Virus record (IMG/VR): IMGVR_UViG_3300040751_003707
DNA length: 64,000 nt
From: an uncultured virus (IMG/VR IMGVR_UViG_3300040751_003707)
Lineage: Duplodnaviria > Heunggongvirae > Uroviricota > Caudoviricetes
Direction: 5' to 3' (one strand)
Shown here: positions 1-64,000 of the stretch, in pieces
How the letters are laid out: each line of letters opens with the position of its first letter
Position numbering within the stretch: position 1 is the stretch's first letter
Notes under the pieces: model-generated
What the model saw: the letters and a program-made list of their open reading frames with translations, nothing else
What the model was told of the DNA's origin: nothing
Databases searched by the model: none
Translations under genes and position numbers: made by a program

Positions 1-943
1 CGAAGTTACTTCTTGGAAAGGTGCGGGATTAAATCTAAAAGAGTCTTGGGAAAGTATCATTCAACCTTGTGTGTCTACAAGATGGTCACGACAAAACTCA
101 GATAAGTTCGGTGCTAATCCTGGAAGAGCACTTATAATCTCTACCCCCAAGGGCTATGACTATTTCTACGAGCTGTATAATAGGCAGGAGCACGATAATG
201 ACTGGCGATCATACACCTTTACCTACAGGGATTCTCCCTACCTAGACGAGGCAGAGATTGACAGAGTGAAGCTAACTCTGGATCCTCTTAAGTTCTCACG
301 AGAATACGAAGCCAGTTTTGAAGACTCTGGTAATAATGTATTCTATACTTTTGATAGGAAAGATCATATTGATGCTTCTCTACCTTACTTTGAGGAAGAG
401 GAAGAAGTACATGTAGCAATTGACTTCAATGTCGGTATCATGGCTTCTGTTATCTTTGCTATCAGAGGAAACCAAATTCATGTACTAGATGAAATGCAAG
501 GTCATCCTGATACAGAGACATTAGCAAACAGACTAAAGGAAAAGTTTAAGAAAAACAGACGGATTATTTCTTATCCAGATCCCGCTGGCAAAGCAAGGAA
601 GACTTCTGCTGCTGTTGGAACCACTGACTTTTCTATTTTACAATCAACGGGGATTCTTACAAGAGCACATAATAAGGCTCCACCAATTATTGATTCTGTT
701 GCTGCTGTTAATAAGAAATTTAAAAATGCTAATGGAGATATTGATATTTACATTCACCCCCGTTGTGTTAATACAATCAAATCTATTGAAAGAACACAAT
801 GGACAGAATCTAACCCAGATACAGCTACTATTGATAAAAAAGAAGGTATTGAACATTGGTCAGATGCTTTCCGTTATGCCGTTGAGTATCTGTATCCTAT
901 CCGAGCAGGTACTAAAGTAGCTACAAGAGGTTTCAACTTTTAA
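1..943 (+). CDS. terL: Terminase large subunit, 5'-truncated by the window edge
   Basis: Frame is open from base 2 (EVTSWKG...). Coupling motif IISTPKG, and RNase H-like nuclease motifs VAIDFN and EHWSDAFRYA. Confidence 0.93.
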   Translation, partial: EVTSWKGAGLNLKESWESIIQPCVSTRWSRQNSDKFGANPGRALIISTPKGYDYFYELYNRQEHDNDWRSYTFTYRDSPYLDEAEIDRVKLTLDPLKFSREYEASFEDSGNNVFYTFDRKDHIDASLPYFEEEEEVHVAIDFNVGIMASVIFAIRGNQIHVLDEMQGHPDTETLANRLKEKFKKNRRIISYPDPAGKARKTSAAVGTTDFSILQSTGILTRAHNKAPPIIDSVAAVNKKFKNANGDIDIYIHPRCVNTIKSIERTQWTESNPDTATIDKKEGIEHWSDAFRYAVEYLYPIRAGTKVATRGFNF

Positions 944-961
944 TTACAAGGAGTTCGCAAC

Positions 962-1093
962 ATGGCTACTAAATTAGCTGGTAAAGTTATTTCAGATAAA
1001 GACAGATTAAGTGCGGAAGAGTTAAAAAAAGCTAAAGACAAGCTTATCAAAGAACAAAACGATAAAAGAAATAAAAAACAGAATAGGAATTAA
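962..1093 (+). CDS. Small basic hypothetical protein, 43 aa (not in the ORF track)
   Basis: AAGGAG RBS, then ATG 962 MATKLAGKVISDKDRLSAEELKKAK..., TAA at 1091-1093; fills the intergenic gap. Confidence 0.6.
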   Translation: MATKLAGKVISDKDRLSAEELKKAKDKLIKEQNDKRNKKQNRN

Positions 1094-1096
1094 ATC

Positions 1097-1915
1097 ATGG
1101 CAATTTTAAATTATGATTTTACAGCTGCAAGGCAAAGAGCACTTGAACTTGCACAAGAAGCCTCCGCTAGGGCAAGAGAACTATCTGCTTCAGCACAAGA
1201 TGTCGTTACTGATGCATGGAGCGATACTAATGCGAACATTACAGCTGCACGTCAACGTCTAAGAGCTAACTTAAGTTCTGCTGCGCAGACCGCAAGAGAC
1301 TCCGTCACTGATACCTTTAATGATATGGGTGGTAATACAGCTGTGCTAAGAGCACGACAGCAGGCACGAAGGGCAGGCCGTGTGGCAAGTGCTTATGGAC
1401 GTATGGGTGTGCGCAATGTCAGAGAAGGTGTTAGTAATGCCGCTGATGCTGTCACTGATACCTTTAATGATATGGGTGGTAATACTGCTGCCTTAAGAGC
1501 ACGTCAGAGAGTGCGTACAGCTACTCGTACAGCAGGTGCTTATGGGCGCATGGGTCTAAGAACTGTAGGTGGTGTTGCTGCGGAGGCAAGAGAAAACCTA
1601 GGGGCTGCTGGTGGTGTTTTTGCTGAAAGAGCGAATACCGCTTTAAGTAACACACAAGATTACGTAAATGCATCTGCACAAAGAGCCTCTGGTTATATCG
1701 ATGGTGTAACTGAAAGAGCAGGTGGTGTTCTTCAAACCGCTTATAATAGAGCTAGATCTTCTTTTGATAACTCTGCTACTGGTGCTGCTAATCCTCGCCT
1801 TAACCCTAATCAACCACTAAACATAGTAACTATTTCACAACTTCGTCGTCAGTATCCTAATGAATCTGAAGCTCAGTTGCGTCGAAGATTACAAAATGGT
1901 AATTTCAGACGATAA
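1097..1915 (+). CDS. Ala/Arg-rich repeat protein of unknown function
   Basis: 272 aa with an internal repeat VTDTFNDMGGNTA twice and helical amphipathic composition. Confidence 0.75.
   Translation: MAILNYDFTAARQRALELAQEASARARELSASAQDVVTDAWSDTNANITAARQRLRANLSSAAQTARDSVTDTFNDMGGNTAVLRARQQARRAGRVASAYGRMGVRNVREGVSNAADAVTDTFNDMGGNTAALRARQRVRTATRTAGAYGRMGLRTVGGVAAEARENLGAAGGVFAERANTALSNTQDYVNASAQRASGYIDGVTERAGGVLQTAYNRARSSFDNSATGAANPRLNPNQPLNIVTISQLRRQYPNESEAQLRRRLQNGNFRR
1304..1485 (+). repeat. 35-bp exact direct repeat (1304-1338 and 1451-1485), period 147 bp
   Basis: GTCACTGATACCTTTAATGATATGGGTGGTAATAC occurs twice, in frame. Confidence 0.9.
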
Positions 1916-1965
1916 GAAACACTATACTCTAATACCCATCTGAGGATCGGTGAAAGGAAACTAAA

Positions 1966-2415
1966 ATGGCACGATCAAGAATTAACTCCAGCTCTAAAGA
2001 TCTTATTGATGATAATGGGGCTGTTCTTGTGTCTATTGTTGAGGGGGAACAAATTCAGTTAGATATTACTCTTAATTGGATTACAAGTCTTGCCTCTCAT
2101 ACACTTAGAGCAAAAATTGTAGAAGCAGACATGGCCGGAGAACTTGACTTTGATGGTAAACCAACTAAAGTTAAAGTTAATGGCCAAATTACAACTTTAC
2201 CAATTATCGATTCAGATAATACAGACAATACCTTTAAAATTGTAATCCCAGAAACTCTTGTTGACAACTGGACGACACAGCCTTCACCGGGTTCTCCTTC
2301 CTATGGTTGGATTGGTCTTGAAGTGAAAGACTCCGGCGTAGGGACAGCACAACAGATTTGGAAACCATTTAGGGGTCTTGTAGAAGTACTTTATAGTCCT
2401 TCAGAGGAGAGCTAG
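1966..2415 (+). CDS. Putative virion structural protein (beta-rich, possibly BppU-N-like)
   Basis: AAAGGA RBS; position at the start of the fibre cluster. Confidence 0.5.
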   Translation: MARSRINSSSKDLIDDNGAVLVSIVEGEQIQLDITLNWITSLASHTLRAKIVEADMAGELDFDGKPTKVKVNGQITTLPIIDSDNTDNTFKIVIPETLVDNWTTQPSPGSPSYGWIGLEVKDSGVGTAQQIWKPFRGLVEVLYSPSEES

Positions 2416-2417
2416 TT

Positions 2418-2846
2418 ATGTCTGATTACAAAATTACTGTTGGTAATATAAATGATATTTCCGTTGATGTCTCAAAAATTTCTTATGAGGTTTCCCTTGC
2501 AAGAGTTGGTTCACAGGGTTCTAAAGGCGACACTATTGAAAGTGCGTATATTTCTGAAGATGATCTTATCTTTGTAATGAGTAACTCTAATGGTGATACC
2601 TACGAGATCACTGTTAGCGGGTTTATCACTGATCTTTCTGATGCACATGATCATGACAATAGATATTATACTGAAACAGAGATTGACCATAAATTTGCAA
2701 CAAGATCTACAAGTGATCTTACAGATATCGATAACACTTTAAGATCTGATGGAGCTGTGCTTATTTACAACGGTGAGTCTTCTAAATATATGTCTACAAC
2801 AACAATAAACAACCCTAATACAACTATTACTGGAGGCTCATACTAA
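2418..2846 (+). CDS. Tail fibre-associated protein
   Basis: HDHDNRYYTETEID fibre motif, DGAVLIYN repeat, C-terminal ITGGSY. Confidence 0.6.
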   Translation: MSDYKITVGNINDISVDVSKISYEVSLARVGSQGSKGDTIESAYISEDDLIFVMSNSNGDTYEITVSGFITDLSDAHDHDNRYYTETEIDHKFATRSTSDLTDIDNTLRSDGAVLIYNGESSKYMSTTTINNPNTTITGGSY

Positions 2847-3703
2847 TGGCTACTAAAATTATTTTAAAGAAATCCTCTACAACAGGTTCTGCGCCTCTTA
2901 TTGGTGACATCGATCAAGGTGAATTAGCAGTAAACCTTGCTGATAGAAAAATTTATACTAAAAACAATTCAGGTGCAATCGTTACTGTTAATGGAGCCTA
3001 TGTAGATTCTGTTGCACCTCCTTCACCAGCAGAGGGCGATTTATGGTATGATACTGTAAATAATCTTCTAAAGTCTTATAATGGCTCTGCTTTTGTTTCT
3101 GCAGGGTACAGCACATTAGAGTCTCTAGAAGATGTAACTATTACAGGTATTACTTCTGGTGAAATCCTTAAATGGGATGGGTCTGCTTTTGTAAATAACA
3201 CTTTAGCGGAAGCAGGTATTTCTGCTACAGGTCATACACATACTGCCTCTGATATTACTGACTTTAGCACAGCAGTTGATTCAGAACTTTCCGGCGGTGT
3301 TGGTGTTTCATACAATGATGGTGTTATCAGCATTGGTCAGGCGGTTGCTACATCTGATGATGTGACCTTTAATGACATGGAGTTGACAGGTACTTTATAT
3401 GGTCCTTCTTCCTTTACTATCGACCCAAGCACCCATGGTGATGACACTGGTACCGTTGTTATTGCTGGTAACTTAACTGTTAACGGAACGACCACTTCTG
3501 TCAACTCTAATGAAGTAAATATCGGTGATTCTGTCATTCTGTTAAACTCAGATGAAACGGGGGTACCTTCACAAAATGGCGGGATTGAAATTGAACGCGG
3601 TACTTCTGCTAATGTCTCTTTTGTATGGAATGAAGCAAGTGATGCTTGGGATATGAATAACGAAACACTTCAGAACGTTGTTCTTGACGGTGGTACTTAT
3701 TAA
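2846..3703 (+). CDS. Tail or head fibre protein
   Basis: Mtd_N-like N-terminus KIILKKSS..G.AP...GELAVNLADRKIY, plus EGDLWYD, HTH and GNLTVNGTTT fibre motifs. Confidence 0.7.
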   Translation: MATKIILKKSSTTGSAPLIGDIDQGELAVNLADRKIYTKNNSGAIVTVNGAYVDSVAPPSPAEGDLWYDTVNNLLKSYNGSAFVSAGYSTLESLEDVTITGITSGEILKWDGSAFVNNTLAEAGISATGHTHTASDITDFSTAVDSELSGGVGVSYNDGVISIGQAVATSDDVTFNDMELTGTLYGPSSFTIDPSTHGDDTGTVVIAGNLTVNGTTTSVNSNEVNIGDSVILLNSDETGVPSQNGGIEIERGTSANVSFVWNEASDAWDMNNETLQNVVLDGGTY

Positions 3704-3748
3704 TTAAATTATAAGTTGCTATTCTATAATAGTAAACAGGAGTGTCCT

Positions 3749-5095
3749 ATGACAACAAAGATTATTTTAAAAAAGTCAAGTGTTAGTGGTAACATCCCAG
3801 ACACATCACAACTAGATGTTGGTGAAGTTGCCATTAACCTTGCAGATAAAAAGCTTTACTCAAAAACTGGTAGCAATGAAATCATTGAGATTGGCGGGGC
3901 CGACTCAATTACTAATTTAGATAATATTGATTATATTGATTTTGATACTACCTATGAGCCAGCTAATCCAACAACAAGTTCTCTTTATTGGAATTCTGAT
4001 GAAGAAACTTTAAATCTTACTGTAAACGATAACGTGACATTACAAGTTGGACAAGAGCTTTTATGGAATGTCAAAAATCAGACAGGCTCTACTATTACTA
4101 ATGGCACACCAGTAATGGCAGTTGGGACTGTTGGCTCTTCAGGGCGTATTCTAATCTCTCCGATGGATGGTACAGATCCTGATAATGCTAAATATTTCCT
4201 CGGTATAGCTACGGAAACAATTCTTAATGGGGAAGATGGTAAAGTCACCCACTTTGGGAAAGTTAGAGACATTGATACTTCTTCTTATTCAGAAGGAGCT
4301 GTTTTATATGTTTCAACAACAACTTTAGGCGCAGTACAAACTACAGAACCTACATCTGGATTAAATTTACCAATTGCTTTTGTAGTTACATCAAGTGAAA
4401 CTTCTGGTACTATTGCCGTTCGTGTAAAAAATATCGACGTCAATTCTTTTGCTACTTCTGCACAAGGTACTCTTGCAGACTCTGCCTTACAAGCAGAAGA
4501 TATTGGAGTTACTGTACAAGGTTATAATGTAAATACTGTAATTGATTCAAATTATGTTCATACAGATAATAATTACACCACTGTTGAAAAAAATAAACTT
4601 GCAGGAATCGAGGCTAATGCGGATGTAACTGATTCTACAAATGTTCAAGCGGCAGGGGCCTTAATGGATAGTGAGCTGGATAATCTCACAGCAGTCAAGG
4701 CTCTTGATCAAGGTGTATCAACAACGGATAGCCCAACTTTTACTGGTTTGACCGTCGGTACGGATACATTTACGGTTTCAGGATCTATAACTGAGCAGGT
4801 ATATAACTGGTCTAGCACTACAGGATCTGTTACAACTGAGTTAGAGCCGGATAACGGAACTATTCAAACACTCACGCTTACAGGTAATATAACCGCACTG
4901 ACAGATAATTTTTCGTCTGGACAAGCACTGACTTTACACATTACTGATGGAGGCTATACTATCACTTGGCCAACGATGACTTGGGTAAACAACGGAGGTA
5001 GTGCTCCTGATTTAAGCACCCCTACTTTTACGGTAGTATCTATTTGGAAAGTTGGCAGCACGCTCTACGGAGCACTTGTGGGGGACGGTTCGTAA
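3749..5095 (+). CDS. Tail or head fibre protein (N-terminus paralogous to the upstream gene)
   Basis: AGGAG RBS before ATG 3749; MTTKIILKKSS..GEVAINLADKKLY; EKNKLAGIEANA coiled-coil motif. Confidence 0.7.
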   Translation: MTTKIILKKSSVSGNIPDTSQLDVGEVAINLADKKLYSKTGSNEIIEIGGADSITNLDNIDYIDFDTTYEPANPTTSSLYWNSDEETLNLTVNDNVTLQVGQELLWNVKNQTGSTITNGTPVMAVGTVGSSGRILISPMDGTDPDNAKYFLGIATETILNGEDGKVTHFGKVRDIDTSSYSEGAVLYVSTTTLGAVQTTEPTSGLNLPIAFVVTSSETSGTIAVRVKNIDVNSFATSAQGTLADSALQAEDIGVTVQGYNVNTVIDSNYVHTDNNYTTVEKNKLAGIEANADVTDSTNVQAAGALMDSELDNLTAVKALDQGVSTTDSPTFTGLTVGTDTFTVSGSITEQVYNWSSTTGSVTTELEPDNGTIQTLTLTGNITALTDNFSSGQALTLHITDGGYTITWPTMTWVNNGGSAPDLSTPTFTVVSIWKVGSTLYGALVGDGS

Positions 5096-5754
5096 TGTTG
5101 TTTCATAAAACGATTGGGGCTGGTGGGACTGGTGGCAGCACTGCAGCCCCTATATATACCGGAGGATATCTGCAATCTGCAGAATCAACGGCAGACAGGA
5201 GTAGTTATACCTTTAGTTCTATAAATATAGGCACTGCAGCCTCCGATAGGATGGTATTGGTGGCTGTGCATTATTTTACCAATTCTTACACTGTCCCTAC
5301 GGTTACTGTAGGAGGCTCAACAACGACTCGAATATCTACAACATTCGGCCCCTACGAGTGTCAGGTATCTACACATAATATAAATATAACCACAGGGACT
5401 GTTGCTAATATAGTTGTGTCTTTTTCTACTGCACCGCTTAGATGCGCTATATCGGTATACTCTTTTTACGGCCTCAGCTCACAAACACCAACTGATACAA
5501 GCGTAGATGGTGGCGGGTTAGATATAGCTTCTACTAGTTTATCTACTGAATCCGGTGGTCTAGTTTTTCACGCTGGGTCAAATTTTGGGGGTGCTGCTGG
5601 TATATGGGGTAGCTTAGATCCTTCTATAGAAGATGAAAATGAAAATCAGTATTATAGCTCAGGTTTTACTGTAGGCACAGGCTCGACTATGGTAGAATCT
5701 CTTGATTCTCCAGGCACTAATAGAGTATCACTGGTTTCAGCAACATGGTCATAA
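5095..5754 (+). CDS. Ser/Thr/Gly-rich putative receptor-binding or fibre-tip protein
   Basis: ATG overlaps the upstream stop (TAATG); beta-rich composition. Confidence 0.55.
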   Translation: MLFHKTIGAGGTGGSTAAPIYTGGYLQSAESTADRSSYTFSSINIGTAASDRMVLVAVHYFTNSYTVPTVTVGGSTTTRISTTFGPYECQVSTHNINITTGTVANIVVSFSTAPLRCAISVYSFYGLSSQTPTDTSVDGGGLDIASTSLSTESGGLVFHAGSNFGGAAGIWGSLDPSIEDENENQYYSSGFTVGTGSTMVESLDSPGTNRVSLVSATWS

Positions 5755-5778
5755 AGTACAAACTACTAGGAGAGTAAA

Positions 5779-6315
5779 ATGTATATTAAAATTACAAACG
5801 GCACACCCGAGAAATACACAATCGGGAAACTACGCCGTGATAACCAAAATACGTCATTCCCGCGAATCATCTCCGATGATATCTTGAGCAGTTATGAGGT
5901 GTATTCTTATGCTATTCAAGACCAACCTAGTTATGATAAACGCACACAGCGGCTTGAATCAGGAAGCTTCGATAATTCAAGCGGTTCTTGGGTTCAAACT
6001 TGGAACATTGTCGATAAGACTACAGAAGAAGTTGAGGAGTATGATTCAAATATGGTTCAGCAAGTAAAAGCTGAAGCACAAAGAAGAATTATCAACATAA
6101 TACCAGAATGGAAGCAACGCAACCTTACTGCTCGTGCTGCCGAACTTGCAATCAAAGGAGTTGTAAACTGGACAGCTGAGGAAACTTTAGAGTATGAAAA
6201 GGGTCAAGCTATCTGGAACTCTATTAAAAGAATCAGAGAAAAATCTGATGAATTAGAATCTATGTCAATAATTCCAATTGACTTTTATGATGATAAATAT
6301 TGGGTTAATGTATAA
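5779..6315 (+). CDS. Putative tail fibre assembly protein
   Basis: AGGAG RBS; LRRDNQNTSFP and WVQTW motifs typical of fibre-associated genes. Confidence 0.5.
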   Translation: MYIKITNGTPEKYTIGKLRRDNQNTSFPRIISDDILSSYEVYSYAIQDQPSYDKRTQRLESGSFDNSSGSWVQTWNIVDKTTEEVEEYDSNMVQQVKAEAQRRIINIIPEWKQRNLTARAAELAIKGVVNWTAEETLEYEKGQAIWNSIKRIREKSDELESMSIIPIDFYDDKYWVNV

Positions 6316-6998
6316 TGTCAAAAAGAAGACCAAAAAAGCTTAATGAGAACACCACGCAATCCTTTGGTTTTAATGTGATACCAAAGAATCAAAAACAAGA
6401 CACACTCATTAACGCTATCAAACAAAAGTCTATTGTTGTAACTATTGGGTGTGCAGGAACTGGTAAGACCTATTGTTCCGCTGGCACTGCAGCCCAATTG
6501 TTTTTAAAGGGTAAACACAATAAAATTGTTCTTACAAGAGCGAACGTACCGACTGGAAAATCTCTTGGGCACTTCCCCGGTGATATTAAAGAAAAAATGA
6601 CACCTTGGTTGATGCCTATGCTCGAAGTTCTGAGGAAGGCTTTTGGACAAAATAAATACGAGTACATGCTAAACAAGGGTCAGATCGAGATTCAGCCGAT
6701 TGAGACAATCCGTGGTAGATCCTATGAGAACTCTATTGTCCTTGTAGACGAAGCACAAAATTTATCTATGGATGAACTCAAAGCTATCTCAACAAGAATT
6801 GGTGAAAATACTAAGCTTGTTCTTATGGGAGATCCCGCCCAATCAGATGTAAACAAGGGGAGAGATCTTGTCTTGTTCTGTGAAAAGGTAAATAAGGCCA
6901 ATATCGATATTCCAATCATTACGTTTGGTGTTAATGATATTGTCAGATCAGATATTGTTGCTGATCTTGTTAAACTATTTATCGAAGAAAAATTGTAA
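6315..6998 (+). CDS. phoH: PhoH-family ATPase
   Basis: Walker A GCAGTGKT, LGHFPGD, IRGRSY, VDEAQN, GDPAQSD and DIVRS motifs. Confidence 0.93.
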   Translation: MSKRRPKKLNENTTQSFGFNVIPKNQKQDTLINAIKQKSIVVTIGCAGTGKTYCSAGTAAQLFLKGKHNKIVLTRANVPTGKSLGHFPGDIKEKMTPWLMPMLEVLRKAFGQNKYEYMLNKGQIEIQPIETIRGRSYENSIVLVDEAQNLSMDELKAISTRIGENTKLVLMGDPAQSDVNKGRDLVLFCEKVNKANIDIPIITFGVNDIVRSDIVADLVKLFIEEKL

Positions 6999-7023
6999 TT
7001 GCTAATAGTGAAAGGAAACGAAG

Positions 7024-7740
7024 ATGGCAATTAAAGTAAGTAATACTACTGTTATTAACGACAGTAGAGAAATTGTAAATGTGTCTAATATTTACCAAGG
7101 TACAAGCGATGGTAATGACACTTCATTAGTTACTATCAATGGCGGCGGTGGTGGCCCAAACTGGTCTAGAGGTGCAGGTGTTCATGTTTATGGTAATGAA
7201 CATGCTTCTGAGCCGGGTCTGGCATGGCTATACGGGGGAAGTGTAACAGGGTCTGAAGTAAGAATTTCTGCTGGTGGCTCAACTCGCTTATCTATTAATG
7301 GCGACACGGGTGCATGGAATATCAATAGCGTTTCTAATCCAGGAACATCAGGACAAGTATTGACAAGTCAAGGTAGTGGCGCTCCCCCCGGTTGGGCTGA
7401 CGCAGGCATGGGTGCACCTGCTTACTCTACAGATGTTACTTCTTCATACTACACAACAAAATTAACGCTATCACACGGTCTTGGTAGAGATCCTTACCAC
7501 GTTAATGTTTATCTTGAGTGTGTATCAGCAGCACAAGGTTACTCTGTTGGGGACCGTATTCCTTTATCTTACGATAATTGGCAGCAGTCTTACGGTGTTA
7601 AGTATGATTTCAACTCTTCAACAATATCAGTTTATCTTTTTCAATCAGCAATTCCTATTAAGGGTAGTTCTTCTTATTATTCTTATTTTTATCTTTCTAG
7701 TAACTTAGCTAGTTTTAAACTTGTAGTGGAGGCTTGGTAA
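7024..7740 (+). CDS. Tail fibre-related protein
   Basis: GTSGQVLTSQGSG fibre repeat and HGLGRDP motif. Confidence 0.6.
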   Translation: MAIKVSNTTVINDSREIVNVSNIYQGTSDGNDTSLVTINGGGGGPNWSRGAGVHVYGNEHASEPGLAWLYGGSVTGSEVRISAGGSTRLSINGDTGAWNINSVSNPGTSGQVLTSQGSGAPPGWADAGMGAPAYSTDVTSSYYTTKLTLSHGLGRDPYHVNVYLECVSAAQGYSVGDRIPLSYDNWQQSYGVKYDFNSSTISVYLFQSAIPIKGSSSYYSYFYLSSNLASFKLVVEAW

Positions 7741-8174
7741 TGCAAAATACTTATTGGTGTTACGTTAACGGTGTTTACAAGAATGCTGTTTTTATTGGAA
7801 CTAAAGAAGAGTGGTTAGAGTACGCAGATGAGAATGGTTTTGACGGACAGCTCGGCTTTAATGAGCCAAGTCAACTTACAGAATTAGAACTTTGGAGAGA
7901 AAATATTTCTTTAAGCAAGGGCCAGTTCTGTATTAATGCTTATAATGCAGGCTTCCTCAGTGAAGAAGATGCAGTGACAGCTGCGAAAGGGGATTGGCCT
8001 GAGAGCTTTACTACAGCATTATCTGGCTTAACCCCATCTCAGATTGTTGAAGCAAAGATTGAGTGGGCGCTGGTCACAACTGTCCGTAGAAACGCCCCTT
8101 TACTCGAAATGGTAAGAGCTTCACAAAATATCTCTGAAGAGGTTTTAGACGCACTGTTTGGATTAACTGAGTAA
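7740..8174 (+). CDS. Hypothetical fibre-associated protein
   Basis: ATG overlaps the upstream stop; C-terminal W...RR.APL...LDALF motif. Confidence 0.5.
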   Translation: MQNTYWCYVNGVYKNAVFIGTKEEWLEYADENGFDGQLGFNEPSQLTELELWRENISLSKGQFCINAYNAGFLSEEDAVTAAKGDWPESFTTALSGLTPSQIVEAKIEWALVTTVRRNAPLLEMVRASQNISEEVLDALFGLTE

Positions 8175-8182
8175 TTACACAC

Positions 8183-8632
8183 ATGAATTACAGTGAGAGT
8201 GAAATAGAAATAGCAATAGAAAAAGCGGTTAAAGAGATCAATAAAAGGGCAGAACAATCAGAGAGTTATATCCATGGTTACAATGATTGTTTTGCTCTTG
8301 CCGCTCAATATGAAATCAAATTAAGGAAAGATAGATCTATTGCCGTTAATTCAGAAGTATCCTATAGTTTACCTGAAGAGTTTTTAAAAGCTATAAACTG
8401 TAATACATTTGATGAAGTAGCAGAAAAGTTTAAGTTCTCTCCTGTATATGACAGAGTCCCAAGAAAAGGGGATGTAATCGTAGAAGTTCGTCAGGGGTTT
8501 ATTTCAACATTAATTTGTGATGGAAACTATTGGATAACTACAACAGAAACAAACAACGGTGTTACCCAAAGAAGAAGGGTTTTACCCAAAGAAATTCGGG
8601 CTGTATTTCACGGCAGACCTGACTACATATAG
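8183..8632 (+). CDS. NlpC/P60-like tail tip protein, possibly degenerate
   Basis: GYNDCF Cys motif and PRKGDV; no catalytic His is evident. Confidence 0.5.
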   Translation: MNYSESEIEIAIEKAVKEINKRAEQSESYIHGYNDCFALAAQYEIKLRKDRSIAVNSEVSYSLPEEFLKAINCNTFDEVAEKFKFSPVYDRVPRKGDVIVEVRQGFISTLICDGNYWITTTETNNGVTQRRRVLPKEIRAVFHGRPDYI

Positions 8633-8642
8633 GAGAGTAACT

Positions 8643-9254
8643 ATGTCAGTATACTATTATAATGGCAATCAGATCTTAGCACCATTTTCTATCGAAAGTA
8701 ACCAACCAGTGTTTTTCGATGATACTGTATCACTAAAACATGTAAGATCATCACAGAAGGCACAGCGGTGGGAGCTTTCTTTTGAAGTTCTAAGTAATGA
8801 CAATATTGTTGAATCATTCCTTGGCTCTATAGAAGAGATATCAACAGCTAAGAAAATGATTATGCCCCAGTTTAAAGAGGTTGATGATAGAAGAACAGCT
8901 AGCGGTTTACTATCCGCAGTTGAGGCTCCGGGATATTCACATTCAGCAGGATCTACTGAAATTTTTGCTGTACCAAGTGGAAGTTCTTCTGGTATACTCC
9001 CGAAAGGTTCCTTCATTTCTTTCAACGATCATTCAAAGGTTTATATAACCAAAAATGATATTGATCTTTCTTTAAATGAAACTTTAAACATTTATCCTGC
9101 ATTAGTTACTGATCTGTCAGCTTTCCCAACAATATATTATGGCTCTGCCTGCGAACTTACTTATTATAAAGATGTAAGCACGGCAACGAATATCCGGTAT
9201 AGTGATGGTATTTTAGCAGACATGGGTAAAATTAAACTTATTGAGGCATTGTAA
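8643..9254 (+). CDS. Distal tail (Dit-like) protein
   Basis: AGGAG RBS; AQRWELSF, KGSFISF..HSKVY and IYPAL motifs; C-terminal LIEAL. Confidence 0.6.
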   Translation: MSVYYYNGNQILAPFSIESNQPVFFDDTVSLKHVRSSQKAQRWELSFEVLSNDNIVESFLGSIEEISTAKKMIMPQFKEVDDRRTASGLLSAVEAPGYSHSAGSTEIFAVPSGSSSGILPKGSFISFNDHSKVYITKNDIDLSLNETLNIYPALVTDLSAFPTIYYGSACELTYYKDVSTATNIRYSDGILADMGKIKLIEAL

Positions 9255-9814
9255 TGAGACAGTTTTCTTCAGAAGTACAAGCTGCACTCGATCAAGACTT
9301 CATTGAGTATTTCTTTCTTGTTCAGCTTAATTTAAACAACACGTATTACCTTACAACTTATAATTCTGACATTGTTGTTGGTGGTAATACTTATTTAGCA
9401 AACGGCGTAATTTTTAGTTATGATTCACCAAGACAAAACTCAGTACTAGACAGAGAAGCTTATCAAATGGCTTTTGTTGATCCAGCTAATGAGCTTCTCA
9501 CAGAGTTTAGAAATGGTGTTGTTGGTAAGAGCGTTATTGTCAGAGCTGGGTTTGTTTCAACTAGCGGTTTTCCATTAACAGATGAAAGCGACCTTGTGTA
9601 TGTGTATAAAGGTTATGTAGATGCTCCTTCAATTTCTAATGATTTTAGTTCTAAGATAGCAAAAATAGAAGGTTCTTCGCCGATGGCAGACTTTGACATG
9701 GTTCGACCTTTCTACACTACACCTTATGGTATGGATCAATTTGATACTACAGATACTTCTTTTGATAGAATTAATGATGGCTACGAGCTACAAGTAAGGT
9801 GGGGCAAGGTATAA
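9254..9814 (+). CDS. Tail tip / baseplate hub protein
   Basis: MRQFSSEVQAAL start, YKGYVD, C-terminal VRWGK; lies between Dit and the central tail protein. Confidence 0.6.
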   Translation: MRQFSSEVQAALDQDFIEYFFLVQLNLNNTYYLTTYNSDIVVGGNTYLANGVIFSYDSPRQNSVLDREAYQMAFVDPANELLTEFRNGVVGKSVIVRAGFVSTSGFPLTDESDLVYVYKGYVDAPSISNDFSSKIAKIEGSSPMADFDMVRPFYTTPYGMDQFDTTDTSFDRINDGYELQVRWGKV

Positions 9815-12800
9815 TGGGTTTTGTATTTCAATTAGTACTTTTTGTTGCTTCTACTGCTTATCAGATGATCAAGCAAAAGAAGCTAAAAGAAAAGATGGAA
9901 AGAGAAGCTGATAAAAGAAAAGGCTCTATCTTTACCGTTAAAAACGAGGCAACAGTTTTACCAGTTGTTTACGGTAGACAGCTTCTCGGTGGTGTTCAAT
10001 ATGATCACAGAATTAGCCGTAGCTTTCAATATACTGCGCCATTAAATGAGAGTTATATATTTGATTCAAGCCATGAAAATCCAATGGTTTATAAAGACAG
10101 CAGATATTATTCAGGGTCTGGGGTTATTACTACATTAGAAAACTTAGAACCTGTAGTTTTTTATTGTTATTTAGGGGTGGATGGTACTCCTCCTCCATTA
10201 AAAAGTTTAGTTCACATTACTTCAATACAAAAAAGAGAATACGGTAATAATTTTACTTTCGCTTTTGTTGAAGAATACAACCCTTCAGATCCAAAAAGAG
10301 TTGACGGATATATCGTTAATCATGGAACGTTAGGAGACCCTTACTTAGCCACCGCAGTGTCAACCGGAGAACAAGGGGGTTTTGATACTTCTTCTTATGA
10401 GATTGGTGATCTTTTATACATCATGAAAGATGGCACCATTCAACAGGTAGATGAAAGCGATAATAATATACTACAGTTCTTTGGAGTTGTATCAACAATT
10501 GATTCAGAAGATGGTAAGGTCCGTATAAACATTGATTCTTCTCAAGTAAGGAATTCTGCTCTAGGTTTAGAAAGTTTCAGTGAATATGTTTTTACTAGAA
10601 TGGGCGGTGATTCCGATGCATTGACTCTTGCAGACGGCGTAACTAACTCTAAAAACGAGATAATGATGGCTAAACATGCAATATGTCATGCAGGCATTAA
10701 CAGTGTCAAACACGTATTAGTTGATAACAAGCCTTGGTATCATAGAGATTTTAAAAAAGGTGTTCTCTTAAACGTTTGTTTGAATGGCGGTTTAAATCCA
10801 ATCTTGGTGGCGAACGGCTTCCCATACTCAGACAAGTTCACAAATGTGTGTTATGCAGCAACAATCTTCAGACTAGACCGAGATGAACAAAACTTTTCAG
10901 GTGCTCCTGATGTTCAGTATCTTGTAGAAGGTATGAAGGTAAGAATAATTGATTACGATGAGCTAACTGAAACTTATTCTATCAACGAGGAAAGGGTTTT
11001 CTCAAACAACCCTGCATATGTCCTTCTTGACTATTTAACCAACGATATTTTTGGTCGTGGTTTATCAGACGATGAGATTGATCTTGAGACTTTCTATCAT
11101 GCTGCTCAAATCTGTGCAATAACTGTAAAAGAAAATGCAGAGATTTCAGGAAACATCTTTGGATCAAAGCCTGTATCTAGTTATCCTACTTACTCTGATT
11201 TCCCAGATCCTAACGCATGGGGGTTTGAAGATATCTTCCTCAAAGATGATGCGGAGAATCAATACTATATCTGGAAAAAGACAGGCGGTACTAACGACGA
11301 TCCTCTTGGTGTTTTTGAAAAGATTGAGGGATTACCAACAAGAAATATCCCGCTCTATGAGGCAAACCTTACGCTAGACACTGAAATAAGTGTAAGAGAC
11401 AATATTGAAAATATCATGGGTACTATGGCTTACTCTGAGCTTGTATGGGGTTCTAATGGTAAGTATAAACTACTTCTTGAACACCCAACGACAGACGAAG
11501 AGGCAGAAGCTCTTGTTCAAGTCTCATTTAATGAAAATAATATCTTAAGAGATAGCTTTAATATCAGTTTCCCTTCAGCGGAAGATCGTTATAACTTTGT
11601 AACAGTAAACTTTCTAAACGAGCATAAGAACTTCAAGACAGATACTGTATCATGGCCCGAAAAGGGAAGCTCTGTACACACAACTTATTATCAAGAAGAT
11701 AATTATCAACCCTTTGAAACTTCTGTAAAAGCAGAGGGTGTATCTGATCCTTATCATGCATTAGCTCTTGCAGAGCATACTGTGAGGTCATCAAGAAGCT
11801 TATTTACAGTAAATTTCAAGGCAAACAAAGAAGCTCTTGTACTTGAGCCGGGAGATTTTATTGATATTACTCTTGAAGAGGCTGGTATCACAACACCTGT
11901 TATTATGAGAGTTCAAGAAACAAAGATCAGTGAATCTTTTACTGTTGAAATTACAGCTTATTTCTATGATCCTGATGTTCTTGCATGGAATGTAGCGGAT
12001 GATATCGCTTACCCAGATGGACAAAATTACGTAACAGTTGTAGACTCCATCACAGATCCAGTAATATCAGATCCGACAGATTCAAATCCAACTATCTGTG
12101 CAATTCTGTCTTGGCAGCACCCAGATGAAGACTATGAAGATATTTACAATTACGAAGTGTATTACAAAAGGTCTATTGACTCTAATTACAAGTATTTTAC
12201 AAATACACGGTTTAATTCTGTCAATATCCCTTTATTAGATGGTGCTCCTGCTCATACTGTATTTGATTTTAAGATAAGAACAGTAAGTCCATTTGGTAAT
12301 AAAAGTAGCTTTGTTTACTTACTTAACCAAGAGTTAAACTTTAAACCAGACAGTGTTAATTCGTTTTCAGCTACAGAAGAGCTTTATCTGACAAACAACG
12401 CATCTGGTGTTAAATCTAGAGTAAACTTTACTTGGGACGTATCAAACGTTGATGTATTGCCTTATTACTATAAGCTTGAGAAAAAGTTATCTACAGAAAG
12501 CGAATACTCAACTCTTGGTACGTACAATACAACTTCTGTTCAGATTCCAGACTTAGAGATTGGTGCATACTCTTTTAGACTAACCCCTTATAGTATCTTT
12601 GATGTGGCAGGTAACTCAACTATAATTACAAAACAAGTTGTTGGTTTCTCTGCTATTCCTTCAGATCCTACAGGATTAACTGGTAACGTAAATGAAGGTC
12701 AAATCAATCTATCATGGAATCTATCTACAGATCTTGATGTTCTTTATGGTGGTTCTATTCAAATACGACATCACATTGCAGAAGATTCAGTAGCCTCTTG

Positions 12801-13662
12801 GGACTCCGCGTCCATCCTTGTAAACTCTTTACCCGGTAACACAGATAACAAAACTGTCCCATTAATGAAGGGAACTTTCTTTATTAAATTTAGGGACTCC
12901 TCCGGAAACTTCTCAGACAACTCCTCTGTATTTATCAATACATTCGAAGATTTAACTTTTAATCAAGTTGACGTTATGAATGAATCTGATTCTAACTTCG
13001 GTGGTGTTAAGACAAACTGTTCTGTTGTTAATAGCCAACTTGTATTAGATAACGAAGAACTTTCAATGTCTTATCTGTTCAATGATGTAATTGATCTGGG
13101 CGAGGTCGTATCTGTAAGGATTACACCTTCCATTATTGGCAATGTTATTGATGTCACTAACAGTGTTGCTGGCTACTCTAACGTAGCAGCTGTTCCTAAT
13201 TTTGCTGGTACTGTCAAAAATGCTTCTTTAAATATTTACGTATCCACTACACAAGATGACCCTTCTGGGAGTCCTACTTGGACAGAATATGATCTGCTGA
13301 CTATCAGTAGCTTTAAATGTAGAGCCTTACGGTTTAAATTTGAAGGTGAAGTTGACGATGCAAATACACAGATACTATTAGATGAACTTTCAATTAAGGT
13401 AGATAAAAAGGATATTATCAAGTACGGAGAGTCTACAAGTAGCACTTCTTCAGATACAAATATCACCTTTAATACGCCTTTCTATGGAGGCCCCGGTGGA
13501 ACAAATAATCCTACAATTGGTATTCAAGTAATTAATGGTTCTCAAGGAGACGAAATTCTAATATCAAGTAGAAACAACTCAGGATTTAGCTATTCTGTTT
13601 ATAACTATAACACTGGATCAAGAGTTCAAAGAGACATTGACTGGCAGGCTATTGGACAGTAA
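9814..13662 (+). CDS. Central tail tip protein (lambda J-like) with FN3-like domains
   Basis: LPVVYG, NNPAYVLLDYLTN..FGRGL and LEPGDFI motifs, followed by FN3-like repeats. Confidence 0.85.
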   Translation: MGFVFQLVLFVASTAYQMIKQKKLKEKMEREADKRKGSIFTVKNEATVLPVVYGRQLLGGVQYDHRISRSFQYTAPLNESYIFDSSHENPMVYKDSRYYSGSGVITTLENLEPVVFYCYLGVDGTPPPLKSLVHITSIQKREYGNNFTFAFVEEYNPSDPKRVDGYIVNHGTLGDPYLATAVSTGEQGGFDTSSYEIGDLLYIMKDGTIQQVDESDNNILQFFGVVSTIDSEDGKVRINIDSSQVRNSALGLESFSEYVFTRMGGDSDALTLADGVTNSKNEIMMAKHAICHAGINSVKHVLVDNKPWYHRDFKKGVLLNVCLNGGLNPILVANGFPYSDKFTNVCYAATIFRLDRDEQNFSGAPDVQYLVEGMKVRIIDYDELTETYSINEERVFSNNPAYVLLDYLTNDIFGRGLSDDEIDLETFYHAAQICAITVKENAEISGNIFGSKPVSSYPTYSDFPDPNAWGFEDIFLKDDAENQYYIWKKTGGTNDDPLGVFEKIEGLPTRNIPLYEANLTLDTEISVRDNIENIMGTMAYSELVWGSNGKYKLLLEHPTTDEEAEALVQVSFNENNILRDSFNISFPSAEDRYNFVTVNFLNEHKNFKTDTVSWPEKGSSVHTTYYQEDNYQPFETSVKAEGVSDPYHALALAEHTVRSSRSLFTVNFKANKEALVLEPGDFIDITLEEAGITTPVIMRVQETKISESFTVEITAYFYDPDVLAWNVADDIAYPDGQNYVTVVDSITDPVISDPTDSNPTICAILSWQHPDEDYEDIYNYEVYYKRSIDSNYKYFTNTRFNSVNIPLLDGAPAHTVFDFKIRTVSPFGNKSSFVYLLNQELNFKPDSVNSFSATEELYLTNNASGVKSRVNFTWDVSNVDVLPYYYKLEKKLSTESEYSTLGTYNTTSVQIPDLEIGAYSFRLTPYSIFDVAGNSTIITKQVVGFSAIPSDPTGLTGNVNEGQINLSWNLSTDLDVLYGGSIQIRHHIAEDSVASWDSASILVNSLPGNTDNKTVPLMKGTFFIKFRDSSGNFSDNSSVFINTFEDLTFNQVDVMNESDSNFGGVKTNCSVVNSQLVLDNEELSMSYLFNDVIDLGEVVSVRITPSIIGNVIDVTNSVAGYSNVAAVPNFAGTVKNASLNIYVSTTQDDPSGSPTWTEYDLLTISSFKCRALRFKFEGEVDDANTQILLDELSIKVDKKDIIKYGESTSSTSSDTNITFNTPFYGGPGGTNNPTIGIQVINGSQGDEILISSRNNSGFSYSVYNYNTGSRVQRDIDWQAIGQ

Positions 13663-13674
13663 GGAGAAGAATAA

Positions 13675-14589
13675 ATGTCAACAGCAAGTTTAACTATTAA
13701 TGCATCCCAAACAGGGCTTGCATATACTTCAGATTTAAATGACGCCCTTGCGGCAATTAATAGCTGTCATTCTGGAAACACAGCACCAACAGACGACTTA
13801 ATTACAGGTAAGTTTTGGCTTGATACAAGTGGAACGAATCCTGTCCTTAAAATTTACAGAAACGGCTGGAAGAGTTTATTTACACTATATGCCTCTGGAC
13901 CACCCGGTTTAGATGTTAACTCAATAAATTCAACTTACACGATTGCAAGTAATAGTGTAATTCAAGCAGGTAAAGGTAGTGGCGGTGTTTCGTTAAGCAA
14001 TAACGATGGTTATGGCAACGCTAATGTAACCTTTAACCATCTAAACGGAACACCTGAACAAACCGGTAACGCCGCTAGGATTGTAGTCAATACTGATTCA
14101 ACTACAAATGGCAGTTTAAATATTCAGGTAGGAAGTAACAAAACAGAAGGTGTAGCTGGTGGATTAACCTCTGCAGCAGTATTTACTGATACGTCTCAGA
14201 CTCTCAACTATGCAGGTTCAAGTAAGCTAAATACGTCTTCTTCTGGTGTTTCAGTAACAGGTTCCTTAACTGCAACTGCCACAGTAAGTGCCGTAGATTT
14301 TAACTCAACTTCTGACAGAAGGTTAAAATCCAGCATCAAGCCTATTTATAATGCATTAGATACTGTTATGGATATTGTAGGTAAATCTTATGATATAAAT
14401 GGAAAAAGTTCATTTGGTGTTATTGCTCAAGAGATTGAAACAGTAATTCCAGAAGCAGTATCAGAAGATAACAAAGGTTATAAGTCTGTAAATTACAACA
14501 TGATTATTCCATTCTTAATTGAATCAATTAAGGAACAACAGGAAGAAATCAATCTACTTAAAGACAGATTAGCAGAATTGGAGAAATAA
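13675..14589 (+). CDS. Tail fibre with C-terminal intramolecular chaperone (peptidase S74)
   Basis: TSDRRLK, GVIAQEIE..IPEAV and VNY...IPFLIESIKE motifs. Confidence 0.85.
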   Translation: MSTASLTINASQTGLAYTSDLNDALAAINSCHSGNTAPTDDLITGKFWLDTSGTNPVLKIYRNGWKSLFTLYASGPPGLDVNSINSTYTIASNSVIQAGKGSGGVSLSNNDGYGNANVTFNHLNGTPEQTGNAARIVVNTDSTTNGSLNIQVGSNKTEGVAGGLTSAAVFTDTSQTLNYAGSSKLNTSSSGVSVTGSLTATATVSAVDFNSTSDRRLKSSIKPIYNALDTVMDIVGKSYDINGKSSFGVIAQEIETVIPEAVSEDNKGYKSVNYNMIIPFLIESIKEQQEEINLLKDRLAELEK

Positions 14590-14590
14590 A

Positions 14591-14998
14591 ATGAGTGCGT
14601 TAATTACTACGCTCGCTCCTATTATCAGTGAATTAGTAAAGAGAATCATCCCTGACGCAGACAGATCTGCTGAAATTGACAGAGAAGTAAGACTTTCTTT
14701 ACTTGAACATGCTGATAGTATTGAGGCTATCCGTGGTCAGATTATTCTTGCCGAAGCTAACTCAACAAGTTGGCTAACGTCTACTTGGAGACCATTACTT
14801 ATGATGGTAGTGGTCGCCATTATCGCAATGAATTACCTTGTATTTCCTATTCTTGGAATTGTATTTGGTGTTGAATTGCTTTTAGATTTACCAGAAGAGC
14901 TATGGACACTACTTACAGTCGGTGTTGGTGGTTATATTGTTGGTAGGTCTGGCGAAAGAATGGTCGAACATTACAGTCAAGGAGGGAGTAATACATAA
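14591..14998 (+). CDS. Holin (GTA-type 3TM holin family)
   Basis: SWLTSTWRPLL, hydrophobic segments, and LWTLLTVGVGGYIVGRS.EK-like motif. Confidence 0.8.
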   Translation: MSALITTLAPIISELVKRIIPDADRSAEIDREVRLSLLEHADSIEAIRGQIILAEANSTSWLTSTWRPLLMMVVVAIIAMNYLVFPILGIVFGVELLLDLPEELWTLLTVGVGGYIVGRSGERMVEHYSQGGSNT

Positions 14999-15471
14999 TG
15001 AAATTCTCATCACTTAAACTAACATCTATGTTTAAAAAACCTGAAAACAAAGTATACAAAATTGCAGAGAGCTATATCGGCACTCATGAAATTCCGGGTG
15101 AAGATGATAACCCAAAGATTGTTGAGTTCTTTGCAAAAGTTGGTCATTCTTGGGTTAAAGATGATGAAACCGCTTGGTGTGCAGCCTTTGTTGGTGCCTG
15201 TTTAGAAGAAGCAGGTTATAAATCAACTAAGAAGCTAAATGCAAGATCCTACCTAGAGTGGGGTGACGCCGTTATGCCAAATCAAGCTGAAAAAGGAGAT
15301 GTCATCATCTTTTGGAGGGAATCCCCACAGTCATGGAAAGGGCATGTGGCCTTCTTCCACAGCTATGACGCTAACGGGAACTTAAACGTTCTTGGAGGTA
15401 ATCAGAGCAATGCTGTTACGATCGAAACATACAAGAAAGGCAGACTTTTGGGCGTTAGACGACCAATCTAA
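14998..15471 (+). CDS. TIGR02594-type NlpC/P60/CHAP peptidoglycan hydrolase
   Basis: DDETAWCAAFVG, ARSYLEWG, GHVAF and LGGNQSNAV motifs. Confidence 0.88.
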   Translation: MKFSSLKLTSMFKKPENKVYKIAESYIGTHEIPGEDDNPKIVEFFAKVGHSWVKDDETAWCAAFVGACLEEAGYKSTKKLNARSYLEWGDAVMPNQAEKGDVIIFWRESPQSWKGHVAFFHSYDANGNLNVLGGNQSNAVTIETYKKGRLLGVRRPI

Positions 15472-15490
15472 AAATACTTCCGACTAATGA
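15470..15490 (+). promoter_or_regulatory. Putative phage-RNAP promoter, class B copy 1
   Basis: AAAAATACTTCCGACTAATGA; six intergenic copies, all on the + strand. Confidence 0.8.
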
Positions 15491-15532
15491 TAAGAAGACA
15501 GAGAATTACTCTCTGACAGTCTTCTACAGAGG

Positions 15533-15573
15533 ACAGCGGGGTGAATTATATCACTCTGCTGTTCCTTATTTTT
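15533..15573 (+). terminator. Hairpin / putative intrinsic terminator between the tandem promoters
   Basis: ACAGCGGGGTGA-attata-TCACTCTGCTGT followed by TCCTTATTTTT. Confidence 0.55.
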
Positions 15574-15581
15574 ATAGAACA

Positions 15582-15602
15582 AAAAATACTTCCGACTAAT
15601 GA
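15582..15602 (+). promoter_or_regulatory. Putative phage-RNAP promoter, class B copy 2 (upstream of portal)
   Basis: Exact AAAAATACTTCCGACTAATGA. Confidence 0.8.
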
Positions 15603-15722
15603 GGACAGGGGCCTCTATATTATATAATATATTAATAAAATACTATTATTATATTTATTATTTTATTTATGTATTAATTAAAATTAAACAATAAAACTAT
15701 TAACTTATAGGAGAGACTTATT

Positions 15723-17306
15723 ATGGCTCAACTGATTAAAGCTGCTAAACCAACTAAAAAGTCTGTAGCTGACCCTAGTGATAGTTATCACTCATTAAAG
15801 CCTCTCTGGAAAAAAGCAAGAGCTGTACTACAAGGTGAGGATAATGCAAAAGCTCACGATGAATTCGTAAGAGATAAAGACAATCTTCTTATCCCTTTTT
15901 CTCCTTCTATGACTCAAGAACAATATGAGTTTTATAAGAAAGAAGCAGAACTTCCCGGATTAGTTGCTCAGTACTGTAAGGTGTTAATTACCTCACTTCT
16001 CAGGAAAAAGTCTCAGTTAACACTACCAGAAGACCTTCCTGAAGATGCTATAGATTGGATTGAAACTAACTTTACACTCGACGGTAGAGGTCTTTTTAAC
16101 TTTCTAGATACAGCGTTGTGGGAAGAACTACAAACATCCCGGTGTTGGGTTTATGTAGACTATCCTAATATCGCTATAGAAGAATGGGAAGCTATGTCTA
16201 CTGAGGATAAAGAGGTTGTGTCCCCTTATCCTGTTGTGATTAAAGCAGAAAATGTAATCAATTATCAAACAAGTATTCATCCAATTACACGAATAAAGTC
16301 TATCACAAGGTTTGTAACTCGTTATATTGTTGAAGAATATACTGATGTTGAAAACCCTTGGCACCCCGAATATCAAGATGTCGTAGCAGACCATTACCTT
16401 GATGAATCTGGTGGCCTTGTTATTGATTACTACAAAAGAGAATATCAAGCAGATAATGTAAAAATCTTAAATGGTGAAGTTTCTCGTGAGTTCTTAGACA
16501 GGCTCACTGAAGCTAAATTTGTTAAGTATGATACAGTTTATCCTACTATGTGGGGAGAGCGTGTCCCTAAGATTCCAGCATGGCCTTTAAACGGACAGAT
16601 TGAACCGATCGAACCAGTGTTAATGCCTCTAATTGACAGAGAGATTTCTCTTTATAATAAAATCTCAAGAAGAAACCACCTTCTATATGGTGCAGCTACT
16701 TATACTCCGATTGTAAAATCAGATATGTCTGATGATGAGTTTCAAGAGATTGTAAACGCTGGCCTTGGTACTTGGCTCAGGGTCCGTAAAGACGAAGATA
16801 TTTCTGTTTTACAAACACCCACAGCGGCTCTTTCTGATATGGACAGATCTATTAAAGAAACTGTTGAAGATATGGCTAAGATGGGTATTAGGATGTTATC
16901 CCCGGAACAAGCTGCTTCAGGTGTTGCTTTAGAAATCAGGAATGCATCTCAGACAGCTCAACTCGGGTCACTTAACGCTAAGATCTCCTCTACTATGAGA
17001 GAGATTATTGCATTTATGCTGAATTGGAAATACAACAGGTATTACACAGGAAACGATATTAACTTCCAGATGTCCGCAGACTTCTCACCGATTGTTGGTG
17101 GCGAGGGTTCAATGAGACTCGTTACAGAATGGTACAGAGAAGGGTTTATCCCTCGTTCTGTATTTCTCAATATTGCAAAATATAATGATTTCCTTCCTGC
17201 AGACTATGACGATGAATCAGCTATTGCTGAAATTCAGACAGACTCACTTGTCGCCGGGAGTCAACAAAACCAACCACAACTTGATGTTATGGAAACAGAA
17301 GCTTAA
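15723..17306 (+). CDS. Portal protein (DUF4055-like)
   Basis: 527 aa, first gene of the head module; CWVYVDYP motif and acidic C-terminus. Confidence 0.8.
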   Translation: MAQLIKAAKPTKKSVADPSDSYHSLKPLWKKARAVLQGEDNAKAHDEFVRDKDNLLIPFSPSMTQEQYEFYKKEAELPGLVAQYCKVLITSLLRKKSQLTLPEDLPEDAIDWIETNFTLDGRGLFNFLDTALWEELQTSRCWVYVDYPNIAIEEWEAMSTEDKEVVSPYPVVIKAENVINYQTSIHPITRIKSITRFVTRYIVEEYTDVENPWHPEYQDVVADHYLDESGGLVIDYYKREYQADNVKILNGEVSREFLDRLTEAKFVKYDTVYPTMWGERVPKIPAWPLNGQIEPIEPVLMPLIDREISLYNKISRRNHLLYGAATYTPIVKSDMSDDEFQEIVNAGLGTWLRVRKDEDISVLQTPTAALSDMDRSIKETVEDMAKMGIRMLSPEQAASGVALEIRNASQTAQLGSLNAKISSTMREIIAFMLNWKYNRYYTGNDINFQMSADFSPIVGGEGSMRLVTEWYREGFIPRSVFLNIAKYNDFLPADYDDESAIAEIQTDSLVAGSQQNQPQLDVMETEA

Positions 17307-17330
17307 ACTTACTACTCAAGAGGGTACTAG

Positions 17331-20300
17331 ATGGCTATTAATGATGATATATACGACAGAATCGTAGACCATATGACAGACGTAAGGTTATATGAAGAGA
17401 GTGTTCAGGTTCAAAATAGACGGATTTTTTCTCGACATAGATCAAACCTAAGAGATCTTTTACGTGGCGATCTACGTGCAAACTTAGAAAGAGAAATGAG
17501 ACGGTTTTCAAGAGAACTTCAAGTTCATCAAGAAACTGCAATGAGAGAATTCTCTACTTCTCAGTTAGACTTTCATACAAGTAACTTAAACAAATCCGTT
17601 GGTTCTTTCTTTAATGTACAGAGACCAAGATCCAGAGAAATCCTTGCCCAAATAACCGGAAATGCTATTAGGGGTGATAACACTATCGCAGGCAATATTC
17701 AAAATATTTCTGCCGGTGAGCTTGTAAGAATCCAAAACAAGGTTAATCTCGGGTTATCAAGAGGAAGATCAAGAAATGACATTATTTCAGACGTATTATC
17801 AACAACTAAGCTATCTGAGCATCAGGCACGCACCCTTACTAGAACCGCTATTACAAGCACTCAGTCTACTGCCCTTATTAATGTAGTAGAAAGAAACAAA
17901 GATATTATCTCTGGCTACATGTTTACTGCCATCTTAGATGGTAAAACTAGCGCTATTTGTTCTTATCATAATGGTAAAGTATACGATGTCGATGATGCAA
18001 GGTTTAGACCTCCTCTGCATTGGAATTGTAGATCTACCTTAATTCCTGTAGTCAAATCTAAAGATCAGTTGCTTGAAACAGACTCTGCGAGGATTAAACG
18101 TAGAAATCTTAAGGAAACAGCGGATAATCAATTATCTGGTAGAACACCACCACAAGAATCTTTTGGTGAGTGGTTACGAAGACAATCAATGGCTATTCAA
18201 ACAAGAATTTTAGGTTCTGAAGAGAAAGCCAACTTATTCAGACTTGGTACTCTTAAATATGATGACTTTGTAAGTAAAACAGGCGAGCTTCTTTCTATTG
18301 CTGCTCTTAGACGAAGAGCTGCTGAAGTCACCGCACCGTACTTTGGTAAAGTAAATGTCACTGACAGAGATACAGTTATCAGGGCATCAAGACCTTCTTT
18401 TCTTATTAATAATCCATCTAGGAGAGATGAACTACTATCTATGTTTATCTCTGACTCTTTAGACTTTAATAAGACTTTATCTCTTACCGACTACAGAGGT
18501 ACTTCCCTCGTTGGTAAACAAGCATCAAGAAGGCGCTATGGTAACACCTTCGATGAAAGAAACCACAGTGAAGATCCCTTTACTGGTGAGATTACCAACA
18601 CTAATATTTATGCCCCTGATTTTAATTTGTTGCAAGAACGAATTGACTTTATGAGAGCGTCTAAAACCCTTACAAGAGACCAAAAGGACTTTATTGAGGA
18701 CTTTGCTAATAGACTTGAAGACCGTGTTTCAGTTAATCAACAAACAGTAATTGTTGAAAATCTCCGGGTTGTGTTTGAACGATATATGAGAGACAAAACC
18801 CCCTGGGATGATGTTGCATCTGTTTTACGTGCAGAAAACAGGTTTGCAGTTCAAAACACTTCAAGACTACTTGATACAAGATCTAGACAAAGATCTGAGG
18901 TGTTTGCAAGGTATATCACAGGAGAGGGTGGCAGACCACAAGCGCAGGTATTTGGTACTTATTATGATTTCGATGATCTTTCTTCACGTCTACTGAGAGA
19001 TCAAAGAATCTTAGATAGTTGGGAACAGAAAGAGGGCCGCAGGCTTGCAAGAAGGATTTTCTTATCCGGGAGATCCCCTATGAGAACTTACTTTGCAAGG
19101 TTCTTAGATCGATACCCAACTAAGAAAAAGATCGTTTCAAGACTTAATAAAGAGTTTCCAGTATTCTCTAAGGCTTATAATCTTTATAAAAAGTTAAACA
19201 AGAGAGAACCGTCTGATGCTTGGATTACAAAACAAATGGCTAAAATACGAGAAACATATCGTTTTATATTAGACTTTGAGTTTTTAAATATAAGAAAAAA
19301 GCCAAGTAGTAAAGTCTTTAATGAAAAGTCAATTAAGTCTTTATCAGGTATTATGAAATTAATTGCTGAAGGTAATTCAACAGATTATGACACTCTTGCT
19401 ATCAATATCGGTAAGAAGTTACACAGAGACCTTGGTCAGTTAACACCGTTTACTTCTTCAAGTCTAAGAGACTATCATGCAGAAGGTTCGAGGATTCTTG
19501 AATATCTCAGAGATAATAACATTATCAAAATTCAATTCAGAGGTGTTACAAGAAGAGGTGTGATCGATGTCGATACAGGCAGAGCCAGCGGAGGTTGGGG
19601 AGATACAATCTCAAGAGAAGTTATTGTTGTTGATAAACAAGTAAGGGAGCTTCAAGAGACTGCCAGAAGACTGTTTATAAGTAGAAGAATTGGTAATGTG
19701 AATGAAAGAGACCGTCTATACGTAAAGGCAGGTCATAAGACTTACTTTGATGCAAGAGGTAAGAACACAGGTATCCCAATTATTTCTCAAAGTAAATTTG
19801 CTGATTTTGATGCAAATCAAATTGACAGAGACTTTGCTAATATGCTTAATCACGTCATGAATGTGCAATACAGAGTTGACGACGAGTTTGTTGATTTCAT
19901 GGATTATCTACTCAGGTTCAGAGACCCTCGTGGTAATTCTAAGTACTATGACTCTATTAACGAGTTTAGACAAGAGATTATCAGCAGAGGCGAAGGTGGC
20001 TATGGTCTGGTTTCAACTGCTAAATATCATAGACAAAGAGGGCAACCTTTCAGAACTAACGCTTATATTGACTCTCGTGGACGAGTTTATCACAGAGGTT
20101 ACTTAACACCTACTGGTGGTGAAGTGGCAAGACCGTTTCTTAATTCTAACAGAGCTTATTCTCTCTCGCCAGAAGCACTAGATGAGCTTCAGATTCAAAT
20201 GGGTGCTCTTATCGGACCCGGCACAGAAGCCTTAACTCAAGCTGGTAGAAGAGCAATCTTCCAAAGGAATAGAGAAAAGATTATTGAGCTTGGTGAGATC

Positions 20301-21128
20301 ATGCTTTCAACAACTCAACGAGACAGAAGAATTCGTGAATTCCTTGAACACCCATTGATTAAAGGACTTGAAGGGAAAGAAGTCCCTAAGATGGCTAGAA
20401 TGGCTCTTGAGTATGCCAGAATCAATCGTCATGTTGACGGAGATTTTTCTTCTGGTTATAACAGAACCTTTTTTGGTGAAGACCACACCCCTCAAAATGT
20501 ATTAGAAGTACAAAGAAGAGTTGAGGAATTTAGACCTCAAGTGGTTTATCATGAATTTTGGGAAGAACCTGAAACAATTGCTTGGGCAAGAAAAAACGGG
20601 TTTGAGCTAAGGCCCGGTGATTTAAGTTATGCACAAAAGGAAAGATTAATCGAAAGATATGGTGGACAAACAGAGCAGTTTCACAGAGACAGAGAAGCAT
20701 TCATGCTTAGACAGTATAACAATGCGGACCCTAATGTAAGAAACGCATTTGTTGTTGGAAATGACCACGCTTTTGACAGAGGTTCTGTAATTGCTCAGAA
20801 TCCAAATATCAGAAGAATTTCTGCTAATGGCCAAACATATCCTTCTAGGAATGACAAGTTATCTACCTATCAGACAAGACTTATGATCGAGAATGATGCG
20901 TCATCTTCTGGTGCTCAGATCATTGGACTATCAACAAGAGATAGAAGTATTTCCGAGGCAAGCAATGTACTAGCCACTGATAGGAAAAACAGGCTTTATG
21001 ACCTTGTTGCTATGGATACTGTAAATGATCCAGAGTTTATTAACATTCGTGCGTTAAGAGATGCAAACCTAACTTGGGAAGACTTAGCTAAGGCAGCTAA
21101 AGCACAAAACATGGTGCATTTCTACGGT
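17331..21128 (+). CDS. Exon 1 of a MuF (SPP1 gp7-like) minor head protein fused to a T7-like RNA polymerase
   Basis: MuF motifs TRTA, TAILDGKTSAIC, PPLHWNCRSTLIP. RNAP motifs IDSRGRVY, motif A ENDASSSGAQ, and motif B up to KAQNMVHFYG. Confidence 0.88.
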
Positions 21129-21966
21129 AGTTTCCCCAAAACGTGCCGTAGTAAAACCTCGTGAATTCGGTGGAACTCTCCCTGAGACAATACCGAGCGA
21201 AGCCCTTAAAAAGGGGAACGTGTAACGACTATCCGAAAGGAGTACACCTAAATGTCAGGTGGAAGCGCGAGGATACACAAAAGTGTATAAGATATAGTCT
21301 GAACTGCATGGCGACATGCAGATACTTATAAAAGGAACCAAAATGAACTACAAATACCATTATGATGAACTCATAAGAAATTATGGTAAAAAAGAGAAGC
21401 CTATCGGTGTTTATACTGAAGGTCATCATGTTGTACCAAAATTTATGGGCGGCTCTGATGAGAACGATAATATCGTTTATCTTACTGCTAAGGAACACTA
21501 CATTGCTCATTTTTTATTATGGAAAATATACCGCAATACAGAAATGACGTATGCATTCAGGCTTATGAATGCTAATAGAGGTATTCTAGGTAGCTCGACT
21601 TTTGAGAGGCTACGAAAGGAGTATTCTACTAAATCAAGTGAGTTGCTTGCAGGAAGAAAAAACACAGACGAACAGATGCGTAAACAGAATGATGCGATTA
21701 AATCTTATTATCGCAGAATATGTGCAAAGGGAAAACCAAGACTAAAAGGTGTATGGACCGATGCATCAAGAGCGGCCCAATCTGAACGGATGAAGAAAGA
21801 ACACCATCTAGCTAAAGTTGTTATAGTAGATGGTCAAGAATTTCATTCACTAAGAGCAGCTGCAAGACATTTTGAAGTATCTCACAGAACCGTTAAAAGA
21901 TGGTTTTCGTCTGGTAGGGCCTTTTATAAGTAGGTAGGTATGACTAACCTATTTAACAAAAACTTG
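21129..21966 (+). mobile_element. Group I intron (838 nt, IA-like) with embedded homing endonuclease
   Basis: P1 CTACGGT/GCCGTAG with U.G at the splice site; P3 CCTCGTG/CGCGAGG; P7 GACTAT/ATAGTC with AAGATATAGTCT; P9 CTGCATG/CATGCAG; terminal G at 21966; P10 TTCCCCA/TGGGGAA; splicing restores the frame. Confidence 0.9.
21343..21933 (+). CDS. Intron-encoded HNH homing endonuclease (T4 Mob-like)
   Basis: AAAGGA RBS; EGHHVVPKFMGGSD...NIVYLTAKEHYIAH; C-terminal HTH FHSLRAAARHF. Confidence 0.88.
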   Translation: MNYKYHYDELIRNYGKKEKPIGVYTEGHHVVPKFMGGSDENDNIVYLTAKEHYIAHFLLWKIYRNTEMTYAFRLMNANRGILGSSTFERLRKEYSTKSSELLAGRKNTDEQMRKQNDAIKSYYRRICAKGKPRLKGVWTDASRAAQSERMKKEHHLAKVVIVDGQEFHSLRAAARHFEVSHRTVKRWFSSGRAFYK

Positions 21967-22947
21967 GCTGGGGAAGCCACCAAAACAATGAACGTAACTA
22001 ACAAACTATCAAAAGTTCTTGAAGAGTTAGACTTCTTAGTTGTTACTAAGGACAATCTCAGCACTAATTTAAGAATTATTGATGGAAGAATTAAGTTAGC
22101 TGATAGAGCAGGTGCTACTACCTTGTCTCATGAGCTGACACAATTTAGAAGAGAGCTTGTTGAATCTATAAACAGGAATGAACCTGTTGGTAGGATGCTA
22201 TTAAAACAAGCTGAAGAAATACACCCCGATGTTGCAGAGTTTGTAAGAACCCTGACCAATACCAGACGTGGATTAATTGGACCTCAAGAGTTTGCACAAA
22301 TTTCTAGAATCATGTCAAGAAACTTATCTGAAAGAGCACCTATTGCTAACAATTTCGTTAGCTTTTGGAAACAAGCTGGTAGATTGTTTGTAACAGAAAC
22401 CAAGCAAGTTGACATACCTTGGGTTACTTTCGATGGTAAAGTAATGACACAAAGATACAGACCAAGACTTCAAGAAAGAATTGAATTTAGAGACGCTATT
22501 ACTGGTCGTAGAATTCAGAACATCTATGAATCTGCTGCAGAAGATGCAAGGCTATTAGGTAAGTCATCTATTGGTGATGCAGGGATTGGTCTTGGTGTAA
22601 ATGGAAACCACAGCAACGATGCAACTATCGTTAGAAGGTTTCATTTATGGGGAAGAAGAAATAACGTGGATACAGCAACAATTCACGATGCGTTTTTTAC
22701 TAACATCTCAGAAGCTAACCGAGCAAGAGATGCGTTAAGAGAAATTTACGCAGATGCTGTTGAAAGCCAAACTGTTCTAAACACTCTTAAAGAGATGCGG
22801 CGCAGAGGGCTAAGCAGACAAAGTTATAACAGATTAGTAAGACTTGCCAGAGAGCAAGGGCTTATTGATCCTGATAATGCAATTACAAGAGACGATGTTT
22901 TATCACCCCTTACTGAAGGTTTGGATTGGTATGGTATTGGACCTTAA
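21967..22947 (+). CDS. Exon 2 of the MuF-RNAP fusion
   Basis: Continues motif B (AGEATK); IPWVTFDG, GVNGNHSNDA and motif C TIHDAF. Confidence 0.88.
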   Translation, partial: AGEATKTMNVTNKLSKVLEELDFLVVTKDNLSTNLRIIDGRIKLADRAGATTLSHELTQFRRELVESINRNEPVGRMLLKQAEEIHPDVAEFVRTLTNTRRGLIGPQEFAQISRIMSRNLSERAPIANNFVSFWKQAGRLFVTETKQVDIPWVTFDGKVMTQRYRPRLQERIEFRDAITGRRIQNIYESAAEDARLLGKSSIGDAGIGLGVNGNHSNDATIVRRFHLWGRRNNVDTATIHDAFFTNISEANRARDALREIYADAVESQTVLNTLKEMRRRGLSRQSYNRLVRLAREQGLIDPDNAITRDDVLSPLTEGLDWYGIGP

Positions 22948-23025
22948 ACTGAAAATCATGAATATTTGTAATAGTCGTGATTATTATTAATTAAACAATT
23001 AAGCTGTGCTTAAAGGAAAATAACA

Positions 23026-23733
23026 ATGAGTGATGATAAACAAAATAATGTAAACGATGATGATAAGGTGATTGAAGAGGATACTCAAAATCAAGATGAT
23101 GATCTAGATGATAATCAACAAAAACCTGATGATTCTAAACCAGATGACAATTCTCTAGAAGATGAGCTAGAGAAAAAAGTTCAAGAACGACTAGCCAAAA
23201 TGAAAGACAACATGGACCGCATGGCTAAAGCTCGTGATGAGGCTCTTAAAAAGGCAGCCGAACTAGAAGAACAACAAAAGAAAGCTAAGATGGAGCAGCT
23301 TGAAAAAGAAGGTAAGCTACAAGAGCTTGCTGAAATGAAAGCTGCAGAACTAGAAGCTAAGCTCAAGGTAATTGAGGAAGAGAACGTCAAGCTTAAGCGC
23401 GACCAAGTTCTTCATTCTAAACTAGCTACACTTGAATTTAGAAATGAACGCAGCAAAGATATGGCTTACCGTGATATTGTAGATCAACTTACCCAAGATG
23501 ATAATGGTAATTGGGTTCATTCCTCTGGTAAATCTATCTCTGATTTTGTTGAAAGTTACTCAAAAGAAGAAGATAACTCTTTCTTATTTAAAACCAAATC
23601 AAATTCTGGTGCAGGTAAATCCGGTGCCTTCAAAAATTCTGATACAACACAAACAAAGAAAATTACTGAAATGAGCACTCAAGAGATTTTAAAAGCGGCT
23701 CGTGAAGGCAAATTAGGTAATTTTAAATATTAA
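23026..23733 (+). CDS. Capsid scaffolding protein
   Basis: Acidic N-terminus, coiled coil, C-terminal FLFK..SGAG; directly upstream of the capsid gene. Confidence 0.8.
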   Translation: MSDDKQNNVNDDDKVIEEDTQNQDDDLDDNQQKPDDSKPDDNSLEDELEKKVQERLAKMKDNMDRMAKARDEALKKAAELEEQQKKAKMEQLEKEGKLQELAEMKAAELEAKLKVIEEENVKLKRDQVLHSKLATLEFRNERSKDMAYRDIVDQLTQDDNGNWVHSSGKSISDFVESYSKEEDNSFLFKTKSNSGAGKSGAFKNSDTTQTKKITEMSTQEILKAAREGKLGNFKY

Positions 23734-23762
23734 TAATATTATCTATTATAAGGATATGAAAA

Positions 23763-24881
23763 ATGACTATTACAAATACTGACTTTCAGAACATTGCTAT
23801 CGCTATTTCTGCCTACGCAGACGAAGCGTATACTTTCGAAAAGAAGCTTAACTCAACTGGTATTGTTGGGACTCGTGATGACATTACCGCAGATGGTGAA
23901 TCATTTATTGGTCAGTTCCGTTGGTACAAGCCACTAGTTGCAAACATTAACGTTGCATCTCTTTCAAGCGCAAATGATGGTACCTACACTGATATTGCAA
24001 CCGATGTAGCGAACTACATTAAAACCGTTCGTACCTTCGGTGCACAACAGGTAAACCTACAAGAAGTCGTGTCAAAAGAAGACGGTCTCATGAAGATCGC
24101 AAACGACTTTGCTGAAGTACGCGCCCAAGACGAGCATAACGCTCTTCTACAAGTTCTAAAAGGTGTTGCACAACACGAAGTCGCCCTTGGCGATGCTGGT
24201 GACGCAGGTAACGGCGGTATCGTAGCTTTCGACACTGATGCTGATGCATCTGCTACTGGTTTCTTCGTTGATGTTAACGCAGCCGGTGAATTCGGTTCTG
24301 CTGCTACTGATTCAACCGATGAGCGTCGTCTATTTGACTCCTCTGCTGCTGGTGCTGCTCGTGGTGAGCGTCTCTTCAAAGCTATTGGTATGGCATTTAA
24401 AGACTATGAACCTGACTATATGTACCTTGTCACTTCTCCTGAGATGCTTGCAGAACTACGCGCTGCTAACCTAATTGACCAGACTGTTATCACCGATGGC
24501 AACCTAGAATTCCAGACCATCTTCGGTGGTAAATTCCGCCTAATCATGACCCGCGCTAACCAGATGATTTCTGGCACCGCAACTGGTGATCTTAATGCAC
24601 GTTCAGCTAAGTGTACCTTCGTTGTTAAGCCTGAATCTGTTACCTTCGCACCTGTTGGTGTTCCAACTCCTGTTGAAGTAGACCGTAATGCAGCCTCTTA
24701 TACCGGCGGTGGTTCAACTAACGTTTGGTATCGTTACGGCTTTATCATGCATCCAATGGGTTATGACTGGGCTGGTGCAACTAATGCCTTTGCAACTAAC
24801 ACTCAGTTCGGTGCTGCTGCAAGCTGGGATCGTAAGATGGATAGTCTAAACCTTGGTATTCTACCAATCTTCCACGCTTAA
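23763..24881 (+). CDS. Major capsid protein
   Basis: 372 aa after the scaffold; strong codon bias; MHPMGYDW...W.R C-terminal motif. Confidence 0.85.
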   Translation: MTITNTDFQNIAIAISAYADEAYTFEKKLNSTGIVGTRDDITADGESFIGQFRWYKPLVANINVASLSSANDGTYTDIATDVANYIKTVRTFGAQQVNLQEVVSKEDGLMKIANDFAEVRAQDEHNALLQVLKGVAQHEVALGDAGDAGNGGIVAFDTDADASATGFFVDVNAAGEFGSAATDSTDERRLFDSSAAGAARGERLFKAIGMAFKDYEPDYMYLVTSPEMLAELRAANLIDQTVITDGNLEFQTIFGGKFRLIMTRANQMISGTATGDLNARSAKCTFVVKPESVTFAPVGVPTPVEVDRNAASYTGGGSTNVWYRYGFIMHPMGYDWAGATNAFATNTQFGAAASWDRKMDSLNLGILPIFHA

Positions 24882-24901
24882 TAAAATAAGAGGAAAAGCT
24901 A

Positions 24902-25408
24902 ATGGCACTAACCTTAAACGAAAATAGTTACGTTACTGTTGAAGAAGCGGATCTATACCTTGAATCAAGAATTGACAATGCTAATTGGTTTGATGCAGGA
25001 GATGAAGTAAAAGAACAAGCTTTAGTGACTGCTACTACTTTAATTGATAACAATTCTTGGATTGGTTATGCCGTTAGCTCTTCTCAAGACCTTGCTTGGC
25101 CTCGGAAAAACGCAATTTATTTTGATCAAAGACTTGGTCAACAAATTAGTTTTTCCGAAGCTGAGATTCCGGCTAATGTTAAAAGAGCGGTTTACGAACA
25201 GGCGCTTCATCTTGTAAATAATGAAGACCTTCTGACAGAAAGTACTCAGACTTTTGAAAGCATTTCTATTGGTTCACTTAGCGTAAGTGATAGTAACTCT
25301 GATGTTACAAGAATTCCGATTAGACCAAGTATTGTAAGCAAGCTTCTAAGAGGTATTGTCAAACAAGGATCTTTTGGTCAAGGTGCTTCTTGGTGGAGGG
25401 CTAATTAA
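24902..25408 (+). CDS. Head-tail adaptor protein
   Basis: NSYVTVEEADLY, QDLAWPR and IP..VK.A..EQAL motifs. Confidence 0.8.
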   Translation: MALTLNENSYVTVEEADLYLESRIDNANWFDAGDEVKEQALVTATTLIDNNSWIGYAVSSSQDLAWPRKNAIYFDQRLGQQISFSEAEIPANVKRAVYEQALHLVNNEDLLTESTQTFESISIGSLSVSDSNSDVTRIPIRPSIVSKLLRGIVKQGSFGQGASWWRAN

Positions 25409-25743
25409 TGTCTTTAGAAGCTAAATTCAAAGCAGCAGTAGAGAAAGCCTTTTCTGCTGCAGGAGACTTAGTTAAACCTGCAACGCTTTACTCTGAAATT
25501 ACATCTGAGTTTGATTTCAGCACTAACGAGACAAAATCTTCTAAGCGAAGACAAGAAGTCGAAGTTATTGTTCAAACTACTAAGAAAGTTGTAAACAATA
25601 AATATGTAACAGAGGTTCTTATGAGATCCGGCTATGACATGTCTGTTTATGACTTTATTACTATCGGAAGACAAGAATTTAACATTGTTGATTACTCAGA
25701 TAACGGGTTTACTATTTCTCTTATGCTAACAAGGGAGGGATAA
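25408..25743 (+). CDS. Putative head closure protein
   Basis: Size and position after the adaptor. Confidence 0.55.
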   Translation: MSLEAKFKAAVEKAFSAAGDLVKPATLYSEITSEFDFSTNETKSSKRRQEVEVIVQTTKKVVNNKYVTEVLMRSGYDMSVYDFITIGRQEFNIVDYSDNGFTISLMLTREG

Positions 25744-26145
25744 ATGTATAATGAACTACTAACTACAATTACTAGTGTTCTTGCAAGCGCCTCTTGGAAA
25801 AACCAAGGTATTGAGGTTTATCCTTCTAATTATCAAGGTTCAATCAACAACAAAGAAGAGTATTGTCGTATTTCAATCCTACCTTCTTCAAGCAGTAACC
25901 ACAGCTATGGCGGTAAAAAAGAATTATCTGGATTGATTGCTTTCAAGATCTTTGTTAGAGCTGGAGACGGTCAAAAGAGAATCATGGAAATTTCTGATAT
26001 ACTCGAATCTTACTTTGTAAACAAAAATTTTAGCAACGGAATAAGTCTTAAAACATCTTATTTATCTAGCGAGGGGTTAGACCCTGACAATAAAACGCTT
26101 TATAGCGCATCTTACTTTATACCATTCAATTATTATGGAGACTAA
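25744..26145 (+). CDS. Putative tail terminator protein
   Basis: Position before the tail tube gene; SGLIAFKIFVRAGDG motif. Confidence 0.6.
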   Translation: MYNELLTTITSVLASASWKNQGIEVYPSNYQGSINNKEEYCRISILPSSSSNHSYGGKKELSGLIAFKIFVRAGDGQKRIMEISDILESYFVNKNFSNGISLKTSYLSSEGLDPDNKTLYSASYFIPFNYYGD

Positions 26146-26148
26146 AAA

Positions 26149-26688
26149 ATGACTCATATTTCTTCACTACAGGCTGGTGTCTATTCTTACCTAGACATGT
26201 ACACCGGTACTATCCCTGATGGCACTGACACTTCTACTGAATTTGCTGCCCTATTCGTTGGTACTACTCCCGGCACAGCTGATGCAGATCATGTCCGCAT
26301 GCCTTCTGTTCGTGAATTCCCCTCTGTAGGTACTCCTGCAAACATTGTTAACGTTCCTGTTTATGGTCAAGCAACCTCTTCACAGGTACAAGGTCAGGCC
26401 GACGCGCCTTCTCTTGAAATTACTGTAAACTACGTACCTAACGATATGACTGCTATTCACGATCTTATCGGCCAAACCGTTGTTTTCCGCTTTATGATGG
26501 CTGCTTCTCCTGTTACTCAGGATGAAGGTGCTGACACTACTATTGCAGCGGATAATACAGAATTTTACTGGATTGGTAAAATTGAAGCAATTCTTGTTAA
26601 CCCACAGCTAACTGATGCAAATACTGCAACCGTTACTCTGTCTGCTCAGTCAGACTTCGTAGGTCCAGCAACTATTTCTGCTTCTTAA
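26149..26688 (+). CDS. Major tail tube protein
   Basis: VREFPSVG...VPVYGQ..S.Q..GQADAPSLEITVNYVP; strong codon bias; followed by a hairpin. Confidence 0.82.
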   Translation: MTHISSLQAGVYSYLDMYTGTIPDGTDTSTEFAALFVGTTPGTADADHVRMPSVREFPSVGTPANIVNVPVYGQATSSQVQGQADAPSLEITVNYVPNDMTAIHDLIGQTVVFRFMMAASPVTQDEGADTTIAADNTEFYWIGKIEAILVNPQLTDANTATVTLSAQSDFVGPATISAS

Positions 26689-26702
26689 TTTTTATATAAA
26701 AT

Positions 26703-26730
26703 AAGGTTGGGCATTTTTGCCCTTCCTTTA
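26703..26730 (+). terminator. Putative terminator after the tail tube gene
   Basis: AAGG-TT-GGGCA-tttt-TGCCC-TT-CCTT hairpin. Confidence 0.45.
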
Positions 26731-26760
26731 ACCATTTAATTTAATAGTATAGGTAAAAGC

Positions 26761-27012
26761 ATGGTAAATGATAAGCCATTTAGTAAAAGTTTTGTAATGA
26801 GAACTACTCTACGTCATATGCGTAGGAGTGTAGATATCAGTATTAGAAAATCTTTTGAACGTTTTCAAGATTTTGATGAAAACTCCGCTGCGGGTAGAGA
26901 AATTATGGAAACACTCTCAGTACTACATACAGTACGCAAGATGCTTGATGACTTTCAAGTAGAAAATAAACATCTTTTTGAAGAAAAAGACTTCATTAAG
27001 AATTCACAGTAA
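26761..27012 (+). CDS. Hypothetical protein in the tail module
   Basis: 83-aa ORF filling the gap between tube and chaperone genes. Confidence 0.55.
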   Translation: MVNDKPFSKSFVMRTTLRHMRRSVDISIRKSFERFQDFDENSAAGREIMETLSVLHTVRKMLDDFQVENKHLFEEKDFIKNSQ

Positions 27013-27039
27013 AAACAATATAAAAGAAGAGTAATTAAT

Positions 27040-27342
27040 ATGAAAAAGCTAGTTGGTAAAAAAGTAACAAAGAAGGTAGATTTTATGGGCGACAAGGTTG
27101 AAATTATTCAACTATCCCTGAATCAAGTTAAAGAGGTCCAGAAAATTGTTAAGGCATCTCAAGAAACAAAGAATGAAGAAGATCAGTTTGGCCTTCTACG
27201 AGATGTAATCCGAATTTCTGTCATTGGAGCGGATGAGCTTACCGATGAAGACTTTAACACCTTCCCTGTTGCAGAACTGAATAACCTTGTAAATAGTGTT
27301 CTAGAGTACTCTGGTCTCGGCAGCACAAATCAGGGAAACTAA
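27040..27342 (+). CDS. Tail assembly chaperone (gpG-like)
   Basis: Position between tube and tape measure; ends in slippery G GGA AAC TAA. Confidence 0.8.
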   Translation: MKKLVGKKVTKKVDFMGDKVEIIQLSLNQVKEVQKIVKASQETKNEEDQFGLLRDVIRISVIGADELTDEDFNTFPVAELNNLVNSVLEYSGLGSTNQGN

Positions 27343-27668
27343 CCGAAGAAGAGGAATCCTTATTTGAGCTTGCCTATTGTCTTTCTACCCCTGTCTATAA
27401 GTTAAAAAACGAGATGCCATACACAGAATACTTAAAATGGCTAAGTTATTTTAGAAAAAGACCGGTTGGTTGGAGAGAAGATAGAAGAACCTTTATGCTT
27501 TTAAAGGCTCAAGGTGTAAAGTCAGATGAAGGAAGCCTCTTCCCAACCCTTAAAATGATTAAAGCCGCTGCTGAAGAAAGCCAAGTACCAGATCAGGCAG
27601 TCCCGAAGGGTCGTATTTTCGACCTAATGACTAGAGCTAAAAATGGTGATGATGTACCTTGGATTTAG
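27333..27668 (+). CDS. -1 frameshift extension of the tail chaperone (gpGT-like)
   Basis: The -1 frame is open from the slippery site (LTEEEESLFELAYCL...EMPYTEYLKW) to 27668. Confidence 0.8.
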   Translation, partial: GKLTEEEESLFELAYCLSTPVYKLKNEMPYTEYLKWLSYFRKRPVGWREDRRTFMLLKAQGVKSDEGSLFPTLKMIKAAAEESQVPDQAVPKGRIFDLMTRAKNGDDVPWI

Positions 27669-27679
27669 GTTAAAACAAA

Positions 27680-28009
27680 ATGAGCAACAAAATAAGTTTA
27701 GAAGTCGTTAATTTTGAAAAAGAGATGAAGAGAATAAGAGAAGAAGTAGAACTTCAAGGTGTTCTCGGAACTCATGAATTGATGGACTATGCAACAGAAC
27801 AGCTAAGAATTGTTACCCCTGTAAAAACAGGCAAGGCAAGGTCTGGTTGGGTGAATGAAAAGTATTCCGCACGAATGGCTTTTAGAGCTGGTGTCGGAGT
27901 AATCAAAAACGACGTTGAATATATTGAATACCTTAACCAAGGTAGCAGTAAACAAGCACCGAGATACTTTATTGAAAAGGTTTTATCTACTATTGGTGTT
28001 ATATCATAA
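27680..28009 (+). CDS. HK97 gp10-like tail completion protein
   Basis: TPVKTGKARSGW and NDVEYIEYLNQGSSKQAP motifs. Confidence 0.82.
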   Translation: MSNKISLEVVNFEKEMKRIREEVELQGVLGTHELMDYATEQLRIVTPVKTGKARSGWVNEKYSARMAFRAGVGVIKNDVEYIEYLNQGSSKQAPRYFIEKVLSTIGVIS

Positions 28010-28015
28010 CTATAT

Positions 28016-28061
28016 GCCCTTGATGGTGTCCTATTATTTGGATTTTATCAAGGGCTTTTTT
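28016..28061 (+). terminator. Intrinsic terminator-like hairpin just upstream of the tape measure gene
   Basis: GCCCTTGAT...ATCAAGGGC followed by TTTTTT. Confidence 0.65.
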
Positions 28062-28080
28062 ATTAATATTGGAGGAATTT

Positions 28081-31000
28081 ATGGCGGTAAATATTAGAGT
28101 AAACGCTGATACTTCTCAGGCTAGGAGAGATCTTAATAAGTTAGAAACATCAATAGTAAATATTGACAAACGTACAAAAACAGTTTCTAAAAATTTAACG
28201 AGACTTGCAGTTGGTATTTCTACAGCCTTCGGATCTGCTGTTGCTGTAAGAAGTATTAACCAAGCAACGGATAGTCTTACATCATTACAAAACAGAATTG
28301 CGCTAGTAACCGGAAGAACAGAAGCACTATCTAACTCTCTAGATGAACTTTATGCTATTGCTAGAGGTGCGGGCGGTTCAATTGATGGTGCGGTTGAAAC
28401 ATTTAATAGGTTTGGTCTTGCCCTTAGCAATGCTGGCGCTAACGTAGAAGATATTTTAAGAGCTACTGAATCTGTTCAAAGGTCTATTGCTATTTCTGGT
28501 GGTTCCGCTCAATCTGCAAGTGCAGCTATCTTCCAGCTAGGTCAAGGGCTTGCTTCAGGGACACTCAGAGGACAAGAACTTAATTCTGTATTAGAACAAG
28601 CACCAAGGCTTGCCCAAGCAATCTCTGACAGTTTAGGGGTAGGTATTGGCGATCTAAGAGGTATTGCAGAACAAGGTGGTCTGACTACAGACATTGTTTT
28701 TGGGGCCTTGTTAGATCAAGCAGAAACATTAAACGAAGAGTTTCAAATTCTTGAAAGAACGTCATCACAAGCTTTTGTTGTTTTCAGAGATACCCTTAAT
28801 AGACTAACAGGTGACATCAGCAGAACTGTTGGTTTTACAAACTTGTTTACCTCTACGTTTGATTTCCTAACAAACGAAATTGTCAACAACAGTGATGTAA
28901 TTGAGGTTGCTCTTTACAGCGCACTAAGCAATATCTCAAGCACATTTAGAGACCTCCGCCTTGTTGGTCAAGAACTATATTTACTATTTGAACAAATTTC
29001 AGGTATTGTCTTAAGTTCATTTTTACCTAGCTTTACAAGCTCTGAAGGCTTTGTCTCAAAACTAGCAAAAGGCTTCTTAAGCCTAAACAGACAAATTTTA
29101 AGAGCTAGACTTTATATTGCTGAGTTATTTAATGAAACTCAAACATTAAGCACAGCTTTTAAGATTTTCAGATCAGAGTCTCTTTTAGAGGTAGCAGATG
29201 TCCTTTATGATCTTTCTCTTGCAATAGATGAATTTGGTTTAAAAGACACAATACTTTATGAATTAGCTGCAACATTTGTTGATTTAGAAAATACAATTAT
29301 CTCTTTCTATAACACTTTACGATTAAATGACTCGTTTGATGATTTAATTGTTGCAGCGTACTTCATGAAAAGAGATGTAACCAACTACATTGAAGGGTTG
29401 GTTGACGACGCTAATAATAGTTTTGAAAATATCAAGTCAAACATATCTAATATATTTGCAGGAATCTCCTCAACAGTAACCCGGTATTTATCCCCTGTAG
29501 TTGATTTTATAACTTCTGCTTTAGATGTCATTGAAAGAAAGTTCTTCTGGGTTTATGACCAAGTAATTGGAAACTCTTGGTGGACAGACACTATGGAGAT
29601 GACTTATTTTTATGCTGTTGAGTACCTTTCAAAAACAGAAGAATACGTCTCAGATTTCACTGAAAACGTTGTAGATAAGTTTAGAACACTCTATAGGCAG
29701 ATAAATACTTTTGTAAACAACTTATCACTTGAGTCTATTCAAGACACCGCATTAGAGTTTAGTGTTGATCTTTCTTCAAGAGCACAAGCTTTCTTTGAAA
29801 ATCCGCTAGAAAACGTTAATAACGCGCTAGACTCTGTGTTAGAAAATTTTGCTAAACCACTAGCAGCCCTATTTTCAGACATATACAAAGAGCTTTCTGG
29901 TCTTTATCCAGCAATTACAAGTATTCTTACACTGGCATTTGGTGCAAGTTTTATCGGGCTAATTAGCTCAAGTTTCTCTAAAGGCCTTTTATTTGTTGCA
30001 AGAGGCGGCCTTATTGCTGTTATTGCATCAACTTTTATTAGTAACTTTGGTTCTGAATTCTTCAGCTCAGGAATCATTTCTGAATTTTCAAAAGCTGTTG
30101 GTTCTGCTTTTGGCTCCATTATTGGTGCTGTTCTTTCTAATATACCTGAAATTACAAGAGCGCTGATTCAAGTAGCTGTTGGTTTTGCTCAAGGTCTTGC
30201 TGAAGGTATCAGTGGAATCCCTGGCTTGATCCTGAAAGGTCTCGTTGGAAGTGGCTCATTAACTAATGGATTAACTTCCTTTGTAGATAGCATCTTTGGT
30301 ACAATCATTGGTTCAATATCACTTGCATTAACCGCTTATGCATTTAATTTTGCAGGGTTTAGAGGTCTTACTAATAATCTGATAAAGGCAAGACAGAAGG
30401 CGTTTGATAAGGCCGCAGAAAACGGAAATGCCCCTAGTATATCTTTCCTTGAAAGTGTTTTAATCGGTCGTGATGGCGGCAGAAGAGTTGTTGCAAAATA
30501 TGCAGGTATCTTCTTAGGATTAAACGCAGTTTTAGGTACTGTCATTGAGGATCCGGTCTTAAGAGATGTTATTGCGGCAGGTGGTGTAGTTGCTTCTGCT
30601 ATTTTCTCACAAAATTCAAATGCAGTTATACAAGCAGGTTTTAACGCAATAACTCAGATAAGAACACAAATAATTTCGTTATTTGCTACCTTACAGGGTC
30701 AAAGTTTATCTCAAATTGCTACAAATTTACTAACTGCGGTCTCTAGTGTTGCTACATCAATTTCAACAATGGCCACTACAGCTTATGCTCAGTTCGCTGG
30801 TATGGTTGCAGCTGCAAGAGCAAGTGCTGTTGGTATTTTTGCTTCTTTTAGCACAGCTTTCAACGGCATCACCCCTGTTATAACTGCTGCCCTGTCAAGA
30901 GCAAGAGCTTTAATAACTGCTTTTGCAGCGTCCGCAAGAGCTAAGTTTCTTGGCATTAGTCTTGCAATAGCTTTAGCTTTTTCAGCAAGTTCTGCCAATG

Positions 31001-34000
31001 CCTCTGTCGGTGAAGTTGAGGCGTCTACGGATTCACTTATTGCTAAATTAGAGCGTTTCATAGTTTCCCCTATTGGCATGTTAGGTCTTGTTCTTGTTGG
31101 TAATCTTGGTTTTACCAAATTACTAGCGGGTATAAGCGCAGTTAGAGCAGCAGTTGTTTCTACAATTGCCGCAGGTGCAATTGGTAATACAGCAAGAGCT
31201 GGATTATTATCTTTAGCGATTTTTGGTGAGGGTTCTATTCTTGCAGGTATTGGCGCGGTATTAGCTGGTATTGGCAAAGCTATTCTGGCTTTTATTGGGT
31301 CTTGGACTGCAATTATTATTGCAGCAGTAGCTGTATTTGGTCTAATTGGTATTGCTGTATTTGGCGAGGGTGACTCATTCGGTGAGAAACTTGGCAACGC
31401 TTATGATGCAGTAAGAAAATTCTTTGGCTTTTCTTCAAGAGAGGCATCACGGTTAAGATCAAATATCGCGGATGCTATTGGAGAAATCAGAGAAATCGAT
31501 GATATCGAGATTAATTTGATTGGGACTCTACAAGGTGTTAATCTTGAAGGGGCAGATCCTGAAAGAGCTGAAAGAGCTATTTTCTTAGCGAATAGAACAA
31601 ATAGCATCTTAGAAGAAGCTAATCGTGCTTTCGAAGAAGATGGCCGTATTTCATCAGCACAAAGAAGAAGAATTGAAAGAGCAGTATTACTTACTAGAGA
31701 CGCTATCGAAGATCTCGACACTACAGAAGATGGCGCGGGTAACGTAAGAACTCAAGCTGGTCTTTTAACCCCACTACTTTCAAGTGTACTTAGCGGTGGA
31801 GTAGGGGATTTCCGAGATGCTGTTGCTAATCAAAATAGAAGATTAACCAGAAATGCATTTTCCGCTTTAGAAGAAATACAAACAGCAGTAGACCAAGGGC
31901 TAGATGTTCAGTTTTTACTTGATGACTTCTTAACAGACTTTGGATCACAATTGAGTGGAACCCAATACGGTGCTGCATTTATTGATCTTATTACTGCTAT
32001 TTCTGAAAATGCTTCTCAAGATCTAGAAATTGCCCCAGATACGCTATCCAGCATTAGTACTGATCTTCTTGATATCGAACAACAGATCGGACAAGGTGGA
32101 ACAGCGTTAAGAGATGCTTTTACAGCTGCAGCAGAAGAGATTCGAACCGGAACTGAACAAGCTACAGTAGATAGAAGAATTGTTATCAGAGAAAATGAAG
32201 AAGAAGCTTTTAGAAATGCTCTTGCTGATATTGATTCTATTTTTGGTAATGAATATGATTTTGGTCAGTTTGATGACTCTTTTATAACAAGACTAGGTGT
32301 TAATGACTTAAGAGCAGTTACTGATTATCTAATAGAACAAGTTGAGTCAATTACAGAAGAGTTAGAAGGACTTGATGCACAGGGTCGTGGAAGTGAAGCA
32401 CGAGTAGCTATAATTGAAAGTCTCCAAACAGGATTAGACAATTATCTTGACGATTGGTTAACGACAGCGGGTCTTCAAGATCCTGTTGAAAATGAGGTGG
32501 CTAGCCGATTAGATGTTCTAAACGACAGACTTTCTGAAATTGGTGTTCAAACACTAGACTTGTTACCTTCTGGTGATACTCTATTTAATGATTTATCAGG
32601 TGTTGCACAAAGTCAATACACAATTATTGACGATATCGTTGGAAGAATTGAAAGTGCAAGAGCTTCCTTAACCGACGGTACTGATAGAACTAACGCTGAA
32701 ATAAATCAAATCATAACTAATATTGCAAGATTATCAAACGAACTTGAGTTAACAATTGCTACTCAAAATGCTCAGACAAGAGCAACTGTTGATAGAATTG
32801 GAGCTATACAGGCAGCTCTTTCTCAAGTTGATGATCCTGTAGATTTAGATACTGTATTAGCGTTTAGCCCTTCCAGAATTAATGAAATTCTTACCTTAAG
32901 TGCTTCTATTGATGTCCTTACACTGTCACTAACTAAACTTGCAGCAGCAGGAACTGGTGATGCAGGTATTCAAAGAGCATTACAAGTTGGTATTGATAAC
33001 GCCAGAGCAAGATTAGATGAACTTCTCGGTGGTGGTGGAGTACCCGCTACAGGTGGTGGAGGTGGCGGTGGAGAAACTCAAACCGCTATCGAACAACTAA
33101 CTTCTTCACTTTCTGAACTTGGATTTACTCTAGACACACTAGATATTGCCGGGTTTAACTTAGAAACACTTAACTCATTAAGCTCTGCAGCAGAATCTTA
33201 TCTTGAGGCTCAAGAAGCTGTAACAGAGTCTGCTTTTGAAGAAGTTGAAGCACGGAGACAAGCTCTTGAAACACTTAATCAATCAAGAGAACAAGTTGCA
33301 AACATACTTGCTGAAAGCACTTTTGGTGGATTAAGAGCAGCGTTTGAAGGGTTAGGTTCATCTCTTGATGTATCTACGCTACTTTCATTTAATGAAGGCA
33401 CAATTCAATCAGCTCTTGAAAATGCACTACGTATTGTAGAAATTGAGTCTCAGATAAATAGCTTAACAGTAGATCAAATTGATCTTGCAAGAGAGCTAAA
33501 TGCTGAGTTAATGATGCGTAGAAGTCTTGAAGAGAACTTGTATCAAAACGCTATCAACAACACAGAAGGGGTAAGAGAGTCTTTCAAAAGCAATATCTCA
33601 GATGTGCTAAAAGGCGCTAAAACACTTCAGGAAGCGTTTGAAGGTATTCTAGATGACATCTCATCAAGAATTATTGACACTGTTGTTGATTCTTTTGTTG
33701 ATGCTTTCTTCGAAGCTTCAGGTTTGAATGACCTATTTACTAATCTGTTTGCAGGGTTATTCAATACAGGTCAGTCTGTAGGCTCTAGACTAGGGGAGTC
33801 TATTGGTAACTCAATGACATCTGGTCTTGAGAACAGTCTCGGTGATGGTGGGGGCTTCTTGTCTGGTATAACCGAGTTCTTCGGCAGCTTAATCCAAGGC
33901 ATTGGCGACTTCATCGGTGGTCTTTTTGGCGGCGGCGGAGGTGGAGGCTTCTTTAGCTTCTTCAGTAGCTTCGGCACTGGCTTCCTTGGCTTAAATGAAG

Positions 34001-34272
34001 GCGGTTTAGTTAAACCTATGGGTACAAGCCGTACAGACATTGATTCTGTGCCTGCCATGTTAACTCCCGGTGAGCTTGTAGTACCTGCTGATAAAGTTGA
34101 TTCTCTGTTGTCAGGGCAAGGTATTGGAGGCGGTGGTCAGACCACTGTTGTAAACCTGTCAATCACTGGTGATATATCTAGACAAACTAAAGCTGAAGTG
34201 ATGCGTATGATTCCACAAATTGCTTCTGGTGTTAATGCCACAAATCGAGAAAACAACTATCGAGCGAGGTAA
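28081..34272 (+). CDS. Tape measure protein
   Basis: GGAGG RBS; QLGQGLASGTLRGQELNSVLEQAP tape-measure domain; C-terminal DSVPAMLTPGELVV; about 2060 aa. Confidence 0.93.
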   Translation: MAVNIRVNADTSQARRDLNKLETSIVNIDKRTKTVSKNLTRLAVGISTAFGSAVAVRSINQATDSLTSLQNRIALVTGRTEALSNSLDELYAIARGAGGSIDGAVETFNRFGLALSNAGANVEDILRATESVQRSIAISGGSAQSASAAIFQLGQGLASGTLRGQELNSVLEQAPRLAQAISDSLGVGIGDLRGIAEQGGLTTDIVFGALLDQAETLNEEFQILERTSSQAFVVFRDTLNRLTGDISRTVGFTNLFTSTFDFLTNEIVNNSDVIEVALYSALSNISSTFRDLRLVGQELYLLFEQISGIVLSSFLPSFTSSEGFVSKLAKGFLSLNRQILRARLYIAELFNETQTLSTAFKIFRSESLLEVADVLYDLSLAIDEFGLKDTILYELAATFVDLENTIISFYNTLRLNDSFDDLIVAAYFMKRDVTNYIEGLVDDANNSFENIKSNISNIFAGISSTVTRYLSPVVDFITSALDVIERKFFWVYDQVIGNSWWTDTMEMTYFYAVEYLSKTEEYVSDFTENVVDKFRTLYRQINTFVNNLSLESIQDTALEFSVDLSSRAQAFFENPLENVNNALDSVLENFAKPLAALFSDIYKELSGLYPAITSILTLAFGASFIGLISSSFSKGLLFVARGGLIAVIASTFISNFGSEFFSSGIISEFSKAVGSAFGSIIGAVLSNIPEITRALIQVAVGFAQGLAEGISGIPGLILKGLVGSGSLTNGLTSFVDSIFGTIIGSISLALTAYAFNFAGFRGLTNNLIKARQKAFDKAAENGNAPSISFLESVLIGRDGGRRVVAKYAGIFLGLNAVLGTVIEDPVLRDVIAAGGVVASAIFSQNSNAVIQAGFNAITQIRTQIISLFATLQGQSLSQIATNLLTAVSSVATSISTMATTAYAQFAGMVAAARASAVGIFASFSTAFNGITPVITAALSRARALITAFAASARAKFLGISLAIALAFSASSANASVGEVEASTDSLIAKLERFIVSPIGMLGLVLVGNLGFTKLLAGISAVRAAVVSTIAAGAIGNTARAGLLSLAIFGEGSILAGIGAVLAGIGKAILAFIGSWTAIIIAAVAVFGLIGIAVFGEGDSFGEKLGNAYDAVRKFFGFSSREASRLRSNIADAIGEIREIDDIEINLIGTLQGVNLEGADPERAERAIFLANRTNSILEEANRAFEEDGRISSAQRRRIERAVLLTRDAIEDLDTTEDGAGNVRTQAGLLTPLLSSVLSGGVGDFRDAVANQNRRLTRNAFSALEEIQTAVDQGLDVQFLLDDFLTDFGSQLSGTQYGAAFIDLITAISENASQDLEIAPDTLSSISTDLLDIEQQIGQGGTALRDAFTAAAEEIRTGTEQATVDRRIVIRENEEEAFRNALADIDSIFGNEYDFGQFDDSFITRLGVNDLRAVTDYLIEQVESITEELEGLDAQGRGSEARVAIIESLQTGLDNYLDDWLTTAGLQDPVENEVASRLDVLNDRLSEIGVQTLDLLPSGDTLFNDLSGVAQSQYTIIDDIVGRIESARASLTDGTDRTNAEINQIITNIARLSNELELTIATQNAQTRATVDRIGAIQAALSQVDDPVDLDTVLAFSPSRINEILTLSASIDVLTLSLTKLAAAGTGDAGIQRALQVGIDNARARLDELLGGGGVPATGGGGGGGETQTAIEQLTSSLSELGFTLDTLDIAGFNLETLNSLSSAAESYLEAQEAVTESAFEEVEARRQALETLNQSREQVANILAESTFGGLRAAFEGLGSSLDVSTLLSFNEGTIQSALENALRIVEIESQINSLTVDQIDLARELNAELMMRRSLEENLYQNAINNTEGVRESFKSNISDVLKGAKTLQEAFEGILDDISSRIIDTVVDSFVDAFFEASGLNDLFTNLFAGLFNTGQSVGSRLGESIGNSMTSGLENSLGDGGGFLSGITEFFGSLIQGIGDFIGGLFGGGGGGGFFSFFSSFGTGFLGLNEGGLVKPMGTSRTDIDSVPAMLTPGELVVPADKVDSLLSGQGIGGGGQTTVVNLSITGDISRQTKAEVMRMIPQIASGVNATNRENNYRAR

Positions 34273-34278
34273 TACACT

Positions 34279-34584
34279 ATGAAAAAGTGGAACAAGCTTT
34301 TCAGATTGAAAAATGGACAACTAGTATGGAGAGAATCCCGTGGCAGAGTTGCTGCGGGTTCTCCTGCTGGTACAAATCATGGTGATGGATATAAAACAGT
34401 CCGTATAAATGGTAAAGCACATTACGTACACCGAATTGTAAAAGAAATGTCAACTGGCAAAAGAGTCAATGGTGAAGTAGATCACAGAGATAGAAACAGA
34501 TCTAATAATAAACCGGGAAATCTCCGCGTAACAAACAGGTCTGGTAATAACAAAAATAGACGAGCATGGTCTCGTAAAAAGTAA
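34279..34584 (+). CDS. HNH endonuclease
   Basis: YVHRIV...EVDHRDRNRSNN...NLR motif. Confidence 0.85.
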   Translation: MKKWNKLFRLKNGQLVWRESRGRVAAGSPAGTNHGDGYKTVRINGKAHYVHRIVKEMSTGKRVNGEVDHRDRNRSNNKPGNLRVTNRSGNNKNRRAWSRKK

Positions 34585-34589
34585 CTATA

Positions 34590-34616
34590 GGGCGTCCCTT
34601 TTGGGGCGTCCTTTTT
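34590..34616 (+). terminator. Intrinsic terminator ending the virion module
   Basis: GGGCGTCCC-TTTT-GGGGCGTCC followed by TTTTT. Confidence 0.8.
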
Positions 34617-34632
34617 AATCAAATCTGGAATA

Positions 34633-34722
34633 AAAACTGTATAAAAAAGTGAGAAAATTGATGCATCTATAATGATACAATCATGTATCAGTCAGCAAAT
34701 ATGGAGGACACCATGCTGAACA
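34633..34722 (+). repeat. 90-bp class A repeat copy 1 (promoter-like motif, hairpin, RBS and start codon)
   Basis: Near-identical to 35123-35212; contains GCATCTATAATGA, TGATACA/TGTATCA and GGAGG-ATG. Confidence 0.85.
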
Positions 34723-35060
34723 GTACCATTGAGTACGAGATCACTTCTCATGCAGCGCCGCTGCAGGTTGAGGGGATCATACGTAGCAATGAAGGGGAAA
34801 TCCGCCCCTTCTACTTCTGCAACCGCAATAATTCACTTTATTGCATTGTGGGAAGTCGCTACAAAGAGGATTACTTGAATGACTCAAGTATGACTCGCCG
34901 CACTCTCATAAACGGGATGATGATATATCTTCTCGACTATGATAGTGACGCGTTCTCACTTCGGCAGACGTTATTTGTCGACGAAGATGATTTCTATAAA
35001 GAAATCTCTTTGAGTGAGGCGTTAGAGTTCATTATGATGACACACAAGTTGTCATTGTAA
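34713..35060 (+). CDS. Putative early hypothetical protein
   Basis: GGAGG RBS within the repeat; starts MLNSTIEY. Confidence 0.7.
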   Translation: MLNSTIEYEITSHAAPLQVEGIIRSNEGEIRPFYFCNRNNSLYCIVGSRYKEDYLNDSSMTRRTLINGMMIYLLDYDSDAFSLRQTLFVDEDDFYKEISLSEALEFIMMTHKLSL

Positions 35061-35065
35061 TACTC

Positions 35066-35116
35066 ACACCCTGAGCATGGTGTAAAACTGCTCAATATCA
35101 ATTGTACGGGCTTTGT
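35066..35116 (+). repeat. 51-bp repeat copy 1 containing an H-type pseudoknot
   Basis: ACACC-C-TGAGCA-T-GGTGT-AAAAC-TGCTCA; repeated at 35710-35760. Confidence 0.8.
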
Positions 35117-35122
35117 CTGTAC

Positions 35123-35212
35123 AAAACTGCATCAAAAAGTGAGAAAATTGATGCATCTATAATGATACAATCATGTATCAGTCAGCAACAATGGAGGACA
35201 CCATGCTGAACA
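35123..35212 (+). repeat. 90-bp class A repeat copy 2
   Basis: Offset 490 bp from copy 1. Confidence 0.85.
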
Positions 35213-35457
35213 CTGAAGTGCATAAAGTTCGTTTTAACGTCATCGCTCTTATGAGGGATGGTTCCTATCGAGCTATTCGCTGGATTGGGTACAGCGACGA
35301 AGTTTGTCGCAAGGACGGGTCTTTTGATTCGTACCGCGCAATGGGTGTGTTTTATATAGACACACACCCGGACTCCGCAATCCGCGAAGAGATCACTTCA
35401 GTGATCACTGCAGTGGAGGACACAGAAGATCTTGAAGGAATCGAGTTCTTTCTGTGA
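35203..35457 (+). CDS. Putative early hypothetical protein
   Basis: GGAGG RBS within the repeat; starts MLNTEVHK. Confidence 0.7.
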   Translation: MLNTEVHKVRFNVIALMRDGSYRAIRWIGYSDEVCRKDGSFDSYRAMGVFYIDTHPDSAIREEITSVITAVEDTEDLEGIEFFL

Positions 35458-35465
35458 ACAAAAGT

Positions 35466-35491
35466 GGGGCTGGCTTCGGCTGGCCCCTCTT
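35466..35491 (+). terminator. GC hairpin with TTCG loop
   Basis: GGGGCTGGC-TTCG-GCTGGCCCC; weak T tail. Confidence 0.5.
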
Positions 35492-35515
35492 AACACTTAA
35501 CCCTACCATGAACTA

Positions 35516-35698
35516 ATGGAGAAAACAATGGAAATCTTCTTCACACTGTATGTTATTATCGGTGTTACTCTGCTTTGTGTTCTTAATTGGGAAGCAGCAG
35601 GTTCATTACCCCTCTATATGAAAGTAATTACAACGCTCTTGGTTGCAATATCCGGTGTTCCTGTATTTTATATTTTCTACAAGTTTTGGTATAAGTAG
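35516..35698 (+). CDS. Small two-TM membrane protein
   Basis: Two hydrophobic segments; GGAG RBS nearby. Confidence 0.6.
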   Translation: MEKTMEIFFTLYVIIGVTLLCVLNWEAAGSLPLYMKVITTLLVAISGVPVFYIFYKFWYK

Positions 35699-35709
35699 AT
35701 TAATCAACA

Positions 35710-35760
35710 ACACCCTGAGCATGGTGTAAAACTGCTCAACTTCAATTGTACGGGCTTTGT
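35710..35760 (+). repeat. 51-bp repeat copy 2 (pseudoknot)
   Basis: Offset 644 bp from copy 1. Confidence 0.8.
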
Positions 35761-35781
35761 ATACAAAGAAAGGAGCTAGTT

Positions 35782-36078
35782 ATGTTATCAACTGTTATCA
35801 ACTTACTCATACTTTTGCTTATAGGTCTTTTTATAAGGCTTGGTTGGCATCGTTATACAGACAACAAGGTTTATAAAATAAACGTTTATGTATTATTGTT
35901 TTTACTCGGCTTTGTGCTATTAACAGTTAACATTGTCAGCGTACCCCTTTATTTGGGTTTTTTCTCTGTCGATATTCTTTACTATCTTTCAGCTTATACT
36001 GGTAAGCTAAGAGATTATAAAAGAATCCTCGCCAAATTAATGAGAACTTTACCACAACCAAAAAGGAAAACAAAATGA
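35782..36078 (+). CDS. Small membrane protein
   Basis: AAGGAG RBS; hydrophobic segments and a basic tail. Confidence 0.6.
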   Translation: MLSTVINLLILLLIGLFIRLGWHRYTDNKVYKINVYVLLFLLGFVLLTVNIVSVPLYLGFFSVDILYYLSAYTGKLRDYKRILAKLMRTLPQPKRKTK

Positions 36079-36281
36079 ACAAAGAAGACTACAAAATGTC
36101 TTGGTCAAAGGCGATAGTACTTGGTATATTAGATGCAATACACTTCTTTGCAAAAATTATACTAATGCCTCCGATCTCTGAAGAAGTGCTAAACATGAAC
36201 TCGAGAAGAAACTCTCGAAAGATCAAGAAGCCAGAAAGGAAGAAACAATGCTCAACAAACTCATCATCTTGTCGGCCATAA
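36075..36281 (+). CDS. Hypothetical protein
   Basis: AAGGA RBS; ATGA overlap with the upstream gene. Confidence 0.5.
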   Translation: MNKEDYKMSWSKAIVLGILDAIHFFAKIILMPPISEEVLNMNSRRNSRKIKKPERKKQCSTNSSSCRP

Positions 36282-36418
36282 GTATCATAGCCGTTTATAG
36301 TATAATTTCGCTACTGTTAATTGTTCTTAAATTAGCAGTTGCCTTCTTTTTTACGCTGGTAATTTATATGGTTATTGCTTTTATCATCATACAATTTATA
36401 AATAAAATACTTGTTTAA
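36248..36418 (+). CDS. Small hydrophobic protein, 56 aa (not in the ORF track)
   Basis: AAGGA RBS; MLNKLIILSAISIIAVYSIISLLLIVLK... Confidence 0.5.
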   Translation: MLNKLIILSAISIIAVYSIISLLLIVLKLAVAFFFTLVIYMVIAFIIIQFINKILV

Positions 36419-36588
36419 AAAAGAGTAACAAAATTAATTAATGATTATGACTTTTTCTCTTATATACCTTATGGTTTTCAGAGGAAAAGTTGTCTATGAA
36501 GCCAATAAAAAGAGGTTTAACGCCCAAAAGAAAGTTAAACAAAGCTCTTAAAAGCTTGTCAACAACCCTGAGAAAAGGAAAGACACAC

Positions 36589-36897
36589 ATGTCTATCGTA
36601 CAGAAACTCTTCCGTGGTACCTCTGAGAAAGAAGCTAAAGAACTTGCTTCTGGTAAACAAACTCGTGGAATTACTCACTGGACTGACAGCCTTGAAAAAG
36701 CTGCAATGTATGGTGATGTTGTAATTGAGCTTAGGTTCGAAGAAAAACCAAAGCACCTTGATATGCATCAGCATGTTGCTCTTGGTAACGAAGTTCACGG
36801 TAACATCCGCGAATGGAGAATCCCTAAGCAACTGTTCGAGAAAGACGGCGGTGTTTACTGTTACGCCGAAGAGGAGATTATCCACAACGTAGGGTAA
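36589..36897 (+). CDS. Putative ADP-ribosyltransferase-fold protein
   Basis: AAAGGA RBS; LFRG...THWTDS...A.MYG...EW pattern. Confidence 0.5.
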   Translation: MSIVQKLFRGTSEKEAKELASGKQTRGITHWTDSLEKAAMYGDVVIELRFEEKPKHLDMHQHVALGNEVHGNIREWRIPKQLFEKDGGVYCYAEEEIIHNVG

Positions 36898-36919
36898 TCC
36901 TCTGATAAAATCAAAACGG

Positions 36920-36948
36920 AAAAGGGCTGGTTTAAATTGGCCCTTTTT
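36920..36948 (+). terminator. Intrinsic terminator
   Basis: AAAAGGGCTGG-tttaaa-TTGGCCCTTTTT. Confidence 0.65.
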
Positions 36949-36973
36949 ACTCTGTAAATCCCCTACAAGGAAC

Positions 36974-37261
36974 ATGAAAATGACAACCAGTACAGAACAG
37001 CTACTAAAAGAAGTACTCGATAAAATTATTGAAGAAAAAGTTGATGAATACCTCAATAAGTATCTATCGAGCGATATTGAGGAAGTAGTTGAGAAAAATA
37101 TCGAAGAGCACCTATCACAAAATAACTACGCGACCTTAAAGGATGTAGATGAGGTAATTGAGGAGTTCATAAATAACGATTTTGATCAAATAGCGCAGGA
37201 GTATCTTTCTCGTAGCGTACTAACAATAAAAGTAGAGGACATCTCCAAATGTTACGTGTAA
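36974..37261 (+). CDS. Acidic helical hypothetical protein
   Basis: AAGGA RBS; D/E-rich. Confidence 0.6.
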   Translation: MKMTTSTEQLLKEVLDKIIEEKVDEYLNKYLSSDIEEVVEKNIEEHLSQNNYATLKDVDEVIEEFINNDFDQIAQEYLSRSVLTIKVEDISKCYV

Positions 37262-37512
37262 ACATGGACGTGATATTAGACGAAAATACAGATAAGGAGA
37301 AGTATTTTGATCTAGAAATCTGGGGGAGAGTTTATGAAGGAGGTTCTACAAGATGGGGTAGTGATGAACCCCCTTGGGCTGAAGTAGAGATCAGTGAGAT
37401 ATATGACTTGTTTACAAACGAGGAGTTATCAACAGAAGACTGGAACCGAATTGTCGATGAATACGGCAATAAAATCGATGAGCTTCTAATCGAAGCAAAT
37501 CAAACTATCTAA
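37249..37512 (+). CDS. Acidic hypothetical protein
   Basis: GAGG RBS; D/E-rich. Confidence 0.6.
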   Translation: MLRVNMDVILDENTDKEKYFDLEIWGRVYEGGSTRWGSDEPPWAEVEISEIYDLFTNEELSTEDWNRIVDEYGNKIDELLIEANQTI

Positions 37513-37538
37513 CAAAACTCAAACAGCAGGAGCTAACT

Positions 37539-38126
37539 ATGAGCAATAACTACAAAACCCTAACGGAACTGAATGTAAAGGCCGGTGATGTTGTCCTTTT
37601 CAATAGCAATGTGGAATATAGAATTTGGGGTTGGATTGGAGATAAGGTTTATAAAACCAAACATAAACACTCACTTGAACGAGGAGAGACTCTTTCTAAA
37701 GATATTGTTGGTTGGGAAATTGTTTCCCGTCGTCTTCGTATTGAAGAGGGAAAATATTACCGAGATGAAAATGGGAATTGTGTAGGACCGATGGTTGGTG
37801 ATACTTTTAAATGGGTTGCGGGTAAAAGCTCAATAACAGATCCAGATTGGACAAATTGGGGAGAAGGAACTACTAAACACACACCTAATCTTGTTGCTGA
37901 ATGGGACTTTGATAACGTAAACACAGAAAACTTTATCAAAGAAATGTCTTACAAAAAGATCTTGGAAGGGCGGTATAATACTACTGAAATCGTAGAAAGT
38001 AACCCAACTTCTGTGTGGATTCGCATAGACAACCTACTTACCGAGAAAGAACTACGAGAAACTTCAACAGTGTTGAATTCTCTTGCAGATGCAATCTGTT
38101 ATAACAGAAATAACAGCAACCTCTAA
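37539..38126 (+). CDS. Hypothetical protein
   Basis: AGGAG RBS; IEEGKYYR...VGP motif shared with the 58370 protein. Confidence 0.65.
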   Translation: MSNNYKTLTELNVKAGDVVLFNSNVEYRIWGWIGDKVYKTKHKHSLERGETLSKDIVGWEIVSRRLRIEEGKYYRDENGNCVGPMVGDTFKWVAGKSSITDPDWTNWGEGTTKHTPNLVAEWDFDNVNTENFIKEMSYKKILEGRYNTTEIVESNPTSVWIRIDNLLTEKELRETSTVLNSLADAICYNRNNSNL

Positions 38127-38146
38127 CAAACCTGAAAGGAAGCAAA

Positions 38147-38545
38147 ATGCTTACTTCTGCTGCACTCTGTCTTGCCCTGAACATCTTCTTTGAGGCAAGA
38201 GATGAACCCTTTCTTGGCCAGCTCATGGTCGCGGAAGTAACACTCAACCGGGTTGAACATCGCAGTTACCCCGATAACATCTGCGATGTTGTCTGGCAAC
38301 GCAGGCAATTCAGCTGGACTCATGATGGTCTTTCTGATAATCCAGAAGATTACCCTTATCTTGACAGAGAAGCATGGGGTGAAATCCTTGTACTGACAAC
38401 AAGAATCTTGAACGGAGAACAAGAACTACCAAACAATGAAGCAATCATGTTTCATGCAGACTATGTTCTACCTTATTGGGTAGATCACTATGAACAAGTA
38501 GGGATGGTCGGTGGACATATTTTCTACGGAGAACGAGGAGAGTAA
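38147..38545 (+). CDS. SleB-like cell wall hydrolase (Hydrolase_2)
   Basis: CLALNIFFEARDE, V.LNRV, ICDVVWQRRQFSW and GGHIFY motifs. Confidence 0.92.
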   Translation: MLTSAALCLALNIFFEARDEPFLGQLMVAEVTLNRVEHRSYPDNICDVVWQRRQFSWTHDGLSDNPEDYPYLDREAWGEILVLTTRILNGEQELPNNEAIMFHADYVLPYWVDHYEQVGMVGGHIFYGERGE

Positions 38546-38546
38546 A

Positions 38547-38729
38547 ATGGAAGATGTCGAAACAAGGGTAGAAGTTGTACTAAATAGTGGAGTTACAGAA
38601 AAATTTTGGTATACTCATATGGTTGAAGATTCTGGGTTTTTAAAATTCTTTACAAAAAAAGGAACTGAATACTTGTTTCAAAAAGATTGTGTAATGATGA
38701 TGGTTGTTTACCATACGCGAGATAACTGA
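38547..38729 (+). CDS. Hypothetical protein
   Basis: GAGGAG RBS before ATG (MEDVETRV). Confidence 0.5.
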   Translation: MEDVETRVEVVLNSGVTEKFWYTHMVEDSGFLKFFTKKGTEYLFQKDCVMMMVVYHTRDN

Positions 38730-38778
38730 GTAAATCCTCGCATCTATAACCCTAACAGCACTGTAAGGAGAAAACAAC

Positions 38779-39072
38779 ATGCTGGTACGCGTCTCTTTCG
38801 AAAATGGTTCCACCCTTACGATCGACTCTTCTCTTGTTGATCTTTACTTCCCAATGACAGCAAGAATCAAAAGTATGTATGTTATCGAAGATACAAAAAT
38901 CAACAAAGAAACCCGCCTTGAGAACAACAGTTTCTCTTCTCTTGTTGGTGCTATTGATGCAATTCATAGCCATACGTACGAAGACCCTGATGTGTATGAT
39001 CATATGACAGACGACCTTGAAGCTTACTTCGATGAGCTTCTAAATCAAGAAGGTGATCACTACTACCCTTAA
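38779..39072 (+). CDS. Hypothetical protein
   Basis: AAGGAG RBS. Confidence 0.6.
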   Translation: MLVRVSFENGSTLTIDSSLVDLYFPMTARIKSMYVIEDTKINKETRLENNSFSSLVGAIDAIHSHTYEDPDVYDHMTDDLEAYFDELLNQEGDHYYP

Positions 39073-39099
39073 TCTCAACTTCAAAACAAGGAAAGCAAA

Positions 39100-39294
39100 A
39101 TGCTGGTAAAGCCCAAAACAACCTACGAAGCTATAAACAACTCTGGTGTAACAATTGAGGATGCTGTCGAATCAATCATGCAAATGCATCCAGAAGAAGA
39201 TGAGATAATGGTCTGGCACAATATCAATAATCACAACAGTCATTACTGTAAAACAGGCGAGACTTATATCTACATCAGAGATGAGTTGATGTAA
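39100..39294 (+). CDS. Hypothetical protein
   Basis: AAGGA RBS. Confidence 0.55.
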   Translation: MLVKPKTTYEAINNSGVTIEDAVESIMQMHPEEDEIMVWHNINNHNSHYCKTGETYIYIRDELM

Positions 39295-39309
39295 GCTATA
39301 CATAGATTA

Positions 39310-39357
39310 GCCCGCCCCTTCGGGGGCGGGTTTTACTTCAACCTTTTTTTTTTTTTT
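39310..39357 (+). terminator. Strong terminator hairpin plus T14 tract directly before the RNAP gene
   Basis: GCCCGCCCC-TTCG-GGGGCGGGT-TTT; T14 at 39344-39357. Confidence 0.8.
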
Positions 39358-39379
39358 GTTATAAAGGAGACCTCACTTA

Positions 39380-41572
39380 ATGACAAAAACTCCGTTAGAA
39401 GAGTTAACAGAAGACTTAAAACATAGACAAACTTATTTGTTTTCTCAGTCGGGTAGTGTGGATAAACGTAAAAAGGCTTGGAAAATTGCTAATATAGAAG
39501 CACTAGATATCATAGAGCTTACTTATGGTCATGTCCTTACCGGTATTGAAAAGAGAACTTCTCTTGCCACTGTTGTTGCAAATATTGGTAAATCTATAAA
39601 CAGAAAGTATAAACTATCCGCAGACCCTGTCGAAGAAGCGCATATCGGCTGGTTTGTTATGTTATCTTACTTCGAAATGAACTATATCAGTTATGTGGCA
39701 AAACACCTGAAGAAAGCTAATGGTCGTAAATCTAAATACCCAACCTATCAGATAGTTGTAAAAAACGTTGACGCTATTAATCAGATATTAACACTTGTAA
39801 ACAAAGATAAGGTAGATCTCTTTCCAAACTCAGAACCGCCGGGTGACTGGACAGAGGGTTTTACTCATAAGAAAACAGGTTATCCTTTAATCAAGAATGC
39901 ACCTAAAGAAACAATTGATCTTCTGAAATATGAAAATCTGGATTATGTTAAATCGGCCTTGAATAAGCTAAACAACACCGGCTGGCGGATAAACAAAGAT
40001 GTATTCTTAGTGTTTAAAAAGTGTATGTACAATGAGAAAACACCTTTCAAGTTTCACAAGGAAATTGATCCTGTTAAAAAAGCTTCTTTGTTAATTGAAG
40101 TAAACGCAATTGTGGGTATTGCAGAAAGGAATCTCAACAATGCATTCTATCATCTCTATAACCTTGATTTTCGCGGTAGAATTTATCCAAATACTGCCTT
40201 TCTACATGAACAATCCTCGGACAATGCTAAAGGCTTACTTCTCTTAGACCAGCCTGTATTGCTAGGAGAACAAGGTACTTACTGGTTATTTGTACACACT
40301 GCAAACGTACTTGGTCAAGACAAATTAGAACTAGATGAAAGGGTTAACTATGTAGAAAGTATTATAGATGACATAATCGGTTATGCAGAAGATCCCCTTG
40401 TAAACACAGGGTGGATGGATGCAGATAAACCTTTTAGTTTTCTTGCAGCTTGTTATGAAATTTACAAACTATTAGGATGGTGTAATGCAGGATACCCGCC
40501 AGAGGAATTCCCCTCTTGCTTACCAATCTATATCGACGGGAGTAACAACGGGGTTCAACACCTTGTTGCAATGTCCAAAGATCATGAAGTTGCCCCGTTG
40601 GTTAACTTGGTTCAGAGCAAACTTCCCGGCGATGTTTACATGTATATCGCTGAACACGTTATGGAGAAAATTGAAAAACGTTCTAAACTGTTAAAACAAG
40701 AGGATGTTGATAAATTTGAACCGTTGTTTAATGAATACGTTTCACTGCTGAGGGAGATTGAAAAATGGCCTGAAAAATCAGAAAAGAAAAAACTTGCAAA
40801 AGCAGCAATGCTAGAGTTCAAGAACCATAACTATGATCTCCGAGAGAAACTATTCCCTATCTATTGGAATAAAATCAAAGATAAAAAGGTATGGAGAAAG
40901 ATACTTAAAAGAAATGTTATGACATTGGCTTACGGAGGTACTCGTCAAGGCATGGGTGCTCAGATTGTTGATGACACAAGGGATCTCAGCGAGTATCTAA
41001 GAGACAAAGAAGTAAAGTGGGGCTATATGCTGGGTAGCCTTGCTTATGATACATGCTATGAAAGACTCCCCGGACCAGCCAGCATGTTAGAAATGTTTCA
41101 GAGCCTTGCTATCAGAGAAAACAAAGAAAACAGACACCTTGAATACCGAGTGCCAGTTACTAACTTCCCCTTCCGGCATAACTACCGAAAGCCACTTGCA
41201 AAGGAGATAAGCTTTTACTACGGTGAAGAGCGTATCCGGGTTACACTGAGTATCTGGCAAGAAGCAACACTTGACAAGAACAGTCAAAAAACAGGTGCTG
41301 CACCTAACGTAGTTCATAGCCTTGATGCTGCTCATTTGACAAGTGTAATACACGACACAGACTATCCTGTAACAGTTGTTCATGACTCTTTCGGGTGTCA
41401 TGCTGGAAACATGGATAAACTGTTTTATGATGTACGGAAGAAGTTTGTAGAACTCTACGAACAAGAACCACTAGAGTTCATCATGAAACAACTTAACTCA
41501 GAAGACTTGATTCCAAAGAAAGGGCTACTAGATGTCAAAACAGTACTTGAATCAGATTTCGCATTTGCATAA
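39380..41572 (+). CDS. T7-like single-subunit DNA-directed RNA polymerase
   Basis: LDFRGRIY, motif A IDGSNNGVQH, motif B RKILKRNVMTLAYG, PNVVHSLDA, motif C VHDSF, C-terminal FAFA. Confidence 0.96.
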   Translation: MTKTPLEELTEDLKHRQTYLFSQSGSVDKRKKAWKIANIEALDIIELTYGHVLTGIEKRTSLATVVANIGKSINRKYKLSADPVEEAHIGWFVMLSYFEMNYISYVAKHLKKANGRKSKYPTYQIVVKNVDAINQILTLVNKDKVDLFPNSEPPGDWTEGFTHKKTGYPLIKNAPKETIDLLKYENLDYVKSALNKLNNTGWRINKDVFLVFKKCMYNEKTPFKFHKEIDPVKKASLLIEVNAIVGIAERNLNNAFYHLYNLDFRGRIYPNTAFLHEQSSDNAKGLLLLDQPVLLGEQGTYWLFVHTANVLGQDKLELDERVNYVESIIDDIIGYAEDPLVNTGWMDADKPFSFLAACYEIYKLLGWCNAGYPPEEFPSCLPIYIDGSNNGVQHLVAMSKDHEVAPLVNLVQSKLPGDVYMYIAEHVMEKIEKRSKLLKQEDVDKFEPLFNEYVSLLREIEKWPEKSEKKKLAKAAMLEFKNHNYDLREKLFPIYWNKIKDKKVWRKILKRNVMTLAYGGTRQGMGAQIVDDTRDLSEYLRDKEVKWGYMLGSLAYDTCYERLPGPASMLEMFQSLAIRENKENRHLEYRVPVTNFPFRHNYRKPLAKEISFYYGEERIRVTLSIWQEATLDKNSQKTGAAPNVVHSLDAAHLTSVIHDTDYPVTVVHDSFGCHAGNMDKLFYDVRKKFVELYEQEPLEFIMKQLNSEDLIPKKGLLDVKTVLESDFAFA

Positions 41573-41786
41573 TGTAGGCTCAGAGTTTTTAATAAGCGGT
41601 CCAAACATTCAAGATAACACACACATCGAAATTATTGAGATTTGGAAAGATAATCACAATGAGTTAGAGGCGCTTGGCGTGTTAGCAACGGAACCGGGTC
41701 TGGAAGAAGGGACTTACTATGGTGAGATCTACATCGATGACAACCGTTTTGTAGTCGAGAAGATCGTCAAAGCTGTTGAAAACTAA
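41532..41786 (+). CDS. Hypothetical protein (start uncertain)
   Basis: Fills the gap between RNAP and the next promoter; overlaps the RNAP 3' end. Confidence 0.35.
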   Translation: MSKQYLNQISHLHNVGSEFLISGPNIQDNTHIEIIEIWKDNHNELEALGVLATEPGLEEGTYYGEIYIDDNRFVVEKIVKAVEN

Positions 41787-41791
41787 CAGAG

Positions 41792-41812
41792 AAAAATACT
41801 TCCGACTAATGA
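41792..41812 (+). promoter_or_regulatory. Class B promoter copy 3 (upstream of SSB)
   Basis: Exact 21-mer, followed by CCAAAGGTC and an AT-rich tract. Confidence 0.8.
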
Positions 41813-41925
41813 CCAAAGGTCGAGAAGATCATATATAATATAATATATTTATATATGAATTAATTATATTAACAAAAACTAAACAAATAAATAAAATACT
41901 TATGAAACCAAGAGGAATATTATAA

Positions 41926-42531
41926 ATGGCTATTATTGAAAACGCTGAAATCTTTTTTGCTAAACTTGACCCAGCTCGTCCTGCGAAAATGTTTAACAAA
42001 CCAATCCCGGCGTGGAGTGTGCAAATTCGCACCTCTGATCCAGCTCAGGCAAAAGAGTGGAAGAAACTTAATGTTAATGTCAAGCCACTTAAGCGCAAGA
42101 AGAAAGACGAACAAGGTAATGTAATTGAAGACGATTTCGGTGAGGCACAATATGAGCCTGTACTAGACGAAAACGGTAAGCAGTATTACGGTTGCAGTCT
42201 AAACAAGCCTTCCAAAAAGCGTGATGGAACAGACAACAAACCTGTAAATGTAGTTGGTGGTGATCTTTCAGACGTAGATCCAACAAAGATTGGTAACGGT
42301 TCTGTCGGTAATGTACGTGTGTATCAGTACGAGTACAGTGTAGATGGTAATGAAGGTATTGCATCAATGCTTATGGCAATTCAAATTACTTTTCTCAAAG
42401 AGTTTGAGCCTAAGCCGCTAGAAGATGCTTTCGAAACTACAACCTTCAAAGTAGAAAAGGTTGCAGACAATCAAGACAACTCTATGATGAGTTCAAACAA
42501 CGATCTCGATGACGACGAGATTCCTTTCTAA
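41926..42531 (+). CDS. ssb: Single-stranded DNA-binding protein (T7 gp2.5-like)
   Basis: IGNGSVGNV, LMAIQI and acidic C-terminus DDDEIPF. Confidence 0.8.
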   Translation: MAIIENAEIFFAKLDPARPAKMFNKPIPAWSVQIRTSDPAQAKEWKKLNVNVKPLKRKKKDEQGNVIEDDFGEAQYEPVLDENGKQYYGCSLNKPSKKRDGTDNKPVNVVGGDLSDVDPTKIGNGSVGNVRVYQYEYSVDGNEGIASMLMAIQITFLKEFEPKPLEDAFETTTFKVEKVADNQDNSMMSSNNDLDDDEIPF

Positions 42532-42545
42532 TTGTAGATAACTTT

Positions 42546-42585
42546 GGGGCAGTAAATTGTTTAATACTTTTTACTGTCCCCTTTT
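42546..42585 (+). terminator. Intrinsic terminator
   Basis: GGGGCAGTAAA...TTTACTGTCCCC followed by TTTT. Confidence 0.65.
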
Positions 42586-42603
42586 AATTAAAGGTTAAAT
42601 AAG

Positions 42604-42795
42604 ATGGTACTTAATCAATATGAAATGAACAACTGGGAACTACTAGAAGATCTGTTTGAGGAGAGGGCTGCTATTATTGAGTATGATGGTGGTTTTTCTA
42701 CTTATGAAGCAGAACAGATGGCAGCTCAAGCCCTCGGGTTTGATAACAAGTTTGATTTTAAGTCACATATCCAAGAACTAAAGGCTTTCGCATAA
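42604..42795 (+). CDS. Hypothetical protein
   Basis: FEERAAIIEYDGG....AE motif common in phage proteins. Confidence 0.65.
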   Translation: MVLNQYEMNNWELLEDLFEERAAIIEYDGGFSTYEAEQMAAQALGFDNKFDFKSHIQELKAFA

Positions 42796-43367
42796 TGACC
42801 GATCGAATTATTAAACGTCTAGCAATTGAATCAAGAGGTTACACACCTTACGCCGCAGCCTTTTGGAAAGTACCTCCGGAAGAGTTGAAAGGAGAGAAGG
42901 AGTTTCATGTTTTAACTTATAACGAGCATAACGATACTTACTGTGAGCACATCTACCAATCAGCCGCATATTGGGGTGAATACTCAACAGTTGTTGGCTA
43001 TGCCATCCCCGAACAAGAAAACAAAACTGATGATAATGATGATGACTTAGATGTTATTATTAATCCAGACCACTACAGGACAATCCCTGCTGGTAATTAT
43101 CCCAATGGTATTCAGTACATGGGTATTGTTGCATTCTTGCTTACAAAGAAGCAAAATGCTTTAGATCACTATGAAGCTCATATGTACTCTCAGATTATGA
43201 AGTATTCACTTCGTTTGGGAGAAAAAGACAAAACTCTTCAAGACATGAAGAAAATTAAATGGTATGTAGACCTCTTTATCCTTTATAACGAAGTAAAACT
43301 CGGCAATAAAGATTTAAGGGATTTTGTAGCACAATGGGAAATTGTAAACAAAAAGGTAGAAGATTAA
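42795..43367 (+). CDS. DUF3310-like (T7 gp1.7-like) protein
   Basis: INPDHY and MKY..R.G.K....QDMKKIKWY motifs. Confidence 0.65.
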   Translation: MTDRIIKRLAIESRGYTPYAAAFWKVPPEELKGEKEFHVLTYNEHNDTYCEHIYQSAAYWGEYSTVVGYAIPEQENKTDDNDDDLDVIINPDHYRTIPAGNYPNGIQYMGIVAFLLTKKQNALDHYEAHMYSQIMKYSLRLGEKDKTLQDMKKIKWYVDLFILYNEVKLGNKDLRDFVAQWEIVNKKVED

Positions 43368-43591
43368 TGTCAGATCAGAATATCAAATACGCTAGGGCTA
43401 GTCTAGAAGAAGCAAGAGATTCTATTCAAAAAACAATCCATCATCTTGAAGGGACAAGTGCTTTCGAATCAAACAGACTAGACAGAGTTTATATCGCCCT
43501 TATTGACTGTCAGCATGAAATTATTGATATCTTGAATGAAGATGTAGAAGACCCTTATAACTACCCAGATTTTGTTGATGGAGACATCTGA
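43367..43591 (+). CDS. Hypothetical protein
   Basis: TAATG coupled start (MSDQNIK). Confidence 0.55.
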   Translation: MSDQNIKYARASLEEARDSIQKTIHHLEGTSAFESNRLDRVYIALIDCQHEIIDILNEDVEDPYNYPDFVDGDI

Positions 43592-43593
43592 TA

Positions 43594-43770
43594 ATGGCCT
43601 TAGCGATAAGTGCAATCAAAGAAGTAACAAAACTGTATGAAGAACAAGACATTAACTTAACAAGAAGAGAGGCTATTTATAAGGCTTATCAAGCTTACGA
43701 AAATGTAAAGTTTGCAGAAGTCCTTATGATGGATAAACACTATGACAAAATTCAAGACGATTTTAGGTAA
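43594..43770 (+). CDS. Hypothetical protein, 58 aa (not in the ORF track)
   Basis: GGAG RBS; MALAISAIKEVTKLYEEQ...DDFR. Confidence 0.5.
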   Translation: MALAISAIKEVTKLYEEQDINLTRREAIYKAYQAYENVKFAEVLMMDKHYDKIQDDFR

Positions 43771-43881
43771 ACTATTATGCATTCTAAGTATTCATAAACT
43801 AAAACTAGTTGGCAGGGGTTTGTATTATGAGTGCTATGTATGTGAAAGATGTGGTGATACAGTAGCAAACGAGATCCACTA

Positions 43882-45765
43882 ATGGCTCTGGTGTTTGATA
43901 CAGAAACAGACAATCTTTTGCCACACCTTACTAAAATACATTGTGCAGGTGCAATTGACAGTAATACAAACCAAGACTATTGGTTCAACTTTGCTGAAAA
44001 TGATAAGCTAGAAGACTTCCTTGATCTTCTTGATTCTTATGATGCTATTGCTGCTCATAATGCTTATGGGTTTGATGTTGCAGCACTTCACAGGTTGTCT
44101 GGTAACAAGTGGAAACCAAAGTCTACTGTGTATTGTACAAAAGTAATGTCTCAGGTACTTCAGTACAATCGCTTTGGCTTTGGTCATAGTCTGAAGAAAT
44201 GGGGTGAATTTTTCGGTGACAATAAAATAGACTATACAGGTGACTTTAGTGAGTTTACACCTGAAATGTTCGAGTATATGAAACAAGACGTTAGGCTCGG
44301 TACAAAAGTTTACCGATACCTTATGAAAGAGTTAAAAAACTTCATAAACAACCGAAAAAGTGTTAAAATTACTCATGCGTTAAGACTCGAAACAGAAATG
44401 GATCGAATCATGACGGAGCAATCTTTGAATGGCTGGAAGTTTAACAAACCTTCTGCAAAGGAGTTGTTATCTCAATTAGAGAAAGAAACAAAAGAGCTTG
44501 AAGACTTTATTAACCCCTATCTTGGATTAAAGATAACCTCACCGGACGGGAGTATCGATAAACTCAAAAAGCTATATAAAGAACAAAAATCATGTGGAAA
44601 TTATAATGATTTACCAATCTTGCCTCAGAAAACACCGAAGTATACAAAGCTTGGAAACTTGCATGCTTCAAATCGTAATTGGTTTGATTTGGATGATTCC
44701 GTTACAGTGGAGTCTTCTCCAATCTTGGGTGATTACTGTCGTATTGATTTTGAGCATTGTGATGTTGGCAATACTGATTCGGTTAAAGATTACATCTATT
44801 CAATCGGCTGGAAGCCGGACGAATGGAACTACAAAAGAATCAATGGCTCTTTGGTAAAAACTTCAGCTAAGCTTACCTCGTCATCACTTGAACCTTTAGG
44901 TGATATCGGAAAAGCTCTAGATAACTACTATACTTATCGTGCAAGACGGAGTGTGCTAGAAGGTTGGTTTGATTATATCGACGAAGACTCTCGTCTACAC
45001 GGTGATGTGTTTAACATCGGGACGCCTACCTTTAGGCAAACCCATAAAATTATTGCAAACCTTCCATCTGGTGGTGCAACGCTAGGTAAAGAAATCAGAA
45101 GCTTGTTTATAACAGAAAAAGGGTATAAGCTTGTATCTGCTGACTCTGCAGCGTGTCAGTTGAGGCTACTTGCTCATTTCATGGGAGATGATGACTTTAC
45201 AGACACCGTACTTAACGGTGATATCCACCAGATGAACGCGGATATCATCGGTTGTACTCGTCAACAAGCTAAGAGGTTTATCTTTGCATTCCTGTATGGT
45301 GCAGGTCCAAACAAACTTTCCGGCTATATCGGTAAGTCAGTAGAAGAAACAAAGAAAGCTATTAAGCGTTATAAGAAAGCTCTTCCAAAGCTTGCTGCTC
45401 TTATCTATGAAGTAACCGGTGCTGTCGAAGAAAAAGGCTACTTAATCGGATTAGATGATCGTCCTGTATTCTTAGACAGACATCAAAAACACAAATCCCT
45501 TAACTACCTTATTCAAAGTTCTGAAGCAATTGTTATGAAACAGACAATTGTTGATATTCACGAAGGGCTTGAAAAGGCAGGGATAGACTCTAAAATTCTA
45601 CTCTTCTACCATGATGAGGTAACTTATGAAGTAAGGAAAGATCAAACAGAAGAAGCTAAAAACATCATTATTAAGGCATTTGAAGAGGCTCCGAAAAAGG
45701 TCGGAGTTAACATTATGACCTGTGGTGATTGTAAAATTGGAGATGATTATTTTCAGGTGCATTGA
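43882..45765 (+). CDS. polA: Family A DNA polymerase with 3'-5' exonuclease
   Basis: Exo I FDTETD, HNAYGFD, YMKQDV; motif A SADSAACQLR, motif B RQQAKRFIFAFLYG, motif C YHDEV. Confidence 0.95.
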   Translation: MALVFDTETDNLLPHLTKIHCAGAIDSNTNQDYWFNFAENDKLEDFLDLLDSYDAIAAHNAYGFDVAALHRLSGNKWKPKSTVYCTKVMSQVLQYNRFGFGHSLKKWGEFFGDNKIDYTGDFSEFTPEMFEYMKQDVRLGTKVYRYLMKELKNFINNRKSVKITHALRLETEMDRIMTEQSLNGWKFNKPSAKELLSQLEKETKELEDFINPYLGLKITSPDGSIDKLKKLYKEQKSCGNYNDLPILPQKTPKYTKLGNLHASNRNWFDLDDSVTVESSPILGDYCRIDFEHCDVGNTDSVKDYIYSIGWKPDEWNYKRINGSLVKTSAKLTSSSLEPLGDIGKALDNYYTYRARRSVLEGWFDYIDEDSRLHGDVFNIGTPTFRQTHKIIANLPSGGATLGKEIRSLFITEKGYKLVSADSAACQLRLLAHFMGDDDFTDTVLNGDIHQMNADIIGCTRQQAKRFIFAFLYGAGPNKLSGYIGKSVEETKKAIKRYKKALPKLAALIYEVTGAVEEKGYLIGLDDRPVFLDRHQKHKSLNYLIQSSEAIVMKQTIVDIHEGLEKAGIDSKILLFYHDEVTYEVRKDQTEEAKNIIIKAFEEAPKKVGVNIMTCGDCKIGDDYFQVH

Positions 45766-46193
45766 TGAGAAATCCACATAAGTACAAACATACAGACTTG
45801 ACTGTATTAAACCCAGATAGGGTTTTAGAAAAATGTGAGTCGGAGGGTTGTGAAAATCCTCCTCGCAAACCCAACAAAAGAAATGACACTGGAACTTGGA
45901 GGTACTATAGCTACTGTGAAGGATGTATAAACTGCAAATACAGATACGGGATTACAGTACCTGAAAGGCAAATCTTAGTTGATTCACAAAATAATAAATG
46001 TGCAATATGCAAAGATGAGTTAGAAGGCTGGGGACGAGGTTGGTCCTCTAAATCTTCGGCGGTTGACCATTGCCACAGGACAGGGAAAGTAAGGGGTATA
46101 CTCTGCTACCATTGTAACACTGGCATAGGTCAATTAAAAGAAAGCGTAGAAATATTAAAATTAGCAATCAGCTATTTGGAAAAAGTACACTAA
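45762..46193 (+). CDS. Endonuclease VII-like (His-Me) nuclease
   Basis: YGIT...QNNKCAIC...VDHCHRTGKVRGILCYHCN.GIG motif. Confidence 0.88.
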   Translation: MMRNPHKYKHTDLTVLNPDRVLEKCESEGCENPPRKPNKRNDTGTWRYYSYCEGCINCKYRYGITVPERQILVDSQNNKCAICKDELEGWGRGWSSKSSAVDHCHRTGKVRGILCYHCNTGIGQLKESVEILKLAISYLEKVH

Positions 46194-46204
46194 AAGGAAA
46201 ATAT

Positions 46205-46618
46205 ATGCAAAAGCTCATCAACAACCACGTAGTATTCTCTTTTGACAATCCATACCAAATTCATACTGCAGCAAAGTTTTATCATTTCCTTGATGTACTA
46301 CGGGCAATGGATAAACTAAAATACGAACCTGTTCTTGGTACAGGCTACTACATGAACACAATTGAACCTGTCGTTATGATGGATTATAACGACTTTCAAG
46401 AGTATGTTGTAAACTCTTCCTTTGTACAAAATCAGGAGTCTTTCCTTCTTATTAATCCTAAGAACACACATTCCCTTCTTTATCAAGCGGGATTGCTTTA
46501 TAATAAAACTAAAAAATTCGAGTTTCTTGGAGATTTCAATGAGTTCGACGGGTTTTACAAAAATGCTTACGACGCTTGGACTATGATTGACAACAGGTAT
46601 TACTCAGCGGGGAGCTAA
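46205..46618 (+). CDS. Hypothetical protein
   Basis: AAAGGA RBS; 137 aa. Confidence 0.6.
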   Translation: MQKLINNHVVFSFDNPYQIHTAAKFYHFLDVLRAMDKLKYEPVLGTGYYMNTIEPVVMMDYNDFQEYVVNSSFVQNQESFLLINPKNTHSLLYQAGLLYNKTKKFEFLGDFNEFDGFYKNAYDAWTMIDNRYYSAGS

Positions 46619-46776
46619 ATAATTGACTAAAAAAGTTTTATTAATTGCTTCTAGGACTTATCAACCTGTAGTAAAGGAAACGGATGATTACTATGAAGCG
46701 GTAGATATTGATAACGTAGTAACTCGTGTATCAAAAAAATATATTCATCATGTAATTGAAGAGAAGGAAGAATCAA

Positions 46777-47121
46777 ATGAAAACTGATCGTATGGAAGTT
46801 GGTAATATTTATAAAGCTAAGGGAGACGGATATTTCCGTTGCATTGCAATTGTAGCAGACATTGCATATTGTATTCGTCACTATGAAAACACTCCAGAAA
46901 GTATCTCAAATACAGCTTACGGTTGGAACGCAAACACAGGGGAAGCTATTTCTCTATCAATTGACAAAGATTATGATCTTCTCTTAACTAAAACTATTAA
47001 CCACATTATCTCTGAGAATAACGATGGCACCTACCTAAATATTAAATTTAAGATTACAGCAGATAATCAGGTTATCCCCGAATCCATTGTTGTAGAGGAA
47101 CATGAATTTTGTTCACTATAG
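46777..47121 (+). CDS. Hypothetical protein
   Basis: AAGGA RBS; starts MKTDRMEVGNIY. Confidence 0.55.
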   Translation: MKTDRMEVGNIYKAKGDGYFRCIAIVADIAYCIRHYENTPESISNTAYGWNANTGEAISLSIDKDYDLLLTKTINHIISENNDGTYLNIKFKITADNQVIPESIVVEEHEFCSL

Positions 47122-47327
47122 AAAGTACATTTGAAGATGTTGTAGTAACAACACTTGATAATACCGGAGAGTACGAAGATGTAGAGATGATTGTTACCGA
47201 AGACGGTACGATTATTATCAGACAATTCGAAGAAGACAATAGCCAGTATGAAGTTATAGAAATGTCAATGGAGCAACTAACAGATTTAATGGTTGCTCTT
47301 AACAAACCAGAAGGGTGTTATAGATGA
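47109..47327 (+). CDS. Hypothetical protein
   Basis: GAGG RBS with TTG start; acidic. Confidence 0.55.
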   Translation: MFTIESTFEDVVVTTLDNTGEYEDVEMIVTEDGTIIIRQFEEDNSQYEVIEMSMEQLTDLMVALNKPEGCYR

Positions 47328-47725
47328 ACAACAAAGCAAGACTTTTCCTTATCCGTGGTATCCCCGGTTCCGGAAAAACAAGGTTCGCAAAAAAGTTCTC
47401 CTGCTTGCATGTAGATCCTTTGATGTTTTTTGAAAAGCATTCAAAGTTTGAATATGATAATCAGCTTATCCATTATGCTCATGGCTTCTGTAAAGATATC
47501 GTATCTAAGTGCATGAATGAAGGCATAGACGTAGTTGTATCTAACACTTTTGCTCAAAACTGGGAGCTAGCGTGGTACAAAGAACAAGCAATTCAAAAGG
47601 GTTATGATCTTGTTATTTATACTATGCCTAGCCTGAGTTTTGATTACACAGAAGTACCTTATGATCACATTGAGCATATAGAGAGAATCTGGGAGCCTGT
47701 AGACGGGGAGGTGTTTATCCTATGA
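47324..47725 (+). CDS. P-loop kinase (AAA_33 / PNK kinase-like)
   Basis: LIRGIPGSGKT and VVVSNTF motifs. Confidence 0.8.
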   Translation: MNNKARLFLIRGIPGSGKTRFAKKFSCLHVDPLMFFEKHSKFEYDNQLIHYAHGFCKDIVSKCMNEGIDVVVSNTFAQNWELAWYKEQAIQKGYDLVIYTMPSLSFDYTEVPYDHIEHIERIWEPVDGEVFIL

Positions 47726-48036
47726 AGAATACTATCGAAACTCTCAACCAATATCAAGATGCAGCAGGTACCTTCTTCACAGAGGGTACTTTAAATAGCA
47801 CACTATTTTTAGGACTTGCCTCAGAGACAGGGGAAGTTCTTGATGAGGTGTTAAAAGTAGAAAGAGTTGATAAAAACTATGAAGAAAACGTAGAGGCGCT
47901 TATATTAGAACTAGGTGATGTTCTTTGGTATGTGGCAATGATTGCAAAAAGACAAGGTTATTCTCTTCAAGAGGTAGCCTGTAAAAACTTTCACAAACTT
48001 ACAGAAAGAGAGTTAGCTAAAAATGATGAACGTTAA
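47722..48036 (+). CDS. mazG: MazG-like nucleotide pyrophosphohydrolase
   Basis: LGLASETGEV, ELGDVLWYVA and N..KL..R motifs. Confidence 0.85.
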   Translation: MKNTIETLNQYQDAAGTFFTEGTLNSTLFLGLASETGEVLDEVLKVERVDKNYEENVEALILELGDVLWYVAMIAKRQGYSLQEVACKNFHKLTERELAKNDER

Positions 48037-48238
48037 AATTATTGATCGTGTTGAATGCTACGGTAAACTATGCGATGATTCAAACTTTGTTATTGTATGT
48101 GATGATGAGTACTACGATGCAATTTGGTGTGAAGGAAACCCATACAGTGAAGACGGTACTTTTAGCTCTTGGCGGGAGGTTGTTAAAGCATTGAAAGAGC
48201 GTTATCGCACTGATATTATTGAAATTTCTGCTGTATAA
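48023..48238 (+). CDS. Hypothetical protein
   Basis: Coupled ORF that ends at a promoter copy. Confidence 0.5.
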   Translation: MMNVKIIDRVECYGKLCDDSNFVIVCDDEYYDAIWCEGNPYSEDGTFSSWREVVKALKERYRTDIIEISAV

Positions 48239-48257
48239 AAATACTTCCGACTAAAGA
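48237..48257 (+). promoter_or_regulatory. Class B promoter copy 4 (1 mismatch)
   Basis: AAAAATACTTCCGACTAAAGA upstream of the exonuclease. Confidence 0.75.
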
Positions 48258-48276
48258 CCAAACAAGAGAGGTTAAG

Positions 48277-49029
48277 ATGATCGCACTAATAGATGGAGAC
48301 GTTCTCCTTTACATGGCAATCTGGGATACAGAAAACTTGACTGAAGCAATTGCTAATCTTAATGAAAAAATTAAAAATGCAAAAGAAGGCTGTTTTGCAG
48401 ATGAAATTGCAATTGCAGTAGGCGGTCCTAATAATTTCAGAGAAAAGTTATATGACAAATATAAGCTTACTGCAATCAGGCAAACATCAAGGCTAAACAA
48501 GGCTGATTGGTTCGATGAGCTTAAGGCATATCTGTCTTCATTAGAAGAGTCTGTACTTACAGATGGATATGAGGCTGACGATCTTTTACGGATATGGGCA
48601 GCAGTTTTAGCAGAAAGAGGGATCCCTCATGTTGTTGTATCAATTGATAAAGACTTAGACTGTATTGTTGGTAATCATTATGACCCTAAAAAAGATCATA
48701 TATACAAAGTAGATCAGGAATATGCAACAAGATTCTATTGGAAACAAATTTTAACAGGTGATAGCGTAGATAACATCCCCGGTATTGAAGGTGTCGGCCC
48801 TAAGACGGCTGAAAAAATTTTGAACGGGCTTTGTACAGAAGAAGAATATAAAGCCGCTGTGTGTAGAGCTTACTATAAAAAGTACGGATCTGACACAGGG
48901 TATAGCAACCTCTTACTAAATGGCAAACTAATTCATATCTGGCGCTATTATGAAGACTACTTCACGCTAGATAGGAATTATTACGATGAGGTTAACAAAG
49001 AGCAAGATAGGGCATTGGAGATTTCATAA
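48277..49029 (+). CDS. 5'-3' exonuclease (T7 gp6 / FEN-like)
   Basis: LIDGD, YEADD, SIDKDL and GDSVDNIPGIEGVGPKTA motifs. Confidence 0.92.
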   Translation: MIALIDGDVLLYMAIWDTENLTEAIANLNEKIKNAKEGCFADEIAIAVGGPNNFREKLYDKYKLTAIRQTSRLNKADWFDELKAYLSSLEESVLTDGYEADDLLRIWAAVLAERGIPHVVVSIDKDLDCIVGNHYDPKKDHIYKVDQEYATRFYWKQILTGDSVDNIPGIEGVGPKTAEKILNGLCTEEEYKAAVCRAYYKKYGSDTGYSNLLLNGKLIHIWRYYEDYFTLDRNYYDEVNKEQDRALEIS

Positions 49030-49471
49030 CAAACACCCAAATTACTTTGACAATGAAAAATACTTTGGTTTTTTATACTGCATAGAAAACAAAATTACCA
49101 ATCAGTTCTATATAGGTAAAAAGCAATTCTTTCATCATGCAAAACGTTCTTCAAAGTTGCATAACAAAGAGATGACTTGGAGATCTTACACAAGTTCTTC
49201 TTTACATCTAAACAATGCAATCAAAGAGCATGGGAAGAAAAACTTTGACTTCGTTATTATAGACTTATACAAAACAAAAGGTGGTCTGTATTACTCAGAA
49301 GTTTACTCTCAAGTTGTATTAAGTTGCTTAACAGAAAGGTTAGAAGACGGTATAACCCCCAGGTTTTATAATCGTCAAATTGCTGCTGTAAGATTTATAC
49401 CTAAAGAACCTCCAACAAGTAACACTAAATTGTTTATAAAAGATTTATCAAAAAGGTTAAAGATATGCTAA
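48986..49471 (+). CDS. GIY-YIG-family endonuclease
   Basis: GFLYCIEN...YIGKKQF, W.SYTSS and FYN motifs. Confidence 0.75.
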   Translation: MRLTKSKIGHWRFHNKHPNYFDNEKYFGFLYCIENKITNQFYIGKKQFFHHAKRSSKLHNKEMTWRSYTSSSLHLNNAIKEHGKKNFDFVIIDLYKTKGGLYYSEVYSQVVLSCLTERLEDGITPRFYNRQIAAVRFIPKEPPTSNTKLFIKDLSKRLKIC

Positions 49472-49680
49472 TTACAAGGGTCTCAATCCTAACAGGTATT
49501 GAAAGAACTATAGACATTGATGCCACAAAAGAACAAATTATTGATTGGGAAAAAGGTAATGGTCTTGTTCAAGATATCTTCCCAGATCTTACCGCAGATG
49601 AGCGAGAGTTTATAATTTCTGGTATTACACTTGATGAGTGGAATGAGAACATTCAAGAAGAAGAGGAAAATTATCTTTGA
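49465..49680 (+). CDS. Conserved phage hypothetical protein
   Basis: LVQDIFPDLTADEREFIISGIT.DEW motif. Confidence 0.65.
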   Translation: MLITRVSILTGIERTIDIDATKEQIIDWEKGNGLVQDIFPDLTADEREFIISGITLDEWNENIQEEEENYL

Positions 49681-51353
49681 GTAGAATTGTTCAGAAAAAT
49701 CAACCTTGCGAGAGTTGTGGAAGTTCAGACGCAAAACAGATTTATGAAGACAACTCTGCTTATTGCTTTTCTTGTAGAAAATACTATAAGAGCGACAATT
49801 CAGAAAGTGAAACAGTAGTGGAATCAACAGATAACAAAAAGCAATATAACAAAGCTGCTCTTATCAAAGAGATTTACGAAAACTACCCCTCTCGTGGTTT
49901 TAAAGAAAGAAATATCTATAAAGCTGTAGCAGAGTTGTATGGGGTAAAAGTTAGCTATGATGAATCGGGTGAGATTGACACACACTATTACCCCTACCGT
50001 GTAAATGAAAATGGTCAGCCGGGTGGCTATAAGATTATGGTCGTACCTAAAGACTATAGCTCAAGAGGCTCAATCGGAACCGTAAAAGGTCTTTTCGGTA
50101 TGCATCTCTGGAAAGCTGATAAACGTCTTATCATCACAGAAGGTGAAAAAGATTGTATGGCTATCCAGTGTGCTTACTACAAGAAGTACAAACGTTTCTT
50201 CCCTGTTGTGTCACTCCGAGCTTCTACTGCAACAAAAGATCTTGTTGAGATTCGAGACAAACTCCGAGCGAACTTTAAAGAGATTATTTACTGGCCTGAC
50301 AACGATGAAGCTGGTGAGAAAGCTAAAAGAGATGTTGCTAAGATTATCGGTTATGACAAGGTAAAAATTGTCAATGTCTCAGATAAAGATGCAAATGATC
50401 TTTGGATCAGAGATCAAGACGCGGTGCTCAATGCTGTATACAATGCTAAGTCTTATACACCAGCAGGCATATTAGATGTAAATCAATTATGGGAACAGCT
50501 AGAACAATACAACACTATTGAGTCTCATCCTTATCCAAAAATGATGGACAGGCTAAATGATAAGCTTAAGGGGATGAGGCTTGGCGAGATTACCCTCTGG
50601 ACATCCGGTACAGGTTCTGGCAAGTCTACTTTACTTAGAGAAATTGCTTTGCACCTTCTTGAAACAACCGATGAAAAGGTTGGTATTGTATCTCTTGAAG
50701 AGTCTCCTGCAGAGACTGCAAGAAAGCTTTCTGGTATGCATCTTATGAAGAACCCCGCTAAAGACGAAATACCTCTGGATGAACTCAAAGAAGGTTTTGA
50801 CAGTGTATTCGGCGATGGCAGAGTTATGGTTCTTGATCACCACGGTTCTGTTAATGATGAATCTATCATTGACTTCTTAGAGTTTATGTGCCTAAGTGAT
50901 GTAAAGTATATCTTTGTTGATCACATCACGATTCTTGCCTCTGAGGGTATGCATGGATTGACAGGAAATGAAGCAATTGATAAAATCATGAATGAACTTC
51001 TAAGAATTGCAAAAAAGTACAACGTATGGATTGGACTTATCTCTCATTTAAGAAAAGTTGAAAGTGGTAAATCATTTGAAGACGGTAAGTTACCCACAAT
51101 TGACGATATCCGAGGATCAGGTTCTATCAAACAAATTAGTTTTGATATCATTGCTTTTGCAAGAAACCTAAGTGCAGCAGATGAAACTGAAAGAAACACA
51201 ATTAAAACAAAAGTATTGAAATGCCGTTATACAGGTCTTACAGGACCAACCGGTACACTGATTTATAACTATAACACAGGGCGTCTTGAGTATGGAAATG
51301 ACTTCGAAGAGTTTACACCAGCGCCTTCTTACAATGAAAATAAGAGATTTTAA
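49677..51353 (+). CDS. T7 gp4-like primase-helicase
   Basis: Zn finger CESCGSSDA...CFSC; TOPRIM ITEGEKD and DND; Walker A GTGSGKST; VDH, SHL and RGSGSIKQ motifs. Confidence 0.95.
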   Translation: MSRIVQKNQPCESCGSSDAKQIYEDNSAYCFSCRKYYKSDNSESETVVESTDNKKQYNKAALIKEIYENYPSRGFKERNIYKAVAELYGVKVSYDESGEIDTHYYPYRVNENGQPGGYKIMVVPKDYSSRGSIGTVKGLFGMHLWKADKRLIITEGEKDCMAIQCAYYKKYKRFFPVVSLRASTATKDLVEIRDKLRANFKEIIYWPDNDEAGEKAKRDVAKIIGYDKVKIVNVSDKDANDLWIRDQDAVLNAVYNAKSYTPAGILDVNQLWEQLEQYNTIESHPYPKMMDRLNDKLKGMRLGEITLWTSGTGSGKSTLLREIALHLLETTDEKVGIVSLEESPAETARKLSGMHLMKNPAKDEIPLDELKEGFDSVFGDGRVMVLDHHGSVNDESIIDFLEFMCLSDVKYIFVDHITILASEGMHGLTGNEAIDKIMNELLRIAKKYNVWIGLISHLRKVESGKSFEDGKLPTIDDIRGSGSIKQISFDIIAFARNLSAADETERNTIKTKVLKCRYTGLTGPTGTLIYNYNTGRLEYGNDFEEFTPAPSYNENKRF

Positions 51354-51364
51354 AGGATACTACT

Positions 51365-51574
51365 ATGAGTGAACAAGAATTCGTAATTGCGCTAATGTCA
51401 AGCATTATTATTAAAACAAAGCGTGAGATTGAGCTAACAAGCTATGAAAAAAGCTTCTTAAAAGAGCTTGAATCAAACTTTGATGGTTTAGATGAAGAAA
51501 AGCAAAATAATCTGCTACTCATCACTGAGCTTGTTGAATTTAAAGCAGCGGAAGATCGGGGTGAGGTTCAGTAA
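51365..51574 (+). CDS. Hypothetical protein
   Basis: AAGGA RBS. Confidence 0.55.
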   Translation: MSEQEFVIALMSSIIIKTKREIELTSYEKSFLKELESNFDGLDEEKQNNLLLITELVEFKAAEDRGEVQ

Positions 51575-51840
51575 TGAACTTCTTTCCGACAGAACTCCCC
51601 GGCAAGCTTGCTAGGGCGTGGTCTTATTTTAACGAGTTTATTCTTAAAGTAAACCTAAAAACAGAAGATGCTTTCATTCGCTTTATCAACTCCGAAGACA
51701 TCAAGAAAAAGTTCTCAGAAGAAGAACGAGAAGCATTACTTGCTTGGTGGTCAGCAGAAAACGATATTGAAGAAGAAGAAGAAGTATCAGTCGAAGAAAC
51801 TCCACAAGTTAGCGAAGAACATACACCTGCTTGGTATTAA
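51574..51840 (+). CDS. Hypothetical protein with acidic tail
   Basis: GAGG RBS; TAATG coupling. Confidence 0.55.
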   Translation: MNFFPTELPGKLARAWSYFNEFILKVNLKTEDAFIRFINSEDIKKKFSEEEREALLAWWSAENDIEEEEEVSVEETPQVSEEHTPAWY

Positions 51841-51868
51841 CATATAAAAATAATAGGGGGAACCTATA

Positions 51869-53746
51869 ATGCTACTAGATAACTATCAATCTTTTATCCA
51901 TTTATCTAGATACTCTAGGTTTATGGAAGAAGAAAACCGTCGAGAAACTTTTGAAGAAACGATCAGTCGATACGTTAACTTCTGGCGTAACAACAAAAAT
52001 TTGTCAAATATCATTTCTAAAGAAGAGTTTGACGAGCTACAAAAAGCAATTAATAACCTTGAAGTCATGCCCTCTATGCGAGCACTATGGAGTGCAGGTG
52101 ATGCTCTTGCACAGAACAACTTCAGAGGTTATAACTGTAGCTTTGTAGCAATGGATCATATCCGTGCCTTTGATGAAATTCTCTACATTCTTATGGCGGG
52201 TACAGGCGTAGGGTTCTCAGCTGAATCGCACCACGTTAACAAGCTACCGATTGTAAATGATAACTTTAATGAAACTGACAGAGTAATCACTATCGGTGAC
52301 AGTTCAGAGGGTTGGGCAAAAGCTCTTCGGAAGCTTATTGCAGAGCTTTACCTTGGTAACATCCACCAATGGGATTACAGCAAAATCCGTCCTGAAGGTG
52401 CAAGACTTAAGACAATGGGTGGTAGAGCTTCAGGTCCAGAACCGCTTAAAGACTTGTTCGAGTTTGTAACAAACAAATTTAGGAAAGCTGCTGGTAGAAA
52501 GCTAACTCCGATCGAAGTGCATGACATTGTTTGTAAGATTGCAGAAATTGTTGTTGTAGGTGGTGTTCGCCGTTCAGCGCTTATTTCCCTTTCTGATATT
52601 GGTGATGCAGAGATCCGTGATTGCAAAAGCGGAAGTTGGTTTAAAACAGAACTACAACGTGCTCTTGCCAATAACTCCGGCGCTTACGATTCAAAACCAA
52701 CCATGGCTGTGTTTATGGAAGAGTGGATTGCTCTTATGAAGTCTGGCTCTGGTGAACGCGGCATTTATAATCGAAATGGTGCTCAGGCAATGGCCCCTGC
52801 ACGCCGAGACGGTTCTAAAATTGAAGGTTGTAACCCTTGCGCAGAGATTCAACTACGGTCTGGTCAGCTTTGTAACTTAACTGAAGTTGTCTGTAGACCC
52901 GGTGATACCCTTGGTGATCTGAAACGTAAAGTCCGAATTGCAACTATCCTTGGTACACTTCAGTCAACTCTTACTGACTTTAAGTATGTACGCAAGATCT
53001 GGCAAACTAACTGTGAAGAGGAACGGCTACTTGGTGTTTCACTTACTGGTATTCAAGATTGTGAGCTTCTTCAGAATCCCGACCCAGAACACTTAGAGGC
53101 TCTTAAGGAAGTAGCTATTGATGTGAATAAGGTTTATGCAGAACGGCTTGGGATTAATCCAGCTACAGCAATCACAACTGTTAAACCTTCTGGTACTGTA
53201 TCTCAGCTTGTTGATTCTGCTTCTGGTATTCATGGTCGCTTTTCTAAGCACTATATCCGTGCTGTAAGACAAGCAAATTCAGACCCGCTTACACAAATGC
53301 TAATCGATCAAGGTGTACCACATGAACCGGATGTGACAAACCCACTTAAGACGACTGTATTTTACTTCCCAATCAGTTCTCCTGATTCTGCTGTTCTAGC
53401 TAATGAGCAAGGTGCTATTAAGCAACTAGAGAACTGGAAAATTTTCCAAAAACATTGGTCTGAACATTCTGTTTCTGTAACCATCTACGTAAAAGAACAT
53501 GAGTGGCTGTCTGTGGGGGCGTGGGTATACGAAAACTTCGAGTATATCACAGGGGTATCGTTCTTACCTTATGATGACCACGTATATGCTCAGGCACCAT
53601 ACTCACCGTGTAATGAAAGGAAATATCGTGCTGTTCTTGAAGCAATGCCATCAATCGACTTCTCAAAACTTTCAGATTACGAGCATGAAGACAATACTGA
53701 AGGTGCGCAAACCCTTGCATGTTCTGCCGGTGGTTGTGAGATTTAA
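51869..53746 (+). CDS. nrdJ: Class II (B12-dependent) ribonucleotide reductase
   Basis: YNCSF, GGVRRSA, NPCAEI, CNLTEV, VKPSGTVS and C-terminal CSAGGCEI; no beta subunit gene seen in the window. Confidence 0.9.
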   Translation: MLLDNYQSFIHLSRYSRFMEEENRRETFEETISRYVNFWRNNKNLSNIISKEEFDELQKAINNLEVMPSMRALWSAGDALAQNNFRGYNCSFVAMDHIRAFDEILYILMAGTGVGFSAESHHVNKLPIVNDNFNETDRVITIGDSSEGWAKALRKLIAELYLGNIHQWDYSKIRPEGARLKTMGGRASGPEPLKDLFEFVTNKFRKAAGRKLTPIEVHDIVCKIAEIVVVGGVRRSALISLSDIGDAEIRDCKSGSWFKTELQRALANNSGAYDSKPTMAVFMEEWIALMKSGSGERGIYNRNGAQAMAPARRDGSKIEGCNPCAEIQLRSGQLCNLTEVVCRPGDTLGDLKRKVRIATILGTLQSTLTDFKYVRKIWQTNCEEERLLGVSLTGIQDCELLQNPDPEHLEALKEVAIDVNKVYAERLGINPATAITTVKPSGTVSQLVDSASGIHGRFSKHYIRAVRQANSDPLTQMLIDQGVPHEPDVTNPLKTTVFYFPISSPDSAVLANEQGAIKQLENWKIFQKHWSEHSVSVTIYVKEHEWLSVGAWVYENFEYITGVSFLPYDDHVYAQAPYSPCNERKYRAVLEAMPSIDFSKLSDYEHEDNTEGAQTLACSAGGCEI

Positions 53747-53758
53747 GGAGCATCTATA

Positions 53759-53878
53759 ATGAACAAGAAAAGTAACAAAGTAATCTTTAGTAGTTCCCGT
53801 AAACGAACCTCTATCGGCGGTAACAAGCGTAAAACATCTTCCATGAATAAACATAAACGGAGGATGTCTAAGGGATGA
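53759..53878 (+). CDS. Small basic protein, 39 aa (not in the ORF track)
   Basis: AAGGAG RBS; MNKKSNKVIFSSSRKRTSIGGNKRKTSSMNKHKRRMSKG. Confidence 0.55.
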   Translation: MNKKSNKVIFSSSRKRTSIGGNKRKTSSMNKHKRRMSKG

Positions 53879-54156
53879 AAACCTTAGAAGAGGTTATAAG
53901 TACTCATAATGAAATTGTCTTTGAGATTAACAATAAACTCTCTAAAGAACAATTAGTATTGAATTCAGAAAAAGAAGAGAAAGTAGAAGAAGAAATGAGC
54001 AATACCGTTAACACAAATAAACAAGACATTGCAAAACTAGTAGGAACAATTACCGGTTATATTCTAGGTCGAGTTTTAGTTTATCTCTTAGGTTTAGGTA
54101 TCCTTTGGGTTAATCTCTGGGTACTTACACAGTTGGGGTGGTTGCCATTTCAATGA
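53875..54156 (+). CDS. Hypothetical membrane protein
   Basis: C-terminal hydrophobic segment. Confidence 0.55.
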   Translation: MKTLEEVISTHNEIVFEINNKLSKEQLVLNSEKEEKVEEEMSNTVNTNKQDIAKLVGTITGYILGRVLVYLLGLGILWVNLWVLTQLGWLPFQ

Positions 54157-54545
54157 TAGACACTGTTATGAAGAAGCTACTTAAGATAGCAGAAAAGGTT
54201 GAGCCTGTCTCGAAGGCGCGGTTAGCCGCCGCTATCTTATACAAAAAGAAAATTGTATCTGTCGGAACAAATAAATACAAAACACATCCGATTATGTACA
54301 AGTTCAAGAAAAACGATCAGGCAATATTTCTACATGCTGAAGTAGACGCTATCGTTAAAGCTTCAAAGAAGTTGACAGAAAAGCAAATGGGAAAAGCAGA
54401 GCTTATCGTTGTTAGAGTACTTAATGACGGTACGCCTGCTATTTCTAAACCTTGTGATGGTTGTAAGCTTTGTATAAGCGATTACAACATTAAAAAAACT
54501 TACTATATAAAGGAAAACGGATGTCTAACAAGTGCGAACCTATGA
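54153..54545 (+). CDS. Cytidine/dCMP deaminase-fold protein
   Basis: Zn motifs LHAEVDAI and SKPCDGC. Confidence 0.82.
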   Translation: MIDTVMKKLLKIAEKVEPVSKARLAAAILYKKKIVSVGTNKYKTHPIMYKFKKNDQAIFLHAEVDAIVKASKKLTEKQMGKAELIVVRVLNDGTPAISKPCDGCKLCISDYNIKKTYYIKENGCLTSANL

Positions 54546-54793
54546 GATACTTAGTAATTGGAAAAAACAACTGTCGATTTTGTAAAGCAGTTATCGAAGA
54601 ACTAGATCAAACAGGTAAAGAATACCTTTATAAAAACTTATCTGAAATGGATGATCTTGAGTACTTCTTTTGGGAAACGTTCTTAAAAGAAGATTTATCA
54701 GCTACAACCGTGCCAGTTGTTTTCAAGATTGTTGGAGGTTATGAAGAACTAATGCTAGAGAAATTAAAAGATGACAACAAAAAATACCAATAA
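54521..54793 (+). CDS. Glutaredoxin
   Basis: CRFC, TVPVVF and VGGYEEL motifs. Confidence 0.85.
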   Translation: MSNKCEPMRYLVIGKNNCRFCKAVIEELDQTGKEYLYKNLSEMDDLEYFFWETFLKEDLSATTVPVVFKIVGGYEELMLEKLKDDNKKYQ

Positions 54794-55196
54794 AAAGAGG
54801 GGACGTCCCCGAAAAAGACCACCTATTGAAAATCCAGTAGAAGAAGCATCAAGTGTGTTTTCTAAAGCTTTCAGCGAAATTCGTGTATTTTCTGTCTATG
54901 GTTTAGATGAGTATACAGAGTATCTTATCAAGACAATGTACAAAGATCCTCAGATTGATATCATCTTTGCTACAGATCCAGACGAAAGTAAACTTGCTAA
55001 CTTTAACAGGTATATGTCTGGATTGAAGTTTTCACTTTACAGGTGGGGAGCTTTGTCTCATAAGGGGTTTGTAGAGGAACCTCCAACAAGTGTAATGGTA
55101 GTCTCTAAAGAACACTTTGAAAACGTAATGTCAAGGCTAAAGTATGATATTGAAATTGTAGTATTAGAAGAGCTTCTTAATTATGCAAAACAATAA
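54771..55196 (+). CDS. Hypothetical protein with AT-hook-like N-terminus
   Basis: KKRGRPRKRP followed by an alpha/beta domain. Confidence 0.6.
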   Translation: MTTKNTNKKRGRPRKRPPIENPVEEASSVFSKAFSEIRVFSVYGLDEYTEYLIKTMYKDPQIDIIFATDPDESKLANFNRYMSGLKFSLYRWGALSHKGFVEEPPTSVMVVSKEHFENVMSRLKYDIEIVVLEELLNYAKQ

Positions 55197-55413
55197 TGAA
55201 GATTATGAAGGCTTTATCCCTTATAACCAACATCTATCTATGATCTTTGTAGAAGTTGTAGGTTTAGATAAAAGTACAGAAGATGGATTTTCTGACATCC
55301 TTGTAGTAAGATATGAAGATGAAGAATACGATCTTTATTGGGATAGTTATAACTTTTACTACAAAGGCTCTATCAAACATAATGGAAAACTAATAGAAGG
55401 GTTTATTCCATGA
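55183..55413 (+). CDS. Hypothetical protein
   Basis: Overlap-coupled ORF. Confidence 0.5.
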   Translation: MQNNNEDYEGFIPYNQHLSMIFVEVVGLDKSTEDGFSDILVVRYEDEEYDLYWDSYNFYYKGSIKHNGKLIEGFIP

Positions 55414-55646
55414 GCAAGATTCAAGAATACTTAATTCGTCTAGCCCATGAAAACTGTATTGTACGTTTTGTAAAATATGTAAGTACATGGTCTGATCATA
55501 GGCGGGTTATCAAAGAGCTTAATTTGCTTTCGGATCGTGAACTAAACGATATTGGGATTAGCAGGTATCAAATTGACAGTCTACTTTTTAGGAAGTCAGA
55601 CAGAGAACTACGTCAACACCTCTATAACTTCGAAAAGGAAAATTGA
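55410..55646 (+). CDS. DUF1127 (YjiS-like) protein
   Basis: RR...ELNLLSDRELNDIGISRYQI motif. Confidence 0.8.
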   Translation: MSKIQEYLIRLAHENCIVRFVKYVSTWSDHRRVIKELNLLSDRELNDIGISRYQIDSLLFRKSDRELRQHLYNFEKEN

Positions 55647-55647
55647 T

Positions 55648-55977
55648 ATGAAAAAACTACTGATGTCCCTTGTTATGGCTGCAACTGTATTCTCTTGCGC
55701 ACCAAGCTATGCACAAGAAGAAGACCAGCTTTGCACAATGCTTGGCGCTGCGGCTAATCAGATTATGACTGATCGTCAAGAAGGAGTCCCGATGGATTCT
55801 CAACTGGCTAGGGTAGACGCTGTTTCACTGAACAGCCCTACTGCTCGTTCGCTTCTATATACCCTTGTAATTACGGCCTATCAGGTTCCGCGTGTTGTTA
55901 CAAGGGAAGATCAAGCTGAAGTTTCTCTTCAATTTCAAGAACTTGTAGAAGAAACTTGTTTTGGGGAAGTGTCATAA
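55648..55977 (+). CDS. Secreted or periplasmic hypothetical protein
   Basis: Signal peptide MKKLLMSLVMAATVFS..SYA; C...A..IM..RQ.G...C pattern. Confidence 0.65.
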   Translation: MKKLLMSLVMAATVFSCAPSYAQEEDQLCTMLGAAANQIMTDRQEGVPMDSQLARVDAVSLNSPTARSLLYTLVITAYQVPRVVTREDQAEVSLQFQELVEETCFGEVS

Positions 55978-55997
55978 AAAACACTTCCGACTAATGA
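55977..55997 (+). promoter_or_regulatory. Class B promoter copy 5 (1 mismatch), upstream of HNH and tRNAs
   Basis: AAAAACACTTCCGACTAATGA followed by CCAAAGGTC. Confidence 0.75.
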
Positions 55998-56025
55998 CCA
56001 AAGGTCTATTTTTGAATTCTCCTTG

Positions 56026-56053
56026 ACTCCTAAGCATGAGTAAAAACTGCTTA
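56026..56053 (+). ncRNA. Third, divergent copy of the pseudoknot element
   Basis: ACTC-C-TAAGCA-T-GAGT-AAAAAC-TGCTTA, with compensatory changes relative to the other copies. Confidence 0.6.
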
Positions 56054-56068
56054 CATAAAGGGTAATCT

Positions 56069-56428
56069 ATGAAAGTATGTACAACATGTAATATTGAAAA
56101 ACCATTAGACTTGTTTTACAAACAGAAAAACAGAAAAAAATCAGTAATGTCTCAATGCAAGTCTTGCTCGAATAAAAAGCAAAAAGAACGTAGAGAGTAC
56201 TTAACTAAAATAGTAAAAAGATACAAATTACTAAAAGGTTGTGAGTTTTGTGGATATAGAGATCATTTTTCTGCTTTACATCTAGATCATCTAGACCCAA
56301 GCAAAAAATTTAAAGCATTGTCTAGAATGCAAACCTATTCAAAATCTCGGATAAAAGAAGAAATAAGAAAATGTAGAGTATTGTGTGCAAACTGTCACGC
56401 TGTTTATACATTTTATCAACAAAAATAA
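56069..56428 (+). CDS. HNH endonuclease with Zn-finger N-terminus
   Basis: KVCTTC..EKP, CKSC, CEFCG, LDHLDP and KCRVLCANCH motifs. Confidence 0.85.
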   Translation: MKVCTTCNIEKPLDLFYKQKNRKKSVMSQCKSCSNKKQKERREYLTKIVKRYKLLKGCEFCGYRDHFSALHLDHLDPSKKFKALSRMQTYSKSRIKEEIRKCRVLCANCHAVYTFYQQK

Positions 56429-56433
56429 ATTTT

Positions 56434-56517
56434 GCTGCTTGCCCCACCCTCAGTCTTCTAAACTGATCCTCAAAGGTGGATGGACGGTACGGGGTTCGAT
56501 TCCTCCAAGTAGCTCCA
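56434..56517 (+). ncRNA. Atypical tRNA-like RNA (TCT anticodon loop, no D arm)
   Basis: Acceptor GCTGCTT/AAGTAGC plus T-CCA; anticodon arm TCAGT-CTTCTAA-ACTGA; T loop GGTTCGATTCC. Confidence 0.6.
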
Positions 56518-56600
56518 GCCAGTATGGTGAAATTGGTAAACACAGGGGACTTAAAATCCCCCGCGAAAGCTTGTCGGTTCAAGTCCGACTACTGGCACCA
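56518..56600 (+). tRNA. tRNA-Leu(TAA)
   Basis: GCCAGTA/TACTGGC acceptor, GGGGA-CTTAAAA-TCCCC, variable arm, GTTCAAGTC T loop, CCA. Confidence 0.93.
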
Positions 56601-56605
56601 ATTAT

Positions 56606-56680
56606 GCTCTTGTGGTGTAACGGTAACACTCACCGCTCATAACGGTTGCGCTACAGGTTCGAATCCTGTCGGGAGCACCA
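56606..56680 (+). tRNA. tRNA with CAT anticodon (elongator Met or Ile2)
   Basis: GCTCTTG/CGGGAGC acceptor, ACCG-CTCATAA-CGGT, GGTTCGAATCC, CCA; G1:C72 pair argues against an initiator. Confidence 0.88.
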
Positions 56681-56717
56681 GATATACATATACAGAAAAG
56701 TAGATAGGAATTACAAC

Positions 56718-57071
56718 ATGATCACAGTTGAAGCTCGCGCCCTCAAAGTTGACTGCATTTACTCCTTCAAAGGTTCATCAGAAAACAAACTATGGATCTG
56801 CCGCGAAGTTTTAGAGTCTGAACTATACAACTCAATTTGTGCTGAGATTCAATACGTTGAGTCTGGAAAGATCTTCATTGTTGAACTTTCAAAGCACAAA
56901 GAGCTAAACTTTGTTTGTAACTTTGCAGACAAAAAGCGAAAGAATCGTAATAATGTAAACAAAAGCAAAGTAAAAGTAGTTGCATATAAAAACGGGCGAT
57001 TAGTAAAGCGAGGCGAATCAGTGATGATCGGGAATGAAATCCAAGACAGTGAAACACGGTGGTTTAGCTAA
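56718..57071 (+). CDS. Hypothetical protein
   Basis: AGGA RBS; starts MITVEARA. Confidence 0.6.
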   Translation: MITVEARALKVDCIYSFKGSSENKLWICREVLESELYNSICAEIQYVESGKIFIVELSKHKELNFVCNFADKKRKNRNNVNKSKVKVVAYKNGRLVKRGESVMIGNEIQDSETRWFS

Positions 57072-57319
57072 TGTCTGCAATCAAAAGTAAAAAATCTCAA
57101 CCCAGATTTACTTTCAAAGAAGGAGTGGTGTATGTCTGCGTAAAGGCAGCATCACCTGGATATAAACAAGGTAATCTATATGAATGCTATCGAAATAAAA
57201 AAGGATTGCTTTGTCTACAAGGGGAAGACGGGTTTGAAGATTATACAACAATGCTAGTAAGTGATTTTGCAGTGTATGAGAAACGAGAAAACAAAGCAAA
57301 CCTAACTACGGTAAAGTAA
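57071..57319 (+). CDS. Hypothetical protein
   Basis: TAATG coupling. Confidence 0.55.
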   Translation: MSAIKSKKSQPRFTFKEGVVYVCVKAASPGYKQGNLYECYRNKKGLLCLQGEDGFEDYTTMLVSDFAVYEKRENKANLTTVK

Positions 57320-57458
57320 CATGACAACAGGTTATATATTATTGGGATTAGCAGTATCAATTGGCGTTTATCTTTTTTCGCTTTTTATGTTTATTGCATT
57401 ACCAATTATTATTATTAAGTCTTTAAAAGATAAATCTAGAGAAGAAAGTTAAATAAAA

Positions 57459-57773
57459 ATGTTTAAAATTATTGTTGGCCTACTCGGGGTTTTAGGGGTT
57501 ATGATGGCCCTTTCTCTTGGTGGTTTGTACTGGAATGGATACCTTGCACGGACACAAGAGGGTATCAGAACAGACATTATGGAAGAAAGCGTATCTTATA
57601 CAAGAGGTATGCGCAGAGAACTTGGCCGGTTACGGCTAGAATGGGAACAGGCCGATGCTGCTGGCCGCGTCGGTATTGAAGCTTATGTTCGTGACACATT
57701 CTCAGGCTATCTAGGGGTAGAGGAACTACCTGAAAACCTACAACAATTCCTGATCCAAGTTGGAGCTTATTAA
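57459..57773 (+). CDS. N-terminally membrane-anchored protein
   Basis: N-terminal TM helix followed by a helical domain. Confidence 0.65.
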   Translation: MFKIIVGLLGVLGVMMALSLGGLYWNGYLARTQEGIRTDIMEESVSYTRGMRRELGRLRLEWEQADAAGRVGIEAYVRDTFSGYLGVEELPENLQQFLIQVGAY

Positions 57774-57774
57774 T

Positions 57775-58302
57775 ATGAAATTTTTCTACGGCCTAATCCT
57801 ATCCGTTTCTGTTGGCCTTGCAATCTCAACTTCTGTATATTCAATGGGAAGCCCAAATAATGCACCGAACGCTGATGAAATTCAGGCAATTCAAACTGAA
57901 ATGAGTATGCGAGAAGCTGTTCAACAAGTTGGACCCCCTGCAATTGTCAACTACACAGAGCGTCGTCTTGTACGTTGGCTGTATGAGCTACGTGATGAAC
58001 CCAACTATCGCACTTTCTCTTACATTGTAAACTTAAACGGTGATCTGATCTTCCTCTGTGACAGTGTTGGTTATGGTATCAACGCATCAATTCAGTTTAC
58101 AAACCCAGAACGAGAAGTTTGGCGAGATCCTGTTGGTAGTGACACAAGCCCTGTTTATGCCCCTCAACCAGAACCAAACGGACTCTTTATGCCAGAAGGT
58201 CTTGCAGCAACCTATGTTATGTGCGTAAATGAAGGATCTGAAGATGTTCAAGCAGTATACGTTGAGCCAGAAGTGATTGTATCACCTTTCCAACTTCACT
58301 AA
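57775..58302 (+). CDS. Secreted conserved phage protein
   Basis: Signal peptide; GYGI...QFTNP, QPEPNGLF and YVEP motifs. Confidence 0.65.
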   Translation: MKFFYGLILSVSVGLAISTSVYSMGSPNNAPNADEIQAIQTEMSMREAVQQVGPPAIVNYTERRLVRWLYELRDEPNYRTFSYIVNLNGDLIFLCDSVGYGINASIQFTNPEREVWRDPVGSDTSPVYAPQPEPNGLFMPEGLAATYVMCVNEGSEDVQAVYVEPEVIVSPFQLH

Positions 58303-58316
58303 ATAAAATTAACTAC

Positions 58317-58345
58317 AGCCCGTGATTAACGTCATGGGCTTTTTT
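58317..58345 (+). terminator. Intrinsic terminator
   Basis: AGCCCGTGA-ttaacg-TCATGGGCT followed by TTTTT. Confidence 0.7.
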
Positions 58346-58369
58346 ATTATTAATCTAAAAGGAAAAGAC

Positions 58370-58930
58370 ATGTCTGTTAAAATCAAAGAAGGCGCTTACT
58401 ACATCACTAACGAAGGTCTTGTCGCTGGCCCTGCAGAAAAAGAAGATTATTCATCAACTTTTTGTTGGAACGTACCAAATATCCGCGATAATCACCCCTG
58501 TTACCATGCATATAAAAACGATGGTAGCTCTATTCTTGCGGATGAAAAATATAACCTCAGTAAAGAAATTGAGGTTGATGAAGATAAAAACTCAATTATT
58601 CAGTTTAAAGATTTAAAAAAAGAAGAGAAAAAAGACATTCTCTTTGCGCATTATGTAGACAATAAAAAAATTGAGTATTACTATGATGGCTTTTGGCGTG
58701 ATACCGAAGTACCCGGTTTTTATGGTGAGTCTGTATACCGCGTAAAAGAGGAACAATCTGAGGTAAAGACCTTCAGCCTTTGCTTAAAGCCAGAAAAAGA
58801 GCTGTCTCTTCATATGCGTAAAGATATGGGTATTTACCCTACTAACGAAGACCTCCTTTATGCAACACTAGAAGTAAAATTTACAGACGGTGTTCCTGAT
58901 TGGAAAACTGCTTCTATTAAGGGGGCGTAA
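58370..58930 (+). CDS. Hypothetical protein
   Basis: AAAGGA RBS; IKEGAYY...AGP motif. Confidence 0.6.
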   Translation: MSVKIKEGAYYITNEGLVAGPAEKEDYSSTFCWNVPNIRDNHPCYHAYKNDGSSILADEKYNLSKEIEVDEDKNSIIQFKDLKKEEKKDILFAHYVDNKKIEYYYDGFWRDTEVPGFYGESVYRVKEEQSEVKTFSLCLKPEKELSLHMRKDMGIYPTNEDLLYATLEVKFTDGVPDWKTASIKGA

Positions 58931-58953
58931 ACAGATCAATAAAGGTATATAAA

Positions 58954-59226
58954 ATGATTACTCAGCAAGAAATCGTTGAAAGTGAATTTGTAGAAGATCT
59001 AATGATAGAAAGGTTAAAGTGTATCTTTGAGTATAATAAAAACTTATACTTTAATAAGTATCTTTTTGATGGTTTAGTCGATAATGACTTAATTAGCGCA
59101 ATCCAGTTGTCAAAATCAGTTCTCGATGTATTAGATTATGTAGCTTACCCACACGATCCTTTCTTAAAAGAAAACAGAATTTTTCTAAATAATATTGAAG
59201 ACTCTATTAAAGGGGAATTATTTTAA
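58954..59226 (+). CDS. Hypothetical protein
   Basis: AAGG RBS. Confidence 0.55.
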   Translation: MITQQEIVESEFVEDLMIERLKCIFEYNKNLYFNKYLFDGLVDNDLISAIQLSKSVLDVLDYVAYPHDPFLKENRIFLNNIEDSIKGELF

Positions 59227-59227
59227 T

Positions 59228-59437
59228 ATGTTAAACTCGTATGAACAAAGCTTAGTTGATAATCTCTATGATTCTGAAAAGTATATTGAGGAGTTGGAGG
59301 CTAGACTAGAAAAGGCAAGAGATGTTATAGACTGGGCATTAACTTGTTGGGATGACCACAACGAGCACGGATACAACATGCAAGGCGATTGGGTTCAAGA
59401 TGCTCGCGCCATTATGAAAGAAAAAAGCTATGAATGA
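59228..59437 (+). CDS. Hypothetical protein
   Basis: Coiled-coil IEELEARLEKA. Confidence 0.55.
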   Translation: MLNSYEQSLVDNLYDSEKYIEELEARLEKARDVIDWALTCWDDHNEHGYNMQGDWVQDARAIMKEKSYE

Positions 59438-59963
59438 TTCTACCTACGAAACCGAAAGCCGCCCCATTCCAAAGAACCGTTATCGCAACGTGCGGCTTGT
59501 CGGGCATGATGTGAATGCGGACATCAGCAAGGAAGCGGTGGAGCAGCTTGCATATGAACTGGCTATGGGGTGCCTAGAGCATCAACCGAGATGGTATGGT
59601 GACACTCTTGGCGGTTCCATACGAGAAGACGAAACCAATCAGATGATGGAACAAGGGGCAAAGTACCTACGCGCCCTTTTAGCCGAGCGTGACGCCCTCA
59701 AGGCCGAGGTGATGAATTTGCGGGAGAAAAACGATCGGTTGTTCGAGAAGGCGGACCTTTTGTGTATGATTCAAGACGAAAGTTTTGACGTGAGATGTAT
59801 ATCGCTTCCAACACCCGGAGGCGATGACACAGGTATAGGCTGGCAAATCATCAGTCACTATATGGGAAAACCTCAAGAGCACGTTATAGGGGAAAACTTT
59901 GACGACAATCTCTTAGCTGCCTTGAGAGAAGCTCGCGACACCCTAAAAGGAGAACATCCATGA
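59430..59963 (+). CDS. Hypothetical protein (higher-GC segment)
   Basis: 177-aa ORF containing LRALLAERDALKAEV. Confidence 0.6.
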   Translation: MNDSTYETESRPIPKNRYRNVRLVGHDVNADISKEAVEQLAYELAMGCLEHQPRWYGDTLGGSIREDETNQMMEQGAKYLRALLAERDALKAEVMNLREKNDRLFEKADLLCMIQDESFDVRCISLPTPGGDDTGIGWQIISHYMGKPQEHVIGENFDDNLLAALREARDTLKGEHP

Positions 59964-60238
59964 CTGATGCACCAGAACAGATTTTGGCTTGGGAGTATAA
60001 CGGTTATCGAAATGTGTGGGGGCTGGCAGAGCCTAATGACTGCACACTTGTGGACATTATGGGTAAATACATCCGCGAAGACCTATCCACCTACGACGCA
60101 GGTTTTGCCGCAGGGATCAAGCTGGCGGTGGATAGGCTCAGAAAGCTTTCCGGGAAACTAGACATATTGGCTTGCGAGGACGTTTTGCAAATAGCTGACG
60201 AGCTTTCCGCCCTCGCAAAACATAAAGAAACACAATAA
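59960..60238 (+). CDS. Hypothetical protein (higher-GC segment)
   Basis: AAGGAG RBS; MTDAPEQI.AW...YIREDL. Confidence 0.6.
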   Translation: MTDAPEQILAWEYNGYRNVWGLAEPNDCTLVDIMGKYIREDLSTYDAGFAAGIKLAVDRLRKLSGKLDILACEDVLQIADELSALAKHKETQ

Positions 60239-60272
60239 CCACTTAAAATCAAAACACAAAAGGAACTGAATA

Positions 60273-60605
60273 ATGTATAAGCCTGAAATGACTGGTTACG
60301 CAATCTTTGATCCGACTACTGGTAAGTGGTCACAAGGAGGTATTTCAAAAACCCCTTTTAAAAACACCCCTAAAGTCTGGCATCAATTTGGACATTTGAA
60401 AAACCACCTGAATATGTTTGTAAATGTGCGTTACACACCAAAAAGGATTGACGTAAGCTCTTATTACAGAGGCTGTTATGTCGTTGACATGGAGTCTATG
60501 AAACCTTTTGCTGAGTTTGATATTTACGATTATCTTTACCTCCAAGTATCAAAATTTAAAAATAGATTCGATGTCTATCAATCCTTCCCTGTATATGAAG
60601 TATAA
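60273..60605 (+). CDS. Hypothetical protein
   Basis: AAAGGA RBS. Confidence 0.6.
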   Translation: MYKPEMTGYAIFDPTTGKWSQGGISKTPFKNTPKVWHQFGHLKNHLNMFVNVRYTPKRIDVSSYYRGCYVVDMESMKPFAEFDIYDYLYLQVSKFKNRFDVYQSFPVYEV

Positions 60606-60622
60606 AAATAGGAATATCTGAT

Positions 60623-61054
60623 ATGAACGTAAAAAACATGAACAAAGTAATTGCATGGTTAGAAGCCGGTGCGCCACATGCATATTTTGATATGGATTAC
60701 GGTGTTCAACAACCAAATGACTTTGAATTTTTCGGTAATTACACAGCTTATAAAAACGTAGAAGAAAAAGAGAACTGTGGTACTGTATGTTGCATTGCCG
60801 GGGCGGCTGCTCTTATGGATTACGCAGAAGAAATAGACTACAAAGGGGTATTTCCAAAGATTTCACCAGAAATGCGTTGGCAAGAGGTAGAAAAAAGAGC
60901 ACTTAAATATCTTGGTTTACCAAAGGATTGTGCTGACTTTGGGAATGAACTGTTTTCACCTGAATATGCCCCTGAAAACTGTACACCACAAGAAGCAGCA
61001 GAGGCTATGAAAAGGGTTATGAAGGGCGAGTATCCGTGGCCTGAAGCTTCTTAA
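60623..61054 (+). CDS. Hypothetical protein
   Basis: FDM...CGTVCCIAG.A motif. Confidence 0.6.
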   Translation: MNVKNMNKVIAWLEAGAPHAYFDMDYGVQQPNDFEFFGNYTAYKNVEEKENCGTVCCIAGAAALMDYAEEIDYKGVFPKISPEMRWQEVEKRALKYLGLPKDCADFGNELFSPEYAPENCTPQEAAEAMKRVMKGEYPWPEAS

Positions 61055-61079
61055 CGTGTTAATCAACAAGGAAAATAAA

Positions 61080-61439
61080 ATGAACATCTACGAAAAAGCA
61101 GCTAATCATCTTTATAACATGACTGCACCTGCAATACTATATAGAGGCGAACCTTGTTTTTATAGAGTAGATCCGGAAGATAAAGACTGCAATAGATGTG
61201 CAGTTGGGGCTATCATCAGCGATGAGCACTATCATGAAGGTTTAGAATACCACTTAGTAAATTATGGGACTATATTAGAAGCAGTTTCTCTTTCTAACAA
61301 TATTGATGTAGCTGATATTGATGTTGACCTCTTATCAAAAATTCAAAACTTACATGACGGATGGGCATTTAACACCTTAACAAAAGAAGATGTTAACAAA
61401 AAGCTTATCGAACTAGAACTTATCACAGAGGAAGTATAA
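61080..61439 (+). CDS. Hypothetical protein
   Basis: C.YR...CAVG.II...IQNLHD motif. Confidence 0.6.
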   Translation: MNIYEKAANHLYNMTAPAILYRGEPCFYRVDPEDKDCNRCAVGAIISDEHYHEGLEYHLVNYGTILEAVSLSNNIDVADIDVDLLSKIQNLHDGWAFNTLTKEDVNKKLIELELITEEV

Positions 61440-62366
61440 ATGTCTGAATTTAAAAAATACATGCACCTTGAACGGCTAAAGACAACACCTGTTATCGGTA
61501 TTACAGAAGGCACTGTTTATGTGTTTCCGAAGCTAGATGGGACAAACGCACAGGTCTTCTATGACAGTGATCACCCCACTCTTATCGGTTGCGGGTCTCG
61601 TAACCGTAAACTAGAAGAGGGGAACGATAACGCCGGATTTATGAATTGGGCTATCAAGCAAGACAATTTGAAAGCCTTCGTAAAGGATCATCCAAACCTT
61701 ATCCTATACGGTGAATGGCTTGTCCCTCATTCCCTGAAGACTTACAGAGATGATGCATGGAGAAAGCTCTATATCTTCGATGTCTACGACACAAAACAGG
61801 AGAAGCTTCTGCACTTTGAAGAATATAAACACACTCTTAAAGAGTACGAAACAGAAGAAACAATCCTCCTTCATCCTTTTGCAATCGTAAAGACCAATGA
61901 TGTAGATCATTTTTATAGTCTTCTGGAACACAATACATATGCTATCAAAGAAGGTGAAGGACATGGAGAAGGTATTGTGCTTAAAAACTACGAATACAAA
62001 AACAGGTTTGGTAATCAAATCTGGGCGAAGCTTGTGTCATCTTCTTTTAAAGAAGACTTCGTAAAAGCAATGGGGCCAATTATGATTACAGACAAGAAGG
62101 AGGCTGTAGAGTATAAGATTGTAAATAAGTATGTCACTCAAGAACTTGTTGATAAAGCTTATGCAAAGATCAACCTCATTGAAGATGAAGGGTTTACCTC
62201 TCGCTCCATCCCTCGCTTACTCACCACAGTCTACTATGATTTAATCCTTGAGGAGACATGGGAGTTCCTGAAAGAACATAAACAACCAACAATTGATTTT
62301 AAACTTCTTCAGAACCTTACAATCGCCCGAATCAAGAAACTACGTCCAGATATTTTCGGTCAATAA
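61440..62366 (+). CDS. RNA ligase (Rnl2-like nucleotidyltransferase)
   Basis: Motif I KLDGTN, YGEW, IFDV, EGIVLK and WAK. Confidence 0.85.
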   Translation: MSEFKKYMHLERLKTTPVIGITEGTVYVFPKLDGTNAQVFYDSDHPTLIGCGSRNRKLEEGNDNAGFMNWAIKQDNLKAFVKDHPNLILYGEWLVPHSLKTYRDDAWRKLYIFDVYDTKQEKLLHFEEYKHTLKEYETEETILLHPFAIVKTNDVDHFYSLLEHNTYAIKEGEGHGEGIVLKNYEYKNRFGNQIWAKLVSSSFKEDFVKAMGPIMITDKKEAVEYKIVNKYVTQELVDKAYAKINLIEDEGFTSRSIPRLLTTVYYDLILEETWEFLKEHKQPTIDFKLLQNLTIARIKKLRPDIFGQ

Positions 62367-62378
62367 TCTAATAAGGGA

Positions 62379-62615
62379 ATGACTATGAAATTCGAGTATG
62401 AAGAACAAAAAGACTCAACACCACTTCCTGTTGCATTTATTGATACAGACGGTGACCTGATCTTTAACTGCGCTAACGACGCTAATAATAGTTTAGTTTT
62501 TATTAACAAAAACGGGTATGGAGATTCCTCAAATAATATTGACTTCGAAGAGCATCTCAAAGAACGCAGTGTAAAGAGCTTTTACAAAGGCGATAAACTA
62601 ACTATTACGTTTTAA
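62379..62615 (+). CDS. Hypothetical protein, tandem paralog 1
   Basis: IDTDGDLIFNC...FYKGDKLTITF. Confidence 0.65.
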   Translation: MTMKFEYEEQKDSTPLPVAFIDTDGDLIFNCANDANNSLVFINKNGYGDSSNNIDFEEHLKERSVKSFYKGDKLTITF

Positions 62616-62625
62616 AGGGAAAGAT

Positions 62626-62880
62626 ATGCTTAGCTTTGAATACACTAAACAAAATAAAGATAAAAAAGTTATTGCTGTAATTGACTGTGATGGTGATCTC
62701 ATCTTCAACTGTAAAGACAGAGATAATGCCTGTATTGTCTTAGATCGTAACACTATGGAGTGCTATGAGGAGCCATACCTCAACATTGATAAAATGATTA
62801 TGCAGGGAGTTGAGAAGGTCTTCTATGAAGGCGAATCTGTAACACTACACTTCGGGAATAAGGATAAAATTAATGCCTAA
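62626..62880 (+). CDS. Hypothetical protein, tandem paralog 2
   Basis: IDCDGDLIFNC...FYEGESVTLHF. Confidence 0.65.
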   Translation: MLSFEYTKQNKDKKVIAVIDCDGDLIFNCKDRDNACIVLDRNTMECYEEPYLNIDKMIMQGVEKVFYEGESVTLHFGNKDKINA

Positions 62881-63130
62881 TTTTGATAAGCTGATGGAAG
62901 AGAAGCAGGAACCAACTAAAGAGCCGATTGCAATCCTTGGTTACATGTCAGGCTATAAAAACAGGTTTTTCCTTGCAATTAAAACAGATAATCCAGAAAA
63001 ATATATCTGGCTTTATAGTGGTTACTCAAACAGTAATATCACTGTTCAGAGTTGTTCATTCAGGGACATTTCTGAAGAAAATATCATCCGTAAGTTCTAC
63101 GAAGGTGATGAAATAACCTTCACACTCTGA
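62873..63130 (+). CDS. Hypothetical protein, tandem paralog 3
   Basis: PIAIL...KFYEGDEITFTL. Confidence 0.6.
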   Translation: MPNFDKLMEEKQEPTKEPIAILGYMSGYKNRFFLAIKTDNPEKYIWLYSGYSNSNITVQSCSFRDISEENIIRKFYEGDEITFTL

Positions 63131-63146
63131 TAACATACAAATACAC

Positions 63147-63257
63147 ACCCACATACACTCAGTCTATACATGTTTACTTTATATCTCCTTTAAAAAGGGG
63201 GTGTGAGGTAGATGTGTATAGATTGGGTGTATGTGGGTCTTATTTTTTTTTTTTTTT
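63147..63257 (+). other. 44-bp RNA hairpin (10 G.U pairs, no other mismatches) followed by T15
   Basis: 63147-63190 pairs with 63195-63238; loop TAAA; T15 at 63243-63257. Confidence 0.85.
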
Positions 63258-63286
63258 ACATATACAGATAAGGATACACAAATACA

Positions 63287-63883
63287 ATGAAAGAATGTTT
63301 TGATAAATCACTCAGTGAAGTTCTTAAGTATGAAGGTGGGTTCTCAAACCATCCAAGTGATACCGGTGGAGCCACTAACAAAGGAATTACTATCGGCACC
63401 TATCGACGTTATAAAGGGAGTGCATCAGTAACAGTAGATCAGCTTAAGAACATCACAGAAGACGAAGTAAGGGATATCTATAAGAAACTCTATTGGGATA
63501 AAGTCCGTGGGGATGAACTACCACCGGGACTTGACTTCTTGACCTTTAACATGGCAGTTAATGGAGGTCCATCCAGAGGTGTTAAACTACTACAATCCTC
63601 TCTTGGTGGGCTTGATGTTGATGGCATTATCGGACCAAACACTATGAGAAAAGCTTGGCTCACTTACCTTGAACCAAGGGATAACAGCATTGTAACTGTA
63701 TTCGATGAGTTTGAATCAGACACTAATGACTTCTACACAGGAATTGTAGAAAGAAATAGAAGTCAATCAGCCTTTATCCGGGGGTGGATTAACAGATCTC
63801 ATGCTGCTTGTACCTTTGCTAAGGATCTTCTCTTATGGTTTGATGAAGAATATGATGTAAGTGGGTATGAAAAATACCTATGA
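63287..63883 (+). CDS. Glycoside hydrolase family 108 endolysin
   Basis: EGGFSNHPSDTGGATNKGIT, YKKLYW, VDGIIGPNT and F..GW.NR motifs. Confidence 0.92.
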   Translation: MKECFDKSLSEVLKYEGGFSNHPSDTGGATNKGITIGTYRRYKGSASVTVDQLKNITEDEVRDIYKKLYWDKVRGDELPPGLDFLTFNMAVNGGPSRGVKLLQSSLGGLDVDGIIGPNTMRKAWLTYLEPRDNSIVTVFDEFESDTNDFYTGIVERNRSQSAFIRGWINRSHAACTFAKDLLLWFDEEYDVSGYEKYL

Positions 63884-63895
63884 AAATAAGGGGGT

Positions 63896-63916
63896 AAAAA
63901 TACTTCCGACTAATGA
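63896..63916 (+). promoter_or_regulatory. Class B promoter copy 6
   Basis: Exact AAAAATACTTCCGACTAATGA. Confidence 0.8.
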
Positions 63917-64000
63917 TAAAACGGTATACATGTATATATCAATCCTCTGATGTAGTTATTATGCACTATGTAGGTTATTATATTTGTAGTTATATATTGT

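Follow-up and report, generated by a model that had tools for sequence, protein, structure and literature searches.

The locus raises the question of why a phage would join an RNA polymerase to a protein of its head. The window, a stretch of 64,000 nucleotides from an uncultured virus (IMG/VR IMGVR_UViG_3300040751_003707), comes from a marine long-tailed phage related to the dU-DNA roseophages DSS3_VP1/PM1 (Naomviridae). In it, a MuF head protein and a T7-type RNA polymerase are encoded as a single, intron-split gene, MuF-RNAP. An earlier note on this DNA proposed that MuF acts as a packaging and ejection tag for the polymerase. We think it probable, at roughly two chances in three, that MuF-RNAP is a virion RNA polymerase that is packaged and ejected by way of MuF and that starts a relay from the early genes to a free RNA polymerase.

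The gene has two exons. Exon 1 (17331..21128, + strand) encodes aa 1-1266, with the MuF domain, a conserved middle region, DSRGRVY, motif A, and the start of motif B. Exon 2 (21967..22947, +) encodes aa 1267-1592, with the end of motif B, a region equivalent to the specificity loop, NGNHSNDA, motif C, and the C terminus. Three open reading frames cover the locus: 17331-21164 (1277 aa), 21316-21933 (205 aa), and 21940-22947 (335 aa). We reproduced the length that the earlier note gave for the spliced product, 1592 aa (1266 + 326), and located in it all of the motifs quoted there, both catalytic Asp residues included. The gene was also said to sit between portal and scaffold, and its PHROG-annotated neighbors bear this out. 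The portal protein gene (15723..17306, +; PHROG portal, E 1.1e-46) is immediately 5′, and the scaffold gene (23026-23733, +) and then the major head protein gene (23763-24881, +) follow 3′ in the head module. The adjacency of portal and MuF-RNAP genes is constant in 27 IMG/VR loci and DSS3_VP1. We found no strong terminator ahead of the MuF-RNAP gene in the late block; the gene is part of the late head operon, downstream of the class-1 motifs described below.

The exons are separated by a group I intron of 838 nt (21129..21966, +), which scored 67.2 bits against Rfam Intron_gpI (RF00028; cut-off 50). In its P1 helix, the exon sequence UACGGU (21123-21128) pairs with GCCGUA (21145-21150). Exon 1 ends in U, and the intron ends in AACTTG, its final base being G. 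The intron carries an open reading frame for an HNH homing endonuclease (21316..21933, +; 205 aa; PHROG homing endonuclease, E 2e-40), which also has a weak Pfam match to NUMOD1. We found that the protein junction (FYG from exon 1, AG from exon 2) aligns without gaps with five of five uninterrupted homologues. Matches of relatives to the exon-2 reading frame never extend upstream of its residue 10; the exception is the identical contig L002. We also found the 21128-21967 joint, with exactly 838 nt skipped, in metatranscriptome contigs from two of three RNA runs, with flanks of 990 and 1098 nt in run X3 and a shorter side of 39 nt in run X4. The joint was not found in RNA run X6 or in the single DNA control run (X2), where one contig crosses the intron uninterrupted. 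Contigs from RNA libraries are uninformative on timing, strand, and transcript ends, and such libraries can contain DNA. We concluded that the exons are joined in RNA at the predicted sites.

The N terminus was claimed to be MuF, and Pfam agrees: Phage_Mu_F (PF04233) matched aa 134-238 above its curated cut-off (54.9 bits against 29.6; E 1.7e-14). The whole MuF region spans aa ~1-340, with the Pfam core at 17730-18044, and matched PHROG "head morphogenesis" at E 2.2e-54. Two MuF motifs, TAILDGKTSAIC and PPLHWNCRSTLIP, lie at aa 199-210 and aa 227-239 of the spliced protein. Phage_Mu_F was detected at E<=1e-3 in 32 of 32 diverse relatives. The domain would be the usual portal-associated minor head protein of the SPP1 gp7 type.

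The polymerase motifs follow in order. DSRGRVY is at aa 914-920 (20070-20090), motif A (ENDASSSGAQ) at aa 1187-1196 (20889-20918), NGNHSNDA at aa 1478-1485 (22600-22623), and motif C (TIHDAF) at aa 1504-1509 (22678-22695). Motif B, at aa 1254-1268, spans the exon junction, with KAAKAQNMVHFYG before it and AG after it. Pfam RNA_pol (PF00940) matched exon 2 alone at E 6.3e-5, which is borderline at 22.4 bits against a cut-off of 22. PHROG "RNA polymerase" (phrog_414) matched both exon 1 and exon 2 (E 2.4e-13 and 5.4e-10). Among the 32 diverse relatives, 30 matched RNA_pol at E<=1e-3; by the curated cut-off, 28 were above, 2 were below, and 2 had no match. In PDB, T7 RNAP was matched in four collinear stretches, at E 7e-4 with the single sequence and 1e-5 with the family profile. 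With the profile, the polymerase core is collinear with T7 residues 412-464, 527-576, and 722-841. Neither Pfam nor PDB sequences matched aa 340-1030.

The earlier description of a complete T7-like RNA polymerase therefore holds in part. The palm and fingers motifs (DxRGRxY, motifs A, B, and C, and the His and Asp of NGNHSNDA) and a conserved C terminus are present, and the ~480 to 700 aa that separate MuF from the polymerase core match nothing. T7 RNAP (PDB 1CEZ, 1ARO, and others) shares the collinear DxRGRxY, motifs A, B, and C, and the His/Asp element, and a region of the window protein aligns to its specificity loop (T7 721-846). In contrast, local identity is ~20%, the part after MuF is ~1250 aa and T7 RNAP is 883 aa, and an RPOL_N domain is not detectable in the fused polymerase. 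The C terminus reads DWYGIGP in the fused polymerase and FAFA in the phage's free RNAP. Judged by its sequence, the fused RNAP is a very divergent T7-type polymerase with every catalytic motif, and the observation that MuF and a single-subunit RNAP are joined in the MuF position is confirmed at that level.

The fused polymerase resembles T7 RNAP only very weakly, and no significant relationship to the family of the phage's free RNAP emerged when the two profiles were compared (Prob 0.5, E 0.12); at the BLAST level, the fused and free enzymes are unrelated (E 0.24). The weak T7 similarity and the profile result would fit a polymerase-like part that is catalytically dead and serves the minor head protein as a structural or DNA-binding module. 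We consider this very improbable. The motif A Asp, the motif B Lys, Tyr, and Gly, the motif C His-Asp, the His and Asp of NGNHSNDA, DxRGRxY, and the C-terminal YG.G are invariant in 39 aligned relatives that share only 46-73% identity. Moreover, the self-splicing intron sits in motif B, the type of site that homing introns favor in essential, active genes.

We found that the ~1250 aa after the MuF domain contain no Cys, and the same is true of 38 of 39 relatives. At the mean Cys frequency of the window, such a stretch has a P of about 4e-5. The tape measure likewise has 0 Cys in 2067 aa, and the free RNAP has 6 (5-12 in 26 relatives) and the replication enzymes 8-12. Most structural proteins of the phage are also low in cysteine. 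The composition therefore supports a virion protein and not specifically an ejected one.

A rival reading is that the polymerase does not leave the producing cell. It could have a late role there, for example in late transcription or in linking transcription with packaging at the portal, or its half could be cleaved off before or during head maturation, leaving MuF in the capsid. Late coexpression with head genes also fits a late intracellular role. We nevertheless regard an undelivered polymerase as unlikely. The Cys-free composition places the polymerase part with the virion proteins, apart from the cytoplasmic enzymes, and the free RNAP would already have promoters before the late genes. 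No prohead protease gene was recognized from the portal to the major head protein. The fusion is retained in 32 of 32 diverse relatives, and in an exhaustive search, full-length matches all start at about residue 350 of the matched protein, with the shorter ones looking fragmentary.

The free-standing T7-like RNAP gene (39380..41572, +; PHROG phrog_414, E 2.5e-122) encodes 730 aa and is the candidate for the non-virion enzyme. Its product shares 48% identity with the protein annotated as RNA polymerase in DSS3_VP1 and has 408 relatives; a free RNAP is present in the window phage and in DSS3_VP1/PM1. Two classes of promoter-like motif occupy the positions expected of separate promoter sets. The class-1 motif AAAAATACTTCCGACTAATGA (21 nt) occurs as two tandem copies (15470-15490 and 15582-15602, +), separated by a hairpin (15531-15564), ahead of the portal/MuF-RNAP/head operon. 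Another copy (41792..41812, +) is just 3′ of the free RNAP gene, and further copies are at 48237-48257, 55977-55997, and 63896-63916. Class-1 motifs vary from phage to phage (ATACTTCCGACTAATGA, ATAGCTGACGTTAAAGA, and ATAGGGTGCGTTAAAGA).

The late (structural) gene block ends in a strong terminator-like hairpin (34589..34612, +). The class-2, or early, promoter-like motif, GTGAGAAAA-N5-GCATCTATAAT, is found with its own hairpin at 34649..34690 (+); the hairpin, TGATACA-ATCA-TGTATCA (34673-34690), is 3′ of the motif. A second, identical copy is at 35139-35180, a degenerate copy with 2 mismatches (38726..38749, +) is ~630 nt 5′ of the free RNAP gene, and a weaker copy with 3 mismatches is at 53736-53759, making 4 sites observed in the window against 0.04 expected. 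The motif is identical in the window, G002, G004, G005, and DSS3_VP1, and 94 exact copies occur in IMG/VR. Of 78 fetched loci, 77 have it just after a tape-measure homologue, 1-4 kb 5′ of a free-RNAP homologue, or both. A conserved hairpin follows it in 50 of 76 sites.

In T7-type phages, early transcription is achieved by the host enzyme. T7 genome entry is driven by transcription, and both T7 RNAP and mitochondrial RNAPs make primers for replication. The protein could be packaged and ejected mainly as a motor that pulls in the genome or for replication primer synthesis, with host RNAP reading the TATAAT of class 2. The portal adjacency and the Cys-free packaging arguments fit this equally well, and the class-2 motif does include a perfect TATAAT. 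However, visual inspection of the sites revealed no TTGACA-like element 16-18 nt from that TATAAT, and sigma-70-like sites are not enriched but at chance level. In addition, neither GTGAGAAAA nor GCATC varies among phages that share only 50-60% protein identity and have genomes of 38% and 48% GC, which is hard to attribute to host sigma factors. We therefore think it improbable that the main job is that of a motor or primer enzyme. Also speaking against a virion RNAP, the best E value to T7 RNAP is 1e-5, and the class-2 motif with its TATAAT may be a -10-only host promoter.

Our preferred reading is still that of a virion RNA polymerase. Circumstantial evidence strengthens the proposal that MuF is a packaging and ejection tag: the gene is in a late head operon, the polymerase is Cys-free, a free RNAP exists, and the early motif is invariant across the family. 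We infer packaging, ejection, polymerase activity, and the pairing of enzymes with motifs, including early promoters dedicated to the virion RNAP. MuF would most likely carry the covalently joined polymerase into the procapsid, and the 1592-aa protein, of 180 kDa, would be packaged and then ejected along with the DNA. In the new cell, the fused polymerase would read the class-2 promoters, invariant in the family, where the early region (34.6-39.4 kb) begins. This region contains the gene of the free T7-like polymerase, which would in turn read the phage-specific class-1 promoters before the replication and structural genes, MuF-RNAP included. More tentatively, and at somewhat under even odds, Naomviridae-like marine siphoviruses as a group may depend on their own transcription machinery alone from the moment infection begins. 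They would eject a portal-tethered MuF-RNAP with their possibly dU-substituted genome, use a 25-nt invariant promoter with a covarying hairpin, and hand over to a free RNAP with drifting promoters.

Virion RNA polymerases are known from N4-like podoviruses, jumbo phages (phiKZ/AR9), crAss-like phages, and P23-45. In coliphage N4 (Schitoviridae), gp50 is a single-polypeptide RNAP of the T7 superfamily that is made late, packaged, and injected for early promoters, which are hairpins; a second phage RNAP (RNAPII) follows it. The hairpin near class-2 sites resembles this, but it is downstream of the conserved sequence and not within it. N4 also differs in being a podovirus, and gp50, at ~3500 aa, lacks MuF and has N- and C-terminal domains of its own. 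We found no sequence relationship to N4 gp50 when the family profile was compared with all PDB chains; only T7 RNAP (5 distinct sequences) matched at E<=0.01.

The report on Thermus phage P23-45 (PMC10770324) describes gp96, a siphovirus virion RNAP fused to the tape measure, and a non-virion RNAP (nvRNAP), gp64. It also describes two promoter motifs and transcription of the non-virion RNAP gene by the virion enzyme. The proposed virion RNAP of the window phage would likewise be joined to a structural protein that exits the particle. Both P23-45 RNAPs are of the two-barrel (cell-type) kind, and there the virion enzyme is carried by the tape measure, whereas the window has a T7-type right-hand polymerase carried by MuF. 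The dU-DNA jumbo phages AR9/PBS1 also carry one RNAP in the virion, with a second made in the cell, and the AR9 nvRNAP recognizes deoxyuridine in promoters (PMC9209446 and PMC7598289). Those are multisubunit cell-type RNAPs of >200-kb myoviruses, and dU-DNA in the window phage is a possibility.

For SPP1 gp7/MuF proteins, Jamet 2017 (PMC5576092) and Iyer 2017 (PMC5512222) describe a portal-adjacent MuF N terminus with an enzymatic C-terminal extension, proposed for host delivery. The cargoes described are toxins, RNases, ARTs, RelA/SpoT, PRTases, kinases, and similar proteins. "Polymerase" has 0 occurrences in the main text of Jamet 2017, and an RNAP fusion is mentioned in none of 12 MuF passages of Iyer 2017.

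The protein family is abundant, and the phages DSS3_VP1/PM1 are cultured members of it. The whole family shares the fusion, including hundreds of relatives from metagenomes, and the gene always comes just after the portal gene. The orthologue, gp108 of DSS3_VP1 and a "minor head protein-like protein" of DSS3_PM1, is 58% identical to the window protein. It is placed between portal and head genes and has the same Pfam pair of MuF and RNA_pol, and DSS3_VP1 also has a free RNAP and an identical class-2 motif behind its tape measure gene. In contrast to the window gene, it is uninterrupted (1463 aa) and lacks both the intron and a 141-aa module. Its annotation reads only head morphogenesis. In the literature searched, we found no description of a MuF-RNAP fusion and no naming of a polymerase within proteins of this family. 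Neither Rihtman 2021 nor the 2025 dU-pathway paper nor the 2025 single-particle paper uses the term "RNA polymerase" in its main text. We found no virion proteomics of a family member in the literature consulted, the main text of Rihtman 2021 included.

A T7-type polymerase as MuF cargo unites the themes of virion RNAPs and MuF carriers in an abundant marine phage family. Since a cultured dU-DNA member exists, DSS3_VP1 on Ruegeria pomeroyi, the proposal is bench-testable now. If true, T7-type virion polymerases would for the first time be known beyond the N4 group, and MuF cargoes would for the first time include a central-dogma enzyme. It would explain genome reading in a third, independent dU-DNA phage lineage, account for published Naomviridae annotations that lack an early transcription strategy, and suggest that having a dU-DNA genome may be linked to independence of the host polymerase. 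It would also give a simple modular rule by which a large enzyme is loaded into a siphovirus capsid. The compact, very divergent single-subunit RNAP and its defined, invariant promoter candidate might then find use as an orthogonal transcription tool.

Pelagiphage Kolga has a free RNAP and a 633-aa MuF protein without a polymerase, and therefore a phage could in principle do without the fused enzyme. The 141-aa insertion module of the window protein (20436..20858, +; aa 1036-1176) is within the polymerase. We found that it is missing in most relatives and lies directly behind the MuF domain in others.

The gene that follows the portal gene is split over open reading frames (ORFs) on the + strand. 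The first (17331-21164; 1277 aa) holds a MuF part and then the start of an RNA polymerase part, the second (21316-21933; 205 aa) is an HNH homing endonuclease (PHROG E 2e-40), and the third (21940-22947; 335 aa) holds a further RNA polymerase part. The earlier note had placed a MuF domain at the N terminus, and we found it there: Pfam Phage_Mu_F matches aa 134-238 of the first ORF (E 1.7e-14; 54.9 bits, with a cut-off of 29.6), and the PHROG family "head morphogenesis" matches the same ORF with an E of 2.2e-54. The PHROG "RNA polymerase" family phrog_414 matches near the end of the first ORF (aa 1178-1275; E 2.4e-13) and also the third ORF (E 5.4e-10). The third ORF is matched as well by Pfam RNA_pol (E 6.3e-5; 22.4 bits, with a cut-off of 22) and by PDB chains of T7 RNA polymerase (E 7e-4; aa 155-284 against T7 residues 721-846). 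All of the MuF and polymerase motifs that the note had named lie where it had placed them. Its description of a complete T7-like RNA polymerase is borne out for the catalytic core alone, as aa ~340-910, between MuF and DxRGRxY, have no match to a Pfam family or a PDB sequence. Searches of aa 340-1030, and of a 141-aa module within the protein, against Pfam at E ≤5 gave chance-level matches only, and the MuF part and protein P0001 gave nothing at E ≤1 against PDB sequences. ESM Atlas features pointed to RNA_pol clusters (0.89), which we treat as a lead only.

Rfam detects a group I intron between the two coding parts (67.2 bits; gathering score, 50). The end of the 5' exon, UACGGU (21123-21128), can pair with GCCGUA (21145-21150) to form a P1 helix with the usual U-G at the splice site, and the last base of the intron is a G (21966). 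When 21128 is joined to 21967, the frame is open through the 1592 aa that the note had proposed, and the junction FYG|AG aligns without gaps to all five uninterrupted homologues compared. Exon 2 has relatives in 458 IMG/VR stretches; among 80 of these, only a contig identical to the window matches upstream of residue 10 of the exon 2 ORF. The window's DNA is present in public metatranscriptome runs, and we compared three RNA runs (X3, X4, and X6) and one DNA run (X2). In X3, a 2088-nt contig with one letter different extends 990 nt and 1098 nt to either side of the joint, and the shorter side of the joint contig in X4 measures 39 nt. In both, 21128 is joined directly to 21967 and 838 nt are skipped. 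The joint was not found in X6, where cover is patchy and which counts as no evidence, or in X2, where one 1222-nt contig passes through the intron. RNA libraries can contain DNA, and the contigs carry no timing information. The intron is real and is spliced, as the note had proposed, and the gene is almost certainly a spliced MuF-RNA polymerase fusion gene.

Megablast against phage genomes returned only stretches of 33 to 98 nt inside the intron, in 10 records. Many of the ORFs called in relatives P0051 to P0150 end within motif B or shortly before it, at no fewer than five distinct points (after IYDLV, AKAAKA, KAQN, NMV, and FYG), and then carry recurrent intron-like read-through tails. In EBPR siphovirus 1, an HNH gene lies between the polymerase halves (gp47-gp48-gp49; L082 4049-9422). 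Judging by these end points, mobile introns seem to have targeted motif B repeatedly. Three more free-standing HNH or homing-endonuclease-like ORFs lie between conserved genes of the window (34279-34584, 48986-49471, and 56069-56428), and Rfam found no intron at any of them.

The note had proposed searching databases for proteins that combine MuF and RNA_pol, and such proteins are common among the relatives. A word-index search gave 265 proteins at E ≤1e-3 among 7999 candidates scored, and most of the 120 matches listed are 1450-1600 aa long and carry both PF04233 and PF00940. Among 32 diverse members, Phage_Mu_F was found in all 32 and RNA_pol in 30 at E ≤1e-3. An alignment of 39 members (identity to the first, 46-73%) shows no variation at DxRGRxY, the Asp of motif A, the Lys, Tyr, and Gly of motif B, His and Asp in NGNHSNDA, the His-Asp of motif C, or the C-terminal YG.G. 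Against PDB, the profile of this alignment matched T7 RNA polymerase only (E 1e-5); the match consists of four stretches in collinear order. In 27 IMG/VR loci and the roseophage DSS3_VP1, the gene immediately 5' of the fusion gene encodes a portal homologue.

An exhaustive phmmer search of residues 340-1266 against 1.84 billion representatives found just 101 clusters at E ≤1e-3, with no ordinary T7-like RNA polymerase in the results; the fused polymerase is thus a separate, deep lineage. Full-length matches start at about residue 350 of the matched protein, and, short fragment-looking matches aside, the lineage was seen solely behind a MuF domain. Alignment of the fusion family with the family of the free-standing RNA polymerase encoded elsewhere in the window, by hhalign, was collinear and not significant (Prob 0.5, E 0.12). 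We also considered that the fused enzyme is a recent duplication of that free-standing polymerase; the BLASTP E-value of 0.24 disfavours such an origin.

The 141-aa module (20436-20858; aa 1036-1176) lies inside the polymerase in the window, P0005, and P0087. It is found, 56-61% identical, right after MuF (aa ~254-386) in P0006 to P0010, P0038, and L079 (6986-7423), and it is absent from most relatives. From this distribution, it looks like a domain relocated within one protein. We set aside an intein: the polymerase part has no Cys, the module has no family match, and in relatives it is in frame at another site.

Every gene in the window is on the + strand. A first block (terminase, tail fibres, J-like protein, holin, and endolysin) is followed by a second (portal, fusion gene, scaffold, major head protein, and adaptors), the tape measure gene (28069-34272; 2067 aa), small early-type ORFs (34.6-39.3 kb), a free-standing T7-like RNA polymerase gene (39380-41572; phrog_414, E 2.5e-122), and then replication and nucleotide-metabolism genes. 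Among phage records, the roseophages DSS3_VP1 and DSS3_PM1 (Naomviridae) come nearest. The fusion protein shares 58% identity with its roseophage orthologue across 89% of exon 1, and identity between the free RNA polymerase and its DSS3_VP1 counterpart is 48%. In DSS3_VP1, the orthologue is a single uninterrupted gene of 4392 nt (1463 aa) between portal and head genes and is annotated "head morphogenesis." Three of five long contigs from relatives contain a free RNA polymerase gene; the two without one are fragments (52% and 69% complete).

These roseophages are described as siphoviruses by morphotype whose DNA has dU instead of dT (Rihtman 2021, PMC8323127), and the dU pathway of DSS3_VP1 is described as employing a dCMP-deaminase-family deaminase (PMC12697855). 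The window encodes a dCMP-deaminase-family protein (54138-54545; Pfam E 2.7e-10), a MazG pyrophosphatase (47722-48036), and a nucleotide-kinase-like ORF (42795-43367), and thymidylate synthase was not named among the 59 window ORFs scanned. By analogy, the window's phage may also replace dT with dU. Two adjoining tRNA genes lie at 56518-56597 and 56606-56677.

Several features bear on whether the fusion protein is delivered with the particle. Its gene belongs to the late structural block, the portal gene is preceded by a 21-nt motif in two tandem copies, and we found no strong terminator before the fusion gene. Co-production of a polymerase with head proteins is most readily understood if the enzyme departs in the particle. 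Between the portal and major head protein genes, we recognised no prohead protease among the ORFs. The spliced protein has Cys only at residues 210 and 233, both in MuF, and none in the remaining ~1250 aa, for which the chance is ~4e-5 at the window's mean cysteine frequency. Likewise, 38 of 39 relatives have no Cys after residue 345. The tape measure has 0 Cys in 2067 aa, the free RNA polymerase has 6 (range, 5-12 in 26 relatives), and the DNA polymerase, primase-helicase, and ribonucleotide reductase have 8-12. These sequence features strengthen the delivery reading, which is plausible, and we put the probability that the fusion protein is a delivered early transcriptase at roughly two in three.

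Two promoter-like motifs are candidates for recognition by the phage polymerases. Class 1, AAAAATACTTCCGACTAATGA, occurs six times (15470, 15582, 41792, 48237, 55977, and 63896), always on the + strand and in intergenic DNA. Its sites precede the head block and the replication blocks, and one copy lies 220 nt after the free RNA polymerase gene. Different words of the same layout are present in two relatives' genomes, G002 and G004 (ATAGCTGACGTT(T)AAAGA), and in DSS3_VP1 (ATAGGGTGCGTTAAAGA).

Class 2, GTGAGAAAA-N5-GCATCTATAAT, has copies at 34649 and 35139, just past the terminator at the end of the late block, and degenerate copies at 38726 and 53736. The window has 4 class 2 sites, with 0.04 expected, and none of 100 shuffles reached 4. 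The word is also found in G002, G004, G005, and DSS3_VP1 (in the last, at ~35.8 and ~36.3 kb of the record), in each case at the start of the early region and upstream of the free RNA polymerase gene; these copies are exact except for a single mismatch in one G004 copy. At ≤2 mismatches, class 2 is absent both from the distant EBPR siphovirus 1 and from the pelagiphage Kolga, whose 633-aa MuF protein has no polymerase. IMG/VR contains 94 exact matches. At the 78 loci examined, a tape measure homologue ends just upstream in 69 and a free RNA polymerase homologue begins 1-4.2 kb downstream in 43; 77 have one or both, and the last is on a contig having the polymerase. Seven class 2 contigs and DSS3_VP1 are also among the fusion gene loci listed. 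A perfect hairpin follows within a few bases at 50 of 76 distinct class 2 sites (shuffled controls: mean, 2.2; maximum, 6), and its stems vary compensatorily (TGATACA/TGTATCA, TGATATA/TATATCA, TGAACT/AGTTCA, and TGATAGA/TCTATCA). TAA(T/A)GA ends the motif in both classes, suggesting that they share one kind of initiation region.

Since TATAAT is part of class 2, the host may instead read this motif as a -10-only promoter. By inspection of the sites, no TTGACA-like hexamer lies 16-18 nt away, and sigma-70-type scans were at chance level (20 versus 21.2 expected and 30 versus 32.2 expected). At ≤1 mismatch, GCATCTATAA alone was not above chance (9 versus 5.5), and the exact and bipartite forms alone exceed it; AAAACTGNNTNAA was seen 3 times, with 0.7 expected.

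Virion RNA polymerases are known from N4-like, jumbo, and crAss-like phages. In the Thermus siphovirus P23-45, a two-barrel RNA polymerase fused to the tape measure is described as transcribing pre-early genes from its own motif, and those genes are described as including the gene for a nonvirion RNA polymerase (PMC10770324). An N4-like or P23-45-like relay is the most economical reading here, with the assignment of motifs to enzymes inferred. The MuF-fused enzyme would enter with the DNA and read class 2, the early genes and the free RNA polymerase would then be expressed, and the free enzyme would read class 1, which co-varies with it between phages. The fused enzyme is more conserved to DSS3_VP1 than the free enzyme is (58% versus 48% identity). 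In the segment that corresponds to the T7 specificity loop, conservation is 0.73 in the fusion family, versus 0.735 for the rest of the enzyme, and is lower in the free family (0.57 versus 0.70). This contrast fits, weakly, invariant promoters for the fused enzyme and variable ones for the free enzyme.

MuF has been described as a carrier of enzymatic cargo (PMC5512222, PMC5576092), and the fusion would join two known themes, virion RNA polymerases and MuF cargo. In open-access main texts, we found no paper naming RNA polymerase as a cargo of MuF or in a Naomviridae head gene, and the term "RNA polymerase" is absent from the main texts of PMC8323127, PMC12697855, and PMC12669031.

The early region opens with a tandem duplication of ~490 nt (34633-34722 and 35123-35212 are 96% identical over 90 nt), and each unit contains a small ORF and a hairpin as well as a class 2 motif. 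Another repeat pair, of 51 nt, is also 96% identical (35066-35116 and 35710-35760). Three cell wall hydrolase or endolysin-type genes are present (14998-15471, 38147-38545, and 63287-63883), one of them within the early region (Pfam Hydrolase_2, E 1.9e-22). A GC-rich hairpin, GCCCGCCCC-TTCG-GGGGCGGG, followed by 14 T lies immediately 5' of the free RNA polymerase gene (39295-39379), and a run of 15 T precedes the last endolysin gene (63131-63286). These T-run elements may be attenuators or terminators that need read-through by a phage polymerase.

What the first reader, a model, noticed from the sequence alone, without database searches (positions are those of the whole stretch)
21129..21966. 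Group I intron with HNH endonuclease inserted in catalytic motif B of the virion-type RNAP
Seen: exon CTACGGT pairs with guide GCCGTAG (U.G at 21128); P3, P7 and P9 are present; the intron ends in G at 21966; the 3' exon TGGGGAA pairs with TTCCCCA (P10). Removing 838 nt joins FYG to AGEATK in frame, so track ORFs 17331..21164 and 21940..22947 are one gene. Known: phage group I introns are mostly reported in td, nrd, DNA polymerase and some structural genes; a single-subunit RNAP host gene is unusual to my knowledge. Unspliced RNA would give a 1277-aa MuF protein lacking motif C, so splicing gates polymerase production (inference).
Basis: partly seen in the sequence, partly recalled or inferred. 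Interest (0 to 1): 0.8.

Follow-up and report, generated by a model that had tools for sequence, protein, structure and literature searches.

The report
Self-splicing intron in phage RNA polymerase
A mobile self-splicing (group I) intron carrying its own DNA-cutting enzyme gene really does interrupt the active-site codons of a capsid-protein-fused RNA polymerase gene of an uncultured estuarine phage, and public environmental RNA data hold the correctly joined message; it is a well-proven new example of a known kind of element.

Summary
Confirmed. Window 21129-21966 is an 838-nt group I intron (Rfam RF00028, 67.2 bits against a cut-off of 50). It has P1 with a U.G pair at 21128, a P3-P9 core with P7.1/P7.2, a terminal G at 21966, and a 196-aa HNH homing-endonuclease ORF (21343-21933) after P9.

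It splits one gene, 17331-21128 plus 21967-22947 (1592 aa). The gene has an N-terminal MuF head domain and a C-terminal T7-like single-subunit RNAP. The intron sits directly after the Tyr-Gly of motif B (T7 Y639-G640); motif C lies in exon 2.

Seventy-one of 72 assessable IMG/VR relatives, and roseophages DSS3_VP1 and DSS3_PM1 (Naomviridae), are uninterrupted exactly at the predicted junction. Metatranscriptome contigs from two studies join 21128 to 21967, while a DNA-run contig keeps the intron.

Against one relative, the ribozyme core is 96% identical but exon 2 only 70%, which indicates horizontal mobility. In a sister clade, motif B is an intron hot spot, with 5 sites in 33 nt and tandem introns with 17- and 26-nt micro-exons.

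Virion packaging is inferred, not shown. This is a new member of a known kind: introns in multisubunit phage RNAP genes are published, and an earlier, unchecked note of this scan reports one in another T7-like RNAP.

The parts
17331..21128 (+). Exon 1 (1266 codons): MuF/SPP1-gp7-like head domain, linker, and the RNAP N-terminal part through motif A (DASSSGAQ) and motif B up to Tyr-Gly
   Evidence: PF04233 at 54.9 bits, aa 134-238. phrog_241 at 2.2e-54 and phrog_414 RNA polymerase on aa 1178-1275. Alignment with DSS3_VP1. Profile alignment to T7 RNAP.
21122..21128 (+). P1, exon strand CUACGGU; 5' splice site after U21128
   Evidence: Sequence, fold, RNA joint at 21128.
21129..21966 (+). Group I intron, 838 nt
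   Evidence: Rfam RF00028 at 67.2 bits. 838 nt are skipped in RNA contigs. Absent from 71 of 72 assessable relatives.
21132..21138 (+). Proposed P10 guide UUCCCCA, complementary to exon-2 bases 21969-21975
   Evidence: Sequence only. Not tested by covariation. It is separated from the P1 guide by 6 nt, so it is not a canonical contiguous guide.
21145..21151 (+). Internal guide sequence GCCGUAG (P1 intron strand)
   Evidence: The same guide is present in L087.
21157..21321 (+). Ribozyme core P3-P9, including P7.1/P7.2 and the P7 pseudoknot
   Evidence: Rfam alignment, helix coordinates, covariation counts.
21343..21933 (+). Intron ORF: 196-aa HNH homing endonuclease with a C-terminal NUMOD1/HTH-like DNA-binding tail. 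The start MNY... is conserved in homologues; AAGGA lies upstream.
   Evidence: phrog_655 at 2e-40 and phrog_12434 at 1.5e-11. NUMOD1 at 21.5 bits, below its cut-off of 22.8. Alignment of 10 intron ORFs.
21927..21955 (+). 3'-terminal hairpin overlapping the ORF stop codon (P9.x-like)
   Evidence: Fold at -10.1 kcal/mol, z -2.2, with 9 of 200 shuffles as good. Weak support.
21967..22947 (+). Exon 2 (326 codons plus stop): rest of motif B helix, fingers, and motif C (IHDAFF)
   Evidence: PF00940 at 22.4 bits against a cut-off of 22. phrog_414 on aa 133-286. tblastn contiguity with exon 1 in DSS3_VP1 and DSS3_PM1. Profile alignment to T7 H811-D812.
15723..17306 (+). Context: portal protein gene directly upstream
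   Evidence: phrog_145 at 1.1e-46.
23026..24881 (+). Context: scaffold (23026-23733) and major head protein (23763-24881) genes directly downstream
   Evidence: phrog_206 at 4.2e-11 and phrog_247 at 3e-24.
39380..41572 (+). Context: second, free-standing and uninterrupted T7-like RNAP (730 aa)
   Evidence: phrog_414 at 2.5e-122. Motifs A, B and C are visible in the translation.

Best explanation
Window 21129-21966 is a functional, mobile group I intron of the phage subgroup-IA type (P7.1/P7.2 present). It lies in the gene for a 1592-aa protein made of an N-terminal MuF head-morphogenesis domain and a C-terminal T7-like single-subunit RNA polymerase.

The gene is transcribed through the intron. 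The ribozyme folds: P1 forms between CUACGGU and the guide GCCGUAG. Inferred from the family's known chemistry, an external guanosine attacks after U21128, and the freed exon end attacks after G21966. This joins the Gly codon of motif B (Tyr-Gly, equivalent to T7 Y639-G640) to the next Ala codon.

Only spliced mRNA encodes motif C and hence an active polymerase. Unspliced RNA gives a 1277-aa MuF protein that ends 11 codons into the intron.

The ORF after P9 encodes an HNH endonuclease. Inferred from the family: it nicks or cuts intronless alleles of this very conserved site in co-infecting relatives, and repair from the intron-bearing copy spreads the intron (homing).

Shown here: the intron fold, the exact junction, the joined form in RNA libraries, the polymerase identity, the motif-B position, and a pattern typical of horizontal spread. 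Inferred: guanosine-dependent self-splicing, nuclease activity and target, and packaging of the polymerase in the capsid.
For: - Rfam scores 67.2 bits against a cut-off of 50, E 7e-15.
- Core helices are supported by covariation: 87.7% paired, 20 of 49 pairs changed on both sides, 0 of 500 shuffles reach this.
- The P1 hairpin has z -4.1.
- tblastn of exon 1 ends at DSS3_VP1 base 24652 and exon 2 starts at 24653, inside one annotated CDS. DSS3_PM1 shows the same at 43178/43179.
- Of 72 IMG/VR loci with both flanks, 71 are contiguous at the junction; the one other is the same phage.
- In RNA run X4, one 2088-nt contig (depth 11.4) joins 21128|21967 and skips 838 nt, with at most 1 mismatch over 1063 exon nt. 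In RNA run X5, from another study, a 60-nt unitig (depth 15.6) shows the same joint beside an unspliced contig (depth 7.9).
- In DNA run X2, a 1222-nt contig runs through the intron and no joint is seen.
- The family profile hits T7 RNAP at E 7e-26, with motifs A, B and C aligned.
- The AF2 model of an intronless homologue's polymerase domain has pLDDT 89.4, and its best Foldseek hit is T7 RNAP at E 1.2e-18.
- Window against L087: core 96% nt, endonuclease gene 83.5% nt, exon 2 69.9% nt and 57.7% aa.
- The endonuclease ORF matches phrog_655 at 2e-40, and the HH/N/H residues are conserved in 9 homologues from three insertion sites.
Against: - The RNA evidence comes from assembled contigs, not raw reads, and RNA libraries can hold DNA. 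A near-identical intronless strain in those samples would give the same joint. None is known: the closest intronless relatives among the 80 kept loci are at most 72% identical in exon 2.
- RNA run X3 showed no joint; its contigs were fragmentary.
- No Pfam HNH model matched the ORF at E <= 0.01, and matches to solved HNH proteins are weak, best E 0.011.
- P10 as proposed is not contiguous with the P1 guide and has no covariation support.
- No P2 was found.
- Nothing here shows self-splicing in vitro or nuclease activity.
Confidence: 0.92

Rival explanations
1. The intron-like insert no longer splices. The joined contigs in RNA libraries come from an intronless variant of the same phage (as DNA carry-over or its mRNA), and the window's phage makes a truncated MuF protein plus a separate C-terminal fragment.
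For: Contigs cannot tell RNA from contaminating DNA. Only 2 of 3 RNA runs laid show the joint. Intronless alleles are the rule in relatives, 71 of 72.
Against: - The exons in the X4 joined contig differ from the window at 1 of 1063 positions, yet no near-identical intronless allele appears among the 80 best IMG/VR loci or in DNA run X2, whose contig keeps the intron.
- The core scores above Rfam's cut-off and all helices are intact.
- The core is 96% identical to L087's, which implies purifying selection or recent transfer.
- Motif C alone on a 326-aa fragment would not be a polymerase.
Confidence: 0.04
2. A naturally split polymerase: two polypeptides (as in the two-subunit N4 RNAPII) with a free-standing HNH gene between them and no RNA splicing.
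For: EBPR siphovirus 1 is annotated as three separate genes, gp47, gp48 and gp49. A heterodimeric T7-like RNAP exists: PDB 6dt7 RNAP1/RNAP2 is hit weakly by the family profile.
Against: - The break falls inside the motif-B helix, one codon after the catalytic Tyr.
- A ribozyme core fills the gap.
- ORF 21940 has no conserved start: its first 9 codons are intron sequence.
- A joined RNA form exists.
- 71 of 72 relatives are uninterrupted.
Confidence: 0.02
3. The intron is not only a passenger. Its HNH enzyme serves the phage as a weapon that cuts the capsid-RNAP gene of co-infecting intronless relatives (interference competition, as shown for PhiPA3 gp210), and/or splicing efficiency tunes how much full-length polymerase is packaged.
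For: - There is a precedent in a virion RNAP gene (preprint passages).
- The target codons are nearly invariant in 71 intronless alleles.
- The same HNH family sits in introns at three neighbouring sites, and 17 of 74 assessable loci of the sister clade carry motif-B introns.
- Both spliced and unspliced forms occur in run X5.
Against: No functional data exist. Patchy distribution with high intron identity is equally what a purely selfish element gives. Contig depths cannot measure splicing efficiency.
Confidence: 0.3

Closest known systems
PhiPA3 gp210 intron in the virion RNAP beta-subunit gene gp211/gp209 (Birkholz et al.; preprint 10.1101/2023.09.30.560319, abstract and passages read; journal version PMC11620839 seen in a search listing only)
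   Same: A group I intron carrying an HNH homing endonuclease, inserted next to conserved catalytic residues of a phage RNA polymerase that is (there shown, here inferred) packaged in the virion.
   Different: The PhiPA3 host gene is a multisubunit, RpoB-like polymerase of a nucleus-forming jumbo phage. Here it is a T7-like single-subunit polymerase fused to MuF in a ~70-kb-class siphophage. Nuclease activity and competition are shown there and untested here.
Phage subgroup-IA group I introns with HNH or GIY-YIG genes in conserved genes (T4 td/nrdB/nrdD; SPO1 DNA polymerase with I-HmuI; T7-like PhiI DNA polymerase): recalled from knowledge, not from a call. LUZ24 DNA-polymerase intron: passages of PMC10914365.
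   Same: Compact core with P7.1/P7.2. The endonuclease ORF sits in a peripheral region. The insertion is at highly conserved codons of an essential gene. U precedes the 5' splice site and the intron ends in G.
   Different: The host gene differs. The ORF lies after P9 rather than in P6a or P8 (the positions for those introns are recalled). No P2 was found.
Introns with the most similar cores: Lelliottia phage phD2B terL (KM370384), Bacillus phages SerPounce, Claudi and Baseball_field major capsid gene, Klebsiella phage RCIP0099
   Same: 81-85% nt identity over about 80-98 nt of the core. The helices are shared and vary by compensatory changes.
   Different: They sit in unrelated host genes of unrelated phages, with different guide sequences. 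phD2B carries a different annotated endonuclease.
EBPR siphovirus 1 gp47 / gp48 (HNH) / gp49 (JF412302)
   Same: A homologous MuF-RNAP gene (33% aa identity), a homologous HNH ORF, and a related intron in motif B. The record annotates three genes.
   Different: Its intron sits 13 nt upstream (after the second base of the Val codon of N-M-V) with its own matching P1 and P10 guides. Its Rfam score is 40.5, below the cut-off.
[quoted passage not shown] 2024, title seen only in a reference list)
   Same: A T7-like polymerase domain embedded in a large virion-associated protein, with a second, non-virion RNAP encoded elsewhere in the genome.
   Different: The carrier here is a MuF domain and the protein is 1592 aa, not ~3500. 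The best structural matches are T7 and mitochondrial RNAPs, and no N4 vRNAP chain is in the rows shown. Packaging was not tested.

Membership tests
Group I intron (Rfam RF00028) | Covariance-model score at or above the curated gathering score | tested here: met
   67.2 bits against 50, E 7e-15 on the 64-kb window.
Group I intron (Rfam RF00028) | P1 between the 5' exon end and an internal guide, with a U.G pair at the splice site | tested here: met
   CUACGGU pairs with GCCGUAG, with U21128.G21145. The hairpin has z -4.1.
Group I intron (Rfam RF00028) | Conserved core P3-P8 with the P3/P7 pseudoknot, supported by covariation | tested here: met
   Eleven helices placed. 87.7% of cells pair against 32-45% when slid, and 20 of 49 pairs change on both sides, though on only 5 sequences.
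Group I intron (Rfam RF00028) | Terminal G and exact in-frame exon ligation in RNA | tested here: met
   G21966. The joint 21128|21967 is seen in contigs of 2 of 3 RNA runs laid and 0 of 1 DNA run. These are contigs, not reads.
Group I intron (Rfam RF00028) | Guanosine-dependent self-splicing in vitro | not testable with these tools
   Needs transcription of the precursor and incubation with GTP and Mg2+.
HNH homing endonuclease | HNH (beta-beta-alpha-metal) catalytic motif | tested here: inconclusive
   phrog_655 at 2e-40 and phrog_12434 'HNH endonuclease' at 1.5e-11. HH..N..H is conserved in the alignment. No Pfam HNH model matches at E <= 0.01, and solved HNH proteins match only at E 0.011-0.5.
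HNH homing endonuclease | Cuts the intronless allele near the insertion site | not testable with these tools
   The target region is nearly invariant at codon positions 1-2 in 71 intronless alleles.
HNH homing endonuclease | Signs of horizontal mobility | tested here: met
   The intron core is 96% and the endonuclease gene 83.5% identical to L087, while exon 2 is 69.9%. The intron is present in the window/L003, L087 and L059 lineages and absent from 71 relatives.
T7-like single-subunit RNA polymerase (PF00940) | Family profile match | tested here: met
   Exon 2 scores 22.4 bits against a cut-off of 22. The intronless homologue L007 scores 29.2 bits across the junction. The family profile hits T7 RNAP at E 7.1e-26.
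T7-like single-subunit RNA polymerase (PF00940) | Catalytic residues: Asp of motifs A and C, Lys and Tyr of motif B | tested here: met
   Invariant D350, K418, Y426, G427 and D668 in 24 diverse sequences. They align to T7 D537, K631, Y639-G640 and D812 (T7 residue numbers recalled).
T7-like single-subunit RNA polymerase (PF00940) | Fold | tested here: met
   AF2 model with pLDDT 89.4 and pTM 0.84. Foldseek top hit is T7 RNAP 3e2e_A at E 1.2e-18, TM 0.62. The model is of homologue L007, not of the window's protein.
Virion-packaged (injected) RNA polymerase | Protein present in the virion and active early after injection | not testable with these tools
   Indirect only: the MuF domain at 54.9 bits, the position between portal and scaffold/capsid genes, and a second free RNAP in the window. 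No virion proteome was found in the DSS3_VP1 paper passages.

The most novel reading that the evidence does not exclude
The motif-B codons of a capsid-delivered, MuF-fused single-subunit RNA polymerase are a battleground. This polymerase is not recognised in the two papers I searched on the deoxyuridine-DNA roseophages DSS3_VP1/DSS3_PM1.

One HNH-endonuclease lineage has repeatedly moved its intron to neighbouring positions: 5 sites within 33 nt, and up to two introns in motif B with micro-exons of 17 and 26 nt. Like PhiPA3 gp210, it disables the injected-polymerase gene of co-infecting intronless relatives. On this reading the intron is a competition weapon, and the polymerase is a new class of injected early-transcription enzyme.
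Probability: 0.2. Interest if true: 0.75.

Novelty: new member of a known kind. Interest (0 to 1): 0.5.

Why it matters
- It corrects gene calls. Two or three 'genes' (minor head protein, HNH, hypothetical protein) are one spliced gene, both here and in the public record of EBPR siphovirus 1.
- It shows that the 'minor head protein-like protein' of the Naomviridae roseophages and several hundred uncultured relatives carries a T7-like RNA polymerase. The two DSS3_VP1 papers I searched do not mention one (0 occurrences of 'RNA polymerase'). That polymerase points to an N4-like strategy of bringing a polymerase in the capsid.
- It gives a natural series of related introns and endonucleases at five adjacent sites. 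Such a series is a good system for studying how homing endonucleases and intron guide sequences re-target.
- The splice junction is already visible in public metatranscriptomes, so the element can be studied without a cultured host.

Tried and rejected
- The window's own assembly is not held. The nearest record, G001, a 15-kb fragment, has no RF00028 match.
- A single-sequence search of the polymerase domain against solved structures gave nothing significant, best E 0.22. A profile was needed.
- Searching the HNH ORF against solved structures gave spurious repeat-protein (TPR) hits on its last 30 residues and only weak HNH hits.
- I first suspected that extra DNA upstream of motif A and ~20 codons after Tyr-Gly in some relatives was further introns. 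Those inserts are in frame, without stops, and have no Rfam hit at the gathering score (L099, L100, L106, L117, L156). They are protein insertions, not introns.
- L132 also has no hit at the gathering score. It carries the EBPR-type intron, which scores 40.5 bits.
- An intein was rejected. The insert has stops in the host frame and a ribozyme core.
- RNA run X3 gave no joint and fragmentary cover. This is not evidence either way.
- The first version of my spliced-alignment script invented introns in the poorly conserved 9 residues upstream. I shortened the reference and raised the penalty.
- Notes of this scan near this place: none.
- Literature searches for an intron in a single-subunit phage RNAP gene and for MuF-RNAP fusions listed nothing that describes either. 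The pVa5 paper's intron is in td. Iyer et al. 2017 discuss MuF fusions and N4 vRNAP, but in the passages shown not a MuF-RNAP fusion. I did not read its figures or supplements.
Full report
**What is at the site.**
- The 5' exon ends ...CUACGGU at 21128, and the complementary GCCGUAG lies at 21145-21151, giving a U.G pair at the splice site.
- UUCCCCA (21132-21138) complements UGGGGAA at 21969-21975, and the insert ends in G21966.
- Rfam's group I model matches 21028-21321 at 67.2 bits (gathering score 50, E 7e-15). It is the only intron hit among 3 matches in the 64-kb window; the other two are tRNAs. The alignment shows that the first ~100 nt of the match are exon fitted loosely to the model's P1/P2, and the true core starts near 21157.
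- I placed P3, P4, P5, P6/P6a, P7, P7.1, P7.2, P8 and P9 by hand. Two hairpins between the 5' strand of P7 and the 3' strand of P3 are, from recalled knowledge, the mark of subgroup IA. I found no P2.
- The P1 hairpin folds at -12.3 kcal/mol, z -4.1, with 0 of 200 shuffles as good.

**Covariation.** A megablast of 20500-22600 against 50,697 phage records found 10 records. Nine match about 80-98 nt of the core at 81-85% identity: Bacillus phages SerPounce, Claudi and Baseball_field, Klebsiella phage RCIP0099 and Lelliottia phage phD2B. These lie between split capsid or terminase genes. I aligned the window with three of these and the EBPR siphovirus intron, 5 sequences in all.
- My 49 core pairs are 87.7% paired, against 32-45% when the 3' partners are slid.
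- Twenty pairs change on both sides, and 0 of 500 shuffles reach any measure.
- The structure was derived from the window sequence, which favours it somewhat, and MAFFT aligned the EBPR P8-P9 region badly.

**The host gene.**
- ORF 17331-21164 carries a MuF domain (PF04233, 54.9 bits) and head-morphogenesis PHROGs.
- Its last 100 residues and ORF 21940-22947 hit consecutive parts of one 'RNA polymerase' profile (phrog_414 positions 499-602 and 640-784). Exon 2 just reaches PF00940 (22.4 against 22).
- An intronless IMG/VR homologue (L007, 1453 aa) matches PF00940 across the junction at 29.2 bits.
- A search of 1.84 billion representatives gave 141 relatives at E <= 0.001. I picked 19 of these with the widest coverage, plus 5 loci translations, 24 rows in all.
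- The profile of those 24 rows hits T7 RNAP at E 7.1e-26. It aligns the family's DASxSG with T7's DGSCSG (motif A), K..K.......YG with T7's K......YG (motif B, Y639-G640) and IHDAFF with IHDSFG (motif C) (T7 residue numbers recalled).
- The AF2 model of the L007 polymerase domain has pLDDT 89.4. Its best Foldseek match is T7 RNAP (E 1.2e-18, TM 0.62), followed by mitochondrial RNAPs.

**The junction.**
- tblastn of the last 410 codons of exon 1 and of exon 2 found 4 phage records each. In DSS3_VP1 (two records) and DSS3_PM1 the two matches abut (24652/24653 and 43178/43179) inside one annotated 'minor head protein-like protein' CDS, which lies between portal and coat genes.
- The computed spliced product is 1592 aa and 58% identical to that CDS.
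- In IMG/VR, 464 stretches encode relatives of exon 2, and the best 80 loci were returned. Of these, 72 hold both flanks: 71 are contiguous exactly at the predicted point, and one (L003, 99-100% identical, the same phage) has the 838-nt insert. Eight lack the upstream flank.

**RNA evidence.** Thirteen public runs hold the stretch, 8 of them metatranscriptomes. I laid 3 RNA runs and 1 DNA run.
- X4 (RNA): one 2088-nt contig, depth 11.4, runs 20600-21128 and straight on at 21967-22500 ('skips 838', no ambiguity in placement), with 1 mismatch in 1063 nt.
- X5 (RNA, another study): a 60-nt unitig, depth 15.6, shows the same joint beside an unspliced contig covering 21099-21996, depth 7.9.
- X3 (RNA): fragmentary, with no joint.
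- X2 (DNA): a 1222-nt contig runs through the whole intron, and no joint is seen.
- These are contigs, so levels and strand cannot be read. DNA of a hypothetical intronless twin strain cannot be formally excluded, but no such strain is seen anywhere else.

**The endonuclease.**
- The ORF conserved among homologues starts at ATG 21343 (MNY...) and ends at 21933, 196 aa. The longer call from 21316 starts inside P9.
- It matches phrog_655 'homing endonuclease' (2e-40) and phrog_12434 'HNH endonuclease' (1.5e-11). Its C-terminus resembles NUMOD1/HTH at 21.5 bits, below the cut-off.
- Pfam HNH models and solved HNH proteins match weakly or not at all. Family membership therefore rests on PHROGs and on the conserved HH...N...H pattern in 9 homologues.

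**Mobility.** A scan with the endonuclease found one further contig, L087.
- L087 has the same guide sequence and the same 3' splice site.
- Identity to the window is 190 of 198 nt (96%) in the core and 83.5% in the endonuclease gene, but only 69.9% nt and 57.7% aa in exon 2.
- L059, whose exon 2 is 61% identical, starts inside a homologous endonuclease ORF and has the same 3' splice site.
- An intron far better conserved than its host gene, present in three diverged lineages and absent from 71 others, is the expected trace of homing.
- The target codons in the 71 intronless alleles are almost invariant at first and second positions.

**A hot spot.** EBPR siphovirus 1 (33% identical gene) has gp47, gp48 (HNH) and gp49 annotated separately. 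The gap holds a group I core (40.5 bits, below the cut-off) and a homologous HNH ORF. Its intron, however, lies 13 nt upstream, with P1 and P10 guides that fit its own site.
- A scan with a protein of that clade returned 80 of 419 loci. In 28 of them, tblastn pieces are separated by extra DNA of 260 nt or more.
- I sent 18 of those 28 to Rfam. This gave 20 hits above the gathering score in 12 loci, and up to 3 per locus.
- I wrote a spliced protein-to-DNA alignment that forces T before each intron and G as its last base, so these two features are imposed, not observed. It covered 162 sources: 128 are contiguous through motif B, 14 are not assessable, and 20 carry introns.
- The introns lie at five positions within 33 nt:

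| Site (position in ...RKAAKAQNMVxFYGAG...) | Sources |
|---|---|
| Before the Ala codon 11 codons upstream of the window's site | L142 |
| Before the Gln codon | L119, L120, L152, L143 |
| After base 2 of the Val codon | EBPR, L122, L131, L132, L133, L134, L139, L154 |
| After base 2 of the Phe codon | L119, L120, L152, L142, L148-L150 |
| After the Gly codon | window, L003 |

- Two further loci, L129 and L144, are partial.
- L119, L120 and L152 have two ORF-less introns separated by a 17-nt micro-exon, which I also read by eye. L142 has two separated by 26 nt.
- The same HNH family sits in introns at three of the sites. L142's first intron has a different endonuclease.
- Ends of ORFs among the representative proteins suggest still more sites, but that is inferred from protein ends alone.

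**Is the polymerase a virion enzyme?** Evidence is indirect.
- MuF domains are head components often fused to injected effectors (Iyer et al. 2017, passages).
- The gene lies between portal (phrog_145) and scaffold/major head genes.
- The window also encodes a free-standing, uninterrupted 730-aa T7-like RNAP at 39380-41572 in the replication module. This echoes the virion plus non-virion polymerase pairs of N4 and phiKZ-like phages.
- I put this reading at about 0.7. The passages found in the DSS3_VP1 paper hold no virion proteome, and 'RNA polymerase' does not occur in the text. It does not occur in the 2025 dU-biosynthesis paper either.

**Comparison and novelty.**
- Group I introns with HNH genes at catalytic codons of phage polymerase genes are well known. 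PhiPA3 gp210 lies in a virion RNAP beta gene, and LUZ24 has one in its DNA polymerase gene.
- Earlier notes of this scan, not checked by me, list many in jumbo-phage RNAP genes, one in the T7-like RNAPII of an N4-like phage, and micro-exons of 16-18 nt. The scan has therefore seen this kind before on other DNA.
- My searches listed no paper that describes an intron in a single-subunit phage RNAP gene or a MuF-RNAP fusion. Subscription journals and supplements were not covered.
- I file it as a new member of a known kind, unusually well documented, with interest 0.5.
- The added value is fourfold: the RNA-level proof, the corrected gene models, the recognition of a capsid-module RNAP in Naomviridae-like phages, and the five-site hot spot.

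Noticed in passing
window 39380-41572 (+): A second, free-standing T7-like RNA polymerase (730 aa; phrog_414 at 2.5e-122; canonical motifs A, B and C), uninterrupted. The phage therefore encodes two single-subunit RNAPs: one in the head module fused to MuF and one in the replication module.
   Followed up: partly
window ~20451-20840 (+); L099 1422-1769; L100 2326-2760: An in-frame insertion of ~130 aa just upstream of motif A, absent from DSS3_VP1 and EBPR, with no Pfam match. Relatives carry other in-frame inserts at the same place: 116 aa with a GNAT acetyltransferase match in L099 (PF00583, 27.5 bits) and 145 aa of unknown kind in L100. This is a hot spot for protein-level insertions, not introns.
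   Followed up: partly
L116-L122, L124, L152 (e.g. L117 2302-3000): An in-frame insertion of ~233 aa about 20 residues after the motif-B Tyr-Gly in one sub-clade. It has no stop, no Pfam match and no Rfam hit.
   Followed up: partly
L119 630-887 and 905-1161; L142 1737-2686 and 2713-2999: Tandem group I introns inside motif B, separated by micro-exons of 17 nt (L119, L120, L152) and 26 nt (L142). L133 has three Rfam-scored introns on one locus.
   Followed up: yes
L002 (JF412302) 4912-5761: The public record of EBPR siphovirus 1 annotates gp47 'head protein', gp48 'HNH endonuclease' and gp49 'hypothetical protein'. They are one MuF-RNAP gene split by an 850-nt group I intron.
   Followed up: yes
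L059 1-68 and 479-546: The first 68 bases of this IMG/VR contig repeat its bases 479-546 exactly and then continue in the middle of the endonuclease ORF. This is most likely an assembly artefact.
   Followed up: no
window 2-943 (+): The window opens inside the C-terminal part of a large terminase gene (phrog_10250, phrog_2). The DSS3_VP1 paper reports a group I intron with an endonuclease in its terL. Whether this phage has one upstream of the window could not be seen.
   Followed up: no
window 56518-56677 (+): Two adjacent tRNA genes (Rfam RF00005, 61.9 and 56.8 bits).
   Followed up: no

Follow-up and report, generated by a model that had tools for sequence, protein, structure and literature searches.

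The 64,000-nt window analysed here, which accounts for the greater part of a marine, Naomiviridae-like siphophage genome, encodes two single-subunit RNA polymerases and carries two classes of promoter-like motifs, termed A and B. Which enzyme reads which motif, and how much of this transcription is left to the host? The first-pass annotation had proposed a self-contained cascade. A relay of that kind is, in our view, rather probable: the MuF-fused polymerase, carried in the virion, would read class A for the early genes and RNAP2, the stand-alone enzyme, and RNAP2 would read class B for the replication, virion and lysis genes. The features concerned are collected in Table 1.

Table 1. Polymerase genes, motif copies and associated structures in the window.
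Feature	Position	Strand	Description
Class B copy 1 (exact)	15470-15490	+	Shares bases with the CHAP lysis gene stop codon; 5' member of a tandem pair
Two-hairpin element between the tandem class B copies	15489-15581	+	Second hairpin followed by a U-run
Class B copy 2 (exact)	15582-15602	+	Followed by a 120-nt spacer (83% A+T), then the portal gene (15723)
MuF-polymerase exon 1	17331-21128	+	MuF domain (aa 134-238), then N-terminal part of the polymerase
Group I intron	21129-21966	+	838 nt; Rfam RF00028 at 67.2 bits (gathering score 50; E 7e-15)
Homing-endonuclease ORF inside the intron	21316-21933		phrog_655, E 2e-40
MuF-polymerase exon 2	21967-22947	+	Remainder of motif B, specificity-loop equivalent, motif C (IHDAFF)
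Intrinsic-terminator-like hairpin and T-run	34589-34612	+	Closes the structural operon just 5' of class A copy 1
Class A copy 1	34639-34681 (core 34663-34675)	+	40.7 bits; hairpin from the G after TATAAT
Class A copy 2	35129-35171 (core 35153-35165)	+	40.8 bits; same hairpin as copy 1
Degenerate class A-like site (CTGAGT..GCATCTATAACCC)	38716-38758	+	14.9 bits; 620 nt 5' of RNAP2
Hairpin, then T14 run	39309-39357	+	-21.7 kcal/mol; 22 nt 5' of the RNAP2 start codon
RNAP2 ORF	39380-41572	+	Stand-alone compact T7-type RNA polymerase, 730 aa
Class B copy 3 (exact)	41792-41812	+	Followed by a spacer (82% A+T), then the Gp2.5-like SSB gene (41926)
Class B copy 4 (one mismatch)	48237-48257	+	20 nt 5' of the 5'-3' exonuclease gene
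Class A-like site (GTGAGA-N8-GCATCTATAATGA)	53726-53768	+	8.7 bits, marginal; overlaps the end of the ribonucleotide reductase gene
Class B copy 5 (one mismatch)	55977-55997	+	5' of ORF 56069 and two tRNA genes
Class B copy 6 (exact)	63896-63916	+	3' of the GH108 lysis gene; transcript would leave the window end

RNAP2 looks like an intact and catalytically whole T7-type polymerase. It matches the Pfam RNA_pol family (PF00940, E 4.9e-73) and, in the PDB, T7 RNAP (E 8e-54); the latter alignment takes in motifs A, B and C as well as the FAFA at the C-terminus. These matches bear out the second, stand-alone T7-like enzyme that had been recognized from the translation. In the alignment to T7 RNAP, its catalytic motifs read DGSNNGVQH, RNVMTLAYGG and VVHDSFG, followed by the terminal FAFA. 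A T-run 5' of the gene is found again in the 7 relatives listed. As the hairpin and T-run lie between RNAP2 and the nearest class A-like site, expression of RNAP2 from class A would need read-through or another promoter.

The other polymerase is fused to a MuF domain (Pfam Phage_Mu_F, E 1.7e-14), and its gene is split within motif B by the group I intron, whose 5' limit according to Rfam (21028) is ~100 nt too far upstream. The polymerase part of exon 1 spans the T/DxxGR motif, motif A and the start of motif B (..FYG); this exon also contains a 135-aa in-frame insertion (20454-20849) that is absent from three aligned relatives. The last base of exon 1 is a T and that of the intron a G, and the joined exons give FYG directly followed by AGEAT, as in the aligned relatives with an uninterrupted gene. 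Encoding motif B onward requires splicing of the intron, a point absent from the first-pass annotation. Exon 2 matches T7 RNAP residues 721-846, including IHDAFF (phmmer, E 6.7e-4), and Pfam RNA_pol (E 6.3e-5), and a five-sequence profile matches T7 RNAP in three segments that keep their order (T/DxxGR, motif A, motif C; E 0.0056). The AlphaFold2 model of an uninterrupted relative, of low confidence (pLDDT 58, pTM 0.47), has T7 RNAP (3e2e_A, E 3.8e-14) as its best Foldseek match, and all of the best 50 matches listed are T7 or mitochondrial RNAPs. The MuF protein, 1592 residues long after splicing, bears a second, very divergent T7-type polymerase that also looks catalytically whole. Judging from the best BLASTP E-values between them (0.23 and 0.49), neither enzyme is a recent duplicate of the other.

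A motif scan of the window, already suggested by the first-pass annotation, returned six class B copies and strong class A sites at 34639 and 35129. The class B 21-mer (AAAAATACTTCCGACTAATGA) was searched at up to three mismatches; its six matches, all on the + strand with none expected (0 matches in any of 100 shuffles), are those first picked out by eye, and no copy was found between 15582 and 41792, hence none at 34.6-41.6 kb, as had been stated. We compared these with DSS3_VP1 and IMG/VR contigs that are 48-67% identical in RNAP2. In 14 sequences, the frame AATA-N8-TAAW-GA occurs 32 times on the + strand and never on the - strand, five of these matches having cores unlike those of their own lineage and looking like chance. 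The 8-nt core is otherwise lineage-specific: CTTCCGAC in the window, CTGCCGAC in L008, CTTCGCCC in G005, CCCGCAAA in L009/L017, GGGCGGAA in G002/L011/L013, and GGGTGCGT in DSS3_VP1. The RNAP2 specificity-loop equivalent is near-identical in the window and L008, similar within the G002 group and different between groups, with a mean pairwise identity of 0.36 against 0.51 for the whole protein and near-invariant flanks; variation is higher still at the N-terminus and in alignment columns 470-500. This co-variation of core and loop covers six lineages, and shared descent inflates every count because all sequences are related. The position of copy 3 is syntenic in five relatives, and the tandem pair, ~110 nt apart and 5' of the portal gene, is also present in G005, G002 and DSS3_VP1. 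The two-hairpin element within this pair folds at -36.6 kcal/mol (z -6.1), and its structure is retained in three lineages with compensatory changes at 10 of 26 pairs, in three sequences only. Assignment of class B as the RNAP2 promoter is well supported by comparison, because the motif has T7-type geometry, lies on the + strand only, at gene ends and at syntenic positions, and has a core that tracks the variable loop of the enzyme.

Class A reads GTGAGA-N8-GCATCTATAATGA, with exact GCATCTATAATGA cores on the + strand at 34663, 35153 and 53750; the chance figure of 2.4 applies to matches at up to two mismatches and says nothing on exact copies. The third core was missing from the first-pass list. 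Copies 1 and 2 lie in a 90-nt direct repeat (34633-34722 and 35123-35212, 96% identical). The region does open with the repeat originally described. A weight matrix trained on 22 sites, all from relatives, with a best score of 7.3 in 20 shuffles, separates two strong sites, a moderate degenerate one and a marginal one (Table 1), although the last of these, at 53726, has the exact 13-mer and GTGAGA at the correct spacing. The two strong copies open a block of small genes, and the hairpin after copy 1 folds at -5.5 kcal/mol (z -4.3). Across relatives, class A is nearly unchanged: TCTATAAYGA was found 35 times in 15 sequences, always on the + strand and never on the - strand (three occurrences lacking the upstream signature), and the strict 20-base form is present in 91 stretches of IMG/VR. 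In DSS3_VP1, as in the window, it lies directly 3' of the tape-measure gene, and a copy stands 0.6-2.2 kb 5' of RNAP2 in the six relatives checked (G005, G002, L009, L013, L017, L018), which are those whose sequence covers this region. Of 76 distinct sites, 53 have a perfect stem, 5 bp or longer, whose outermost base falls at -2 to 0 counted from the G after TATAAT (shuffles: mean 0.86, maximum 3), and the stems co-vary (GATAC/GTATC, GATATA/TATATC, GATAGA/TCTATC, GATAAA/TTTATC). In 42 of the 76 sites the hairpin reaches the T at -1, a pattern equally compatible with a DNA hairpin, a start at -1/-2 or an RNA 5' stem. Of the 76, 21 form a subtype mostly devoid of the stem (present in 3 of 21). 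These data support class A as a conserved promoter-type element heading the early block.

The evidence that the MuF-fused polymerase reads class A, and is packaged and injected, is only indirect. Its loop is more conserved than its surroundings (identity 0.63 versus 0.53 for the C-terminal 330 residues), matching a conserved motif that has no -35 box, and its MuF domain adjoins the portal gene. Pelagibacter phage Kolga, a single distant genome, encodes a homologue of RNAP2 and a MuF protein devoid of a polymerase, and no class A core was found in it. The class A sub-variants GCATC and CCCTC both occur in one contig, L009, and therefore cannot be tied to enzyme variants.

Class A might instead serve the host RNA polymerase as a promoter that depends on its -10 box, assisted by an A-rich upstream element or an unknown factor, in a T7 scheme with RNAP2 next; the MuF-fused polymerase would then, for example, prime replication or transcribe a subset of genes late. 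In T7-like phages the phage polymerase is indeed made by the host enzyme, and the copies in the window combine a perfect sigma-70 hexamer at -10 (TATAAT) with an A-tract 5' of it; both points speak for the host enzyme. However, class A is, by these sequence criteria, not a standard sigma-70 promoter, because no -35 hexamer was found at 16-18 nt from TATAAT, a consensus scan (22 sites versus 25.2 expected) calls no class A site, and the G002 lineage reads TATAAC, having lost the last T of the hexamer. Moreover, lineages ranging from 38 to 47% G+C conserve the flanking TC/GA and, at a fixed distance, the [G/C]TG[A/G]G, the co-varying stem begins at the end of the hexamer and would be cut by a sigma-70 start ~7 nt downstream, and Kolga lacks the motif together with the fusion. 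We consider host reading of class A unlikely.

It is much less likely still that the assignment is swapped or shared, with RNAP2 also reading class A or the MuF-polymerase reading class B. Both classes do have, as first noticed, an A-run and a terminal TAATGA (-4 to +2) in the window, but this shared ending is broken in DSS3_VP1 (class A ..TATAATGA, class B ..GTTAAAGA) and in G002 (..TATAACGA and ..AATAATGA, respectively). The variable RNAP2 loop fits the variable motif and the conserved MuF-enzyme loop the conserved one, and the RNAP2 gene stands 3' of class A, with the replication block's first class B copy following it, an order that suits a relay. We give slightly less credence again to one or both motifs being terminators, RNA-processing sites or regulator binding sites, even though all class B copies abut the stop codon of the upstream gene and hairpins with a U-run follow the first tandem copy. 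Class B reproduces the T7-type geometry position by position (A/T-rich block, variable core, TAAW before GA), and at 48237 no more than 20 nt, which include a ribosome-binding site, separate it from the next start codon. The motifs themselves are not inverted repeats, and strand-specific motifs heading gene blocks are the usual phage promoter signature.

In the favoured relay, the MuF-polymerase would be made late from spliced mRNA, with its N-terminal portal-docking domain (SPP1 gp7-type) joined to the divergent polymerase. Packaged in the head, it would exit with the DNA and initiate at class A (A-tract, [G/C]TG[A/G]G, ~11 nt, TCTATAAYGA), which heads the small-gene block 3' of the tape-measure and HNH genes, with a weaker copy ahead of RNAP2. 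RNAP2 would then recognize class B as a T7-style promoter, with AATA at -16 to -13, the specificity core, TAAT at -4 to -1 and, as the likely start, the G of GA. Class B would drive the genes for replication and nucleotide metabolism, those for lysis, terminase and tail, and the portal-to-tape-measure operon; as this operon contains the MuF-polymerase gene, the loop would be closed for the next infection. The relay as initially proposed has gained from the geometry and loop-core tracking of class B, from the place of class A at the head of the early block, and from the class A copy 5' of RNAP2 in six relatives, and nothing found contradicts it. The word self-contained fares less well, given the hairpin and T-run directly 5' of RNAP2 and the sigma-70-like matches in the AT-rich spacers after two class B copies (e.g. 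41869-41897, at 10/12), through which host polymerase may contribute. If each polymerase does have its own promoter class, the phage may need little or no host polymerase.

A literature search found no description of such a two-polymerase relay, and the main text of the Naomviridae family paper nowhere mentions RNA polymerase, RNAP, MuF or virion. The closest named relatives are the roseophages DSS3_VP1 and DSS3_PM1 (Naomviridae, Noahvirus), with RNAP2 47.7% and MuF-polymerase ~58% identical. They share the gene order and the class A element and have their own class B-type motif, but their MuF-polymerase gene is uninterrupted (1463 aa) and their class B core, GGGTGCGT, comes with TAAAGA. By tblastn, the window returned no homologue of the annotated deoxycytidylate deaminase or phosphoesterase ORFs of DSS3_VP1, which we take to be its two dU-DNA enzymes.

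In coliphage N4 (Schitoviridae), the virion RNAP gp50 is succeeded by RNAPII (gp15/gp16) and then by host RNAP; the virion enzyme is a ~3500-aa podovirus protein that has injection and encapsidation regions of its own. Common to both systems are a T7-superfamily polymerase for early genes, here putatively in the virion, a second phage polymerase made early, and a short hairpin associated with the early promoter region. In contrast, the carrier here is a MuF domain in a far smaller protein of a siphovirus, and N4 RNAPII is a heterodimer, with late genes left to host RNAP, whereas RNAP2 is a single chain and class B also precedes late genes. According to PMC5512222, N4-like virion RNAPs occur in N4-like phages only and nearly always carry a fused metallopeptidase domain. 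With T7 (Autographiviridae; gene 1 RNAP, 23-bp promoters), RNAP2 shares all catalytic motifs and the FAFA end, and class B the promoter layout. The T7 primary origin, too, is resembled by the class B pair in tandem with an AT-rich tract behind it. T7, however, has one polymerase and uses host RNAP for its early genes, whereas a second polymerase is encoded here in a siphovirus head module, and RNAP2 has a shortened N-terminal domain.

In the jumbo phages phiKZ and AR9/PBS2, a virion enzyme acts early and a non-virion enzyme later, and the host polymerase is not needed. The division of labour proposed here is the same, but those enzymes are multisubunit, beta/beta'-like, and of a fold unrelated to the single-subunit ones. 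Virion and non-virion msRNAPs are described in PMC12390700. Lastly, among the MuF-effector fusions and polyvalent proteins covered by the portion of PMC5512222 consulted, whose modules include toxins, ARTs, primases and an N4-type RNAP, none is a MuF fusion to a T7-type RNAP. The same portion describes these proteins as enzymes with an N-terminal MuF head-docking domain, thought to be delivered with the DNA, and the MuF-polymerase has this very arrangement, its enzyme joined behind an N-terminal MuF domain.

The first-pass annotation proposed, from two polymerase genes and two classes of promoter-like motifs, a transcription relay in which a virion-borne MuF-polymerase, a MuF head-docking domain fused to a divergent T7-type polymerase, reads class A for the early genes, possibly including the stand-alone T7-type polymerase RNAP2, which in turn reads class B. 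Overall, this relay is the best-supported reading of the sequence and would be the probable one. The window has a G+C content of 38%, and its + strand carries every long ORF. Pfam analysis reports PhoH, tail, lysis and portal-like genes, the MuF protein, a 2067-residue tape-measure protein and an HNH gene, then a block of small genes devoid of matches, and RNAP2. The replication and nucleotide-metabolism block comprises a family A DNA polymerase, endonuclease VII, a 5'-3' exonuclease, a primase-helicase, a ribonucleotide reductase, a dCMP-deaminase-family protein, an RNA ligase and a GH108 lysin. Among named phages, the roseophages DSS3_VP1 and DSS3_PM1 (Naomviridae) are the closest (47.7% identity for RNAP2, ~58% for the MuF protein) and have the same gene order. 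The other relatives were gathered through their RNAP2 loci, a query with exon 1 of the MuF-polymerase giving, besides a locus identical to the window, only one other; G001, a near-identical 15-kb fragment, has no comparative value. PHROGs searches with 14 early-block ORFs returned neither a host-polymerase inhibitor nor a sigma-like match. Of the words sampled from 34000-43999, two sequencing runs recorded as RNA contain 0.81 (X2) and 0.77 (X3), which indicates presence, not transcription. The phage is also present in ordinary DNA runs. Class B copy 5 is followed by two tRNA genes, Leu(TAA) and Met(CAT). The deoxycytidylate deaminase and phosphoesterase ORFs annotated in DSS3_VP1, which we take to be its dU-DNA enzymes, gave no tblastn hit in the window at E <=1e-3, and no link to dU-DNA is made. 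According to the available portion of PMC12669031, Naomiviridae-like phages are abundant yet poorly sampled.

Positions of the features discussed, in the window and in related records
Feature	Record	Position	Strand	Remark
Class B copies 1-6	window	15470, 15582, 41792, 48237, 55977, 63896	+	
Two-hairpin element	window	15489-15581		between tandem class B copies
Two-hairpin element	L042	7689-7782		
Two-hairpin element	L038	10207-10301	-	
Promoter(s) and AT-rich tract	window	15470-15722, 41792-41925		tract of 113-120 nt, 82-83% A+T
ATAAAATACT	window	15635, 36402, 41891	+	AT-rich intergenic tracts
Portal-like ORF	window	15723-17306	+	DUF4055
MuF ORF	window	17331-21164	+	
MuF-polymerase exon 1	window	17331-21128	+	
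135-aa insertion	window	20454-20849	+	in frame, just before motif A
Group I intron	window	21129-21966	+	RF00028
ORF with weak RNA_pol match	window	21940-22947	+	
MuF-polymerase exon 2	window	21967-22947	+	
Class A, exact	window	34663, 35153, 53750	+	
Class A, degenerate	window	38716		14.9 bits
Class A, low score	window	53726		8.7 bits
Genes following class A copies 1 and 2	window	34683-35060, 35173-35457	+	
Class A	DSS3_VP1	35809, 36256		directly after tape-measure gene
T14-T15 runs	window	39344-39357, 63243-63257		just upstream of RNAP2 and GH108 lysin gene
RNAP2	window	39380-41572	+	
RNAP2 homologue	G009	51517-54412		two pieces
dCMP-deaminase-family protein	window	54138-54545	+	
tRNA genes Leu(TAA), Met(CAT)	window	56518-56680		

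RNAP2 (730 residues) aligns with T7 RNA polymerase (E 8e-54; PF00940, E 4.9e-73) and exhibits the T/DxxGR motif (FRGRIY), palm motifs A with its Asp (DGSNNGVQH), B with its Lys and Tyr-Gly (KRNVMTLAYGG) and C with its Asp (VVHDSFG), and the FAFA C-terminus (ESDFAFA). Its specificity loop, located between the fingers and motif C, aligns to T7 residues 739-770. Among orthologues the loop is variable (mean pairwise identity of 0.36 vs 0.51 overall) between near-invariant flanks, other parts of the protein being more variable still. The class B 21-mer occurs six times in the window at <=3 mismatches (four exact copies and two with one mismatch; 0 of 100 shuffles match), always on the coding strand and at gene ends, and no copy is found from 15582 to 41792. 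It possesses the layout of a T7-type promoter: ~20 bp, A/T-rich from -17 to -13, a specificity core, TA-rich from -4 to -1, and a predicted purine start. Every relative has its own repeated motif at the same places, a tandem pair before the portal gene and one copy ~200 nt after RNAP2, and once aligned on the final GA all fit the frame AATA-N8-TAAW-GA. Across 14 sequences, some of them near-duplicates, the + strand has 32 matches to this frame and the - strand has none; five of the 32 carry off-lineage cores and are probably fortuitous. The core reads CTTCCGAC in the window, CTGCCGAC in L008, CTTCGCCC in G005, CCCGCAAA in L009 and L017, GGGCGGAA in G002, L011 and L013 (all related contigs or loci), and GGGTGCGT in DSS3_VP1. 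The RNAP2 segment aligned to the T7 specificity loop groups the sequences in the same way as these cores do, and class B is very probably read by RNAP2.

The second polymerase is far more divergent, and BLASTP detects no similarity between it and RNAP2 (E 0.23 and 0.49). Directly downstream of the portal-like ORF, the MuF ORF returns a Phage_Mu_F domain (PF04233; residues 134-238, E 1.7e-14) as its only Pfam match, a weak RNA_pol match being found in the next ORF of the Table. Joined, the two exons would encode 1592 residues, the MuF domain being N-terminal and the polymerase C-terminal. In the latter, DSRGRVYHRG, ENDASSSGAQI, KAQNMVHFYG/AGEAT (the slash marks the exon junction) and TIHDAFF correspond, in colinear order, to T/DxxGR and motifs A, B and C, and they do not vary across four lineages. 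Exon 2 has its T7 match at residues 721-846 (E 6.7e-4). Since phmmer analysis of the polymerase part of exon 1 alone returned no PDB match at E <=1, detection required a profile and a fold comparison. The five-sequence profile yields three colinear matches with T7 (E 0.0056), the single pieces being weak. Foldseek analysis of an AF2 model of the G005 polymerase part, of low confidence (pLDDT 58), places T7 RNA polymerase on top (E 3.8e-14, TM 0.35/0.43, ~970 columns), with only T7 and mitochondrial single-subunit polymerases among the matches listed through rank 50. On these four lines, the exon 2 match, the profile, the invariant motifs and the model fold, the MuF protein is predicted to be a T7-type polymerase. 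It is devoid of the C-terminal FAFA and ends in ..DWYGIGP in all six aligned sequences, and its loop equivalent shows higher conservation than the sequence around it (identity of 0.63 vs 0.53). The fusion is common: at least 206 protein clusters pass E 1e-5, 83 of the 120 clusters listed contain both Pfam families (MuF and RNA_pol), and their source names are head morphogenesis or minor capsid proteins.

The MuF-polymerase gene of the window is split by a predicted group I intron (Rfam score of 67.2 bits vs a gathering score of 50) that contains a homing endonuclease (PHROGs, E 2e-40), and splicing is predicted. The exon junction, 21128/21967, was set by alignment to G005 and to the uninterrupted DSS3_VP1 protein of 1463 residues. 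The last base is T (U) in exon 1 and G in the intron, and the exons join in frame to read ..NMVHFYG/AGEATK, as ..FYGAGEATK in G005; the intron therefore sits in motif B. In EBPR siphovirus 1, a partial record, the MuF-polymerase is likewise split around an HNH gene (gp47, gp48 and gp49), and the 50 kb examined lack RNAP2 as well as any class A core or class B frame; this phage is too distant and incomplete to count for or against the relay. Eighteen database relatives of 1129-1170 residues return the MuF Pfam family only, as if cut at the place of the window's intron. The 135-residue insertion is absent in G005, G002 and DSS3_VP1, is covered by one database protein of 1591 residues (P0002), and has no Pfam or PHROG match. 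In G009, the contig of locus L090, the RNAP2 homologue matches in two pieces ~700 nt apart, with one stop codon within the second, and here too an insertion or intron may interrupt a polymerase gene.

Three exact copies of the class A 13-mer lie on the + strand of the window, the first two within a 90-nt repeat (96% identical); the chance estimate for the 13-mer refers to copies with <=2 mismatches and is no test of exact ones. The motif scans add the third exact copy and a degenerate one to those noticed in the first-pass annotation. A weight matrix trained on 22 sites, all from relatives, scores 40.8 and 40.7 bits for the best sites (7.3 bits for the best of 20 shuffles), followed by the two lower-scoring sites of the Table. 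The motif scans and matrix scores thus bear out the positions and motif statements of that annotation for both classes, including the six class B copies and the gap between the second and the third. The extended class A element comprises an A-tract, then [G/C]TG[A/G]G, ~11 nt and TCTATAAYGA, and it is found upstream of RNAP2 in G005, G002, L009, L011/L012, L013, L014/L016, L017 and L018. In 15 sequences the + strand has 35 matches to it, three of them lacking the upstream signature, and the - strand has none; class A counts are inflated by the relatedness of the sequences. A generic search for repeated 16-mers was dominated by coding repeats. The strict form occurs in 91 IMG/VR stretches. Five long contigs, chosen for carrying class A, all encode RNAP2, and four encode the MuF-polymerase, the fifth ending before its expected place. 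The genes that follow class A copies 1 and 2 have a 5' leader and first codons in common, and their start is likelier the ATG after GGAGGA than the ATG inside the hairpin.

Class A could alternatively be a host sigma-70 promoter, a reading that the first-pass annotation had named as fatal to its scheme and that draws its support from a perfect -10 hexamer in the window. However, a TTGACA-like -35 hexamer at 16-18 nt from the -10 is absent, its position reading AAAAGT, and no class A site is among the 22 sigma-70 consensus matches of 33-43 kb. These 22 compare with 25.2 expected, and the region is therefore not enriched in such sites. The -10 hexamer itself reads TATAAC in the G002 lineage, and bases outside it are conserved. 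Moreover, 53 of 76 distinct class A sites possess a co-varying stem whose outer base lies at -2 to 0 from the G following TATAAT (shuffle mean 0.86), a feature at odds with a sigma-70 promoter. This stem of 5-7 bp abuts TATAAT, one subtype being mostly devoid of it. The N4 promoter hairpin, a short stem with a small loop that recognition requires, acts in DNA, and by analogy the class A stem could do so too. Class A is, in all likelihood, a promoter, and the MuF enzyme is its probable reader. The Pelagibacter phage Kolga, which has an RNAP2 homologue, a MuF protein without polymerase and no class A, supports the tie between the MuF-polymerase and class A, as a single distant genome.

Some observations sit less easily with the relay. 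A hairpin of -21.7 kcal/mol with a T14 run lies 22 nt before RNAP2; the T-run is also found in the seven relatives inspected. The AT-rich spacers that follow the second and third class B copies contain sigma-70-like matches, and one contig (L009) has both sub-variants of class A. T-runs are also frequent in EBPR siphovirus 1. The word ATAAAATACT, which resembles the 5' half of class B and provides the -10 of two sigma-70-like matches, has three copies vs 0.52 expected (one of 100 shuffles reaches three). The T7 primary replication origin consists of two tandem promoters followed by an AT-rich region, which the phage promoter(s) and AT-rich tracts of the window resemble. A conserved element between the tandem class B copies reads GACAG..CTGACAGTCYTC in its first hairpin, followed by a variable hairpin and a U-run, with compensatory changes in 10 of 26 pairs (three sequences compared); it could terminate the lysis operon or be a ~90-nt RNA made from class B copy 1.

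Taken further, and tentatively, this widespread group of siphophages from marine and estuarine waters might transcribe its whole genome without the host RNA polymerase, using two unrelated-looking single-subunit polymerases: a capsid-delivered, MuF-docked one reading a near-unchanged promoter, and an early-made one co-evolving with a fast-changing promoter. If true, this would parallel, with single-subunit enzymes, the pairing of a virion and a non-virion polymerase in jumbo phages, and would be a second route, independent of N4, to the injection of a T7-type polymerase. It would be a third way for a phage to start transcription with its own enzyme, besides the giant virion polymerase of N4 and the multisubunit enzymes in the virions of jumbo and crAss-like phages, and the first such solution built on the MuF head-docking module common in long-tailed phages. 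It would also provide a transcription model for Naomiviridae-like phages and two new compact, mutually orthogonal polymerase-promoter pairs, with six class B cores and six loop variants as natural variants. At least 206 database entries named head morphogenesis protein are flagged as putative polymerases.

The putative relay is new as a variant of the known virion-polymerase theme. Literature searches, subscription papers and supplements aside, turned up neither a MuF fusion to a T7-type RNA polymerase nor a siphophage with two single-subunit polymerases. The main text of the Naomiviridae paper, supplements aside, is silent on RNA polymerase, on such promoters, on MuF and on virion proteins, and transcription is not a subject of the available portions of PMC12669031 and PMC12697855. 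The accessible part of PMC5512222 states that virion polymerases of the N4 type are restricted to N4-like phages. The giant N4-type polyprotein comprises a central mini-vRNAP and a metallopeptidase-type C-terminal region, an organization not found in the 1592-residue MuF-polymerase. The logic of the putative relay is closest to that of N4, in which a second phage polymerase comes after a virion polymerase; the carrier domain, the size, the virion type and the control of late genes all differ between the two.
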